Shown here: one piece after another, positions 1 to 64,000 of the stretch | How the letters are laid out: each line of letters begins with the position of its first letter | How positions within the stretch are numbered: the first letter of the stretch is position 1 | NCBI GenBank assembly: GCA_918797485.1 | Contig: CAKKNE010000001.1 | Span: 1,426,001 to 1,490,000, forward strand | Reading direction: 5' to 3' | DNA length: 64,000 nt | DNA from: Pelagomonas calceolata | Lineage: Eukaryota | Notes under the pieces: model-generated | The model's database searches: none | What the model was told of the DNA's origin: nothing | The model's input: only the letters and a program-made list of their open reading frames with translations | Made by a program: the position numbers and the translations under genes

Positions 1-194
1 TATCGCTGCGGCTGTCCTGCAGCTGCCCTGCAGATATCTGCCGCGCGCGGCCGGCAGAGCGCTCGAGCTCGATCGCGCTCTCGCAGGGTTCGGGTTTTAC
101 GGGTTGTCGACGCCATCGAAGCGATTTCCTAAGTATATGTAGATGGAGAGCCAATTACCCAGCGTAGCTAGCTCTCGCCGCGGCGGCGCATCAC

Positions 195-1200
195 CTACTT
201 GCGGCCCGGGATGTACTTGGCGTTGCCCGCGCCGTCGCGAACGGTGGCGCTGCCCGGGCCCTGGTGGACGGTCTCGCCGCCTTTGTTCGTGGTCGACTGC
301 GACGCCGGGCCGGCGGACGTGTTAATCTGGAACTGGGAGGAGGGCTCTTCTTTGTCGGCCGCGTTCGCGGCCTCGACGGTCGTGGCCGTCGTCGAGTGCT
401 TGACGGCCTCTCCGGTGGACTCGCCCTCGCCCGAGTACTCGTTTTCCGTCGAGAGCGTCGTGCCCGAGGCGCAGCCGATGCCGACGCCCTCGCCGCCGGT
501 GCAGTCCGTGTTGGCTTGAGCCGCGACTTGAGCGTCGGGGAAGTAGTTGACGACGCCGGGCGTCGTGGCCGGCGCCGGGAGCGTCGTCGCGTTGCCGACC
601 TCGATCGTGGGGTCCGGCTCGCACTCCCACACCTGCGTGCACTTGCCTTGCGCCTCGCACCAGCCCCAGCCGCACGCCGAGCCGCCGCCGCAGCAGTCGT
701 GGTCGTCGTCGCCGGGGCCGCCGACGATCGGCGGGGTGTCGACCGGGACGCGCTCGCCGTTCTCCATGGTCGCGATCACCACCTCGAGGCCCTCGGCATC
801 GGGCTCAACTTGAGTAGGGGTGCCGCCTATGATGGTCCAGTAGGAGTCGAGCTGCGTCCCGCGGAGCCGCGGCGACCTGTGTGGAAATCAAAATTTTACG
901 GCGCGTTCGCCATCGACGCGACGCCTGCTCGATGGCGTGGCGATGCCGGTTCTTCGCCGCTCGACCGAGCCAGGTCGGCCGCGTCATCGCCGAGAAATGA
1001 CTTAGTGAAGAATTGTCGGGTGCACCCGACACACTGGTTGATTTCCACACAGGCGGCGACGGGCCCGGCCCGGCGACGGCGAAGAGCGCGCCGCCGGCGC
1101 AAAGGGCCAACGCGAGCACGATGCCGCGGGCGCGGCCATGCGTGACCGCGGCGGCGGGCGCCTCGGCCTCCACGGCGCCGTATTTCGACTGCTGAGACAT
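195..1200 (-). CDS. Hypothetical membrane-anchored or secreted Cys/Thr-rich protein, 2 exons (1061-1200, 195-876)
   Basis: Removing intron 877-1060 joins MSQQ...AGPG in frame to PSPRLRGTQLDSYW...VIATMENGE (ORF 195..782). N-terminal hydrophobic segment and a CGWGWCEAQGKCTQVWEC motif. Confidence 0.75.
877..1052. mobile_element. Introner (non-autonomous TIR element forming intron 877-1060 on the minus strand)
   Basis: Perfect 15-bp TIR ctgtgtggaaatcaa / ttgatttccacacag. Perfect 8-bp TSD gcggcgac at 869-876 and 1053-1060. Confidence 0.95.
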
Positions 1201-1389
1201 CTTGTGCTGATGTATCTAGTGAAAATCGAGCTTCACGCGCCTGCGTTTCGTCACAGCGGTCAAGTGCGCTGCGGAAAGTGAAGTCTGAGGGTCGCGACGA
1301 TCTCTTGTGGCGCTGGTGTCTCGACGTGGCTATTTTGCCCAGACGGGTACTTAATTTTCCCAGCACAAAACCCGCGACACATAGATCAC

Positions 1390-2674
1390 TTACACCCGCA
1401 CATACACCAGCAGTGCCGGAAGCTTCGGCTTCGCCGTGGCCAGCTCCCCGAGCAACCACTCGACGTCGCCGCTCCCGCGGTCGACAAAACGGTCGCGGAG
1501 CGTCCAGCGCGGCGGGTAGCGCAGGTCCACACTGGACGGAGGCGGCCGCGCGTAGGCCGTGTAGTGGTCGCCCTTGAAGCAGACGACGGCGACGCATTGA
1601 TACATGCCTTCCGAGCCGCCGCCGAAGGCCACCGCGGCGTCGAAGGGGAGCAGGGCGCCTCTGACGAGTTGCGCGATCGATGACGACGAGGGCGTCTCCA
1701 TCCAGGTCAGGTTCACGACTAACACCGGTGCCACGGTCTCCATCTCGCCGCCGACGGCGCACGCCCTCTCCCCGCAAGCGGTACCTGTGCGCAAATCAAC
1801 CAGTGCGTCGGGTGCGATGACGCGGCCGTGCTGGCTCCATGGAACAGTGAGGAACCGACAGCCGCCACGCCGTCGAGCAGGCGTCGCGTCGATAGCGTGG
1901 AGGTCATGATAAGCGCCATGAAATTTGATTTGTGCACAGAGCGGTACAAGAGACGGGTTCACTCGCCCGCGCCTCCCGGAACAAATCCGCAAACGTCTGT
2001 GGGGTCGACGCCGACTCCAGCAAATGTAGGATCGAAGCGGCGATCACGGGAAAGGCCCGCACGTCTCGCTTCTCATTCATCGCGCCCGCTCTAGAAGAAT
2101 CGCCGCACAAGAGACAAGGCTGCCGCACGAGCTGATACCCCACAGACGTGCAAGGACGGCTCCATTTTTCCAGATCAGACTCCAGCGCATCTAACAACAG
2201 CTCGAGCACTTCAGCGGCGTCCGCGTATGCGAAGGCCGCGGAGATGGCGCCGCCCCGCGTCGACAACGCCTGGCGCAGGGCCTCGTTTTGGGATGATGGT
2301 ATTTCGTTCTTTGATACTCCTTTCAGTACTTCTCGTAGAGCATCGGCGACGGGGCTCGAGCCCGTCGCTCGCTCGAACGCCTCCCGGAAGGCGCGCGCGG
2401 CGTACAGAGCCACACCCAAAGCCTCCAAGGAACAGTTGTTCTGCGCCGAGACGTCGGCGCCGCGCCTTGCGCTTGAAGCGTAGTCGGCGGCCTTGAAGGT
2501 CGTCGGTTGTTGTACGGCTTTCGGTTTTGTGGCTTGCTTCTCGGGCGGGCGCTCCTGGGTCAGCTTCGTCGCGAAGGACTTCTTCTTCTTCTTGCCGAAG
2601 AGGGATGGTTTCTTTTTGGGCTGCTCGGCTGGCTCGAGCGACGCCGCCGCGAGCTTGTCCTCGAGGCCCGACAT
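1390..2674 (-). CDS. Ubiquitin-specific protease (peptidase C19)-like, 2 exons
   Basis: Cys-box-like QNNCSLEAL and His-box-like FKGDHYTAYAR. Removing intron 1785-1947 gives VSCTACGERAC (CxxC). The ATG at 2674 is my chosen start. Confidence 0.7.
1785..1939. mobile_element. Introner (intron 1785-1947), opposite orientation to the copy at 877
   Basis: TIR ctgtgcgcaaatcaa / ttgatttgtgcacag (14/15). Perfect TSD agcggtac at 1777-1784 and 1940-1947. Confidence 0.95.
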
Positions 2675-2921
2675 TGGTCTTCGTTTCGGTGCGAGGATAC
2701 GTTGCGGAGTTCGGGCGCGCCGCGTCTCTCGCGGCGGCTCGCGCGATGGATGCGGCGACGGCGTAGGAGTGCTTGCTCTCACGCTCGCTGCAGCGTGCTC
2801 AGCGACGCTCAGCGATGCTCACCAGTTTGCGTGCGCTGCGATATCGATCACAACGATCCCTTGAGCACACTGGATCTCACTGGTAGCCTCTTGGCGTGTG
2901 TTTTGTGTGCTGCATCGAGTT

Positions 2922-2944
2922 GCTAGCGGTCTGTAAGACACTAG
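2922..2944. promoter_or_regulatory. Conserved intergenic CTAG-N-CTAG motif
   Basis: gctagcggtctgtaagacactag; near-identical copies at 10616, 38954, 41116, 46153, 58129. Confidence 0.55.
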
Positions 2945-3042
2945 CCTACGAGACGCGTCGCTGCGACGGCGTTGGCGTGGTATAGAAGTCACCGGCAACG
3001 GGAACTCCACGGGACTAATGGACGTTAGGAACCTAGACGCGT

Positions 3043-3606
3043 TCATGGCGGCGGCGGCGGCTCCACGGCCCCCACCTGACCCGGAGCAGAGGGCGGCACC
3101 TCAGGTACTGGCGACGCCGGCGGCGTCGGCTTCTCCGAAGCCTTGGTAGATACAAAGACCTTGCGCATGTCGTAGGCGTCCTCGCCGTCCGCGTAGTAGC
3201 CTCTCTCCACATCCCTAATCTCATAATCCAGCGTCTGGGAATATAAATGGAACGCCGCTCGGTTCGACTTCCGCACATGCAAGGCCACGTGGTGCGCGTC
3301 GAACGATTCCGTCATCCGGTTGTGGCTGGCGGTCATGAGCTTCGTCGCCAGGCCGCACTTCCGGTGGGTGCGTAGTACGGACAGAGACGTAATGTGGCCG
3401 TGGGGGGGCGTGTCTTCCTCCTCCATCTTGGCCAAAACGTATCCTACGACCTTGCCCTTATGGTCCTCCGCCACTTGGAGGAGTTGGGGCCAACTTAGTA
3501 CATGATAGAAGTAGTACTTGAGGTTGTAGTTCTCCGGTAAGCACCACAAATTTGTTTGTTGCATATTCAATAAGTCAAAAACGGTGGCTTCCCTTACGGA
3601 GAGCAT
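3043..3606 (-). CDS. NAA10: N-alpha-acetyltransferase 10 (NatA catalytic subunit, ARD1)
   Basis: [60 protein letters not shown]. Confidence 0.96.
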
Positions 3607-4217
3607 CTTGTCGGTCGCTTTCCGATCGCTTCGGCGTTACGAAGCTTGATCTATCGATTGCGCTTCAGGCTGCGGCAAGGCGTCGGCGGCGACGCCTCCG
3701 GGCCTCTCCGGCCGTCCGCGGCGCTCGCGCGCGGCTAAAATCCGTCAGCGAGGCGCCCAGCCTTTAGCAAGCTTGGCGCTGCCACAGCGATGGGCGTAGC
3801 CTCACCACCGCTAGCAAGCGGGTCGGCGCTGACCCTGCGCAAGCTCACACGTGGCCTATGCTACCAGCTAGTGCACACGCCACCGCGCCAGACGAGTATT
3901 TTGTGGAAATCTAGCACGTCTATGAACTAGCTAACTCTCGGACGCGACGTATACGCACGGCGGCGCGAACGAGCGCATCGAGGCGCAATTCTCGTCAACA
4001 GATTTGGCCACAGCGACAAATCGCTCGGTGTGCCAGCTGAGCTCTACAGCGTGGCCAGCAAGGCCTGGTGCATCATCGCTGCACAAACGCACGACGCACG
4101 CGACGCCTTCATTCGCGAGCGCACGGTTCGCAGTGGTCGTCTAACGACCAGCAAGACCAGCACGCAGCCTTGCAAAAGCCAACTCACAGCCGTCTCAGCC
4201 GGTAGCACTCGGTAACC

Positions 4218-5234
4218 ATGGTCCCCGCCCTCACGCAACCAACAAGATCTTATATAGACGGCACGCCGACGCAGCGGCGACTAGGGTTTGTCGCCGCATC
4301 CATCTTCAGCGCTACTTATGTGATCGCGCCCGTCTACTTACTTATCACGGGCGTCACGCTCGTCCGAGCGAAAAGGCCGCTGTCCAGAGACGTGTGGCTC
4401 CTCACCCTACCTCTGATAGCCTCGGCCCTCATCCCGGCCAAGATCCTGCCCAAGTTCGGCCGCTGGCTCCTCCAGACGAAATTCATGGCCTGCGTGCCGT
4501 ACTATTTTGAATACGAAGAATATCACGAGATCACGGACCAAGAAGTCCTGAAGCTCCACGAGGAGGGCAAGCGCGTGATTGGGTGCATGCACCCGCACGG
4601 CGTGTTTCCCTTTGTAAGCGTGTGTGCGGTCACGTCGACGCTCCAAGCTAAAGATGGCTTCGGGGACGGCATCCTCGACCTCCCGACGGCCGTCGCCAAC
4701 GTGATCCGGACGATGCCCATCCTGAAGGACGTGGTGGGGGTCTTCGGCTGCATCGACGCCTCCGGCTCGTACTTGAAGTCGCGACTCCAGCGGAGGAAGG
4801 GCTCCGTGGTCCTCTACGTCGGCGGCATGGTCGAGCTCTTCTACGCGTCTCCTAAAAAAGAGACGGTCTTCCTCAAGCAGCGCAAGGGCTTCGTCAAGCT
4901 CGCGTTACGCACTGGAGCCGACCTCGTACCCGTGTACTTATTTGGCAACACCACTTCACTAGAGGCTTTAAAATGGCCCATCCTCGCCAAAATCTCGCGG
5001 AAGACGGGCGTGTCCTTCACGCTGTTCTGGGGGCGGTGGTTTTTACCATTGCCAAAAAAAGTGAAGCTGACCTACGCGCGCGGCCGGCCTTTAGGGTTAC
5101 CTCATATTGAGAACCCCACCGATGCCGATGTCGAAAAGTACCACGCGTTGTACGTCCAAAAGCTCGTGGAGCTCTTCGACCGGTACAAGAAGTTCAATCC
5201 CGACTACGCGGATAAACAGCTGGCGGTGGAGTGA
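4218..5234 (+). CDS. DGAT2: Diacylglycerol O-acyltransferase 2 / MGAT family
   Basis: YF, HPHG, VGGMVE, RKGFVKLA and VPVYLFG motifs of the DAGAT family. Confidence 0.9.
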   Translation: MVPALTQPTRSYIDGTPTQRRLGFVAASIFSATYVIAPVYLLITGVTLVRAKRPLSRDVWLLTLPLIASALIPAKILPKFGRWLLQTKFMACVPYYFEYEEYHEITDQEVLKLHEEGKRVIGCMHPHGVFPFVSVCAVTSTLQAKDGFGDGILDLPTAVANVIRTMPILKDVVGVFGCIDASGSYLKSRLQRRKGSVVLYVGGMVELFYASPKKETVFLKQRKGFVKLALRTGADLVPVYLFGNTTSLEALKWPILAKISRKTGVSFTLFWGRWFLPLPKKVKLTYARGRPLGLPHIENPTDADVEKYHALYVQKLVELFDRYKKFNPDYADKQLAVE

Positions 5235-5361
5235 TAATAAGTATTAATTCATTTAGGAGCCTTGCTCTCCCTCTGTGGGGGACTTGTCGCGTCGATGGCG
5301 TATGGGTGGCTTATCTGAAAGGGTGAGCCTGTACTATCGGGACGGGTTTCCCAGGTAAATT

Positions 5362-5721
5362 TTGCTAATGCAGCGGCCCTTAGCAGCCAGCAACTACGCG
5401 GCGTCCCTCAAGGACCTATCGCGCTTCGAAGAAGTCAAGTCGGTGCTGCGCAAAACGATGCCCGTGGCGCGGCGCGTCCTCGGAGACGGTCATGACATCA
5501 CGCTCAGGATGAGGGGGTGTTACGGGGAGACGCTCTACACGGACAACGGCGCCACGCTCGACGATCTCCGCGAGGCAGTGACGACGCTCGAGGAGATAGA
5601 ACGGATCGCGCGGCGCGTGCTCGGCGGCGCGCATCCGCTCACAGTGGATATTGAGGGCGATTTGCAAGGCGCGCGAGCCGTGCTCCGCGCCCGCGAACGA
5701 CTGGCTAGCCCGAGTGCGTAA
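5362..5721 (+). pseudogene. C-terminal fragment of a TPR-like repeat protein (ARRVLGxxHxxT repeats)
   Basis: Two ARRVLG..H..T helical repeats. No convincing N-terminus; preceded by an introner-core fragment at ~5286-5301. Confidence 0.55.
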
Positions 5722-5789
5722 GGGAGTATCCCACCACCACGCCACCGCCGCGAAACAATTAAACGAACCCACCAATTTACGCCACCCCT

Positions 5790-6557
5790 CTAGACCTGGG
5801 ACCGCTTCGCGAGCTCCTCGGCCAACGCCTTCTCGCGCTTCTCCAACTTCCGCTGCGTCTTCAAACCCATGATGCCGCCGCCCCAGGGGTGGCGCGTCAC
5901 GTCGTTGTACATGGCCTTGAAGGTGCTCTTGAGCTGGTCTAGGCTGTGTTGGTCCTCCTTGCGGACGGACGTGAACGCGACGGCGGCGCACGTTTTTTGG
6001 CGCGTCACGGTCCCCAATCGAGACTTGTCCTTGACGATGCAGTAGGGCACGTCCATCTTCTTGCACAAAGCGGGTAACCAGACCACGAGCTCGACGGGGT
6101 CCACATCCGACGCGATGCACACGAGCTTCGCTTTCTTCGACTCAATTAAATAGGTAACATGCTTCAACCCGAACTTGATGACGTGCGGCGCCTTGTCGTC
6201 CTTCTTGCCGCCCTCGGCGATCGCCTTCAAACGGTCGGCCTTCGCGGCCTTGTCCTCGGGCTGGTACTTCATGCACAATTTTAAGAGTTCCGTGGCCTGG
6301 TTCTTGTCGAGCGTCGTCTTGAACTGCTGCAACGCGGGCGGGATCTTGAGGCGCTCCTTCAGGATCTTGCGCTGGCGCTGGAGGCGGACATATCTGGGCC
6401 ACTTGACGAACCTCGACAGGTCGCGCGTCGGCCGGATGTCGCCGCCGACGCGGAAGTTCCGCGGCGTCGCCTGGAAGAGGGGGTCCTGGCGCTTCTCGGG
6501 CGCCGGGGCCGGCTTCTTCTTCTCGGGCTCCTTCTTGGAGCTCTTCTTGGACGGCAT
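5790..6557 (-). CDS. RPL7A: 60S ribosomal protein L7a (eL8)
   Basis: RDLSRFVKWPRYVRLQRQ, IASDVDPVELVVWLPALC, WGGGIMGLK. A probable 5'-UTR intron acceptor lies at 6567. Confidence 0.97.
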   Translation of the reverse strand: MPSKKSSKKEPEKKKPAPAPEKRQDPLFQATPRNFRVGGDIRPTRDLSRFVKWPRYVRLQRQRKILKERLKIPPALQQFKTTLDKNQATELLKLCMKYQPEDKAAKADRLKAIAEGGKKDDKAPHVIKFGLKHVTYLIESKKAKLVCIASDVDPVELVVWLPALCKKMDVPYCIVKDKSRLGTVTRQKTCAAVAFTSVRKEDQHSLDQLKSTFKAMYNDVTRHPWGGGIMGLKTQRKLEKREKALAEELAKRSQV

Positions 6558-7338
6558 GGTCGCGACCTGCGTTGCGGGATTGGTGAGTGCTCGCCCTCGC
6601 GGCGGCGTGCTCTCGTGCCTCGCGTCGGCGCGTCGGCCTCGGCGCTTTCGTGTCTCTTCGCGAGCCGCGGCGACGGCGTGCGGCAGCACCGCTCGCTCTG
6701 GCTGCGGCGGCGCTCGCCGGCGGCGCTTCGCACAGCTGCGAGCTCCCGCGGCGGCGGCGTGCTCGCCGGCGCACCGGTGCTGCAGAGGGCGAACTTTTTC
6801 GCTATGCGTCGCGGCGCACCGCTTGCTTCGCTTGCCTCGCTTAGGTGCTGCTTGCACGCAGGCGAGCTCTAGCGAGCGGCCGCGGCGTCGCAAGTTCACA
6901 GCCTCTCTGCTGCTCGTGACGTCTCAGCCGTCCGTCAGTCCTATTTCAACGCTGTAGTGTGCCGTCGCTCAAGCAAATTAGCCGTGCCGTCTCCAGTCCA
7001 GCCGGCGATCGAGGCTGATTACAGCCCTATGAATCGCGCCCGTGGAGACGTTTCCCGCCGCAGAGGAGCGCTGTAAGACCACTCGGCGCACCCTTGGAGC
7101 AATCCCCAAAATTCGTGCGGGTTGCTTCAATGAACACACTACTTTTCCCCTCCGTCAGCCCTTCGCGGTTGTGAACCACGCGTTGGACGACGCAACGCTG
7201 GGCACATGAGTCTGTTTTGTTGGTAGTTATACGGGAAGAGGGGAGGGCGGGAGGGTCGGGGGGCGCCCGGGGACTCCCATCCCGCTGCACGGCGCGCGGC
7301 GCGCGGGATAATAGCAGGGTCTGCAAAGACAATAAATA

Positions 7339-9222
7339 TTAAGCACACATAGCATCATGCAACGCGAACAAGACGGAAGCGTCCAGCGCCGCGTACGCGA
7401 CCTGCGCGTGCGACAGCGGCCGCCGCTCCCAGTCCGAGCACTGCTCGGACTTGTCGAGGCGCTGGCCGAGCCACGTCGCGCAGGCGTCCCGGAGCCCTAC
7501 GTGGCCCGCCCGCTGCAGGTCCACGACGAGCCGCCGCGGGCGGCCGGCGGCGGCGGGCAGCAGCGCCTCGAGGCGGACGCGGTCGTGCTCGAACGCGAAG
7601 CCAAGGAGGGGACCCTCGCCGTAGAGAAGCCCCTCGACGAAGCGTCCGAGGGCATCGGTCCGGCGGAGCGTCAGCGCGTCGACGAGGTAGACGCGCTCGC
7701 CGACCGCGGCCTGAATCAGCGCCGGCGGCGCCGCGGGGTCATCGTCGCCGGATTGGCCCCATTCCGTGTCGACGGCCACGCGGCTCGCCGCGGCGACCGC
7801 CGCGCCCGCGGCGTCCAACGAAGCTGCGTCGCCGACCCAGACCACGGAACTGGTAGGGACCGGTTCGAGCGGCGGCAGCGACGCGTAAGCGACGACCGGC
7901 GCGCTCTTCGCGACGGGCGGCGGCTCGGGCGCCCCTATGGCGGCGCTGTACTTGGCGCCGACGCCCAGGGTGACCGCGAGCGCATCGATAGCGTCGAGCC
8001 CGTCGCCTCCGGGCAGGCAGGCGACGCCCCACGCGCGCGCGTGGACCAGCGAGTCGACCGTCGCGCCGCCCTCGCTCTTCCGCCGGCGCCTCGACGCCGC
8101 TAATACGCCATAGACACCGAGGGCCTCGCCCGCGTGGAGGCGTCGGCCGAGCGCCTCGAGTGCGATCTTCCAAAGCTCCGTCGCGCATGTGGGCTCAGAA
8201 GCACCGCCGCGGGCGTAGAGCTCCAGCGCCGTCGCGTAGGACTGGGGATCCGCCCGAGCGAAGTCGACGAGGGCCGCCGGCTCGAATACCGCGCCACCGC
8301 CGAGCAGCGCCTCCAACACCAATCGTATCGGCCGCCGGTCCCGCGTCGGGAGCGCGCGGCCCAGCGCGCCGTCGGCGCAGGCGCGGAGCAGCGTTGGCGC
8401 GTCGCGCGCCGCGGCGTCGACCAGCGCGGGGCCGAGCACGCGCTTGGACGCGTCGCGCACCGGCGTCGGCCGCGACGCGGCCGCGGCCGCGCACGCCGAC
8501 AGAACGAGCGCCCGCGACAGCGACGCCGCGTCCTCCGCCGCGCGGCAGCGCTCGCTCGTCGCCGCGGTCTCGGCCGCGAGCGCCGCCTCGCGCCGGTCCG
8601 CCTCGTTCGAGGCGTCGTCCGGAAATGCCTCCCCGAGCTTCGCGCGGCAGACGGCGCAGGTCTTGGCATGTTCTGCCTGGGCGGCGAGCGCGTCCGGGTC
8701 GTCGACGAAGGAGCGCCACGGGCCACCCGTCGCCTCGGCGTGCTCGAGCAGCGCCACGACCTCGGGCGACGCGCGCCCGCGCGCCATGTCCAGCGCCGTG
8801 TCGCCCGTCACTGTACGAACGCACGCCGACGCGCCGGCGTGCAGCAGCGTCACGATCGTGGCGTCGCGGCCGCGGCCCGCGGCGAAGATCAACGCGGTGT
8901 GGCCGCGGCGCGTCGTCGTGTCGACGTTTGCACCGCGTCGTAAAAGCTCCTCGACGACCGCGGCCGTCGGTCGGAACTGCGCCGCGAGCATGAGCGCCGT
9001 CTTGCCGTTCGCATTGCCCCCGTCGATCGATGCGGCCGGGCACGCGCGCACGAGAGCGATGCACGACTCGTCGTCGCAGCGACGCGCCTGCGAGACTGCT
9101 TTGCGCAGCTCTCGACTCGAGATTGGTTGCGTTGGCTGCATTGGTTGCATTCGCGTTGGGTGCATTGCTGCCGTGAGCGCAGCCATGCACCACAGCAGCG
9201 CGTTGAGGCTACGATATCGCAT
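7339..9222 (-). CDS. Ankyrin-repeat plus DEDDy 3'-5' exonuclease (mut-7/EXD3-like) protein
   Basis: GKTALMLAA, GHTALIFAA and GDTALDMA ankyrin repeats. ExoI VAVDTEW, ExoII FAFEHD, ExoIII LDKSEQCSDWERRPLSHAQVAYAALDA. Confidence 0.85.
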   Translation of the reverse strand: MRYRSLNALLWCMAALTAAMHPTRMQPMQPTQPISSRELRKAVSQARRCDDESCIALVRACPAASIDGGNANGKTALMLAAQFRPTAAVVEELLRRGANVDTTTRRGHTALIFAAGRGRDATIVTLLHAGASACVRTVTGDTALDMARGRASPEVVALLEHAEATGGPWRSFVDDPDALAAQAEHAKTCAVCRAKLGEAFPDDASNEADRREAALAAETAATSERCRAAEDAASLSRALVLSACAAAAASRPTPVRDASKRVLGPALVDAAARDAPTLLRACADGALGRALPTRDRRPIRLVLEALLGGGAVFEPAALVDFARADPQSYATALELYARGGASEPTCATELWKIALEALGRRLHAGEALGVYGVLAASRRRRKSEGGATVDSLVHARAWGVACLPGGDGLDAIDALAVTLGVGAKYSAAIGAPEPPPVAKSAPVVAYASLPPLEPVPTSSVVWVGDAASLDAAGAAVAAASRVAVDTEWGQSGDDDPAAPPALIQAAVGERVYLVDALTLRRTDALGRFVEGLLYGEGPLLGFAFEHDRVRLEALLPAAAGRPRRLVVDLQRAGHVGLRDACATWLGQRLDKSEQCSDWERRPLSHAQVAYAALDASVLFALHDAMCA

Positions 9223-9270
9223 TCATGTGGTGAGAGTCAGACTGATGGTCTCAGTCAGATCGTATTCGGG

Positions 9271-9291
9271 GCTAGCGGCCAGGGACACTAG
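9271..9291. promoter_or_regulatory. CTAG-N-CTAG motif (variant)
   Basis: gctagcggccagggacactag, ~50 bp upstream of the 9222 ATG. Confidence 0.45.
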
Positions 9292-9389
9292 CAAATTTAC
9301 GAGCTCGTACCAGAGGCCGCCCACTAGCACTAGCACCGCAACAGATAGCCAAACTAACATTTAATTATTAGTCAACGACACATCCAACA

Positions 9390-10469
9390 CTAATCGTCGT
9401 GCGAGGACACCGACGACGACGACGACGACGACGAGTCGGACTCGTCCGACGAGTCAGACTCGGAGTCAGAATCCGAGTGCGACTCTGGAATCGGCGTCTT
9501 CACCACCAGGAACGTCGCGATGACCTTGACCAGATTTCTATCGAATAGCACGCGGCGTCGCGCCGAGCCCGCGTGCTCCTCGCGCTGCCCCGCGACGACG
9601 CAGCGCGCGAGGAAGAGCAGGTCGAAGGCGGCGTTGATATGCGCCGCGTGCACGTCGCGTGTGCGTTCTTCGAGGACCATGCTGTAGCGAGTGCGTGCCA
9701 TCGTCACCGGCGCCATAAGCTGGTATCGTCGTGCTAGCACATTATCTTTGTCATGCACCTCTACGCGTCGTTCCACGTCGGCGCCCCGCGCGAGTAATAA
9801 TCGAACGACAGCAGGCATTGCATTGTCTAATGCAGAGACCAGCGGTGTCGATCGGCCATGGTCCTTGAGCTCGATGTCAGCACCTCGGTCCAGCAGCAGG
9901 CGCGCGGCGTCGACATGTCCGTGCGCGCACGCCGTCCCGAGTGGAGTCCCACCGTAACGCCATCTAGGTCTCGCAGTTCTGACGAGGCCGGTCGATGCGC
10001 CGTGATCGAGCAAAATGCGAATCACCTCGACGTGGTTATAGGACGCTGCGGCACACATCGGCGTCTCCCACTCGTCTACTCGCATTTTCTCATCGGGGTC
10101 GACACCGTGATCTAGCAGCAGGCGCACCACGGCGCAGACGCCTGAGCCGCACGCGAGTTGCAGAGGAGTGTCTCCGTCGCCTTCGAGCGTCGGGTCGGCA
10201 CCATGCTCCAGCAACAACCTCATAATTTCCACATTGTTCTGCGCGAGAGTCAGCATCGAATGAGTCTCCTCAGGCATGTCACTATCACTATCACTATCAG
10301 AAGAGGGATCCGTACGGAAGGGAAATACGCCGTCGGTGATCCCCTGTTGGTTCTGGCGCCCTCGTAGCAACCGCCGCACCTCGTCGAAGTCTCCTTCGAA
10401 CACAGCCACTTTTAATCGCTCTTTTTTAATATGTCGCGCCAGCGCTGCCCCTCTTAAAGCCTTCACCAT
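9390..10469 (-). CDS. Ankyrin-repeat protein with Ser/Asp-rich tail
   Basis: Repeated TPLxxA...VVRLLLDHGAD units. Confidence 0.85.
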   Translation of the reverse strand: MVKALRGAALARHIKKERLKVAVFEGDFDEVRRLLRGRQNQQGITDGVFPFRTDPSSDSDSDSDMPEETHSMLTLAQNNVEIMRLLLEHGADPTLEGDGDTPLQLACGSGVCAVVRLLLDHGVDPDEKMRVDEWETPMCAAASYNHVEVIRILLDHGASTGLVRTARPRWRYGGTPLGTACAHGHVDAARLLLDRGADIELKDHGRSTPLVSALDNAMPAVVRLLLARGADVERRVEVHDKDNVLARRYQLMAPVTMARTRYSMVLEERTRDVHAAHINAAFDLLFLARCVVAGQREEHAGSARRRVLFDRNLVKVIATFLVVKTPIPESHSDSDSESDSSDESDSSSSSSSSVSSHDD

Positions 10470-10615
10470 GACACCAATCTAGATAGCAACAGCTGGAGAG
10501 GCAAACTCGTGCAGTTCTAGGCGAAGGAGTCGCGCTGCGGCCACTGTGGGAGCAAGCGCCAGCCCCCACTGGGCCGTGTGAGCCGATCGCGCTGGAGTGC
10601 GGCCCGGCCGTGGTT

Positions 10616-10638
10616 GCTAGCGGCACGTAAGACACTAG
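10616..10638. promoter_or_regulatory. CTAG-N-CTAG motif
   Basis: gctagcggcacgtaagacactag, ~150 bp upstream of the 10469 ATG. Confidence 0.55.
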
Positions 10639-10705
10639 CAAAAAGTCCATGTGACTCAGCCCTTGCGTCCTAGTCCAGCCGGACGGGTGGGCCCGGGGGG
10701 AGCGG

Positions 10706-10766
10706 GAGGGGTACGGGGAACCCTGCGACGTAACTAGCCTCAGCCTAAACTAGCCTCAGCCTAAAC
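10706..10766. repeat. Dispersed ~41-bp repeat ending in short tandem repeats
   Basis: gaggggtacggggaaccctgcgacgtaactagcctcagcct, near-identical to 38986-39027; 16-bp tandem aactagcctcagccta x2. Confidence 0.8.
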
Positions 10767-10828
10767 ACCTGGGGCAAAAAAATACCACAACGTCGTTAAA
10801 TAATAAACCCCAAGACCCCAAGAGCAGC

Positions 10829-13800
10829 TCAGGTCAAGGCCGGCGGCGGCGGCGCCGGGAAGGGGACCTTCGCAACAGCAGCGCGCTTCCGCGGCGAGGG
10901 CGACGCGTCACCGTTCGACAGCGACCGCTTTTTCCTAGTAGGAGACGAAGGCAGCGGCGACGGCGGCGTCGACGACTTGGGCGACGGCGGGTTCGCCCGC
11001 GCCGCCGCGAGCAGCTTCCGCGCCCACGCCGGTTCTGTGGAAGCGGGCTCGATCTTCGCTCTTTGATCAGGAGGCAGCGCGAGGAAGGCCTCGAAGCGCT
11101 CGAGCCGCTTCGACCGGTCGTCCGTGACCACCGGTTTCTTTGAGGCCGGCCGCATCCACGCCTCCAGCGCCCTTTCCAATTCGGAAGCGGTCCTACCGCC
11201 TCTTGGTCCGTCGAAGCTCGGATCAGAAACAACGGCCTCGAAGTCCTCGCCGCCGTGCTTGTGCAGCGCCGGCAGGATCCAGCCGTCTCCCTTGACTTCG
11301 CAATACTCCAGCGGCCGCAATAACCGCTGTTGATGTTGTTTAGGATCTCCACTACCGTACATGGACTTGCGCAGGAACAATTTTGATGAGAAGGCCCGTT
11401 GCAGATCCTGGGACGGTTCCTTGGTACATTTCTTGGACCAGCCGTTCACCGTTCTCTCAACAGCTTCGGCCTCGGCCTCCCCGAAGGCACTTCTGATTAG
11501 TTTACCTGACGACGGATCTACGCATTGGTCCGGCCGCAGCTTCCGCCTAAAAAACCTCCTACCATTATCGGTCTCCTCCTCCTCTAATGAAGCAAGAAAA
11601 TCTTCAGCACGATCGCCCAGGAAGCCGCGGCACTTCTTCGCGCCACAAAAACATTTGGTGGACGTCTTCGACGAGGCTCTTTTCTCGTACTTGTCCTGGT
11701 CGCCCTTCCAGCTGTAGTCGAACGTGACCTCCTCGTCCGCGGCGATGGGTCGTTGCGCGACGATGGCGATGCGCTTCTCCCCATCCACCTGTGTGGAAAT
11801 CAAATTTACGGCGCGTTTGTCCTGAATCGCCGCGTCGACCGCCACGCCATCGACGCGACACTGCTCGATGGCGTGGCTGTGCCGGTTCTTCACCGCTCGA
11901 CCGAGCCAGCACGGCCGCGTCATCGCCGAGAAATGACTTCGTGAAGAATTATCGGGTGCACCCGACACACTGGTTGATTCCCACACAGCCAAAAACGGTC
12001 CAGGACTGGCATTCCGCGTTCGGCTCGCACGAGTGGTTTAAGAAGCGAGTCAGGCCGCCTCGACGACTCGCGTCGACGACCTCCTCCTTGTCCAGCGCCA
12101 TGAAGTACCAGTGCTTCTCCTTCCGTTCCCGCCGCAGTTGCGCGTAGTTCCGCGCGCGCATGACCTCGCCCACGTACTCTCCAATAAGCGCGCCGGCCTT
12201 GAAATTTCTGCACGCGAAGAGCCCGAAGCCCCGCGCGTCGCCACAATCTCTCACGTCGATGCCGCCGCCCTTCCACCGTTGGAGGCGCCGGTTGCCGCAC
12301 TTGGCTCCTAGACTACAAGTTCTCGGCGTGCATTCGATGAATGAAGCTCTTGCGGGACAGGTGCCTGTTGTCAAGCAGCCAATCTGTTTTGATTCTTCTT
12401 CATCACTTTCGGAGTCGTCGCTGTCCTTGGTGCGTTGGTCCTTGCGCCTGCGGGGGGCGGCGCGTCGACGGCGTCATCGCGGCACTGTCGAGGACGCCGC
12501 ACCAATACCGCCGCTCCGCGGCCAGCGCCTCGACCTTCTGAGAACACCCGCAGCTCCCGAACTCGTCCCTACATAATTTGAAGCGCTGCTTCGCCGCCTC
12601 CGCGAGCTCCTCGGGCCGCTCCGATCGGTGGATGAGCTCGAACTCATTCAGCGCCACCTCCAAGCTTCTTTTACCTTCTCTCCTACCTTTTTCGCCCTCG
12701 CGCTCGATGGCCGCCTCCACAACCAAGGATAGAGGTAACGTAAAGTCCTGGTACATGGTACCAGTATCTCCCGGGAAGAACGCGAAGGGTTGCGCGTCGT
12801 AGGCCTCCCTAGCTTTCTTTCGCGACGTATGCCGCTTGCAGCCGAACTTGGGCAAGGGCAGGCGAAAGGGCCCCTCCGTCTTCTTCTTCACCTTCCGCTT
12901 CGCTCGGCCCGTGTCGCGCCAGGCCGCCTTGTAGGCCGCAGCTCGAGCCAGCGCCGACTGGTCCTCATCATCCGAATCGCTTTCTTCGGGCGCTGGCTGA
13001 CTCCCATTCTCTTTCTGAGGAACCAATCTAGGCGCCGCGTTCGCGTACCTGCCTTCTTCCAATTGGCCCTCGACCCGTTCGTAGGAAGGATCGAAGAACA
13101 GCTCCGACCACGCCGCGCCCTTGCCGTACTTTATGGATATTTCCTGCTTGATTTTGTCCGTGTACTCGTCATCGCTCAGATCTTCGCTCTCGTCGTCTTC
13201 CGAAGAACTACTGGTCTCCTCTTCCGGGGGACCGAGCTCGTAGCGCTCGTCGCCCAAGTCTACCACTTCTTCTTCGTCGTCGTCGTACAGCAGCGTGTGC
13301 TTCTCGCCGTCAAACGACAACACTTCCCCATAATACCAGCACCGATCTTGAGGCCACCAGACGCGGATGCGTTCCCCGACGCACTCGGCGCCGCGCGGGG
13401 GGCCCTTCTGGGCCTTGGGCTTCGGCTTTTTGGGAGCGGGCGCCTCGTCTTTGTCGTTTGTGGAGGCCTCCTCGGCGGCGTCGCTCGCGGCGTCGCTGGC
13501 GTCCTCCTCCTCGTCGTCGCTCGACGGCGGCGAGCGGGCCTTGCGCCGCGGCGGCGAGGGCGCCGGCGGCGCGCGGCCGCCGCGGCTCGCGCGGCGCGGC
13601 GGCAGGCCCATGGCGAGGCGCCGCGCCAGCTCCTCGTCGCCGGCCGTCGCGTCCTCCGGTTTCGAGGCTTTGGCCCGGGCCTTCTTGGCGGGCCGCCGCG
13701 CGGGCGGCTCGTCGTCGCTGTCGGGCTCGTCGAAGATGGCCTCCGTTGTCGTCTTCGGCTTCGGCTTCGCCGGCGGGCCCTCGGCAGGCTCGGCTTTCGC

Positions 13801-14007
13801 GGCGCCGTTTTGCTTCGTCATCTGCCCAATAGGTAGATCATCGTCGCTGTCTGGTTCGTCGAAGATGGCCTCCGTCGTCGTCGGCGCGCGCGCCGGCTTG
13901 GCCTTGGCTGGCGCCTCGTCGACGGCGGGCTCAGCCTTTGCGGAGCCGTTTTGCTTGGCTATCATCTTAGCAATCGGTAACTCGTCATCGGAGTCGCTCG
14001 AGCTCAT
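10829..14007 (-). CDS. Tudor + AWS-SET-postSET histone lysine methyltransferase (ASH1/SETD2/NSD-like), 3 exons
   Basis: VGERIRVWWPQDRCWYYGEV (Tudor), CGNRRLQR, GEYVGEV, RFLNHSCEPN, EEVTFDY, CFCGAKKCRGFL. Introns at ~12448-12502 and 11789-11996 restore the frame (QSWT/VDGEKRIAI). Confidence 0.9.
11789..11988. mobile_element. Introner (intron 11789-11996)
   Basis: TIR ctgtgtggaaatcaa / ttgattcccacacag (14/15). Internally very similar to 877-1052. Decayed TSD ccatccac / ccaaaaac (5/8). Confidence 0.93.
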
Positions 14008-14353
14008 GGTGCTAGCAGCGCGGCGAGCGATGTGCCGCGAGGCGCGCGCGGAAGCTCAGGCGGCGAGCTGGCAAAACTGTTTCGTGTGAGACCGCGCCGC
14101 ACGCGCGGTTGGATCCCCGGCTGCGAACGCAGCTGCGTGATTACCTCTATTGCAGCGCACGCGTCGAAATGCAGCAGTTCTACGGCGTTTGCGGCGCAGC
14201 GATGAGCCCTCAGCCTTGGCTGCAGAGCTGGGCTTTTGGCTGATTTGTGCGGCCTTTCACGCGCCGTCAGAACGGATTGCGGTGGCCCGGCGCGTGCAAC
14301 GTGACCGCAGAACGCTAACGCCGCGCGCATTCGCACCGGTGCCAGCGGTCGCG

Positions 14354-15490
14354 ATGGCTGTGCTGCACTTTGTCATTGCTGCCAGCGCAGTGCTTGCGCA
14401 GCGAGTCGCAGCGGTGACGACGAAGGCACCGCATGCAGCGCAGTCGACTCTCGCACTACCGGTCAAGCTGTCCCGCCGATCTTTGCTGGCGCTGACAACA
14501 TGCGCGGTGCCGCTGACGCCGCTGCGCGCGAGCGCCGGGCGCGTCGAGGACATGCTTGCGACAGATACCGCCACGATGCTGGAGGACCCAGCAAACGCCG
14601 TGCGCGGGCCGGTGGCGCGGACCGTGCAGACGTCGAAGCTTGGTGTGGCTGTTCGTAGAGCCGTCGTGCGCAGCGCGCAGATAGACGATGCCTTGGACGC
14701 GCGGTGGGACGCGCTATCGTACAAGCTGCGGCCGAAACAGGAGCCGCCGGCGCCGCGGCCGCCGCCGAAGCCGGTCGACGCCGCCTTCGCGGAGGCGACG
14801 CGCAAATGCGGCATCGACGCCTGTTGTGCGGCAGCACGCGTGTCGCAGCGGGCCGTCGAGGATGCGATCGCGGCCGGGCGCGACACGTACGCGTCGCTCT
14901 ACGAGGGCAAGTCCGCGTTCGGCCTGGAGACGTACGCGGCGTTTCGGGCGTTCAATTCGTTCCTCAAGGACGATGCCGCTGCGGCTCGATTCGAAGCCGC
15001 GCTGGGGACTGCGCTCCTCGATGGCGGCCCTTACTCATCAGCGCGGCCAGCACGGCCGGCGCACGCGTCACAGAAAGACCTCGAGTCCGCGATTGCAGGA
15101 TGTGTTGATATTCTCAAAATATCGAAGGCGGCGAACCTCTGCGGCCAGATAGAGGTCTCACCGCCGGACGCCGAGGACCTCGCGGATCTGGCGTCGCGCA
15201 AGGCGTGGGGTGATGAGAACAAGGACGTGACGAACCCGGCGCCGCAGCTCCAGCTGTCGGCCAAACTCGTCGACGCGGCCGAATTGCCCCCGAGACTTAT
15301 GCTCGAGACGCAAGCCAAACGACTCGGCCTGCGCGTGCTGCCCGACGCGACGGCGTCGGCGCTCCGCGCGTATCTGCTGCGCTGCGGCGCGCGGCCGGTC
15401 TGCGAGGAGTACTTCGTCGACGACGTCTACCGGACGGCGTTCGACAAGGACGACTACAGCACGGTGCAGCTGGAGGTGTTGATTAATTGA
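14354..15490 (+). CDS. Putative plastid (possibly thylakoid lumen) protein
   Basis: Signal peptide followed by twin-arginine-like LSRRSLL...ASA; long ORF with host codon usage. Confidence 0.65.
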   Translation: MAVLHFVIAASAVLAQRVAAVTTKAPHAAQSTLALPVKLSRRSLLALTTCAVPLTPLRASAGRVEDMLATDTATMLEDPANAVRGPVARTVQTSKLGVAVRRAVVRSAQIDDALDARWDALSYKLRPKQEPPAPRPPPKPVDAAFAEATRKCGIDACCAAARVSQRAVEDAIAAGRDTYASLYEGKSAFGLETYAAFRAFNSFLKDDAAAARFEAALGTALLDGGPYSSARPARPAHASQKDLESAIAGCVDILKISKAANLCGQIEVSPPDAEDLADLASRKAWGDENKDVTNPAPQLQLSAKLVDAAELPPRLMLETQAKRLGLRVLPDATASALRAYLLRCGARPVCEEYFVDDVYRTAFDKDDYSTVQLEVLIN

Positions 15491-15514
15491 TTGTTGGTGT
15501 GATTCAAAAGTAAT

Positions 15515-16127
15515 TTAGTGTGTACAAACCGCGTCGCACGTCGGCCCGCAGACGCCGCATACCTCCAGACCGGCTAGACACGCGATCGGCGCGACGACAC
15601 TCGCGAACGCGGGCCGCGGGGCCAGCCCAAGGAAGGTGGCGCAGGCTGCTCCGACAAACACGAGTGTCCGGAGGAGCCATCGATGACCGTGCCGGCGCGG
15701 TTCCGGGATCGGGTCGGGCTCCTTTTCGACGGCCTTGGACGCGTCCAGGGCCCACACCGCGAGGGAGATGGACTCGGCGGCCAGCGCGTCCGTCGCAGGC
15801 GTCGCGGTCGGAATGGCCGGCGGTTCCTCGGCGATGGGCGAGAGAGGAGGAGGCGTGACTGGCCGACTGCCCTCCCGCGATGGACTCCCTGCGATGTACG
15901 CGGCGTCCGCCTCGACGGACGAGTCGGCGACAGTTTCGTCGCCCTCGTCGCCGGCCGCCGCGGCCGCAGGAGGCTCCTCTCGCGCCGGCGCCGGCGGCGC
16001 GCGCAACAAGTTCCCGCGGGCGCCGAGCGCGTAGTAGTACCGAAAGAGCTCACGTATCCACTCGATGAGGCTCGTGGCTCCGAGGCGGCCACGGCCGAGT
16101 CTCTCGAACTTGCGCGCGGCCCGCATG
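15515..16127 (-). CDS. Hypothetical protein with two C-terminal TM segments (possibly 5'-incomplete)
   Basis: ORF MRAARKFERLG... directly after an acceptor-like cgcacag at 16130; hydrophobic C-terminus. Confidence 0.5.
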
Positions 16128-16269
16128 ATCTGTGCGCGGCACGCGCGACGACACAGGCTGAGCAAATCAAAATCAAAAATCAAATACTGGGGGGACTGTG
16201 GTGGTCTAGGCGACCGCGCGGCGTCCCAGGGGTCGTCGCGCCGAGACCGTGTGTCGCGTTCACACGTGT

Positions 16270-17263
16270 GGCGACTGGCCGTTCGTTAGAACGGCAAGCG
16301 GCGCTGCCAAAAAGCTGTAAAACCCGGCTCATTTTAGCCGTGCGGCGCGCGGCCCGGACTACGGAGCTCGGAATCGGCATATTTATAGGCCAGGTGCTGC
16401 AGGGCCTGATCGCGTCGTTGGTGGTCCAAGGCGCGCTCCAGAAGCGCGTCAAGTCAGAAAAGGACTTTAATGTTTATCAAAATCAGTTGACCGTGATGAT
16501 GAACATAACCATGCGCGCGGCAGTGTAGACCTCCACGCCATCGCGACGCAATATTTTGATTACCGCGCAGGAACGTCATCTACATCTCGCTGGCCAACAT
16601 CCCCACGTTCTTCGCAGAAAAAGTTGTTTGTGTCTCCGAGCAGGCCGAGGGCTTGTACTCGGGCCTCGCGTATTTACTGGCGTCGACGGTCTCGTCTATC
16701 CCCGTCGCGGCGCTCTCGATCCTCGCCGGCACGCTCATACAGTACCTCATCACGGGTCCCGACCCGGTATACTACCGCTGGTACCTGTTCCCCGAGGTTT
16801 ACTTGAACGCGTTCTTGCTCTACCTCGCGACCGATAGTTTGTTCCAATTCTTTGCAGTCACGCAGAAGTCGTCTGCTGAGGCCCAGAACGTGGCTTTGTT
16901 CTTCTTCGGCTTCATATCTATGTTCAATGGTGTTGCCCCGACGCCTAGCGCGTTCCCTGTCTGGATTCGGTGGGGGATTTGGGTGGTGCGCGGCGCATCA
17001 ATCGTCACCAGCGCTCAGCTCACCGGTCGATGAACGCACAGGTCTCGCCAACGTACTACGCGATGGCCAATCTAGTCATCCGGGGCTTCATCGACGAGGG
17101 CAACGACAACACGGAGAGCATCACGAACGGCGTGGGCTTCCGCAACGACATCAGCTACGGAAGCATCGCGCCGCCGGTCACCTACGTCCTCTTCGCCGCG
17201 TTCATCATCCTCATGAAGGCGGCGACGGTCTACGCGATGCGCGGCCTCAAGCAGGCGAAGTAA
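16270..17263 (+). pseudogene. ABCG (ABC-2 type) transmembrane domain only, with 2 short introns and no nucleotide-binding domain
   Basis: ANIPTFFAEKVVCVSEQAEGLYSGLAYLLA and MFNG...FPVWIRWGIW/VSPTYYA are ABCG TMD motifs. Introns at ~16513-16570 and ~16983-17041. No Walker motifs upstream. Confidence 0.7.
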
Positions 17264-17346
17264 TCTATCAGTCTTAGTACAGGGTATCTTCGGGGATATA
17301 CACTTCTCCTTCGGAATTTCAACAGCCCCGGTTTTTCACGCAACTA

Positions 17347-17781
17347 TCAGAAGTTCATGATCGGCCGGTTCCGCGCGCGACGCTTCATCGGCGAGCGGTT
17401 CCAGGAGTTGACGCGGTGCCGCGGCGGCGCCCGGTGGGGGAAGACGCGGTTGCGCCACGCGCGGAGCGCCGGGAGGACGCTCGTGATCATGGTGCGCGGG
17501 CCGGCGCCGACGGTGTCCCGGCACGTCCGCGACGCAGTCAAGAGGCTGATGAGCTCACGGATGAGGTTGTAGCCATCGTAGGCGAAGAGCTGCGTGCGCA
17601 GCTCCGTCGGGAGCGTCTCGAGCTTCGAGGTGCCGCCCGGCGGGCCGGTGGGCTTCTTCGGCGGCTCTTTGCGGGGCGAGCGCGAGCGGCGGCGCGTTTC
17701 AAGCTTGCGCTGGACGGTTTCCGGGACCAGCGCTGCGAGCGTCTCCGCGCCCGGCTTGTCGCCGACCCAGAAGCGCGACAT
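17347..17781 (-). CDS. Small F-box-like protein
   Basis: LETLPTELRTQLFAY...LLTASRTCR resembles an F-box. Confidence 0.5.
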   Translation of the reverse strand: MSRFWVGDKPGAETLAALVPETVQRKLETRRRSRSPRKEPPKKPTGPPGGTSKLETLPTELRTQLFAYDGYNLIRELISLLTASRTCRDTVGAGPRTMITSVLPALRAWRNRVFPHRAPPRHRVNSWNRSPMKRRARNRPIMNF

Positions 17782-18166
17782 AGCTTAAATGTAGGCGCGT
17801 CTCGCGAGCAATTATTGTTGTTGACGCAGTGCGTCTTTTCACGTTCGCGAGCCGCTGCAGTCGCCGCGCGAAGCTAAAAGTTGGCCCAGCGCAAGCTCAG
17901 GCCTGCTAGGTCGGCTGCGCAACCGCGGCGGCGACGGAGATTATATATTTGGTGCGTCGGCGTTCGCAGAGCACCAGCCTCACCCATCGAGAGCTTGGTG
18001 GCCTACATGTAGTGTCTCGACGCTGGCGCCGCAAATAAGGGAGGGGAGGAGCACCGCGTGATATGTACAGAAGATTAGTCGGGAAGAAGAAGAATGAAGA
18101 ACGGGGGAGGAATGGGGAGGGACTTGTATGTACAACTTGGAACCACCGCGGAACCACACCGCGGAA

Positions 18167-19138
18167 TCACGAGCTGCCGCACGTGTCCAGGTTGTAGTCG
18201 TCGACGAGCGTGGAGAACTCGCTGTTGATGGCGTCCTCGATCGGCGCATTCACCGCGCCGTAGATGTCTCCCGCGAACTGCGGGATCAGCCAGGACTGCA
18301 CCTCGGCCCAGAACCCTTCGTTCGAATCGCACGTGACCGTGGTCGAGTCGCTGATCTTGAACTCGGTGATGGCCGCGGACGTGATCGCGCCGCCCGGCGA
18401 GCAGCCCGCGAAGCACACCGACAGCGTGCCCGTGGCCTTCGCATCCGTGGACTTGCACGTCTCCGTGCCGAGGTTGACTGGCGTCTGCTGGTACGCGCCG
18501 CCGAAGGGGCCCTTACACTTGCACTGAAAGTCGAGATTCGAGAACGTGAGCTTGAGCGTCGAGCCCGACGAGAGCTTGCTCGTTATAGGAAACGAGGCCG
18601 AGAACGCGCACGTCGCGCCGTCGGGCTCCCCGCACGACGTGTCGTCCGTGTTGACGGTCATCGACGCTTGGTCGATGGTCTCGAGCACGAAGTCGCCGAG
18701 GCCCGTCATCTCGGTGAGGTCTAATTTGACGAAGGACTTCGTGCAGCTGCCTCCGCCATCCACAGCGCAGGACTCGTCGCAAAAGTAGTCCTTAGGGATG
18801 TTGATGTCCGTGTTGATCACGTTCATGTAGGGATCGAGGCCGGTGGATTGAGCGAGAGAGTCCCACTCGGCGTTGAAGACGTTCACGAGGCCGGGGATCG
18901 TGTAGTTCACGACGCTCGTCTCGACGGTGCTGTCGCAGAGCGGGGAGGAGGAGTCTAGACGGTGCTGTCGCTTCTCTGGATCGGAGCTTGCTTCTTCTGC
19001 CATGGACCCGCTGTACGCGCCGAGGAGGCAGAGAGCCACCGCGGCGGCCGCCAGGACCTTGGGAGTCGCGCGGCGCGTCTTCGGCGGGTCCGCGAGGAGC
19101 GGCTGGGCTTCTTCAGGATCGAGCGTGGAGGGCTTCAT
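18167..19138 (-). CDS. Type II membrane or secreted Cys-rich protein
   Basis: EEAQPLL, then a TM segment, then an extracellular Cys-rich domain; strong codon bias. Confidence 0.75.
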   Translation of the reverse strand: MKPSTLDPEEAQPLLADPPKTRRATPKVLAAAAVALCLLGAYSGSMAEEASSDPEKRQHRLDSSSPLCDSTVETSVVNYTIPGLVNVFNAEWDSLAQSTGLDPYMNVINTDINIPKDYFCDESCAVDGGGSCTKSFVKLDLTEMTGLGDFVLETIDQASMTVNTDDTSCGEPDGATCAFSASFPITSKLSSGSTLKLTFSNLDFQCKCKGPFGGAYQQTPVNLGTETCKSTDAKATGTLSVCFAGCSPGGAITSAAITEFKISDSTTVTCDSNEGFWAEVQSWLIPQFAGDIYGAVNAPIEDAINSEFSTLVDDYNLDTCGSS

Positions 19139-19430
19139 GTTGTTCAAGGCTGTGAGATGTGAGAGCCTGCGATTTCTCGACGATTACGCAGCGGTGAGCG
19201 CGGAAATTCACTGTGGGCGACGCGCGTAAGGTGTGTAAATGAAAAAGGGCGCCGCTGTTCACTCTTGGTGTTTTCTGCTAATTCCTCAAGCAGTGCGCTT
19301 TTTTCTCCACTCAATCGGAAATACCCGCTTCAACGCTGTCGATGCGACAAGCCTCTACTCGCTGTCGACGCGAGACTCGATTTCATAGATATTACACAAG
19401 CAGATAGAGATAAGCACAGGGCGTACGAAT

Positions 19431-20667
19431 TCACCCTAACTTTGTCAGGTCCGGGTTCGAGATCTTGCGCACCATCTTCGAGTCGTTCGCCACGCCGCGC
19501 AGCGTCTCGAGCTTCGGCAGCTGGAAGCCGAAGTCGTCGCCCAGCTGCTTCTGGACGAGGTCGCACCAGAACGTGTGCGTCTCGTGGATGACCTTGTGGG
19601 CGTACTTGGCGCCCATGCACTTCTCGTCTAAGGCGAATTTGTTCGGCGGCTTGCCGTCGGGGATCTTGTAGGTGCGGAACCACTCCCTTATGAGCGAGAC
19701 GGTGCCCGGGATGAGGCGCTCGACGTCGTTAATATCGTTGAGTTCCGGCGCCCAGCGGTCTTCCGCGTCAATGGCCACGACCTTCCAATCCGTCTCATCA
19801 TCATCAATCATTGCCAAGACACCCAATACTTTGACCGGCCGGATCTCGCCCGTCTGGACCTGGCGCAGGCCGATCTCGCCTGCGAGGTGTGCGCCATCGA
19901 CGCGACGATTCCGCCGTTCTCTCTCGCGGCGGCGACGCCGTCGACGCGATGGCGCTTCCATGAGCCGGACGCAGACACGCACAAACATCCAACGGGTCGT
20001 TGTCGCCCGGGTAGCCCGTGTCTGGCGAGACGTGGCGCGGGTCCTCCCACGTCCGCGGGAAGCAGCCGTAGTTGAAGAAGATGTCTCCTTTTTTAAATTC
20101 GCGCAAGACGCCCTTCTTCTCGTCTTGCTTAATCGGCGTCGCGCCTTCCGTCGTCGCCACTTCGAACTTTTTTCTAGTACACTTGGGAATTTCGCATATA
20201 AAGTTAAACCTGTGCGGAAATCATCAAACGTTCGGGTGAGACGCCTCGTGCGAGGACGCCAAGAACTCTCGCGCTGCGTCGAGGCGGCCAGAATAGTAAA
20301 TAATACCTCCAGGCCGGCCTGACGCACTGGTTGATTTCCGCACCGAGTTAAACAGGCCGCCCTCGGCCACGAGGGGCACGTCGTGCCACAGACTTAACTC
20401 CGCAACCGTCATGTCCTCCTCGCCCTTGGCGAGGACGTGGACGCGGTAGTCCTTCGTGCCGGCCTGGCCGCGCTCCATGATCAGGGATTCGATCTTGCGC
20501 GAGCGCGCCTGCTGCTTGAGTTTTTTTTCTAATTGCTTGTCCTTCGGCGCTTGCTTCGGCTCCTGCGTCGTCTTCCACAGCACGTAGGCGCTTGTCGCCG
20601 CGGCGCCCAGGGAGAGGCCTAGCGCCAGGGCGTCGCTACGGGCGCTGCCGGCGGATGCTGGCGCCAT
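19431..20667 (-). CDS. ppa: Soluble inorganic pyrophosphatase (family I), 3 exons
   Basis: SLWHDVPL, FNFICEIPK, NYGCFPRTWED, GDNDPLDVCEIG, MIDDDETDWK, WFRTYKIPDGK. Introns at 20210-20353 and 19880-19982. Confidence 0.95.
20210..20345. mobile_element. Introner (intron 20210-20353)
   Basis: TIR ctgtgcggaaatcat / ttgatttccgcaccg. Perfect TSD agttaaac at 20202-20209 and 20346-20353. Confidence 0.93.
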
Positions 20668-20871
20668 CGCTGCGGATCAATGTGCTCACAGCAGCGTAGT
20701 TGCAAAAAATAAAGTCTCGGCAACCGCAAGGCCTGCCGTTATGCACCGACGACCTTGAGCCGTTGCCGCCGACGATTCAGCCAGTCCACATCATATCTCT
20801 AGAGTCCGATTCCGCTAGGTTCGGACGCCTGGGTCGGACGCCTGGGTTAAGTGTTATAAACTTAAATTTAT

Positions 20872-22152
20872 TCATACGGACCCTGCAGGACAAGGCCGGC
20901 ACTTCACCCGCCGAGGAGGAGGCGGCGGCGGCGGCGCCAGAGATGACGCGAACGACGGCACGGCCGCGTCGGCGATGCGGTACTCGTCTGACGCGTGGCG
21001 CGGCCGCAGATCGAACAGGGGCCAGTCCTGGACGGCGACGACCTCGCCGGCCAGGCATAGTGTACCGGCCGCGACGCACGCGAGGCGCGGCCACGCGGTG
21101 GGGGTCACGTCTTTGAGGAGAGCAAAGCCGAGCGCCACGAGGTTCGCACACCAAACTAAACCAGCGCCGGCCGTCACGATGGAATCACTCGGTAATCTTC
21201 TAGAAGCGAGCTCGTAGACGGCCCCTACCGGTGCTGTTGCTGTGATGCTACACGCGAAGGCCGCCCACGCGGAGAACGACAGAGGCAGCGCGGCGAGTAA
21301 AGCACCTATTGCGGCTAGAACAGCGCAAGCGCCGATGGCCAGGCGCTCCCGATCTAAAAACGCGACGCCGCCAGCAAGGAGCTGCAGCGCGGCGGCGCAC
21401 GCCGTGGTGGGCGCTCTTCCTAAAGCGCCACCACGACCGGAAGCGCCGCCGCTCACGAGGGCAAAACCCAGACTCAGCAGCAGGTACGTGCGCTGCACGG
21501 CGAGCGGCAGGAAGCCCCGCGGCGCATTTAAGGAGGGCGACGGCGGCGGCACCACCAAAGGTTCGGCGAAGGCCTCGTCGTCGGCGAGTGGCGGCGGCGG
21601 CGGCGGCTTGCGCAGCGACGGCAGGGCAAGGATGAGCATTGCTACGGTTGATAGCGCTACGGTCACGTACCATGCCACAGCAACGGCGGCTTCGATAACA
21701 GTGCCGAGCGACCTCATTGCTAACAAGAGGGCGACGAGCGCCGTGCGCCACAAATCGAGGTGGGGCGTGTAGAGGCGCCACGCGTCGGGCAGGACGTCTC
21801 TAGCTAGTGACGACGGCAGCGCTAATAGTACGACGCCGGCGAGCGCGTTGAGTGCCGAGGCCGCCGTGGCCACGTCTGGCCATGGAATGGCGACGGCGTC
21901 CGGCACGACGGACAGACCAACCAACAAAGCACACAAAGCCAGCGTCCGCGTTCGGCCGAGCTTCCTATATAAACGCGGCACAAATGGCGCGCAGACCACA
22001 GCGACGGCCGGCGACGCTATAATAGGAGACACGGCCCCAAACACGACCGGGAGCGTCTCGTCATCAAATGATAAAGCAGCCGATAGAGCGCTCACGAACG
22101 CATACGCCACGACCGACACCACCGCACCAACATCAAAGGAAGGCCGCTCCAT
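20872..22152 (-). CDS. Multi-pass membrane protein, MFS-like
   Basis: Two bundles of hydrophobic helices separated by a Pro-rich loop; LYRKLGRTR motif-A-like loop. Confidence 0.65.
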   Translation of the reverse strand: MERPSFDVGAVVSVVAYAFVSALSAALSFDDETLPVVFGAVSPIIASPAVAVVCAPFVPRLYRKLGRTRTLALCALLVGLSVVPDAVAIPWPDVATAASALNALAGVVLLALPSSLARDVLPDAWRLYTPHLDLWRTALVALLLAMRSLGTVIEAAVAVAWYVTVALSTVAMLILALPSLRKPPPPPPLADDEAFAEPLVVPPPSPSLNAPRGFLPLAVQRTYLLLSLGFALVSGGASGRGGALGRAPTTACAAALQLLAGGVAFLDRERLAIGACAVLAAIGALLAALPLSFSAWAAFACSITATAPVGAVYELASRRLPSDSIVTAGAGLVWCANLVALGFALLKDVTPTAWPRLACVAAGTLCLAGEVVAVQDWPLFDLRPRHASDEYRIADAAVPSFASSLAPPPPPPPRRVKCRPCPAGSV

Positions 22153-22154
22153 GT

Positions 22155-22370
22155 TTACGTGGACCAGGCGGCCTGCCGGGCCAAATCAGCAAACACGCTA
22201 ACAACAGGCTGGCTGTCCTTCTGGTTCCGCGCCTCGAGGTTCAGAACTTTTTCCTCCATGCGTTCGATGCGGTCCGTGAGCTCGCCGTCCTGCGCTTCTA
22301 GCGCTTTTAGTAGATCTTTAAACGCCTCGTTCTTCTCCTGCTTGGCCTTGTCGTACTTGCTCGGGGGCAT
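22155..22370 (-). CDS. Small coiled-coil protein (71 aa)
   Basis: ATG-started ORF MPPSKYDKAKQEK... with host codon bias and heptads; stop is 2 nt before the next ATG. Confidence 0.45.
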   Translation of the reverse strand: MPPSKYDKAKQEKNEAFKDLLKALEAQDGELTDRIERMEEKVLNLEARNQKDSQPVVSVFADLARQAAWST

Positions 22371-22823
22371 TTGTGCTGGTGGGGGTGAACTCAGCACAAC
22401 TTGTTTGGGGGCGTGCGATGGTCCTGGCTCAGCGGCGACCGCTTGGCGCAGCGACAAATGAACTTTTAGATGAGTGCACGCCGCCGAATGCGCGTTAGCG
22501 GGCTTGTTAACGCGGCAAATCGACACGCCTGAAAACCAAGCTAGCGTGCGCTACACACTAGAGGTAAAAAGCTCGACGCGTCCGAAGCAATATCAGCCCT
22601 ACGGATGGCTCGAGAGCGGCTTCTGGAGCATTTCTTTGGACGGGCTCGTGTGGGCTTGGGCAGTATGAGATTTTGGATGCTGTGCTGCCACCCGCCGTCC
22701 GGGCTGCCCGCCGCACGACTGCTGTGGGGGACCGTCAGGGGTAGCGCAGGCGGAAGGCAAGCAGCAGCCCCAGCGGCGGACCCATACATAACACCCTCAC
22801 AACAAGGACACCAGAGCACCAAT

Positions 22824-24737
22824 ATGCCGCTCCTCAGCCCCTCGGCCAAGAAGAAGCAGCAGAAGATCGGCGGCGTCCCCCTGGACCTGGCGAGAGCCGT
22901 GCTCGGCGCCGTTTTCGATACATTAGATGAAACGCGCACGGGCAGCCTCGAGGTCGCGGAGCTGCAGCGCGTCGGTTTTAAGACCGCCACGATGGTCGGC
23001 AGCCCCTCGGACGCCCAGGTGGACCGCGAGGCGTTTGTGAGGACGATCGTGTCGCTGTTAGGTCGCAAGAACGCCGACGACTCGGCGAAACTGCTGCCCG
23101 AGGCCGTGGCGTTGTGTGGACGGGTGTTCCGGTTGCGAGCGGCCGCGGCGGCGCGCGACGCCGCCGATTTAGCGCGGGCCGAGGCCGAAGAAAAAGCTGA
23201 CGTCGCGCGGTACGCGGCACGGACGCGGGCCGAGCGCGCGACGACGGACGGGCGACGGGCCGAGGCGGCCGCCGCGGAGGGGCGTCGGATCGCTGATGGG
23301 TTGCGGGGGCGCCTGGAAGCCGCCGAGGACGAATTAGGGAGGGTGCGCGCTGCGTTGAGGGACGCGACGGCCGACGCGGAGGCCACCGCGGCGAAGATGG
23401 AGCGTTTGCAGGAGGCCCTCGCGAAGGCCGACAATGGTCGCGTCGCGGACCTCGAGCAGGCCTTGGCTGCGGCGAACGAACGCGTCCGTGAAACGCCGAC
23501 GGACGATGCTGGGCTCCGCGACCAGCTCATAGAAGCGCGGGAGAATGTCAAGGCCGTCCTCGCGCGGGCCGACAACGCCGAGAAGCGCGCGTCTGCGGCC
23601 AGCGAATCAATAGCGGCGGCAACAAAACGCGCCGAGGCCGCCGAGGCCTTGGTCGAGGCGGCTCAGCGGCGCGAGGTCGAGGCCGTGACGGACGCGACCA
23701 ACCGAGTCGAGAGCGCCGAGATCGCGCGCGACGCGGCACAGCGGCGCGCCGCCGCGGCCGAGGCCGCGATCTCGTCCTCGGCCGACGCCGTCACGGCGGC
23801 GACGCGCCGCGCCGACAACGCCGAAAAACGCGCTTCGAAGGCGGAGGAAGCCATGACCGCCGCCGTCCAGCGCGCCCAGACCGCCGGCGACGCCGTCGCG
23901 GCGGCCGGCGACGCGGCGGCGCTCCTCGCGCAGGCCGAATCCAGAATTTCCGAGGAAAGGCGACGCGCTGCCGCCGCCGAGGCGACGCGGGACGAGGAAC
24001 AGCGCCGCGCCGTCGCCGCCGAGGCAAAACGGGACGAGGAGCGCCGCCGGGCAGACGCCGCCGAGACAAAACAGACCGAGGCGTCCCGGCGCGCCGCGCG
24101 CGCCGAGAAGGCCCTGGCGACCGCGGTCGACCGCGAAAAAGCAGCGGAGGCGAAAACGAATGAAGTAATACGGCGCGCGAAGACCGCGGAGACGGCCGCG
24201 GGCATGGCGGAGGCGGCCGTCCAGGCGGCGGTGCGCAAGGCCGAGCGTGCCGAGGCCGAGCTCGCGCGTGCGGCCCCCGCGGAGCTGGACACCCTCCGCG
24301 AGGACCTCGCGCGCGCGAAGTCCGCAAGGGACCAGGCCGAGGCGCGCCTCGCCAAGGGCGGCTCGGGCGCCGCGGACCACTTTCGGGCCGCTTTATCCGG
24401 TCTACTCGCCGGGCTTTCATTGGACGATAAAAATTCAGATGAAGGCGCCCTCGACGTCGCCGAGCTCCTAGACGCGGGCGCCGAGCCCGACGTCGTCGCG
24501 GCCATTGACACGGAGGGGCGTGGCCGCATCGCACCTGCGGTTTTAGTGGATATTTTGGCGCAGTCTTCCACCTACCAGTCCGCGGAGCAGTCCGCAAGTA
24601 TGCTACGGGAGTGGGCCCAGATTGCGGTAGCCGTCCTCGACGACCGGCACCGCGCGCGGCGGAATCGGGAAAACGACGCGGGGTCGGGCTACAACGTCGG
24701 CGCGATGTTCTGCGGGCTGGACTTCTCGGGGGAGTAA
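22824..24737 (+). CDS. Coiled-coil protein with degenerate EF-hand-like motifs at both ends
   Basis: FDTLDETRTGSLEVAEL and DKNSDEGALDVAEL flank an Ala/Glu/Arg-rich coil. Confidence 0.7.
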   Translation: MPLLSPSAKKKQQKIGGVPLDLARAVLGAVFDTLDETRTGSLEVAELQRVGFKTATMVGSPSDAQVDREAFVRTIVSLLGRKNADDSAKLLPEAVALCGRVFRLRAAAAARDAADLARAEAEEKADVARYAARTRAERATTDGRRAEAAAAEGRRIADGLRGRLEAAEDELGRVRAALRDATADAEATAAKMERLQEALAKADNGRVADLEQALAAANERVRETPTDDAGLRDQLIEARENVKAVLARADNAEKRASAASESIAAATKRAEAAEALVEAAQRREVEAVTDATNRVESAEIARDAAQRRAAAAEAAISSSADAVTAATRRADNAEKRASKAEEAMTAAVQRAQTAGDAVAAAGDAAALLAQAESRISEERRRAAAAEATRDEEQRRAVAAEAKRDEERRRADAAETKQTEASRRAARAEKALATAVDREKAAEAKTNEVIRRAKTAETAAGMAEAAVQAAVRKAERAEAELARAAPAELDTLREDLARAKSARDQAEARLAKGGSGAADHFRAALSGLLAGLSLDDKNSDEGALDVAELLDAGAEPDVVAAIDTEGRGRIAPAVLVDILAQSSTYQSAEQSASMLREWAQIAVAVLDDRHRARRNRENDAGSGYNVGAMFCGLDFSGE

Positions 24738-24832
24738 TAATAGTTGTCGACCACCGTCAGCCGCCACGCCATCGACGCGGCGTCTGCTCGATGGCGTGGA
24801 GGGGGAAAGGAATGACAAAAGGATTCACAATG

Positions 24833-27800
24833 CTACTTCTTATACTCGAGGTTGTCCACGACCGCCAGACCTTTGCTATTCCTCTCGACCTTCTCCTCGG
24901 ACGGCGCGAAGACCGTATCCTTGTCGTGGAACGCCGCTTCTCTTTCACGTTTATTAAGTAAAAGCATCTTCCGGTACATCTTGCGCTTCTGCAACCTACG
25001 ATCGCGCTGCTCCCTCCAGTAGCCGTAGGGGTTCGCGAGCAGCTTCCCGTATTTCCCCATGAAGCCCAGCTTCGACTGGTCCTCCATGAGCAACCGTCTT
25101 AATTCTTCAAGCTCCTCCTGGTCCTTGGTCTTGGCTTTGGACAGGTTGTACATAGTGGTGTCCTTTTCGTACTGGAGCCGCTCGACCTCGACCTGCGCGG
25201 CGCGTCGCGGTTCGGTCGACGCGCGTCGGGTCCACCAGATGTGATTTCGAGTGCATTCGGACGCCGCGAGCGCACCTGGAGCTCCCCCACTTTCTTCGCA
25301 TGCGTCTCGGCCGCCAGCTGGAACTTCAGGAAGTTGTGGTGCTCCCTTAATTCGTCCTCCAACATAAACTCCTCGGGCTTGTCGTAGCGCGTCTCGCCCG
25401 TACTCACGTTGTAGTAGTACGTCTGCTCGCCGGCCACGCGGCCGACCATCTTCTGCCAGCCCTGTTTTGCTTCGAGGTAGGGTATCGTCGGGTGTTCCTT
25501 GAGCTGGCCGTGGCTATGCGTCTCGGCGAAGCACTTGTCGCAATATTCGTCCCGGCAGACCTTGCACACCACTGACGCCTTGGCCTTGCCGCACACGAGA
25601 CAATGCTTCTCGCCTGATTTCAGCTCCTCTTTATCTTGGTCCGCGCCCCGCCAATTATGTTCATTAACAGCGTCTTCGTCGTGGGCCTGCGTGGATCGAT
25701 ACCGTCAGAGCTCGCTCACGCGACGCGCAGGCTCTCGTGTGATCATGACGACGCCATCGTGGCGTCGCGAGGACGCCATCGACGCGAGTTCAAGTTGAGA
25801 AATGGAAGGAAACCACGCTGAGTCACTGACCTTCTCGAAGCACTCGTTGCAGTAAAACAACCCATCTACTCCAGCATCGGGACACGAGAAACAGACCTTC
25901 TTCGCCTCCAATCTCATACAAACCATGCAGGGCGGGAACCAGGCGCTTTCTAGGGTATCTTGGTTGAAGTAGTAGACGTTCCCTTTCGCGTCGGTCTGCT
26001 TGATCCAGACCTGCGCGGCGCATCGCGGTCGTTCGACGGTCGACGCGCGTCGTGTCCATCAGAGAAGGCGATGGGTGGTCTCTGGTCCGAATTTGAGCCG
26101 CTTCGGGCATCGCGGTCGCTCGACGCGGTCCGAACGGCCTCGAACTCGAAAACGAGACCACTCTCATGGAAGTGAGATGGAGGCGAGTACGGGACGCCGC
26201 AACCAAACCTCCTCGGCCGGCGGGTACCAGCCCTCCGGCTTCTCGTAGCTCGACTCGCCCGTGACCCAGTTGTAGTAGTAGTTCGTGCCCTCCTCGTCGG
26301 CGCCCATCTTCCAGCTACTCAGCTCGACCTGTTTTAACGCTTGTTCGGCGAGCTCCTGGGCCTTCTCCGCGTCTCGCCGCTCGTGTCTAGCCGCCTCGAC
26401 TCTGCGTCTTTGTTCTCTCTCGGCGTCTAACCTCTGGGCGGCGGCCTGGAACCGTAGCTCGAGCAATCTGTTAAATAGATAACATTGCACACATCGTTGT
26501 ATTTGAAAGGCCGCGTCTTCCTGCAGTTCTAGTTCTTCGCGTCGCGCGTCCCGGTCCCTGAGAGCTAGGACTCGAGCCCGCTCGGCGCATCTCTCCAGAT
26601 AAGCCAACCAGTTCCGCTGGATGCACTCCGCACTCTCTAAGCGTTCTCGTAACGTCTCCTCCAAGTCAAGTCTCTCGCGCTGCGCGTCGAAGCGTCTACA
26701 CAGATATTTCCAGTCGAGCCAGCGTCGGATCGCTCGTCGGAACACGAGAGCCGCGTCGTCGCGACGCACCTGCTCGACGACCTCCGCACACATTCGTTCG
26801 TTGTTCTCCACGCGTCGCCTCGCAATTATTCTCAGGGGCTGGTTGTACCGCCACTTCATCGCGAACCAGTGCTTCGCGACGAGCCGCGACATGCGATCGC
26901 GCTTCGCATGGCGTTTCTTCACATTCCTCCGTTGAATGTAGGCTACGAGTCGCAAATACGTGTGTTTCCGGTCCCAGTGCCTCCGATAGTTCTTGGAGAT
27001 CAATGCCACGGCATCATTACGACGTTGTCTTCGTTTCTCAACCTCCCGCAAAGCTCTCGAACCGTCTATTCTTCTTTGAATATACCTCTGTGATCTACGT
27101 CTCTCGAGCGCCCTCCTCAGTAGACACACGGCGGCACTCGTAGCCACAGTCTGCGCTTTACTACGATGCTCAAGATCGTTCGCGTCGAACCTTAGAGCTA
27201 ACACGCGTCGTTGCAGCGTCCGATGCCAGAAGTGCGTGATGACATCGGCCGCCGAAGTCCGTCGGACAAACGCGTCGTGCTCGTCTCTAACGTACTGGAC
27301 TCGTAAACGCGAAAGCCACATGTACAGTGCCACTTGAATCTTCAATGCTGTTCTATTGTGCCAATCTAATCTACGACGCATGCGGTCGCGCCAGATGCGC
27401 TGCTCGTACCTCGCTGCAGCATCCCTCGTTACCGACTTGGCCTTGTGCTCGTCGCTCAGCAGCATAAACAGGTAGTTCTTCGCTAGGAGAGCGACGGCGT
27501 CCGCCGAGGCCGACTCGGCCCATTTCCAGTCTCGATACAGGAGCACTTTACGGTACGTCTTGATAAGAACCGCAGCCGCGATCATTTCAGCAAGTAGCTC
27601 GCACTTGTCGTAGAATAGAGCTAGGTAAGCTTCTCTAGCTTTCCTTTTGAGCACGAGAATCTGGCGCATGTTCCAGGTCCGCACGCGCTTCTGGAGCATG
27701 ACGGCGCAAATTTCCGGAGCCTGGTGCGTCGCCGCCGTGAGGACGGGGCCGCGCTCCTCATTCCTCGTTAACCGAAATATGTATTGGGAAGCCGGCTCCA

Positions 27801-29643
27801 ATCCCACAATGGTAGTTGTTCCGCCGAAGAAGGGTAGAATAGTCGCGTCAATTGTATGTGTTATACTTCCGACCTTGTTGTACTCTAGCTTGACATCTTG
27901 ACCACCGTCTACCTTGATAGTGATGGACGTGTCGGAATGGTCCACAAACACCGGCTTTGTTAATGGAGGCGGCGGCGGGGGCGAGTACTCCGCTCTTAAA
28001 CGCCTCATCTCTTCCTCGTGAGCTAACATAGCTTCTAACCTTCTCAATTCCTCGAGCTCGGCCTGCTCGGCGGCCGCGGCTAGATCCCCTCCAGCTAATG
28101 CTGCTTCGTCGAACCCGTCACCGGCCGCTGCTGCTCTAGCCGCGTCTTTCCGCACGAGGCGCATCCGGTCGAGCTCCCTTGATTTGGCCTCGCGCAGCTC
28201 CAGAGCTCTCCTGCGCCGCTCCGCAATTTGGGCATGTAATTCATCAATCTTCGACTGGCGCTCGGCGATTTCCTCGTGGGTCAACGCACCTTTCTTGGAC
28301 ATGAGTTTTTTCTCGCGCCACCTTACTAGGTTGGCCGACATCCTATTGCTTCGCGATTTGTCCGCCTTGAGGAAGTGCATGAACTTGCCCAATGTGAGGC
28401 CGGCGGCGGCCTCGCGATCTAGTTGTTTTTGTCTGATTCTTCGCGCTAGTTCGATGCGAGCTAATCGTAGCCGCACGCGATGCTGTATCACACACGCGTT
28501 CGTATATGAGCGATCAGCTAGAGTCCTTGACCGGACAAGTCGCGCCGCTCGGAACTGCTGTCTTTGAAATGTAGCAATAGTCAGCAAGGCACAAGCATCG
28601 GCGTGCTCTCGCCGTCTTTTAAGCTTGAAGAGCAATCTCCGACCGGCCCACCGCGCTAGCGTCTGACGAACAAACTTCTGCAATACTCTAGCAGCCGCGT
28701 TCCGTAGCCTCCGTCGCTCGGCCCTTCTCAACAAAATCATGTGTCTATGCCAAATTCTAATACGTCTTTGGCAAGCTAAGTCGCACGACATCTCCAGCAC
28801 CCGATACCACCGATTGATCGCATCATGCCGCGCCTTCACGATCACTTTGGCCACGAACTCCTGGCTCCGCAAGAACTTGACGCCATGACACCAGCGGTCC
28901 CAGATGAGCCGGTAATTATATAGCCTTTCTCTTCTATATATTGATAGAGCATAGGACAAACGTCGTCTGAGTACTTCCTTGTGCTGGCCCGTCTCGATCA
29001 GAAAGCTAATAGGTAGCGAGTCCCTCACATGTTCTATCGACGTCAACTGGTCGAAATAAGCCCCTCGTGATGCGCCAGCGGCCCAGGCGTCCTTCAGCGC
29101 CAAAGCAGCGTCGACGGTCTGCTTCGGCTTTGAGAATTGAGCGAGTCTATCGCGGGACGGACTCCTTGATCTATCTCCCCGCCGCTTCTTCTTCTTCCGG
29201 CCGCGGTACAAACTGTCCGTCGATGCCTGATTCTCGACGTCGTGCGTCGGCGACGGGATTCGCGGCGGCTGCACTATTTCTTGGTCTGCTGGAGCGCCGT
29301 ACAGACCAGGGGCGCCCTTCACGGCTCGATCCCTCCGAATGGCCGCTAGCTCCGGGGGCTCGTTCGGATCTGCTACGTACAAAGGTTCGAGCCTCCCGGC
29401 GGGCGGCGTCCTCCGTCGCCGCCGATGCTGCTGTCGATGTGGCGTTGAGAGTAGGACTAGTTCTTCCCTCGTCGGGCTGAGAGGTCTTTCGCGAGACGGC
29501 GGCAGCTTCACCCTCCTTAGTCTCCCAACCGGCGACGACGCGTCCCGTAATGGCGACGGCGACCTCGAGCGACTGCGGAGGGAACCCCGCGAGACCACGG
29601 AGTCCTCTCTTGCTATATCCGCGGCCCAGGAGTCCCAGTCCAT
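24833..29643 (-). CDS. Large IQ-motif / FN3 / WW / B-box protein, 4 exons
   Basis: Many IQxxxR motifs; GLEPASQYIFRL (FN3); WW domains (YYYNWVTGESSYEKP, YYFNQ, YYYNVSTGETRYDKP); B-boxes (CxxC...CDKCFAETH). Introns 26011-26208, 25687-25830 and 25193-25275 all restore the frame. Confidence 0.85.
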
Positions 29644-30129
29644 CCTCGCGGCGCGCGGCGGCGGCGCCCAGGCTGCCCCTCACAGCTTCCTTGGTCTGGC
29701 GGCGGCTGCCCTTCGCTGTTGTTTGGGGCTGGGTCAGCCCGATGGCAAGTCCGGGGCCATGCCGGGCCGGTGCTCCCGCCCGCGACGGCTCCCTGCAGGC
29801 CTTCAAAGGCTTTGCGCTAGCTCTCCCTTGGCTCGCCCCGCACGCTACCAAAGGCTGTCTATGAGTCCGTCCGGCTGCTGACTTCGTGGGCGGAGACGTG
29901 CGCGGCTGGAGATGCGTCGTGTCTGTTTTCTGTCGGGTTTGCAGGCAACAACAAGACAAACTGGCACTGCACGCGAATACGAGCTAAAGCGGAGGCCACG
30001 GCTTGCGCACGTGGTCCTCTTTAGGTGCCGACACTCGGTTAATAAGCTCTGCGGGCAGCCCTTCGATTGGGAGCGGTACAGAACTTGGCAAAAGCAGCGT
30101 TTGGACAGGGCAAGTGCGCACACGCAGCG

Positions 30130-33039
30130 ATGGACGCGGCCCTCGTGGATTTTGTGAATGGCCTACCATCATTAAGCTGCGCCCTCGTCTCGACCTACGA
30201 GGACCTGGAGGATGGTAAAGCTGTAATAGAGGCGGCGCAGCACGTCCTCGGGTGCGCCGAGGCGGACGCGCACGCGTCGCTGGAAGCGCTGAGTGGGGTC
30301 GACGCCGGACGTTTGGAGAGATGCGAGGTCCGGGCGCAGCTCGACGCGCTGGACGCGCTCCGGAGGAAACGGCAGACGCCCTCGGGACCCGTGCCCCGTC
30401 CAGTCACGACCGCGCCGCATGCGCGCGACAAGGCGTTGTGCGACGCGTGCCGCGACCTTTGTGGGAATGATGTGGCGGCCGACGTCGCCGAGGCGCTGCG
30501 GCCGCCCGACCCGCGAGCTCTATGCGACGCGGCCGCGCGGCGCCACCGCAGCCTGGTCGTCGTGGAGCTCGCCGCTCGCGTGCTGCGCAAGGGCGGCGCC
30601 GCGAAAGCCGAGGTGAAACTCGTCTCGAAAGACCGCTGGGAGCTGGCGGGCACGGACCGCCAGCGCTTCTCGTCGGGCGCCGCCGTCTCGAATGTTAGAA
30701 GAGCGCTCGCCGCTTTACGGTCGTCGCGCGTCTTAGATCAGAAGATGCGGCTGCGCTGCGCCGTGCCGGCGTCGGCCGTGGCCGCCGGCGACGCCGAGGC
30801 GCTGCGGAGGGTCGTCCGCGTCGCGCTCGACGCGCTCTCCACAAAGAGCGTACCGGACGACTCCTCGGATTCCGATGTCGAGGCGCCGCGCGCCTCGCCG
30901 CCGCCGTCCTCGCCTCCACCAAAACGGCCGTCGCCGGCCCGGGACGAGCCGCCGCCGCCGCCGCGGCCGCGCCCGCCCCGCGCCACACCACCATCAGTGC
31001 CTCCGCCCCCGCGCCCGCGGCCTCCATTATCTCGCAGTCGCACGCCTCAGCGCGGCGAGCTGCGCTCGACCTCCCGGTTCGTGCCCGTCCGCGCGGCCGC
31101 GACGCGCGAGCGCCCCCGTCCGAGGTCGGCGGCGAGCTCGACGTCCGAGCGGCGCCGCGCCGCGACGCCGCCCCCGGCGGCACCACCGCGCGACGAGAAA
31201 GCGCTGGCAATGACGGGGAACGTCGCCGAGCTCAAGGCCTTCCTGCGGCGGCGCGACCTCGAGAAGCGGCGCGCGCGGTCCCAACCGGCGCCCGCGACCC
31301 AGCGCCGCCCGGTCCCGCAGCGGCCCACGCCTCCCAAAGCGTCGCCGCTCCTCCGACGAGCGGGAGAAGCGCCGCTCCCGGCGCCGCCCGACGACGTCCT
31401 GGCGAAGGCGCGGCACGAGAAAGCGCGCCAGGAGGCTGCGCGGCGCGTGAGACGGTGGGTCGACCCCGCCTCCAAACGGAAAAGGCCGCAGACCGCACCG
31501 ACGCGGTCTCGAGTCAAACGGCCCCCTCCCAAAATGCCGCCTCCCGTGTCCGACTGCGAATCTGTATCAGACGACGACGGCGCCTACTACCTGCCCCCGC
31601 CGTCTCGAAAAGACGAGCTCGCTTCAAGAGCATGGCTCGCGTCCCTCGGCTTCCGGTGCGCCGTACAGAGTCCGTCGCTGGCAAACCCGCTGACGAACGG
31701 CGCGCTCTTCGCCGACGTCGTGCTGAAGCTCGTTGACGTATCGATGATTCCACCGCGCGACCGCGCCATCCTAGATCGCGCCGTTTCAGGAAGGAGGCCG
31801 GCGTCGCGAAAAAGTGCGCGCGCGCGAGTGCGGTGCGCCCTGCGCTGCTTGAGGCATCTTCCCGTGCCGCGGAGTTATCTGGGCCGCGCGGCGCCCTTCG
31901 TCGGGTCCTCAGACTGCGCGTGGCCTTTATTAGCGGCGCTTTCGAAACTCGAGGCGCCGGGGCCTCGTGGTGTGGACGCGGAGGTCGACCGCCTTCCCGA
32001 TGTAGCGGAGAAGACGCGGCTCAGCCTCGCCATCTACCGCATGACGCCGGAAGAGATAGGGGTGCTCATCGAGAAGCTCCAGCGCTTGTGCCCGGCCGCC
32101 ATCGAGGAGGAAAGCAAGGACGAGATCTCTATCAGCGTCGACAAGATCGACGCGCGCACGTTCCGCGAGCTCGACCGGGACTCATCCAATGAGGACGCGG
32201 AGCCCCTCGCGCACGACCTGCTGCAGGCCTCGCGGGCCGCCGACGTTCGGTCCTCAAAGGAGCTGACGGCGACGGGCGCCCGGGTGCGGACCGTCGCGGC
32301 GGGGCTCCACGAGACGGTGCCGGCGCCGGCGGAGCCCGACGAGCCCGCGCCGCCGCGCGACGCCGCCGACGCGGCGCCGCCGCCGTTTCCTGCCGCCGAC
32401 GATCTCGACGCCGCCGACGCGACTCCATCTAAATTCCCGCGGCCGTGGCGCCTCGCCTACGCGGCCGAGGACCGATCGCAGTTAAGGCGGGCGCTCGACC
32501 GCTGGCTCGCGGAGCTCGGGGTCTGCGAGCGCGCGCCCGCTCTCCAGGTCGACGTGCTGAAGCGGGACCTCTCCGACGGTATGGTCCTTTGTGCATTGGC
32601 GGAGCGCCTCACGGGCGTCAAGCTCGCGCCGCTGCCCCCGAAGACGCCTTCACTAAGGCGGGCGAACCTGCGGAAGGCCCTCGACGTGCTGCGCGACTGG
32701 GACGTGCCCCTGGGCTGGCGCCACCCGGCGCCGGCCACGGAAGCGGGATGTGAACGCGGGGACTGGGGTTGTTTGTTGCCGCTGCTCGAGGACTGCTACC
32801 GGTGTTCCCTCAAGTGGGCGCCGCGGGCGGCCTTCACGGAAGGTGTCTCGGCGGACGTCGCGGCCGACGGCGAGGCCGTAGATTGTTCGGGAAATGCCGT
32901 GCGGCCCTGCGTCGGCGCCGTGCGCGCCCGCCCGCCGCCGCGGCGGTTAGGTGAAGAGGAGGACGCGCCGCCCGTGGCGCGGCGCTGGTCCGAGCAGTCG
33001 TTCGTGCGCCGGGCGCCGCGGCCGATGCCTCGTGATTAA
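30130..33039 (+). CDS. Calponin-homology-like domain protein with Pro-rich linker and an ET (NET) domain
   Basis: YEDLEDGKAV, NPLTNGALF and RDLSDGMVLCALAERL...RRANLRKALDVL (CH-like). EKTRLSLAIYRMTPEEIG...DEISISVDKIDARTFREL (ET-like). Confidence 0.7.
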   Translation: MDAALVDFVNGLPSLSCALVSTYEDLEDGKAVIEAAQHVLGCAEADAHASLEALSGVDAGRLERCEVRAQLDALDALRRKRQTPSGPVPRPVTTAPHARDKALCDACRDLCGNDVAADVAEALRPPDPRALCDAAARRHRSLVVVELAARVLRKGGAAKAEVKLVSKDRWELAGTDRQRFSSGAAVSNVRRALAALRSSRVLDQKMRLRCAVPASAVAAGDAEALRRVVRVALDALSTKSVPDDSSDSDVEAPRASPPPSSPPPKRPSPARDEPPPPPRPRPPRATPPSVPPPPRPRPPLSRSRTPQRGELRSTSRFVPVRAAATRERPRPRSAASSTSERRRAATPPPAAPPRDEKALAMTGNVAELKAFLRRRDLEKRRARSQPAPATQRRPVPQRPTPPKASPLLRRAGEAPLPAPPDDVLAKARHEKARQEAARRVRRWVDPASKRKRPQTAPTRSRVKRPPPKMPPPVSDCESVSDDDGAYYLPPPSRKDELASRAWLASLGFRCAVQSPSLANPLTNGALFADVVLKLVDVSMIPPRDRAILDRAVSGRRPASRKSARARVRCALRCLRHLPVPRSYLGRAAPFVGSSDCAWPLLAALSKLEAPGPRGVDAEVDRLPDVAEKTRLSLAIYRMTPEEIGVLIEKLQRLCPAAIEEESKDEISISVDKIDARTFRELDRDSSNEDAEPLAHDLLQASRAADVRSSKELTATGARVRTVAAGLHETVPAPAEPDEPAPPRDAADAAPPPFPAADDLDAADATPSKFPRPWRLAYAAEDRSQLRRALDRWLAELGVCERAPALQVDVLKRDLSDGMVLCALAERLTGVKLAPLPPKTPSLRRANLRKALDVLRDWDVPLGWRHPAPATEAGCERGDWGCLLPLLEDCYRCSLKWAPRAAFTEGVSADVAADGEAVDCSGNAVRPCVGAVRARPPPRRLGEEEDAPPVARRWSEQSFVRRAPRPMPRD

Positions 33040-33045
33040 TTAGTT

Positions 33046-34202
33046 TTACTCTACTTGGCGCCCGTCTTGCCCTTCTTCGTCTTCGAGGCGGCCGCGGCGT
33101 CCTTGGCGCCCGTCGCGCCGCCCTTGCCCTTTTTCGTCTCGGAAACCTGTTTTGCCGTCCTTCGCGCCGTTGTTTTCCTTGGCCCGCGGCGGCGGCGGCG
33201 GCTTCTTCTTCTTCGGCTTCGGCTTGTCCTTGACGAGCGGCTTCGAGCCGAGAGCGTTCGCCAGCTTCTCGAGCTCGCGCTCCTGCTCCTCCTCGGCCCG
33301 CAGTTTCTGCTCGGCCGCGTCCGCGGCCGCCTTCACGCGCGCCGCGCGCTCGGCCTTGGCGGCCTTGGCACCCTTCGCCTCGCGGCAGTACGACAATAAC
33401 GTCTGGCGCTCCTGGCCGCTCGCGTCGCGGACCGTGACATACAACTCTTCGGGATCGTCGCGGTGGATCTTGACGACTGTGGCGATGGTTTCAGTACCTT
33501 TCTTGGTCACGAAGACCTTCGATCCCTTCTTCAATGTATCAGCAAACGCCGCCTGCTTGCGCATCTGCGTGGGAAGGGAGGCGTACACCCACGCCATCGC
33601 CGCGATGTCGCGAGTCGCGAGTTGGAGACAGGACGCCGGGCGCGAACCTTCTGGCGCTTCGCCTTGGCGGCCTTGGCCTGGGACTTGGAGAGCGGTGGCG
33701 CGGGCGCGGGCGCCGGGGCGGCGGCGGCCTTCTTCCGCGCCGCCCGTTCCGCCCGTTCCCGCTCTTCCTCGTCCTCGAGGCCTGGAGGGCCAGAATCCTC
33801 CGAGTCGTCCGAGTCGTAGTCCGAGTCCTCGGAGTCGGAGCCGCCGGCCGAGCCGCCGGCCGAGGCGCCGTTCTCCTCGAGGCCTGGCGGGCCGTCGTCA
33901 TCGTCGTCGAGACCGGTGTCGAGACCGGGCGGGCCGGACTCGTCGGAGCAGTCGGACTCGTAGTAGTCGCTGTCCTGCTTGCGGCGCGCGTCCCAGACTT
34001 TCGCCGCTACTTCCAGCCGGCGCAGGTCGAGGGTCGCGACGAAGGCGCACGTCTGCGCGACGGCCTCCGAGGCGCGCCGTTCCAGGTCCGCGCGATCGAG
34101 GCAGTCCTTGTGCTCCAATGCGCCGGCCTCGATGACGGTCTTTAGATCCTTGATCTTCAGGGCGGAGAGCGCGAGCGGGTCGCTTGTGGCGCCGGCCGCC
34201 AT
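33046..34202 (-). CDS. Hypothetical protein, 2 exons
   Basis: Intron 33565-33647 (GT..AG) joins KRQK/MRKQAAF. N-terminal LKIKDLK...DCLDRADL motif and an SH3/Tudor-like ATVVKIHRDD...YVTVR...ERQT segment. Confidence 0.65.
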
Positions 34203-34551
34203 GCTTGGATTTGGGTCACTCGGACTCGCTCTTCGCGTCCGCGACAGTGCTCAGCGGCTAGAGCAATTGTCCTCTGGTCCTCGCGCGACGAATGCTTGGG
34301 CCACGGCGCTTTAAATCGCCGTCGCGCGTGTGCGAGGCAAATTGAGGCCCAATCAAAACAGGTTTTACAGCGCGGTCTGTCGCTCGCACGTGCGCAAACA
34401 AGAAGCACTCAGTGGCTATTCAATCGCACCGCGCGCTGCTGACTCTCGAACTCCGACTCTGAGAACCGCTTAAGTACTCTCCTCTGAGACCTTAGTCATC
34501 AGACGCGGACCGGCGTCGTCGCTATCTGAGGCCCTGGCCTTCCTCGATGCG

Positions 34552-34974
34552 GTGCCCGAGAATGATCGCGACGGCACGTGGTTGTACGCGGTGGGCATGG
34601 TGCACAAGCGGCTCGCGGAGAGCCACCGCGACGAGCATGCGAAGGCGACGGTTCGACACATCTGTGCCGCGATGGCGAAGGGTCACACCCGGGCAGCCTA
34701 CGATGTTGGAGTTCTCTCCGAGGAGGGCTTTGGTGCCTCGGTCAACCTAACCAACGCGTATCTACTTTACATGCTCGGATGCAGGTCGAGGGACGAGCGA
34801 GCGATTGCTCGCGTGCGAGAACTCCGCGCGAACATGACTGCACCCTTCTTCGTGGCACTCGGGACGGCACACGACAGAGGAATCCTTTCAGAGGCGAGAG
34901 TGAGGGGCAACGAGACGCTCGAGGACCTCCGGGAATTTTACCTGATGTTTGAGCCCCCGGGGAACCATCCTTGA
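34552..34974 (+). CDS. Sel1-like repeat protein or fragment
   Basis: AMAKGHTRAAYDVGVLSEEGFGASVNLTNAYLLY is SLR-like; the start is uncertain. Confidence 0.4.
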   Translation: MPENDRDGTWLYAVGMVHKRLAESHRDEHAKATVRHICAAMAKGHTRAAYDVGVLSEEGFGASVNLTNAYLLYMLGCRSRDERAIARVRELRANMTAPFFVALGTAHDRGILSEARVRGNETLEDLREFYLMFEPPGNHP

Positions 34975-34989
34975 TTAGAGTCATAAGAA

Positions 34990-36645
34990 CTACGGATGCC
35001 ACATCTTAATCGTCCGGTCCTTCGACCCCGAGGCCACCGCCGCGCCGCACGGCGACGCGTCGACGCAGAAGACCTCGTCCAAATGCCCCGGGAGCGTGCC
35101 GAGGGCCGCGGCGAACTTGCGCGTCTTCGTCGTGACGTTCTTCGCTTCGGACCCGGGCACGCCGTCGTCCGCCGCGCTCCAGACTTTTAAAGTGGAGTCT
35201 TTGGACGCCGAAACAACTAGACGAGAGTCGGGCGCCCAGGCCAAAGCGTAGACGGCGCCGACGTGGCCCGCCAACGTCGCGAGGAAGGCCCCGGTCCGCC
35301 CGTGCCACAACTTGATCTTCTTGTCGAAGGAGGCCGACGCGAACTTCCGCGCGTCCGGACTGAAAAGAATGGAGTTGACGGGCTGCTGGTGGCCCGTCAG
35401 GCGCGCCTTGGGCTTCGTCTTTGCGGCCCCGGCCTTCAGCGAGGTCCAGAAGAGTAATGTAGCGTCGTCCGAGCCGCTCACTAACCTCTCGCACGTCGCA
35501 TGACCGCCGTTCGCATTCACGAAGGCATCGTAGCGTTGTTTGGATGTAGAAACGACGTCGTTGAACGTTGTACCTTTAAAGGGCTTCTGGGCTTCGAAGG
35601 GCCCCGTGCGACACACAAAAGCCGAGGCCAATGCTAGCGCGTTCACGCGGTGGCCGTGGCCCTGGAGAGTATTGGCCAGTTTCCCGTCGCGCCACTTGCC
35701 ATCGGCGGACCGCCAGACTTTTACTGTTCGATCTCTAGAACCGGAGTACAAGGCGCCGTCACCCGACCAGGCCAGACATTCCACGCCGTCGCTGTGGCCG
35801 CTTAGCGACGTGACCATCTGGGCCGTCCGCACCTGTGCGCAAATCAATCAGTGAGTCGGGTGCGGCACGCCATCGAGCCGACGTCGCGTCGATGGCGTGG
35901 AGGCGCGTCGCGACAATTTGATTTATGCACTGGTGCGCGCGTTCCAGATTTTGCAAGTGCAGTCCTTGGACGCCGAGGCCAGCAACTCGCAGGTGGACTG
36001 GGATGCGTCCGCCAGGTGGCAGGGGAGCCACGCGAGTGCCGTGATCCACTTTGAGTGCCTCTTGAGAACGCGGCACTCGCCGTCTGAACGCCACACTCTT
36101 ACCTCGCCGGCTCGATCTCCGGACGCGACCATCCTTGCATCGGGCGACCAGCTCAGACACAGAACGTGGTGCTTGTGTCCACTGTAGGTCTTCTGGGGTA
36201 TGTTAGCTAAAGCATCCCACAACCGTACTGTGGCATCACCGCCGCCAGACGCCACTTTTTTACCGTCCGGCGAGAACTGGACGTGGAGTACGGCATCGCT
36301 ATGCCCTGGCAGCGTCTCGGCGCATCGAGACACGCGTCTCACTCTGAAGACAGCCAAAGGCTCATAAGTCAACGTGAGCGTCTGCTCCGTGCTAAACGAA
36401 TACTGCTCCTGGAACTCTTGTAACGTTCCAGGAACACTGACCTCGCCGGCATAGAAGGCGTAGGGTGTGCTATTCGTGTCGCTCTTCAGTTTTGAGACGA
36501 TGCTCCCGAGCTCGGCCGGGCCGGACGCGAGGGGCACTTCCAACGCGGGGCCGAGCTCGGCGCCTTCTACCGATTTCAGTTGGACGCGCACGGACTCGTC
36601 GAGCTTCGGGCGCTTTGACGTTTGTGCTTCGTCGAGCGATGCCAT
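34990..36645 (-). CDS. NLE1: Notchless homolog / Rsa4 (NLE domain + WD40), 2 exons
   Basis: YEPLAVFRVR, ERLVSGSDD, LTGHQQPVN, ASASFDK, LPGHLDEVF. GC-AG intron 35833-35940. Confidence 0.93.
35833..35932. mobile_element. Introner (GC-AG intron 35833-35940)
   Basis: TIR ctgtgcgcaaatcaa / ttgatttatgcactg (12/15). TSD gtccgcac / gtgcgcgc (6/8). Confidence 0.9.
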
Positions 36646-36993
36646 TGCAGGCTGCAGCTCTCCTCTGTGTTTTTTGCTACGACAGCGTTTTGACCAGCGT
36701 ATTTCAGTAGCTGCCGCCTCGACAGGATGTCTGAGGTGTTTGCGACAAGGCTCAATATCAGCTTAGAGCACGGTACGTCGCGGCTGCAGCTACTCGAGGG
36801 TTGTTGTGATTGCTAGTGTGCTATTACGCTATCGCGGTTTCGAGTTACATCGCATCACAGCCTCAAAGCTCCCTCCCTGAGCTTGCAACGGCCTTCTTGT
36901 TGCAACCCGACTGCGCACAGATCCCACAGGGCCAGCACAGCGAATCTCATCGCAGTTGCACGGCTGAAACGCAGCGTTTTGGAAGCTGACATC

Positions 36994-37596
36994 ATGAGAC
37001 CCACTACAGTCCTCGCGCTGCTCCACGCCACGCATGCGATGCAGCTCGCGACGCAACGCCGCAGCGTCCTCAAGGGCTGCGGCGTCGCTATTGCGGCCCC
37101 GCTTGTCGCGAACGCCGACGACGAGCCCGTCGCCGCTGTTGCCGACGCGCCCGCTGTCGAGGCGCCGCCGCCGCCCCCGCCCGCCAAGACTTCGGCCATC
37201 GACGACGCTAGAGATAGAGCAAAACGCTACGCCGAGTTCTCCAAGACGCTGCGGAGGACCTACGACAAGAACCAACTAAACGCGGCCTACGCCGAGATGG
37301 TTTCGTTTGAGAAGGAATTAGCTAGGATCGCGCCGACGAAGGAGGCCGCCGAGGGCGCGAAGGAGCTGAAGCAAGTTCTGAGGGACTTGTACGACGCGGC
37401 GAAGAGGGACGACCGGAGAGTGGTGCAGAAGAAGGTCGGCGAGGTTTCTGATGCGGTATCGTATTTGGCCGACGCCTTGCAGTCCGCAAAAAATGGAGGC
37501 GTTTTCTTGGACGAGCAGCCGATAGGCAAGCTCCGGAGCGACTGGCAGCCGGGGCCGGGCTACGAGGCCGTCAAATCGCTAACATATGCTCCTTAG
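36994..37596 (+). CDS. Plastid thylakoid-lumen protein, possibly PsbQ-like helical bundle
   Basis: Signal peptide, TAT-like QRRSVL...ANA, then amphipathic helices. Confidence 0.6.
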   Translation: MRPTTVLALLHATHAMQLATQRRSVLKGCGVAIAAPLVANADDEPVAAVADAPAVEAPPPPPPAKTSAIDDARDRAKRYAEFSKTLRRTYDKNQLNAAYAEMVSFEKELARIAPTKEAAEGAKELKQVLRDLYDAAKRDDRRVVQKKVGEVSDAVSYLADALQSAKNGGVFLDEQPIGKLRSDWQPGPGYEAVKSLTYAP

Positions 37597-38818
37597 CTAG
37601 CGCCTAGGGTCTCTCACGGGTTTCGTCGTCGGCCAGTCGGCTACCAATGACGTCGCCTGGAGACACACGTCGAGGGCCGTCGCCGCGGGCAGCGCGTGGT
37701 GGAGCAGGTAGTCCCGCCGTTGTTGAGGCATGTCCGGCTGGGCAGCTAAAGATTCGCGGTAGGAGTACCAGCCGAGCCTGCGAGCGGCGCGCGTCGACGG
37801 CGTCTCGGAGAACGGCGCACCACCACCACGCCATCGACGCGACCACGCCACGTTCAAGTCGACGGAAAGGACGCCGCGAGACTCGCGTGAACGACGTCGC
37901 GAGGCGCGCCGCGATGAGATGCGGCAGCGCCCGACACTCGTCCTTGGATAAGGTCGACCTCTGCAGGAACCCCTCGACAAATTTCTGGGCGCCCTGCACG
38001 GCCACGTGGTCCCCCTTATCAGTGAAGCCGCTCCTTTTATTTTCAGAAGTACAGAGGTTAACCATCACGTAAGCCGCTCCAATCGCGACGTCGTTGACCC
38101 TCCAACTATAAACACAGTCGCCCACGTCCAAGATGCCCCATTTATCTCCGTGTAATAGTATGTTCGCGTCGTTGAAATCCCCATGTAGCGTCGCCATCGG
38201 TAAACTATCAAAGTTCTGGGAAGCGTAGTTCTCGATGCACGTCTCGACGAGTTTGACTCTCTTAACATCGCAGTCCATGCTCCTCAATTTACTAGAGAAG
38301 GTCGCGACGGCCGGGAACCGCCTCAGATCCCACAGATGCAATCGGTGCAAGGCTTGGTGGTCGAACGTGTCCAGTGCTTTACGAATATCTCCCAGGAAGG
38401 AGCCCGCCCTCTCCAGTAGTGAAGGCGTCATCGTCGACGAAGATAACACGTCGCCGTCGACCCACCTTAGTAAACGTAGCGTCGTCCGTTTTAACGTTAC
38501 CCTAGATTGGGCCTCGACCGGTGCCCTTATGTTATGATCTTCCAGGTGTTTCAATAGTTGAGATTGGGCATCTAACAACTGCGTATTGCGACTTTCGACA
38601 CCGTTGTGCGCCTTGAGGACATACGTGCCGTACGGACTCGTGACTCGGAAATTCTGGTCGTCGTAGGAATCGAGCTCTTTCACGGCCGTGGCGGGCACGT
38701 TGAAGTGCTTCCTTAGTAATTGAGTGGCGTCGTCGATGGAGTAGCTCGGCTTCATTTTTTTGCGCTCTTGCTCCTCGGCGGTGCAGGCTTTGGCATCGGC
38801 CTCTGCGGTGCTGGCCAT
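37597..38818 (-). CDS. Hydroxylysine kinase / APH-like phosphotransferase, 2 exons
   Basis: ELDSYDDQNF, HLWDL, LHGDFNDANIL, GILDVGD. GC-AG intron 37778-37886 gives TSFT/LGWYSY. Confidence 0.85.
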
Positions 38819-38953
38819 TGCTGTTAGGCGTCGGCTGGCGTCTTGGGTTGTCGGCTGGCGTCTTGGGTTGTCGGAGCAGTCGCTCACAGTCGCTGGTGAT
38901 CCGTGAGCCACCGATGCGACAGCAATTGGCTCCGGCGTCGGCAAAACCGATGA

Positions 38954-38975
38954 GCTAGCGGCTGTAAGACACTAG
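38954..38975. promoter_or_regulatory. CTAG-N-CTAG motif
   Basis: gctagcggctgtaagacactag, ~135 bp upstream of the 38818 ATG. Confidence 0.55.
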
Positions 38976-38985
38976 AAATAGTTTT

Positions 38986-39036
38986 GAGGGGTACGGGGGA
39001 CCCTTGCGACGTAACTAGCCTGAGCCTGAGCCTGAG
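38986..39036. repeat. Second copy of the dispersed ~41-bp repeat, with (gcctga)x3 tail
   Basis: gaggggtacgggggacccttgcgacgtaactagcctgagcctgagcctgag. Confidence 0.8.
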
Positions 39037-39195
39037 TTTTGAGGGATTCGGAAAGAGTAGTAGGCTTAGTCAGTACCTATTAAGGAAAAGTAGGAAGTCC
39101 TCGTAGCAGGCCGCGCGGAACTCCTCGACGCTCCGCCACTCTTCGCCCCAAACTTCAATATAACACAAGTGCTATACGACCACAGGAGAGGGAGC

Positions 39196-40521
39196 CTACT
39201 GCCAGGTCTTCTCGCAGTGGTAGTGCGAGGGCCCGTCGAAGAGCGTCGCAAGGAACTCCTCGTACCCGGCCGCCTCGCCGCGCTCGCAGGCCTGGCTGAT
39301 CAACTCGAGCACCGCCGGGTCCTCCAAGTCGAGGCAATAATGCGGCCCCTTTAAGTGGCCCCTGAGAGCTTCGTAGTCGACGGACTGCAGCCGCACGTAC
39401 AGGAAGTTGCACCCGTACCACGTGGCACTACTTTTGCAAGCGCCAGCGGTCTCGCCGAAGAGGTGACTCGCGAGTTTGTACTGGATCTGGTTGCCCCAGC
39501 GCCAGCGGCGCCACGCCAGCATAACAGCATTAAACGGCAGCCAGAGCCCGACTGTGTGGGAATCAACTAGTGAGGCGTCAAGACTCGGGGACGATGAAAT
39601 ATTGATTCTACACCGAAGGTCGCAGTGTAAAATGAAGATCATCAAATACCACGACTGCGCCGGAATGTCCACGAAGCGCCGATAAGCCTTCGTGCATAGA
39701 TCCGACCGGCTAGCCTCGAACACCGTCCCCGACAAGCACGGCACCATCTTATCCCCTTTCCGTGACGCCCCGTACGTGCCGATGGCCAGGACGCACCCCT
39801 TGGTTTGACCCTGCAGGAGGTTGCCCGGGCAGGCCTTGGAGAACAGCTGTTGAACCGGCCGGCGCTTCTGGCGCGCTGTTCCCTCGAGGTGGTTCATAAG
39901 ATCCTCTCTGGATGTTTTGTTCGTCCTAGCACGGCGCACCATCGCGTTAAAGGCCGCGTACCCGCACAACGCGAACAGGCCCAGGGCCTGGACAATCAAA
40001 TTCCGCTTCAGCGAGTCGTCGCTAATGATGAGGTACGTGGTGCACGCCGTCAAAAGCCGCTCGAGGCGCATGGGGTAAGAGACCACTTGACCAGCCTTCG
40101 CCGTGACGGAGCCCATAATCTTGACGGCGAGGTCACACGCTCGCCTCGCATTAGCAGATCTAAAGCGGTCGGAGCACGCGCCGCGCACGATGTGGTGCAT
40201 GGCGTTCGCCGAGAGCACCGCGGCCGAGCGGGAACCGGCGCCTACTTCGCCCACGTTGTGATCGCTCGCGACATAGCGGTTCTTCGCGTACGAGAGCTCC
40301 GGGTCCGTGCAGAGCAGCGATAACAAAGTCTCGACGTCGGGCCAGAGCTCTTGGTACGTCGCGGGGTTGTGCTCGTATCTTTCGAGCTTCCACTCAATGT
40401 TCTGTTGTGTGACGGTGCCTATGTTGGGCCCCGGGAGGTCGCAGATGGCGAAGACGGGGGATGTCGACGCGGCGCTCGCAAGCGCGGCGGCCGAGGCGAG
40501 TGCTACCGCTGTGAGCAGCAT
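39196..40521 (-). CDS. Hypothetical secreted or membrane protein, probable 72-nt intron 39552-39623
   Basis: Signal peptide MLLTAVALASAAALASA, TM segments; the ORF reads through a mini-introner. Confidence 0.6.
   Translation of the reverse strand: MLLTAVALASAAALASAASTSPVFAICDLPGPNIGTVTQQNIEWKLERYEHNPATYQELWPDVETLLSLLCTDPELSYAKNRYVASDHNVGEVGAGSRSAAVLSANAMHHIVRGACSDRFRSANARRACDLAVKIMGSVTAKAGQVVSYPMRLERLLTACTTYLIISDDSLKRNLIVQALGLFALCGYAAFNAMVRRARTNKTSREDLMNHLEGTARQKRRPVQQLFSKACPGNLLQGQTKGCVLAIGTYGASRKGDKMVPCLSGTVFEASRSDLCTKAYRRFVDIPAQSWYLMIFILHCDLRCRINISSSPSLDASLVDSHTVGLWLPFNAVMLAWRRWRWGNQIQYKLASHLFGETAGACKSSATWYGCNFLYVRLQSVDYEALRGHLKGPHYCLDLEDPAVLELISQACERGEAAGYEEFLATLFDGPSHYHCEKTWQ
39552..39615. 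mobile_element. Mini-introner (64 bp)
   Basis: TIR ctgtgtgggaatcaa / ttgattctacaccg. TSD heavily decayed (gagcccga / aaggtcgc, 4/8). GC donor 8 nt outside the element. Confidence 0.8.
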
Positions 40522-40658
40522 TTTGGCCGGTTGATGCGGCTGATTTCGTGTGCGCGGTTGAGAACGCTGCGCCTTCGAGCGCTACGATGAGTTAGGCTGT
40601 GTATTTATGCGCTTGATAGCCAAAAACACTCCGCTGACCATGGGCGGCGGCGAGGCCG

Positions 40659-41138
40659 CTAGTGTCTTTACATGCACTAGCTCTCTGTGGAAAAGTGGAG
40701 AGGGAAGGGCGTCGAGATGATGCCAGGCCACTCCAAAGCGAAGCTGTAACGGTACGAATCAGCCGACTACGATTAGAACGCGACGAAGAGCCCGAAGCCA
40801 CGTGCCGCGGACAGAGACTACCGTCGTGCCGCGTCAGCGACGTCGCCGTGCTGGAGGGGTTGATAGAGCCACCGACGGCGTCCGCATCGTTAGAACCGAT
40901 CATGTCGACGGCGTCGACGGCGTCGAGGGGGTTGTTGACGTCGTCGCGCCAACAACCCCGTCGGGGTGACGACATCGGTAGTTTATGTCGCAACGCGAGC
41001 CCGAGCCGGAAAGGGGCCTTTTCATGTTCGGTGCTTAATCCTTCTATCGCCCAACATGCGCGTTTCGTTGCGACGACCGTCTACCGTACTTGTGGAATTG
41101 TCGTCCTCAATATTGGCTAGCGGTCAGTAAGACACTAG
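40659..41138. repeat. Inverted pair of CTAG-N-CTAG motifs enclosing ~480 bp
   Basis: ctagtgtctttacatgcactagc at 40659-40681 and gctagcggtcagtaagacactag at 41116-41138. Confidence 0.55.
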
Positions 41139-42212
41139 CAAGCGAGAGAGCGACCTGTAAAAGCTGAAACGCGTCCACTGTGCGGGTGCCAAGTCTGCAA
41201 TTAACACGGTCGTGATCCGACGACCGCCGCACTTTGCTGCCTCGAGCGCTAAAGGTGCCCCCGGCGGGCCAGAGCCGATTTGCGTGTGCTGGCCTCCAGC
41301 TGCTGTTTGTGGCCAGCGGAGCGGGAGACATATCGTCGCAGCGGGCGCCGCAGCACCGGGACAACGCCGACGGAACGAAGGACACGACTCAAGTAATAAC
41401 TCTTGGATCGTCTGCGCGCGAACGCGCGCCAGGTGCCGGTGGCCGCTCATGAGTGTGATTCTCTGCTATAGTACGAAACAGTTGACGAGGCGGCCGTTCA
41501 TCTCTGCGATGGATTCGAACTCTCCGGTGAACATGACGTCCTGCGAGGCCAATTTGGTCCTAGATCATCATCGATGCTACCAGTGAGCGAGCACACGACG
41601 CCCTCGACGAACTCGAGCGCTTCGCCTCGAGGCGGGGCTTTCGCGCCGCCGTCTCCGCCGTCATTTCCGAACAAATAAGGTGGCACGCGCGTCGGGTGCA
41701 CGTGGGAGTTGCACCGTACCAGGCTTTTGTCGAGGCAAAGCAGCTCTCCTCCACGCCATCGCCGCCGCGACGCCTCATCAATAACTCTCGATGTACGACC
41801 GTCGCGTGCAGCCTCGACGTGAATCGACTGGACGTGTCTCCTACGCGAGCCCTGTCGCGGTCGGAAGAAGTCCTGGGCGCGTCGCGCGCCGCGGCGAGTT
41901 CTAGGACGCCGCCGCGACGAGTGCAACGTTCCGCACGGCCCTTCTACGACGGCGTAGACGCAAAGGGCACGTTTTGCAGAGCCCACCAAATTGGCGGAGC
42001 CGCGGCGGTCCGAATTCCCAGTAGGGTTCCTAAATACGATGCCAGTGTGACTTCTTACCCACATAATTGAGTGCGTCTGTGTGGAAGCGGGCGGCGACGC
42101 GCGCTCGGGGGTTCTACTAGGCATACACATGTAGCTTGTTACGTAGAAGCGCCCCCCTCTTTTTGTGGGACGCGCCGCGGCCGACGACTGGCCGAGCAGC
42201 AGCCCGCTGGGC

Positions 42213-42869
42213 TCAATCGTCGTTCATGGCATCAGGATCGGAGGACGGCGGCGGCGGCGGCGGCGGCGGCCCGTCGGACGCCTGGGCCGTCTCCTTCCGC
42301 TTCTTCCCGCGCTTGTACGCGTCGTCCAGAGTCATCTGGCCCGGCGTGAGGTCCGCCTTCTTCCGGTCCGCCTTCTTCCGCTTTGGTGGTGGCGCTGGCT
42401 TCGCTTTCTTCGGCAGCGACGCCGGGCGCTTCTTGGACTCGAAGAGCGGCGCGAGGGGCTTCCTCGTCGGCGGGGCGGTCGGCTGCGCAGCGACTCGGGA
42501 CTGGGGCACGGGCGCCGCGCGCGGGACCGGGGGGCCGCGCGGCCCCGAAGGCGGGAGCGGCTCGGGCGCGTCGACGGGCGGCGCAGATGTCGCTCGCGGC
42601 GGCGCGTCGTTGGCAGGCGCCAACTCCATGGCGGCGCACCGGGGCGCCTGCAGCGGAAGCGCCGCCGGCGCGTGCGGCGCCGCCGGCAGCGCCAATACTA
42701 CCGTCGCCGGCGTCCAGCCTATCAAGACTCCGAGCTTCGCGAGGACCGTTGCGTCGTGCCGCCCACTCGCTAGCATTTTATCGAGGGAGCGCCGCGCGTT
42801 TGCGCGCTTCTCGAGCGCCACATCCAGCGTCACGGCGTGCCGCCCTCCCGCGGCGCGCGCCTGCAGCAT
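42213..42869 (-). CDS. Hypothetical Pro/Lys-rich low-complexity protein
   Basis: ATG-started 218-aa ORF with host-like codon use; no recognisable domain. Confidence 0.35.
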   Translation of the reverse strand: MLQARAAGGRHAVTLDVALEKRANARRSLDKMLASGRHDATVLAKLGVLIGWTPATVVLALPAAPHAPAALPLQAPRCAAMELAPANDAPPRATSAPPVDAPEPLPPSGPRGPPVPRAAPVPQSRVAAQPTAPPTRKPLAPLFESKKRPASLPKKAKPAPPPKRKKADRKKADLTPGQMTLDDAYKRGKKRKETAQASDGPPPPPPPPSSDPDAMNDD

Positions 42870-43965
42870 TGGCCTCCTCGCACAGCTCCAGCGGTCTGGC
42901 AGCTAGTGAGGCTCGGCGGGCACAGGGCCAGATGCAAGGGATACAGGGGGGCTATACCTGCCCAAAATTGTGCGTTTGGCGCAGTGCTGTCGCGGCCGCG
43001 CGCGATGTACTGACAAACAACGGCTTCGTCTGTCAACCCGCACGAAATTTCACACCGGTCTCCCGACGGTATTTATTTTTCTCTGTGCGGACCTCGCCTC
43101 CCTTCCACAGGTGCATACAAGGTCATATCGAAGTTACGAGGGACTAGGACTAGAGTGAGTGAGGAGAGGAGAGGCTTAGGCTTAGGGATTTCACGAGACT
43201 CACGCGAGGCTAGAAGAACCCAAACCCTCCACAGACGAACGGTGTGTGGCCGCAACTATAAACGCGTGCCTTGCGCAAGCATCTCTGTGCCAGCTCAAGT
43301 AGTTATCAGCTCAAAACTCTAGACGTGAACTGCAGGCGCCACGCGACCGCACGACGCCAAGGATGGACGCTACCCTCGACGGCGCGATCGCCAACCAGGG
43401 CCTTTCCGAAGCCACGGTCGAACGCATCACCAAACTCGCCCACGACGCCACGCAGAATGGCGTCAGCGGCGCAGAAATCACATGTTACGTATCTGATATG
43501 ATTGCGAAACTGGAGCTGGACGCGAACGCCGAGGTGAGCTCGCCGCCGTGGATGACGCCACCAGGTGGCGACGCCGAAGCGACCGAGCCGCCGAATCACT
43601 CGACGAGGCCTCGACGACGACTCTTCGACCGCACACTCTGGATGGCCGACGCGAGCACACTCAACGATCAGCCACGAGTGACCTGGAGAGGGTCGGGGGT
43701 TGCGTGCGGCATATATGGAACTGATGAGGAAATCGCGGGGAACCGCGCGCCGCCGCTCGTCCCGAAGATGAGGAGTTCAGCTCAGTTATCTAGCGTGTCG
43801 ATACACACACTAGCCCCAGCTCCGCATAGTCCTAGCACCGTAAAAATACATCACCAGCTCCGCACGCGACACCTCCGGACCCATCCGCGGCACTACGCCG
43901 TCGACGCGAGGACGACGCGAGGCGACCGAGAGACAAAAAAGTCTAGCTTCCTTCTTAGCCCCGGC

Positions 43966-45684
43966 CTACTCCTCGCGGCAGACGCGCTTGCGGATCACCG
44001 GATCGGGGATGCGCGCAAGCACTCTCCTTTCTTGAACCGTCATCAGTCTGCTACCGATCATCTTCGCCCGAGAGACCTTCACTTTCAGGAGCCCGTTCGC
44101 GTCCGCACATTTGACCTTCTGCACGATCGCGTCGCAGCGCACCCGCACATGATAAATGCGCGAACCGACCTCGGCGATAGCATAACCATCTAAGGCCTCC
44201 GCCAAATCCAGAGCTTCTTCAGATCCGAACCGCGGCGACCGCCGCCCCTTCTTCTTCTTTCCAGGGTTACAGTCGTCGTCCGAATCGTTGACCCGCTCGA
44301 GAAACGCCGTCCGCAGCCGCTTTCTAGCTTCGCGCGCATCTGGCTTTTGGTCACTCGAACCTCTGAAGGTTTGCAACGAATCGGCCAACGCTAGAGCCAG
44401 GCCTCGGTCGTCACATCCGGCACTACCAGCATAACCGACAGCTAACAGAAGACACTCGCGAAACGCCGCCGCAGCACCCGGAGCGTGGGCATTGGCCAAG
44501 TACGCGATGTGAGCGAGCTCCAAAGCCCGCGCGCGACAGACCTCCTCATCTAATTCAATGGACACCTTCCCTCGTTTCTTGCCTCCTCTACTTAGTTGTT
44601 TGGCCATCATGTAGCTCGGTTCGTCGACGGTCCGCGTGCACCAATGCCGGTAGGCCAAGCGCGGCGCGTCGGCCCGGTCCCGGAACCTCGCTACCGCTCC
44701 AACCCTCTTCAGCCCGAGCTTCTCGTAGAAGCCAATCGCTCGCCGTTCGGCCTGTAGGACCACGCACTCCATGCCGTCGCGCTTCGCTTGATCCAGAGCG
44801 GCGCGTACCAACCGACCACCACACCCGAGAGCGCCACATAACGAGACCTCCACCAGCTTGGGCCAGACGACGATGACGCCGCCGAACATGTCCTTGCGCG
44901 GCGCGTCCCGCGTCTCGCGCGGCGACTTCGTGAGCGTGTCCGCCAGGTCGCCGTCGTCGTCCTTTTGGCGGTCCACTTCGTCCTCGTTGGACGCCTCCGC
45001 GACTAAATCTGTGGCCTTCACCAGATCTAAAGGTGTCCGGATGTCGTTGCCCCGGTGGAAGACGCGCTGCACGCTCCCATCACTACCATACGATCCGAAC
45101 AAGGCCGCGGGATCCCGCGAATCGAACACGAGACTTTTCGCCAAGCCACAGAACTCGTGGAACAGGACAAAGCCTTGTAGTCTTTTCGCACCCTTCTTTT
45201 CGCGCACGATGAAGCCCTTCAGAGGATCTGGTGCCAATGCAACTCGTTCATAGCAATAATCGGCACTGAGAGGCTCGTCGAAGCACACGGCCTCCGGGTT
45301 GGTCTTCAGGTGTTGGCGCCGCGCGGCCTCGTTGCAGATGGCCATCATTTCTGGTAGTAATTTGAGCCAGGCATCCCTCCCTTCGACCGCGACCATCACG
45401 GAGCCTTGGTGGAACTTGGCGTCGCTCCGGCCGCAGGACGGCACATCTTCAAACCCGTCCTGCTCCGCGATCAATCGTCTGTATTCTCTTCTTGTTGCGC
45501 GGGCGGCGTCGCTTTCTTTCGCGACGGCCGTCGGTCTTTCATCATCATTGTACGTTTTTACGTCGTCATGCGACGGGGAGACGCGGCCCTCGGTCGGGAT
45601 CCTGGAAGGGGAGTCCTCCTCGGTGGACTGGCCCTCGTCTTCCGACGGTGTCCTCGAGCGCTTTGTGGACGCACGTGGGCCCAT
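43966..45684 (-). CDS. GNAT-domain acetyltransferase-like protein
   Basis: GCGGRLVRAALDQAKRDGMECVVLQAERRAIGFYEKLGL is GNAT motif A/B. Confidence 0.75.
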   Translation of the reverse strand: MGPRASTKRSRTPSEDEGQSTEEDSPSRIPTEGRVSPSHDDVKTYNDDERPTAVAKESDAARATRREYRRLIAEQDGFEDVPSCGRSDAKFHQGSVMVAVEGRDAWLKLLPEMMAICNEAARRQHLKTNPEAVCFDEPLSADYCYERVALAPDPLKGFIVREKKGAKRLQGFVLFHEFCGLAKSLVFDSRDPAALFGSYGSDGSVQRVFHRGNDIRTPLDLVKATDLVAEASNEDEVDRQKDDDGDLADTLTKSPRETRDAPRKDMFGGVIVVWPKLVEVSLCGALGCGGRLVRAALDQAKRDGMECVVLQAERRAIGFYEKLGLKRVGAVARFRDRADAPRLAYRHWCTRTVDEPSYMMAKQLSRGGKKRGKVSIELDEEVCRARALELAHIAYLANAHAPGAAAAFRECLLLAVGYAGSAGCDDRGLALALADSLQTFRGSSDQKPDAREARKRLRTAFLERVNDSDDDCNPGKKKKGRRSPRFGSEEALDLAEALDGYAIAEVGSRIYHVRVRCDAIVQKVKCADANGLLKVKVSRAKMIGSRLMTVQERRVLARIPDPVIRKRVCREE

Positions 45685-46152
45685 GATTTTGTGAGCGCGA
45701 ACGGCGGCCTCCGGAAGCCGTGCGGCTGCGCTTCCTCTAAGCTCGGGGACCTCGGGGGCCGATTTTCTGTGAGCGACGCTGTCTAGACTGACTGGCGTGT
45801 CGCTCGGCGGGCCCGCGGCTGGTCTGGGGGCCTAGCGGCTGCGTGCTGTTCCCCAGCGGTGCTCTCCGCGTTCGAAGGCTATCTGAGCAGCCGGAGCGCT
45901 TTTTCGTGGCGCTCTTCGCGCAGGGGCACAGAAGAGCAGCAGAGCTCACCACACCAGCGACGAGCACGGCCCAGTCCTCGCTCCCTGCCGCGAATGGTCA
46001 CTTTCAGCGCGAGAGCCAGGTCTGTGTTTTTGCATGCGACGCTAGTATCTCGGCCTCGAAGCGGCCCCTTAGACCTCTCTAGGTGAAGCGGGGCGTCCCT
46101 GGAAGCCCTGGGAGGTTTCTTGGTTCAAATACCTACTAGAAAAAATAATCGC

Positions 46153-46175
46153 GCTAGCGGTCTGTAAGGCACTAG
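46153..46175. promoter_or_regulatory. CTAG-N-CTAG motif
   Basis: gctagcggtctgtaaggcactag. Confidence 0.55.
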
Positions 46176-46589
46176 TAAAATACCCGCTGCTAATTGGTAA
46201 AACGACCGATTCCCTAGGCGTCGCCGATGCCCGCGAGGCACGCGAGCACGTGCGCGATCGACTTTGACCTGCCGCCTCGAATCTTGGCGCGACGCGCACG
46301 AGTCGCGGCGATGGTGCATTTGTATCAGGAAGGAACTTACGAGGGGGGAGAGGTAGGGGGAGGGGAGGGATGTCTGACGCCCGGCGGATAGCACACCCCG
46401 TCGGCACTATGCTATCTTGCCCATTGAACAGGCCCCTGCCTTGCGCGGTCGATCGCAGGCAGCGCCGCAATGCCGGGTGGAGCTCCTTGTGCACGCTGGG
46501 GGGGCGACGCTCACGGTACGTCACCGCGTGCGCTCGGCGCCCGACGGGAGGGGAGTGGGGAGGGGGGCGGGAAACGGAAGATGACGAGC

Positions 46590-47141
46590 TCAGACCAACG
46601 TCTCGCGCTTGAGCTTCTTGTTCTCGGCTTTGAGGGCTTTGAGCTCGGCGCGGAGGGCGTCCACGGCACTCATGCCGGTGGCCTTGCGCTTCTTGGGCGC
46701 GGCCTCGGACGCCTGCTTCGACATCTCGTCCTCGCAGACCTCCTTGACGGCCGCCTTCTTCTCGTCGAGCGCGCCTTCGGGCGCGCCGAGCGCCGACTCC
46801 GCCGTGCGGCGGACCTTCTTCTGCGTGGCTTTGCCGTCGAGCTGGGCGATGGTCTTCGAGCGCCGCGCGGCGCTCTGCGACGTCGATGGCGCCTTGCGCT
46901 TGCTGCTCTTCTTCGGCACGAGCACGCCGAGCTCCGACGCCTGGAGCACCTTGACGCATCGGCGCCGCGCCGCGACGAGCTTCGCGCTCGGCTGGTGCTT
47001 CGCGGGCAGCTCGCCGTGGATGACTAGCGTCGTTCTGGACGTCATGGTGTCGCTCGTGGAGGCGACGCCGCGCTCGGATCTCAGGTACTCGCAGACCGCG
47101 GCCTTGTCGGCGAAGCCTTCGACGTGGCCGGTAATGACCAC
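46590..47141 (-). pseudogene. BRCT-domain exon with no obvious in-frame first exon
   Basis: VVITG...TMTSRTTLVIHGE...SAKLVAARRRCVKVL is RFC1/ligase-type BRCT. It begins at an introner-type acceptor. Confidence 0.6.
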
Positions 47142-47202
47142 CTGTGTGGAAATCAACCAGTGAGGTAGGTCACGGGGACAACGTCGCGTCGATGGCGTAG
47201 AC
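47142..47202. mobile_element. One-ended introner remnant
   Basis: ctgtgtggaaatcaaccagtg followed by the core gtcgcgtcgatggcgt; no second TIR or TSD found. Confidence 0.75.
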
Positions 47203-47703
47203 TCTTCACGCCATCGCGCAGACGCAGCTAGAGCGTTTCCGCTGTTTCTCGGCGTCAGCGGGCAGTCAGCCAGGCGTTGCGTTAGGTCTACTCACGACGT
47301 GTAAGGTCGACGCCGGGGGTCGAGCGGGCCGAGCTGAGCCCGCTGAAACGGCCGCGCGCGCGCAACGGGCCTCCTATTGGGGGTAGGTGCACTTTGCTCT
47401 TGTTTCAAGGCTTTTGGCGCCTAGATCGTTTCGTGGCTTGGCGAGTGGGTGGACTACGTTACGAAGCGTCTCTACGCGCGCTCACGCGTTACACGGTCGC
47501 CTCGGGGCCTCGGTTAGACGGCTTCTTCTCTGTCTAGGTGCCGTCAAAATGCCCGAGAGCTCCAGGCGCCGAGGCCAGGGAGATCCCGCGACAAGCCATA
47601 CAGGGCGTCCCAGAGACCTCCGGAACCCCCAGATCAACATCCGACGGCCGTTCGCGTTTTTCACCGGAGGCGCGGGCCGCGCGGCGCGAGACAACACGAG
47701 TGG

Positions 47704-47755
47704 TAACATATCCCGCCGACGGGATATGTTATACGGCAGTCGACGGGATATGTTA
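47704..47755. repeat. Perfect 12-bp hairpin plus a third direct copy
   Basis: taacatatcccg-ccga-cgggatatgtta, then cgggatatgtta again at 47744-47755. Confidence 0.9.
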
Positions 47756-47787
47756 GTGGAAAAGGGCAAATTAACAAAGAACCCAAA

Positions 47788-50700
47788 TTAAGAAGCCCCC
47801 GACGACTGCCTCGTAATAACACCCGACTCCTGCGCGTCCGTGACACCACTTCCGGTCTCCGAATCCCGAGGCGGCGGCGGCGGCGGAACCGTGCGCGGCA
47901 CGCCGTGGTCCGGGTCGGCGTCCGCCGCGACCCACTGGGGCTTGTCCGCGTCCTCGACGTGCTCTTCGGTCGTCCAGACTTCTAGTGATGGGCGCGCTGC
48001 CCTTAGTTCAGACAAGGGGTCAGACGTAAAGCCCGCACAGTCCACGCAGACCAAGCGCTTCAAATGGGGCCCGTGGAACTGGATCACTTTCAGGACCGCA
48101 TCGGTGAGTCCGGAACAGCCCGACACATCTAATCTAGTGAGCCCGGCCAATTCCACAACAAGAACCTCAAGAGCCGCATCGGACAACCGCACGCTCTTCG
48201 AGAAATCTAACGCTTCTAACCAAAGAGCATCCGCCATGAGACACGCCGACGCGTCCGTCAGTCGCCGGCAGTTGCCCACGCTTAGGTGTTTCACGGCCGG
48301 ACAGTTGTCGCACAGCGCTTTGATGGCTCGATCCGTTAATCGCAGACAGAACGACACGTCGACCTCTTCGAGTGACGGGCAGGCCTTGCACAGTTCCGCA
48401 AATGCTCTATCTCCAATCGTCGAGCAGCGCGAAATGTCGAGGACTTGTAAGAATTGGCCTCTTTGCTGCTTGAACTCCGGTTCCAGGCGTAGATAACTTA
48501 AACCGGCGTCCGTGAGTTGGGCCACACCCCTACAGTGGAGCTTTTCCAAATGTTGTGCTCTCGCGGAAAGGCCGGCGAAGGCCCGATCGGTCAATCGCGC
48601 GCACTCCCCCAGCCTGATCTCGCGCAGCTCGCCGAGCCTGCGTGTTTACGATGAGCGGCGATGGCGTGCGGGCGGGGTGGAGGTACGCTCGAAGCGCGCG
48701 AGCGGCACATCTACGCAAGACGCACGACCGAGAAGGAACAAACGACGCCACGCCATCGAGCAGGCGTCGCGGCGACGGCGTGGGGGTCGACGCGACGATT
48801 CAGAAGGAACAACCGACGGACGCCGCGTACACACATCTGCTGCCGCGCCGCCGCCCGGCCATCCTTCTTACTATCGAAGAAGAAAATTGAATCAGTGATG
48901 AGATGCAGATCCTCGAGACACAACGTCCGTAGGCGCCACAGGTTATGGGTCACGCGCAACGCCGCCGCGTCGGTCACGCGGTGCAAGCCGCTCAAGTTCA
49001 AATACTCGAGAGCCGCACACCTCTCCGCCACCGCAGACACGCCGTCATCACTCAAAGAAGCACAGAAGGACACGTCTAAACTCCTAAGTTTCGACTGGGC
49101 GCAGGTCGTGGCCAAGGCGTACACCCCCGCGTCCGTCACATCAGTACAGAACGCGCAGTGGAAGAGTTCGAGCTGTTTCAGCGCTTTTGCTACTACGATG
49201 AGTGTCTCGTTGTTGACGCCGCCGCAATACGATAAGTTCAGCGCTTTGAGATGTTTGCAGCCTCTTGCCAAAGGCCCAAAGCCTGCATTGGTAAGTTTGC
49301 CACAGCCTTGCGCCGCCACGAGCGTCGCGTGCTTGGCGCCTCGTCCCAAGTGGATGAATGCTTCGTCCGTCAACTGCACGCACCCATCCAGCGTTATGGA
49401 TTGCAAAGATGTATTATGCCTTGCTGCAAACATGCAACACAAATCAGTAACCTCCCCACAAGCTGTGAGATCTAACGATATGGCCAGTCTCCTCGCATTT
49501 AGGACGAGTCGAACATCGTCGTCGCCCACGCGACACGTCCCTCCGTCGTGCTTGCCCAGCGTGATCAACCGGTTGTCCTCGTCTTCTTCTGCATCGCGTA
49601 CTAATTTGCACAGCGCTTCGTCGTTGCGTAATGCGCGGGCCCAGGACAGGTCCACGCCGCCGTAGATCTCGGCGAGATTCAAGTCCGCTAGTACGAGTCG
49701 ATAGCACCTGGCCGCCGCTCTCGCTAGTCTCGGGTGCGCGTTCGCACTGCCTAGTCCAAATCTTTTCGGGACTAGTGCTAAATCCTTGAGAGGTAAAGCC
49801 ATCTGCGATTGATGTCCGAGATCATGAGTGGCGAAGTAGTCCGGCCTCACTCGTAATAGAGCATCTAGCGCGTCGACGCACCTAAAGGCGTGCGCCGGCC
49901 CCTCCGGTAGTCTTCGAATCACGGCTCCCAGCGTCTCGGCGGCATTCAAGCCTTCCAACTTCCGGATCGCCTGATCTAGTAAAGCGGCAGCTCTTCTATG
50001 AGCAGGACCGGCGATCGGCACTGCACTTGTACCAGCACCGGGCGGCAGCGACCGATGATCGGACGCATCAATGCACGCCAGATGGTCGCACAGACACAAA
50101 GCGTGCTGCTCCCGCACGCGAAAGTCGTCGGGCTCGTGCTGCGCCGCTTTTTCGAAGTGCTCGGCGGCCAGCGCGAACAACCGCGCCGCATCCCTAGAAT
50201 GCGAGACGCCCCGCTCCGCACCACCTTGTCTGCCCATTCTAACATGGACCGCGATGTCGTCCGCACTTAGTAACTTGTCGTAGACCGCGACGTGGGCCAG
50301 ACATCCGTGCCAGAAGTGCCGACCTTGCCTCGCCCGGCCCGACGCCATCGACGCGCCGATCACCGCAGGTCTTCTACTTCTCTCAAGCGCCGCGTCCAGC
50401 TCCTTCCGCCGCCGGTCCTCGACGTCGTCGCGCAGTCTCTGAAATTCCGCCGCACATTTTTGGACATTTTCCTGTGTGGGAACGACGCCGTCACGAAACT
50501 ACTCTCACGAGACGCGTAGACTCTCATGCGGCCGCATCGACGGCGTCGAGGCGGTGCGGTCTCATGAAGACGCCATCGCCGCGACCACGTCAGGTTGAAG
50601 CTCATTTCATGCTCTGAGTCAGCACCATGTACAATTCTTGTCTATAAGCGGCGCGAGCCTTCAACAACGCCTCCTGCTTGCCGAGTCGCTGCAGGCCCTG

Positions 50701-53700
50701 CTCCTTGGCGTTGGCCGTCATTTTATATTTAAACTCCGACTGCTCCACTAATTTGATCGCGGCCTGCTTGATGCGCTGCATGCCTGCGTGGGATACGTAT
50801 CAGACGCCATCGACGCGACGTTCAAGTTGAGAAATTGACGCGGAGTCACGGACCCTCGCTCGTCTGCATGTACACCTTGGCCTGCTTGTCCGTCTGCTTC
50901 TTGCACAAGGCGCGCGCAGCATCTTCATCTTTTTGAATTTGCTCTAACTCTTCTTTACGGCCTTGATTCGCGTCCTCGTTCTGCGCGAGGACCTCGGGGG
51001 CCACTTCCATGCGTGCCGTTGGTCGCCCATTGACAAACAACCGCATCATCGTGCCGTCATACGTGCCTACCACATGTTGCCACTCGTTCACACGACTTTT
51101 CGGGCCCTTCAACACGACCTCGGCACTGCCGCAAAAGAGCGTGAAGCACCACTCGTGCGTGTTCATGACGGCTAGGGCGCCGCGGCCCGTCATACATGCT
51201 ATCCTGTAGGAACCCTCGTCCTCAGCTAACAACGCCCATAGTTCGAGGCAGAAGCTTTGTGACGGTTTTTGCGGCGAGATTCTAGAGCAGTATGAAGACA
51301 CTATGTGCCCACATTCGCTGGGTTCGAAGCGACAGCACTTCGGGCCCTCGACCGGGCGTCTTATCACATCTGCTTGTGCATCAGCGGCTTCGAGGAACGG
51401 GACACCGCAATACACTCCTTTGGCAAAATAGCCGTCCAACGAACCGCCCACATCACCTCGGTTCCTAGCTAAGTGGGCTCCCGGCCGCTCGTCCAGAGGT
51501 AAGTAGAGAGGCGGCTTATGTCGCTTGATCAATTTGTTGTAGTCTCCTGTGCATTGTCGAGCCTTGTGTGCCAACAGTAAGCCTCGGGCCACGTCCAAAT
51601 GACAGATGCCATGCTTAATAACTGGCTGGCAGGCCGGCCTCGAACCAGAACAAGCGCCTAAACTACTGACAGATGTGTCCGACTTGTTCAAGTCGGCCGA
51701 GACAAATACAAAACCATCCGGTTGTGCGTCAAACGCTTCCAATGCTTTTGAGTTTATAGGTAAGCCACACAAGGCACTGACCCTTCTGATGAGGTAGGGT
51801 AATGTCGGTAACAACGTCGTCCGGACCGTACACGCCTCGACACTATCGATGGCTCTGTCACCATACGACTGGTTCACTCGAGGCACGATTTCCTCTTGCC
51901 AGATGACATCTGCCGTCGGATGCCCGCCCGTCAAAGCATTGAGCAGATCTATAGCAAAAGGTGACGCAATCGACGGCACGACGCAACCGTGCAAGCGCGC
52001 ACTTCGACGCATGTAGAACCGCAGTAGTAGTTTAGCTGCTCTGCAGACCATCTCGCACAACAACGCGATGCGCATCTCCTTGCTATTACGCGCGTCGCGC
52101 ACCTCGCCCGCGAAGACCACTTCGCTATTCGTACTTAACCCTTCGAAGGGCTCCTCGAGGGGGCACCTGTCTTCGCTGAACTCCTCTGTACTACTAACTC
52201 GAAAAACTCTACCAGCTACGAGTATGCGAGAACCTCGCTCGAGCTCGAGCCGGAAGTCCGACGACGTCCGCAAGACAGAACTCCCGAAGTCGCAGCGCGC
52301 CGTTCCTGTTAATCTACGCCAGAACTTTCTCCTCAGTAAACCCATGTGTCGCAGGTTAGTACCAACTCGATGGAGCTCCGCCGTCACGTCCAGGCCCCAG
52401 AGTCGCGAGGGACCTAGCCTCTGATCAGAATCATTATATCCAGAACCCATCTTTCTGGTGGAGACAGGTATCTCCAATGCAAACGGATCGGCGATGGGGT
52501 CGAAGGCCGGTACATCTCGGGAGCGTGGACCTAGCGGTCCGCGACTAGCTAGATCCTCGGCTAACAACGTGAGTTCATTTTCAACAAGGTGTTTTGTGGC
52601 ATCAATAACCCTAGAAACGTGGAGGTCGCCGTCCTCCGTCGCTGAACTAATAGCACAATCCCCGTCCGGAGATAACGGCTGTTGATACCTTTTGACGTAC
52701 TCCGGTCGTAGCATCCTCCAGAAGATCGAATGGCCCCTGGGAGCCACTGGTAGGTGTTCACTGCCAACGGGATTCTCGCTGGGAAGGCAGTTCCACAAGT
52801 TAACAAGGCCGAACCTATCTTCATCGAGTTTATAGGCTCTAAGGTCAACTGAAGCATGAATCGTCTTGGGATTCAGGTCTTTACTACCCTTGACGTTGTG
52901 TGCCGCGAGATTGAGTTTGCGAGCTATTCCCGCCAACAAGTTGTTGCACTCCCTAGAGTCGTTGTGGACTACCTCACCGCGGTCGTCGGTCCCGTGCACT
53001 AGTTCTCGTCGCTCCCTTCTTACCTCGCCACTATCCCCGTACTTGATTAAATTAGTGGGCAAAACAGCGGTGCAGATGACGCGGAAGCCGTGGTAGTCCA
53101 CGGTCGCACTGAGTGGAACTCGGAGCTTATCTGTTTCTAGAGCTTCTCGCAGATACGCTCTGCAACCGTTCCTCTCATGGCCGGCGGCCTTGGCCGCGTA
53201 CTCGTCCGAACCATTAAATATCCCATGTTCGTCGGTCGCTACTTCGTACCGCACCCCCCAGGCCTCATATTTATAAACTCGTGGGCCCCGGCCGCCCACT
53301 TCCGCCCTACAATCGGCGTCTTTTTCACTCACTACTGGAATTGTCTTCTCGGAGATGGGTAGGTGCCACTCATGTAACACTGTGGTGGCCCCTCGCACGC
53401 ACGCATCTAAAAAACCCTCACATACGGATATCAATTCCGTCAGTCGCAGCTCATCCAACTGGTTGAGGGGCTTCCGATTCGACTTGAGTCTAGAAGGTGC
53501 CGAGACGTCGTCTGCGTGTATTAAAGCAGTAAAGTACCTCTCGGTCCACTGCTCTCTGTCCTCTGGAAGTACTTCAACCCCAGGTTTCCTTCCTTTGATC
53601 AAGTTGTGGCACCGTTTCACGTCTCTTCTCCTTTTCAGCCAGTAGTTCCGCGTGAGTTTTGTTAATCTAATCTTCTTCTGTTCCTTCTCGAGGGCCTCTC

Positions 53701-56700
53701 GCGCGAGTTGTTCCTGCTCGTCGCACTTCTTGAGCGCTAGGTCGCATCTATTTAGTAAATCGTCGACGGTCGGGTCGATGAGTTGCAAGGGCGTCGTGCC
53801 TCGCTTCGCCGAGGCCATCGCCGCGCGCACCTTCCGATCGACGACGGTCCGAGCGTTCTCCGCGCCTTTCTCGGCCCGCTCGACGACTCGGCGCTGCAGC
53901 CACGCATCATGGCGCGCGTGCTGCTCCGTGACGACGGCGGTTAGCAGCCCGAATTCGAAGTCGGAGGCTAGTACCTTTCGCAAAGCTTCGGCCACGACAA
54001 GATCATCTTTCAACAATCTAAAGTGTTCTTTCAGCTCCGTCGTCAAGAATGGAGGGATCGGTCTCGTCGCCAGAACGGTCTCGACGTCCGGTATTTGTAG
54101 CCCCGGGAACGCCGGAGACAATCGAATGAGCGTAGCTTGCTTCCGTCGCGAGTAGCGGTGGCGCGGCGCCCCGAAGTGGCCGCCGAAGACGTGGGATTCC
54201 GCAGAACTTGTTCCTAAACAAGCGCCTTCTCCCTTCAGAGAAGTTTCGATGTACCCCAACAAGAGTCGCTTCGAGGGCAGCTCGAGGAGCATTTCTTCGG
54301 TCTTGAGCACGGAAAAGACGGGATTCACGGATCGTAAACGACGCATGAAGTCGTCCGGATCCGGGATGGGTGAGGCGTACTGCCTCCTCACTGCTCTTTC
54401 CTTGTCCGACTCGCCGGCCCCGTCTCCATGAAGTTCCGGCGGGAAGCAGCCGACGAGCATCTTTTCTATCCTACTTCTTGATCGGGCATTATACGCTTGG
54501 CGATACGCATCAGGATCCTGGCCATACACATCTAGATCGATGTCTACGACCAGCGATTTCTCGTCCCGTCGCGGCGTCTCGATGGGCTCGTCCTCGACCT
54601 CTTGGGTGGAGAAGGGGTTCGTCAGGATCGACGCGAAGGCCGTCATGGACTAGTGTAACGATCTCACGTCCTTCGGGGGTGGCGCCGCGGGGCCGTTCAG
54701 ATTCACACCAGTAGGTGCTAATCCTCTTTCTTGCTCCATCTCGTCGAAGCGGTCGCCGACCTGCTTCGCGACGGCGTCGCAGGCCTCCTCCATCATCAGG
54801 CGGACCGCGGCGTCCCGGTCCATGCTCATCCCCTCGGCTTTTTTACGAGTCTGAAAAATCCGGACCTTCGCGTCCCACGTGTGGCGCTTGACGCCCGTCA
54901 ACAATTCTTTATTGCGGAAGTCCTTCTCGACGCGTTCCTTGGCCGTCTGCGTCGCGACGCGCCGCGCCTGTTGGAACGCCTGGACCCGAGCCACGTGCTC
55001 CGATTTTTCGCGGTTCTTCTTGCCTCGCCAGATGTTCTGGAGCTTCGTCGCGGCGCGCTCGGCAATTTTGGATTCATGTACCGTCATGTTCGTGAGGTGA
55101 CCTGCGTGGCACGGACTCCGTCGCGACACCGCGGCGGCCCTCTGGCGGCCACGTCGACGGCGTCGAGGCATCGCGTGGACGCCAGCGTCTCCACCAGATC
55201 AAGTTCAAGTTCATTTTCGGCGCCGAGTCACTGGCCGTGCTCGAGGGGTATGACTGCGGATCGCTGTTTCTTTTTTACGGTTTTGAGGAAGCGGGAGTAG
55301 TCCGCCTTGCAGGGGTCATCTAAGCCGCGAGCAGTAGCTCTTTCGTGCAGCTGGAGCTTGAACTCGGACCCGAGCTCTTCTCTGACTTTGCTGGACTCGA
55401 ACGCGACCGTGTATTTCACATCGGCCGGCCTTAATAACCCAAGCTCGAAGAGTCTGACAGTAGGCATCTTCTGCCGCTGATAGGCACTCAACTCCCCAAA
55501 GGCGAACTGCACGCCGAACAACTTCGACAGGACGGTACTTGTTGCAACTGCATGGGCCATCCAATCAGTGGCTTCCGCTAAAGTCATCCGGCCAATGCCG
55601 CCGTTCCGTTCCGACTTGATTCTCTGTTCGGCTAGGGCGCGCTGTGTTACACTAAACAATTCTGAGTCGCCCGCGGGCCGTCGGAGGAACCCTAACCCAC
55701 CTAATAACCGAGAAGCGCACTTGAGCGCTGATAACAGTTCCTCAGGCCCTAAGAACCCATCACCGTCCCAGTCGAAGAGCCTCAAAAAGATCTGTAACCT
55801 CGTAATCAATCGATCACTACAGAGCATCAACAACCCTACAGCAACATCGACAGTCGCGCACTCCTTGTAGGGCGGGTCGTCCTGGCTCCTAGGATCCCAG
55901 GCCCTGTTATTGTCCGCCGCACCCAATGAAGCGAAGAGTGTCAGGATGTTGTCCTCCCTCCGACGTCTATGTACTGCTCGTTCCAGTAGCTTCTCGGCGT
56001 CATCGAGCCCCTCAAGAGCTTGTCGTAATGCACCTTCGCACTCGTGGATCCGCGTCTTCATGGCTTGGACGAACTCGGCTGCCGTCTCGGCGCGCTCTTC
56101 CTTGCTCTGTTCGCCGTACTGCGACCCGCCGCCCGGGAGCGGCGGCGCCTCGTTGCCCTCCTCGAGCTGCAGCTCCAGCTGTTCCTGGGCCTCCTCGAGC
56201 TCCGTGCAGGCTCTATCCAGATCCTGCTGCCTCTCTTTGAGGTCCTTGCCTGCGTGGGGACGACGCCGTCGCGACACGACCGCGGCTCCCTCGCGGGACG
56301 TGTGGACTCTCTCACGACCACCTCGACGGCGTCGAGGCGACGCGGCATCGCGTTGACGCCATCGACGCACGCCTAGACACTCTGACGGCCGCGTCACGGC
56401 GTCGAGGCGGTGTGGTCTCACGAAGACGCCATCGACGCGACCCCGGCAAGTTTCTGCGCTGAGCCACGCGAGCCTGCTTCTCGAGGCGTCTCCCACCTGG
56501 AGCGGTAAATTTCTCCGCGCCGTCGATCTGGTCCGCCTCGTTCTGCATGCGCTCGAGCTCCTGCGCTTCGTACGAATCGCGCACGGAGTTGGCTTTGTGG
56601 AGCGTGTCCGCCTCCAGCTCACAAGTGGCGGTAGCCGCTTCTTCATCAGCCTCGTACCGCGCATCGAGCTGCAGCCGCTCCGCCTCCGTGGCGCAGACCT

Positions 56701-57806
56701 TCCGCCTGCCTCTGTATTCATTATCCCGCTTCCGCCGCTCGCGGTCGTGCTTGTTCTCGAGATCAGCGAGTTTCTTATCTCGGAAAAACTTCTTGGACTT
56801 GGAATCTTCCCGAAATTTATCGATGGCCGCCCAGCGCTCCTCGCGCTTGCGCTCGGCCACCTCATCTTCCACTTGTTCTCTCGCTGCTCTAGCTTGGTCT
56901 TCTTTGTCTTGGATGTCTTGGACGGACGTATCTAAGTAGCCGAAGAAGATGGGGGACCGTAATGAGGGATCCCATTCCGCGGGCGGTCGCCGGGGATCTC
57001 TGGGCGGCCTCCCCTCGACGGGTAGGGGGTGGTCCGTCTCGGGGGCCGGTGCTGGGGCGGCCTCATCAAAGATACCTGCGTGGACATCAAATTGTAACCT
57101 GACTCGCTGGTTGATTTCCACACCGGAACGTGCCGCTCGCGACGGAACCAGAATCTTGTGTTAATGGAGACTGCGGTCCCGACGCCGCCGTGAAGTCGTC
57201 GTCGCTGATCGAGGCGGCTGTAGAATGGGCCGTCGAGGTCACACTTGGAGAGGGCGAGGCTCTTCCCGTGGGTTCTGGCGAGGGCGCGGGCGCCGGGGCC
57301 GGCGCCAACGCGAGTGGTCCTAGATCCTCCGACTCAAGGTCCTCGTCGTCCTCGTCGTCCGTGTGGCCCGTGTATTCAAAGGTCTCGGGGTCGCCTCTTT
57401 CTATGCGTTCGAGGAACATCCGATGTCTACTAAGCTTCCGAGGCGCGTCTTCATCGATAGCCATCACGTAGTCCCTCGAGGCGGGGTGCCAGGTCCGTCG
57501 CTTCTTGGCCGCTTCATCTAAATGTCTTTCCTCTTCTATTTCATACGTCACGCGGTAGTAGTCCTCCCAAGACGTCTGGTCACCGAGGACTTCCGCGGCC
57601 TCGCGCTTAGGGTGCGGCACGGCGGCCTCGCCCGGTCTGCTCTCAAACGCGTGCGCGCAGTGGCCGTATTCATCTAGCGCGCGGCGCACGTCCACGAGAG
57701 ACCACCTCTGGAAAAACGCGAACCGCTCCGCGAGTTCCTTCAAACGCTCCGTCTTCGAGCCCTCCTCGACCTGGCGCATGATGAGCGTGGACGAGGCGAC
57801 GCCCAT
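47788..57806 (-). CDS. Giant multidomain protein: EF-hand, IQ, CLU-like, LamG (concanavalin A-like), LRR (FBXL/AMN1 type); ~8 exons
   Basis: FDWDGDGFLGPEEL; LQNIWRG; AGHERNG...VPLSATVDYHGFRV...LVHGTDDRG...MLRPEYV (CLU); WQHVVGTYDG...LFVNG; LTD...C..L LRRs. Frame-restoring introns at 57076-57133, 56250-56496, 55102-55235, 50784-50853, 50472-50625 and 48638-48834, plus an uncertain one at ~54599-54667. Confidence 0.8.
57076..57125. mobile_element. Mini-introner (50 bp; GC-AG intron 57076-57133)
   Basis: TIR ctgcgtggacatcaa / ttgatttccacaccg. Decayed TSD aaagatac / gaacgtgc. Splicing gives VAS/GIFDE. Confidence 0.85.
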
Positions 57807-58128
57807 GGTGGCTGTTGCGTGGCGCGCGGCCTCTAGTGATCTGCCTTGCTATCGATGGGGAGAGGTGGGGCTGCCCAGAGGTAGGGCTGCCCCGCAGCTC
57901 GGTGCTGCCACGAGTCCGAGCAAGCCGTCGGCGTCGCCTAGGAGCGCACGGCTGCGACGCGCTGCGGCCGTGCCTGGCCGACGAGCGCCCCGGCCGCGCT
58001 CGATGGCAGCCGCGCTGGGCTCTTTGCTTTGAGTGGGCGCTGGGGCCGACCCGCCGCTAGCACTGCGGAGGCCTCGTGGAATGGTCGCGGATGGGTCCCT
58101 GGTCGCGCGACCGGTGGAACCCGCGCGA

Positions 58129-58150
58129 GCTAGCGGCTGTAAGGCACTAG
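58129..58150. promoter_or_regulatory. CTAG-N-CTAG motif in a divergent promoter region
   Basis: gctagcggctgtaaggcactag, between the 57806 (-) and 58327 (+) starts. Confidence 0.55.
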
Positions 58151-58326
58151 CAAGCAAAACAAGCTCGATTTGGCTGGCTCCCGCCTCCGCTGTGCTTGCT
58201 GCTCATCGCCGCTCTTTACAATACGTTCGCGTTTTCAGTGCTCGCGCTGCGCCTGTGCTGCATCTGTTACAAGAGCAGCGTTATCACTGCGCCAAGCTCA
58301 ATCCACTCTGCTCCCCCCTCATCGCA

Positions 58327-59463
58327 ATGTCTACCGCCAAACCGCCGCGCGTCAACACTATGTCAGCCGCCGAGCGCGTCGGCCAGCTCTTGGGCAACGA
58401 CATCGCCGGGCGCGTCATCGAGTGCTTCGACTTCTGCCTCATCCAAAGTCGCGTCGCGGCGTGCGTGAGTGTGCGCTGGAGCACCTTGGCGGTGCAGCGG
58501 CGGGAGCTTATAGAGAACGCCTTCTGGGACGAGCCGGGACCGGACGCGGTCGCTGAGGCCCATGTTAGAATGGATGACTTTAACGATAGCATGGAGGAGA
58601 CGATTGCTCAGAACGCAGCGGCCGTGACGGCCGCGTCGCAGGGTGACCCGGTTGCCGATCACCTGCGGCGCTTAGGCCGCACACGAGGAGCGCATGTCGT
58701 CGACGCTGGCGAGTCGAGTGTCGCGAGCTACGTCACGTATGCCGAATATCTGCCCACGAACGGCCACAAACATCGCGTGCTCATCGTCGCGCGGGACGAG
58801 GACCTCGGCAAATGGGTCGCAGCGTTTAGTGGAAAGCCTTACTACCGCGGCGACTTCGACGCGTGCCCAAACTTCGCGGAGTATGACTACGACGCGGCCG
58901 AGCCCCTAGACGTCTACGTGTGCTCCGATGAATGCATTCGCCGGCACTGGGACGCATTTTTTGCGATTAACTCCGATCCAAACCAACCCAGTCGCCCCCG
59001 CATGGCAATCGTCGTCGACGCCGGCGCGGGAAACGCCCACACGATCATGCCGTTGATAAGCCTCGACCTCAACCGAATTGCTGGCAGCTGCCACGTGGTG
59101 TCGAAGCCGCTGCCGCCGGCGGGGATGCCCCGTATCGTTAACGGTGCGGGGCCGGGCCTCGACCTCGTGGAGGCTCTCTTTCGCCTGCACTGGGTGAACC
59201 CGCTGATGGCGGATTTGGTGGTCGAGCCGCTTCTGCGACGAACCGGCCCGGACCGGCCGTTTACAGCGGGCGGGGATGGCCCGCCGGGCGTCCTCCATCC
59301 GCCGGGCGAACCGGTCCTCCGGCCCGGGCTCGCCACGACGGACGACGCGGAGAGGGGACGGTACAAGTTCCTCTGGGAGGTCATTCGGATCGACATCTGC
59401 GAGCGCCTCGTCGAGGAGTACTACCACATCAACGTGCCGGCGGCTTTGGCGGAAGGCTCTTGA
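58327..59463 (+). CDS. Hypothetical protein with F-box-like N-terminus
   Basis: LGNDIAGRVIECFD...AACVSVRWSTLA. Confidence 0.55.
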   Translation: MSTAKPPRVNTMSAAERVGQLLGNDIAGRVIECFDFCLIQSRVAACVSVRWSTLAVQRRELIENAFWDEPGPDAVAEAHVRMDDFNDSMEETIAQNAAAVTAASQGDPVADHLRRLGRTRGAHVVDAGESSVASYVTYAEYLPTNGHKHRVLIVARDEDLGKWVAAFSGKPYYRGDFDACPNFAEYDYDAAEPLDVYVCSDECIRRHWDAFFAINSDPNQPSRPRMAIVVDAGAGNAHTIMPLISLDLNRIAGSCHVVSKPLPPAGMPRIVNGAGPGLDLVEALFRLHWVNPLMADLVVEPLLRRTGPDRPFTAGGDGPPGVLHPPGEPVLRPGLATTDDAERGRYKFLWEVIRIDICERLVEEYYHINVPAALAEGS

Positions 59464-59527
59464 ATTCCCCCCTCGCGTCTTTAAGCATGAACTAAAATAT
59501 ATGCCTGATTACGCCGCCACCGATTCC

Positions 59528-60934
59528 CTAGTACCGGCTCGACATGCGCACCAAAAAGAACGGCCGCGCCTCGGCCGCCGCGGGCGGCCGAAATTCGGCG
59601 TTCGGCAGGCGCAGTTTCAGCTTGTTGTTGATGCGCATCATCTCCACCTCCCTCACTAGATTGCGGGACGCCCACCGCTTGAGCGATTTCCGCGCGAACC
59701 GCGCCCGCCTAGCGGCCTCTTCTTGAGAAACATGCAATTCGACCGAAACGCGCGCACCCGGATGATACGCCCTAACCACATAGCCGCTCTTCTTCCTACT
59801 GTTACATTTGAGGGCCGTGACCAGCCAATTGGAGGAAGCTATTCTGTTCAAATCTTTGGCGTGCGTATATGTGGTCGGATAGTTTGTGGTCGTCGACAGG
59901 ACGACCTCCTCTCCAACGGGAGCGCTCTCCTTACGGTTGGGGTCGGGCCCGAAGTTCGGGCGCATGATCGATGATAGGACGATGTCCGGGCGTCCCGTCT
60001 TTGGTGCTTTCACACTGTCTTTGATGGACGCGGGCCAGCCGGCCGGCGTCGCGACACGGTCCGGCGGCCGCTCCTTCGCTCTCTCACTTTGACGTGAAGC
60101 TTGTCTCGAGGCTTTTCGGGCAGTTTCGTCCGCGCCGACGCGCGCCGCCGCCGCCGCGTCCGCGGCGTACAACACGCTTCGAATCCAGGCGTCGGCCCGG
60201 AACCAGGCCCGCTCGCACTCTTTGTTGACGAGCGAAAAGTCGGGCTCGTCGTCGCCCAAAAAGTGTTGTAGGGCTCGCCTCTTGAAGTCCGGAACTTCCC
60301 GCGCGTCGACGGATCGGACCGCCGCGACGAGTGATTCGGCGCCGTAGCGGTCCACGAACTTCACGAAGTGGGGCCACGTTAACTCTTCAAACGGGACTTC
60401 TCGCACAGCTAGTAAGAGTAACGCGGCACCGGCCAACGCCAAAGGCATTGGCGGCGAGTCGATCTTCGCGAGAGCCTCGACGTCTCGCAAATTGAATCTC
60501 TGGGACGCCTCCTGGGCGGACTCCGCGCCGGTGGCGGCGTGGGCCCAGCCCTTGGACGAGCTAGGTTCAAAGGCCACCGCTCGCGTACCGGTCGTCGACG
60601 GTCGACGCCTTCTTCGAGTTCGCTTGTGCGGGTCGTCGCGCTGCGGCCGCCACCTCCGCAACGCGTCGGCGGCGTAGTTGGCTTGTCTAAACAATTTCTG
60701 CGTCCTTTGAAAATCGACGCCATAACTCGGATGCCACGTCTTGCCTCGCAGCAGGTCGCGCTGCTCGAGCGCTTCGGCGTGCCAGTTCGCCGTTGTGAGT
60801 AGGCTCTTGGCGCCGGCGCGGTCGTAGAATTCTTCCGAGAACTGGTCGAAGGCCGGCGCGCGCGGCGGCTTGCGCGTTCGTAGGGGATAGGACGTGTTCG
60901 GCCGCATGCCGCGGGCGACGTCGGCGCCGCGCAT
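59528..60934 (-). CDS. Hypothetical protein containing a dynein microtubule-binding-stalk-like domain
   Basis: DVEALAKIDSPP...AALLLL...TW...VNKEC...AWIRSVLY pattern. Confidence 0.65.
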   Translation of the reverse strand: MRGADVARGMRPNTSYPLRTRKPPRAPAFDQFSEEFYDRAGAKSLLTTANWHAEALEQRDLLRGKTWHPSYGVDFQRTQKLFRQANYAADALRRWRPQRDDPHKRTRRRRRPSTTGTRAVAFEPSSSKGWAHAATGAESAQEASQRFNLRDVEALAKIDSPPMPLALAGAALLLLAVREVPFEELTWPHFVKFVDRYGAESLVAAVRSVDAREVPDFKRRALQHFLGDDEPDFSLVNKECERAWFRADAWIRSVLYAADAAAAARVGADETARKASRQASRQSERAKERPPDRVATPAGWPASIKDSVKAPKTGRPDIVLSSIMRPNFGPDPNRKESAPVGEEVVLSTTTNYPTTYTHAKDLNRIASSNWLVTALKCNSRKKSGYVVRAYHPGARVSVELHVSQEEAARRARFARKSLKRWASRNLVREVEMMRINNKLKLRLPNAEFRPPAAAEARPFFLVRMSSRY

Positions 60935-61460
60935 GGCTCCGACCGGTACTTGCCGAACGCTCGTCGGCGGCGGGCCGCGTCGGTGCTTGCTAGCTTGTGG
61001 TGGCCGAGAGGAGGCTGCCCAAATCGGCGCCCGGGGCGGTGCGTTTGCGCGGCTTTTGCGATGGCCGCCGGGTCACGGGCGTGACGAATGCTTCTCCCGT
61101 GCGTCGAGGCTGCCCGGGTGCTACTGGCTCCCGGGACGGAGGCTTTTTAGCGGCACAGAGTGCAGCTAGCGCCGTCCGTCCAAACCCTAGTAGCCGCGAG
61201 AGCCCCGCCGCCTCTAGTACTCGGGCCGCGACCGAGGATACCTCGAGGTCCCTCCGACGCGGTGGGGCGCTCGGGCCCCAGCAGCGGCTCTCTCAAACGC
61301 AGAGAGGGCGCTCCATAAAGCGCCTATGAGGAGACGATAGACCCGCGCGCCGAACGCCGTCGCGGCGAGCCGCGGGGACCACATCCCACCGTGGACGCGG
61401 CTGCCGCGCGAACAAGGGACCGCGAGCAGAGCACTTGCCAGCACCAAGGACAGGTCGACG

Positions 61461-62642
61461 ATGGGGGCAGCCGACGACGCCACGCGCCCGGCAGCTCATG
61501 ATGATGCGGCCATGGTGAGCCCCGTCGTCCTGGCCCAGAGGAAGCGCCGGGCCGAGGCCCAAAAGCCTCCGGCCGTGACGCCGCGCGACGGCGCCATGAC
61601 CTGGGAGAAGCGCAACAACAGCCTCGAGGATCTACGGAAGCAGCTGCGCCAGCGGCCAGCGCGCATCCGCGACGCCCCCACAACGCCACCGGAGGAGTCC
61701 CGCACCGTCCGGAGAGCCTTGGCGGCGCAACGAGCTTTGGCCGTGGATTCTTTAGCGGCCGAGTGCGCAGCTAGACTAGCCCTGGCGACGAATGAGGACT
61801 ACTCCGAGAATCCACTGAACAAGTACGCTCACCTCGAAGAATCCCTGGCGAACCTGAAACGCGCGCTGCAGGACGCCGCGAAGGCCGTCGAAGCGGAAGA
61901 GGCCGCCATCGAGGGCGAAGCGCGGACCCTGCACGAGGTCGAGGCGGACATGCGCGCCTGCACGCAGCGCTTATTGGCCGGTGATACTACTGTAGCATCA
62001 AAACTCGAAGCGCTCGACTTGGAATTGGACTCCCACGCCTCGAAGCAAGTAAGAGAAGAAGAGCGCAACGAGTTGTGGGATTTGCGGGAGGCCCCGGCGA
62101 ACGCGCTGGCGCTCGCGCGGACTAGAAGGTTGGTGCCGCGGGACGTTTCCAACAGTTCGATCAAGGTGTTGCGACGGCTCTACGCCTCGGCCCTGCCCGA
62201 CAACCTCGACGCTTCGAGAAAACTCGCGCGGCGCGTCTTCCACACGCCGGCCTTGTGGCTGGTTCACGCTTCCGCGAAAGATTTAAGCGGTATGCACGAG
62301 GCCGACCTCACGCGCAAGTACGACTGCACGCAGCTGGACGTTGTGGAATTGCGTGCAGTCTACGGCGCCGTGAAATCTATACGATGGCGCGACGTGAAAG
62401 GCCACGCGGACGGCCGCGCGGCGTGGCGGAAGGCGGCTAGGGATCGATTGGTGGCGTTGGTGGACCGGGAGCGGCGGGGGGCGCTGCGTCCCCATGAAAC
62501 GCGGCGCCCGGAGTACGCGTGCTTCGACGCGACGCGCGTCGACCTGGACGCGGTCGTGGTAGTGGATGTCGCGGACCTGGACGTCATGGAGACGGACTCG
62601 GCGTCCTTCGACGGGTTGAGCGGGCATTCGCTAGGAGCATAA
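61461..62642 (+). CDS. Hypothetical coiled-coil protein
   Basis: 393-aa ATG ORF; conserved-looking LWLVH...HEADLTRKY...LDVVELRAVY block. Confidence 0.65.
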   Translation: MGAADDATRPAAHDDAAMVSPVVLAQRKRRAEAQKPPAVTPRDGAMTWEKRNNSLEDLRKQLRQRPARIRDAPTTPPEESRTVRRALAAQRALAVDSLAAECAARLALATNEDYSENPLNKYAHLEESLANLKRALQDAAKAVEAEEAAIEGEARTLHEVEADMRACTQRLLAGDTTVASKLEALDLELDSHASKQVREEERNELWDLREAPANALALARTRRLVPRDVSNSSIKVLRRLYASALPDNLDASRKLARRVFHTPALWLVHASAKDLSGMHEADLTRKYDCTQLDVVELRAVYGAVKSIRWRDVKGHADGRAAWRKAARDRLVALVDRERRGALRPHETRRPEYACFDATRVDLDAVVVVDVADLDVMETDSASFDGLSGHSLGA

Positions 62643-62818
62643 CTTACGCGTTGTTCATCGCAGTACGCGCGTTTCGATTCGATGAGGGTCGATCTGGACG
62701 CCGTCGTCGGCGTGATCGATGCCAGACACGTCGTCGTCTTGGACGAGCTGAACACTGCTAAGTCCTGAGCGGCCACTCGCTAGGAGGTTCGCTAGGAACA
62801 TAACTTACGCGTTGTTCA

Positions 62819-62820
<2 letters not shown>
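62512..62820 (+). repeat. Diverged ~150-bp tandem duplication of a gene 3' end
   Basis: 62512-62659 vs 62662-62820; both end cgctaggaRcataacttacgcgttgttcatc. Confidence 0.85.
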
Positions 62821-63674
<854 letters not shown>

Positions 63675-63735
63675 TTATGAAATAATGTGCGGGAGCGGCC
63701 GGCTCGGGCCGCAAGAGGTACTATACTTATGTACT

Positions 63736-64000
63736 TCATAGGGTAAGGTAAAACGGCAGGGGGGATTAAAGCTGCGACTATCAGAGCGACCGGGGGTATT
63801 CCACCGGACATAGGAACCGCTATTAGATTTATGATCGACCGACTTGACCACTCTCCAAAAAATCCCGCAAGCCGTGCGGTACCGTCGTCATGGGGGTAAG
63901 GTATTTTAAACGGGCCGGGATTAAAACCAAAAATATATCAGCGACACCACTATTACACAGGACATAGGGACCGGTATTGGATTCATGATCGACCGACTTG
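63736..64000. repeat. Diverged tandem repeat, period 154 bp, running off the window end
   Basis: ggacatagg at 63806 and 63960; atgatcgaccgacttg at 63831 and 63985. Confidence 0.85.

Follow-up and report, generated by a model that had tools for sequence, protein, structure and literature searches.

Seven minus-strand genes in a 64,000-nt stretch of the Pelagomonas calceolata genome (hereafter the window) each carry a GT/GC-AG intron that consists of a short inverted-repeat element and one 8-nt flank. We are highly confident that these introns were left by a non-autonomous DNA transposon, i.e. an introner moved by a transposase. RNA joints, homologous proteins and 96 further copies of the family from metagenomes bear on this conclusion.

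Results

The elements lie at unrelated gene sites (Table 1) and range from 50 to 203 bp in length across the family. An earlier reading made from the sequence alone (the sequence-only reading) had proposed that they share related inverted repeats, and all seven were recovered. At ≤ 2 mismatches, the 15-bp repeat has 15 matches in the window versus 0.18 expected, a number reached by none of 100 shuffles. Of the 14 element ends, 12 are covered by these matches; decay has gone further at the other two, the right ends at 35932 and 39615. The window also holds three further single repeat ends (16556, 47142 and 63310), and the family there comprises the seven elements plus three extra members that the original count had missed. 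Two unrelated element interiors occur, each of ∼203 bp, and two window introns share a leader at their start. Folding of the 11789-11996 RNA is predicted to pair the repeats with each other (z = -4.8).

Table 1. Introns of the element family in the window. Introns 1 to 7 each comprise the element and one intronic 8-mer; the three extra members are predicted.
Feature	Intron	Strand	Element	Donor	8-mer match	Further features
Intron 1	877..1060	-	877-1052	GT	8/8	intronic 8-mer 1053-1060; exonic copy 869-876
Intron 2	1785..1947	-	1785-1939	GT	8/8	intronic 8-mer 1940-1947; exonic copy 1777-1784
Intron 3	11789..11996	-	11789-11988	GT	5/8	near full-length; interrupts SET domain
Intron 4	20210..20353	-	20210-20345	GT	8/8	donor-side end CGG
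Intron 5	35833..35940	-	35833-35932	GC	6/8	donor-side end CAG
Intron 6	39552..39623	-	39552-39615 (64 bp)	GC	4/8	donor-side end CGG
Intron 7	57076..57133	-	57076-57125 (50 bp)	GC	4/8	donor-side end CGG
Extra member	47142..47295	-			 	predicted intron; end 47142 intact and predicted to be the acceptor; second end lost; closest GTGAGT donor at 47295
Extra older member	16444..16570	+		GC	6/8 (leader versus next exon)	predicted 127-nt GC-AG intron; repeat-like acceptor end
Extra older member	63310..63412	-		GT		predicted 103-nt GT-AG intron; Rab-like GTPase gene; acceptor end is decayed repeat

The minus-strand donor was found exactly 8 nt outside the element in all seven cases (GT in four, GC in three), as had been proposed, and each intron ends in CAG. 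The three perfect target-site duplications of the sequence-only reading (at 877, 1785 and 20210) were likewise borne out; the other four flanking 8-mers match imperfectly. Because the minus strand encodes all seven genes, positions 869-876, where that reading had started its span, are an exonic duplication copy, and the first intron is 877-1060. Both element orientations occur, with the AACCAGTG-type end at the acceptor in three introns and at the donor in four; the element of intron 2 lies in the reverse orientation of that of intron 1. The further claim that each end reads CT...AG, so that either orientation would work, held for three elements only. At 20345, 35932, 39615 and 57125 the donor-side end starts with CGG or CAG; these four copies lack an AG there and are therefore usable in one orientation only. 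Position 2 of the repeat varies solely on the non-acceptor side.

Splicing was assessed on RNA-compared stretches that cover six of the seven elements, 35833 and 63310 lying outside, with four raw RNA runs from one sample. Joints corresponding to the element plus 8 nt were present at three of these six, namely 1785, 20210 and 39552, and the strand of the reads was that expected for minus-strand genes. The joint of intron 2 (1776>1940; 163 nt skipped, CT..AC at cut +8) is supported by 8 reads in X21, 2 reads in X22 and contigs of X1 and X5; that of intron 4 (20201>20346; 144 nt skipped) by 77 and 54 reads; and that of intron 6 (39551>39624; CT..GC, cut unambiguous) by 49, 32, 30 and 24 reads in X21-X24. 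Intron 6, at 72 nt, is in frame and stop-free. The elements at 877, 11789 and 57076, and the extra member at 47142, were not among the RNA joints listed. Many other joints and loose read ends were reads of other family copies and were left out. Plus-strand gene models were rejected: four have no AG, and the rest are unsupported by RNA strand or homologues.

Homologues or protein motifs support splicing at the remaining four sites, 877, 11789, 35833 and 57076, so that the proposed removal of the element with one duplication copy is backed at all seven. The host gene of intron 1 has no Pfam match, and its spliced peptide aligns with the homologues P0002, P0009 and P0024 without a gap where the exons meet. 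Splicing of intron 3 joins NHSCEPN...WT to VDGEKRI...TFDY; the Pfam SET match in the downstream exon spans profile positions 78-104 only. Intron 5 lies in the gene for the WD40/NLE ribosome assembly protein 4, and the spliced product is identical at 515/515 residues to the annotated P. calceolata protein CAH0364476.1 (P0166); left unspliced, it contains two in-frame stops. The cluster of this WD40 protein holds full-length and 275-aa members, for which presence or absence of the intron may be the reason; this difference was left out of the evidence. For intron 7, two exons come to share a reading frame once 58 nt are taken out; both align to P0203 at 46% identity, and the exact cut falls in a low-complexity linker. 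A decayed duplication, as at several of these sites, fixes only the position of the cut and is no proof of splicing. As for the extra members, splicing of 16444..16570 leaves 442 codons in an open frame, in a region of near-nil RNA coverage, and splicing of 63310..63412 restores ...HDMTIG-VEFDSR...WDTAGQE.

A spliced read and a read from an element-free allele are identical in sequence and cannot be told apart from RNA data alone. The elements might then be unspliced insertions in the window strain, with the joined reads coming from empty alleles of the sample, and mixed bases at 41183-42014 do indicate some heterogeneity in the RNA sample. We regard this as extremely improbable: pieces of the X1 contigs match the window without differences, GT/GC and CAG stand at the exact cut in 7/7, the annotation of the named genome itself gives the spliced protein, and without splicing four of the seven elements would shift the frame, while that at 35833 would bring its in-frame stops into a ribosome assembly gene.

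Metagenomes yielded 96 complete copies, each at a site of its own with no same-site pair, in which the 8-bp rule was examined further. A perfect 8-bp duplication flanks 43 of these, whereas no other length between 4 and 12 occurs in more than one copy. GT/GC stands at a usable end of all 43 (background 0.32, p = 4e-22) and also of 80/80 copies with a match of at least 5/8; 16/96 copies fall below 5/8 in register, several being boundary slips by eye. Both orientations occur (36 versus 30, 14 ambiguous), and the modal length is 203 + 8 = 211 nt. An open-frame test on the copies (51/55) was set aside, having no control in GC-rich DNA.

Intron 4 interrupts an inorganic pyrophosphatase gene (Pfam PF00719), and the peptide of an 85%-identical orthologue, L044, is identical and gap-free across the site. 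In this relative, no insert occupies position 20210; a family member of its own sits in the same gene at a distance of 6 nt and splits that 8-mer. The L044 element has intact ends, but its 8-nt GT leader matches the target at 1/8 positions. Such a leader would be expected if whole introns (leader plus element) had spread by reverse splicing or templated break repair, with no transposase and incidental 8-mers; the leader shared by two window introns and the failure to find a transposase point the same way. Reverse splicing, however, predicts neither the perfect site-specific 8-bp duplications of 43/96 copies nor the use of both orientations, and we hold this route to be very unlikely.

As to the mobilizing enzyme, none of the 92 window ORFs of at least 185 aa matched a transposase family, in agreement with the sequence-only reading. 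Seven single ends with > 600 nt of flank yielded no autonomous copy and proved to be short elements whose partner end is damaged or lost; another 21 had too little flank to judge. The 11 exact matches in viral contigs, none with a CTG end, were taken as chance. No hAT family term appears among the P. calceolata annotation-table rows listed, which hold only one Tc1-like transposase.

The sequence-only reading had hinted at hAT from duplication length alone. Transposons of other superfamilies likewise make 8-bp duplications. Elements of the hAT type are characterized by 8-bp duplications together with YARNG ends, and hAT superfamily MITEs resemble the present family in their 8-bp duplication, short terminal repeats and C/G at positions 1, 3 and 5 (PMC3014272). 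The fixed duplication length, the near-invariant C1 and G3 of the repeat and the 8/160 ends that start with CA, of which the CAGTG ends fit YARNG, are consistent with a hAT mobilizer. In contrast, 143/160 ends carry T at position 2, where YARNG has A, which takes most ends off the motif, and a palindromic GT...AC target preference was unsupported (7/43, p = 0.16); nor do the annotation rows favour a hAT mobilizer. We therefore entertain only tentatively that a hAT transposase moves the elements and that the family descends from a hAT ancestor in which the CAG end became CTG, so that the opposite strand then ends in an acceptor. This reading refines, and does not replace, the attribution to a transposase-moved introner.

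Discussion

We propose that a staggered 8-bp cut would duplicate the target and that, where GT or GC stands at the start of the target, read in the direction of the gene, this duplicate would serve as donor. The reverse-complemented CTG end of the element would supply the acceptor, and with the donor taken from the duplicate the message would be restored exactly. Insertions elsewhere may have broken genes and been purged, or the transposase may shun such sites. Internal deletions would afterwards shorten the copies, from ∼203 bp down to 50 bp, while the intronic 8-mer drifts; the acceptor end would be kept as CAG/TAG, and position 2 of the donor-side repeat would be free to vary.

A more elaborate scenario, which we consider rather doubtful, lets a single repeat base decide between transposon and intron: the acceptor would come from a hAT-like CAGTG end changed to CTGTG, and the donor-side copy of this base would have changed after insertion, with C1 and G3 held, so that within the hairpin the A of the AG would lose its partner. 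Successive waves of this one end, with unrelated 203-bp interiors, would have made most introns of the region, and some copies, such as that of L044, would have moved with a foreign donor leader.

Huff et al. reportedly described in 2016 introners of Aureococcus anophagefferens that take one splice site from the element and the other from the duplication, in either orientation. Many copies, inverted repeats, a fixed 8-bp duplication, shared supply of splice sites and both orientations characterize the present family as introners of the MITE type. The available part of a later account likewise gives Aureococcus introners a splice site in the element and the other from the duplication, in either orientation, and likens 8-nt classes of Polarella to them (bioRxiv 10.1101/2020.10.14.339549). 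Our mechanism is very likely the one described for Aureococcus, another genus, to which the likeness is by description and not by repeat sequence; the sequence-only reading rightly called it not new for pelagophytes. The survey of Gozashti et al. (2022; PMC9860276), as far as its text was available, recognizes a class in which the element carries the 3′ site and the target-site duplication supplies the 5′ site, and lists Pelagomonas MAG families, four of which are shown with TSD and TIR marked '?'. Its Aureococcus sp. example differs in having both splice sites in the element and adding 12 nt, neither of which applies here.

For P. calceolata itself, the accessible text of Guerin et al. (2022; PMC9481584) reports an intron peak at ∼210 bp and 956 putative introners with GT/GC donors, an AG acceptor and a TIR. 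The peak compares with 211 nt here, donors, acceptor and conserved TIR agree, the species is the same as judged by protein identity, and our family is very likely the one already reported; we infer this identity rather than matching it by sequence, because that text is silent on the repeat sequence, the length of the duplication, the orientation counts and the mobilizer. Our short copies (50-136 bp) may fall outside the 956. The position-2 bias of the repeat was not found in the literature searched, with Huff 2016 outside it, and may be published nonetheless.

Since both the mechanism and the finding that P. calceolata has introners are already in print, what these data add is detail, namely the sequence of the ends, the 8-bp rule and the one-sided change at position 2, with the missing transposase now searchable by the end sequence. 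In an abundant ocean alga, the family provides a clean, RNA-backed case of introns gained through transposition, and an age series that runs from copies of 203 bp whose duplications are perfect to relics of 50 bp.

Elements and host introns in the window

All seven elements proposed by the sequence-only reading, each named here by its start, are present in the window. The 15-bp terminal inverted repeat has 15 matches at up to two mismatches, compared with 0.18 expected, a count that none of 100 shuffles reached; 12 of the matches belong to the seven elements' own ends, and the other three are additional single ends at 16556, 47142 and 63310. Copies in both orientations have interior sequence in common, and elements 877 and 11789 are 97% and 93% identical, respectively, over aligned positions to a consensus built from 21 metagenome copies 199-207 bp long, from which the interior of 20210 differs. 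The flanking 8-mers match, in element order, at 8, 8, 5, 8, 6, 4 and 4 of 8 positions. That each end reads CT...AG held for three elements, but in four the donor-side end (the end adjoining the intronic GT/GC 8-mer) begins CGG or CAG, so that these copies are unable to supply AG in the other direction.

Introner introns and further RNA-defined introns (window coordinates)
Intron	Element	Strand	Donor	Structure or basis
877-1060	877-1052	minus	GT	element + 8 nt, CAG end
1785-1947	1785-1939	minus	GT	element + 8 nt, CAG end
11789-11996	11789-11988	minus	GT	element + 8 nt, CAG end
20210-20353	20210-20345	minus	GT	element + 8 nt, CAG end
35833-35940	35833-35932	minus	GC	element + 8 nt, CAG end
39552-39623	39552-39615	minus	GC	element + 8 nt, CAG end
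57076-57133	57076-57125	minus	GC	element + 8 nt, CAG end
6567-6962		minus		RNA
19880-19982		minus		RNA
37778-37886		minus		RNA
40419-40479		minus		RNA
48638-48834		minus		RNA
50472-50625		minus		RNA
50784-50853		minus		RNA
55102-55235		minus		RNA
56250-56469		minus		RNA

The host genes of all seven elements lie on the minus strand because most expressed genes in both RNA-covered stretches (600-20599 and 37300-57299) do so. Left unspliced, four of the seven introns shift the frame and 35833 contains two in-frame stops; 39552 stays in frame and open. The spliced product at 35833 is identical at 515/515 positions to P0166 (CAH0364476.1, Pelagomonas calceolata), so the window belongs to P. calceolata and the public annotation uses the identical junction; Aureococcus orthologues are ∼72% identical to this product. 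Spliced 877 aligns without gaps at the junction to the homologues P0002, P0009 and P0024, splicing at 11789 brings together both halves of a SET motif, and removal of 58 nt at 57076 puts the two exons into a common frame in which each matches P0203, although the cut falls within a low-complexity linker.

RNA supported the predicted junctions at 1785, 20210 and 39552; those at 877, 11789 and 57076 were absent among the joints listed, and 35833 lies outside both covered stretches. Joint 1776>1940 (163 nt; 8 and 2 reads, plus contigs of X1 and X5) and joint 20201>20346 (144 nt; 77 and 54 reads) both read CT..AC at cut +8, and joint 39551>39624 (72 nt; 49, 32, 30 and 24 reads) reads CT..GC with an unambiguous cut. 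The four raw RNA runs represent one sample. Reads from a spliced transcript and from an allele that lacks the element have one and the same sequence, so RNA by itself is no proof of splicing. At 41183-42014, within a single plus-strand transcript, we observed mixed bases, in fractions of the RNA reads from a minority up to roughly one half, together with a 1-nt deletion at 41725, possibly heterozygosity or a paralogue.

Family copies in metagenomes

A search with an 18-base pattern, the first base of which is repeat position 4, retrieved 124 stretches from 3 of 64 collection parts (∼2700 estimated overall); since a match requires one end to be well preserved, young copies are over-represented. 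Script extraction from these loci (L012-L132) yielded 96 complete elements, no two at a common site, and 28 partnerless ends. A perfect 8-bp duplication flanked 43 of the 96; for each of the other lengths between 4 and 12 bp, at most one copy had a perfect duplication. Statistics were computed on the 80 copies with at least 5/8 flank match (16 dropped). Every one of the 80, and hence each of the 43 with a perfect duplication, carries GT or GC at a usable end, against a background of 0.32 (p = 4e-22 for the perfect copies). Judged from the donor alone, orientations divide 36 versus 30 with 14 ambiguous, and donors are GT in 54 and GC in 12. Six copies left out of the statistics (L036, L075, L077, L100, the second copy of L114, and L043) show a 2-nt repeat slip or a duplication that appears to be 7 nt or 9 nt long or offset; by eye, a GT/GC donor is still present once the shift is allowed for.

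Element length has its mode at 203 bp (14/96) and a median of 156.5. Copies of 199-207 bp carry one interior in 14 cases, an unrelated one in 6 and a third in 1; the same ends enclose unrelated interiors, both of ∼203 bp, in L023, L032, L040, L119 and L125 versus L016, L045, L104 and others. Such similar lengths suggest a length constraint on the elements. Introner length has reportedly been linked to nucleosomes (by Huff, in 2016).

Asymmetry at repeat position 2

Over 160 ends, position 1 is invariably C. Position 3 is G in 158, the two exceptions being TAG acceptors, and at position 2 T stands in 143, A in 8, C in 7 and G in 2. A base other than T at position 2 occurs in 14 of 66 ends on the donor side and in 0 of 66 on the acceptor side (Fisher p = 6e-5). 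The acceptor-side zero is as splicing demands. Less expected is the constancy of donor-side C1 and G3, with no changes versus ∼6 predicted by a rough 4% per-site yardstick drawn mostly from A/T sites in a GC-rich genome. On the simplest reading, the transposase needs C1 and G3 and not T2, and variant copies survive only with an intact end at the acceptor; some position-2 variants recur within subfamilies. A bolder alternative would have selection unpair AG in the predicted repeat hairpin.

An orthologous pyrophosphatase locus

The orthologue L044, a single 1054-bp metagenome contig, is 85% identical, and across the 20210 site its pyrophosphatase peptide is the same as the window's. That position is insert-free, and the 8-mer there is split by L044's own element 6 nt away. 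This element (L044:603-782) is a different family member with intact ends and no target duplication, its GT leader matching the target at 1/8 positions. The 19880-19982 intron is absent from L044. The comparison, on this one contig, shows lineage-specific intron gain in this gene.

Other introner-like introns

Among the nine further introns, eight end like the repeat (YRCAG, the matching position being G), six contain the GCCATCG core of the element and five use a GC donor. These introns may represent introners of greater age, or the acceptor likeness could reflect the general consensus in a GC-rich genome. Introns at 25830 and 55235 (minus) and, more weakly, 50625 and 50853 have in common the leader GYCAGTGACTC, with AACTTGAAC downstream, which suggests a second subfamily with its own donor. 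The interval 47791-57848 (minus), possibly one very long gene, has EF-hand, CLU, laminin-G-like and LRR matches and six introner-like introns.

Mobilization and relation to known introners

The sequence-only reading held that no transposase is present in the window; Pfam assigned none of 92 ORFs of at least 185 aa to a transposase family. An autonomous copy was sought at seven single ends with long flanks, all of which proved to be short elements. Among the terms searched in the P. calceolata annotation up to gene 14,028 of 16,667, a Tc1-like transposase is named once, and those for hAT and MULE gave no match. hAT elements are described with 8-bp duplications and YARNG ends (PMC3014272), whereas most ends of the Pelagomonas family depart at position 2; the family is therefore not filed as hAT.

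Published accounts give for P. calceolata 956 putative introners that have TIRs, GT or GC donors and AG acceptors and a length peak at ∼210 bp (PMC9481584 and preprint), and for Aureococcus one splice site from the element and the other from the duplication, in either orientation (bioRxiv 10.1101/2020.10.14.339549); the mechanism is reviewed in PMC11282704. Pelagomonas MAG introner families are listed with TSD and TIR undetermined in that listing (Gozashti 2022, PMC9860276). The end sequence and 8-bp rule may already be shown in published figures or supplements. That this introner family is real is well supported; it very likely corresponds to the family previously described in P. calceolata, and its mode of action is the known mechanism.
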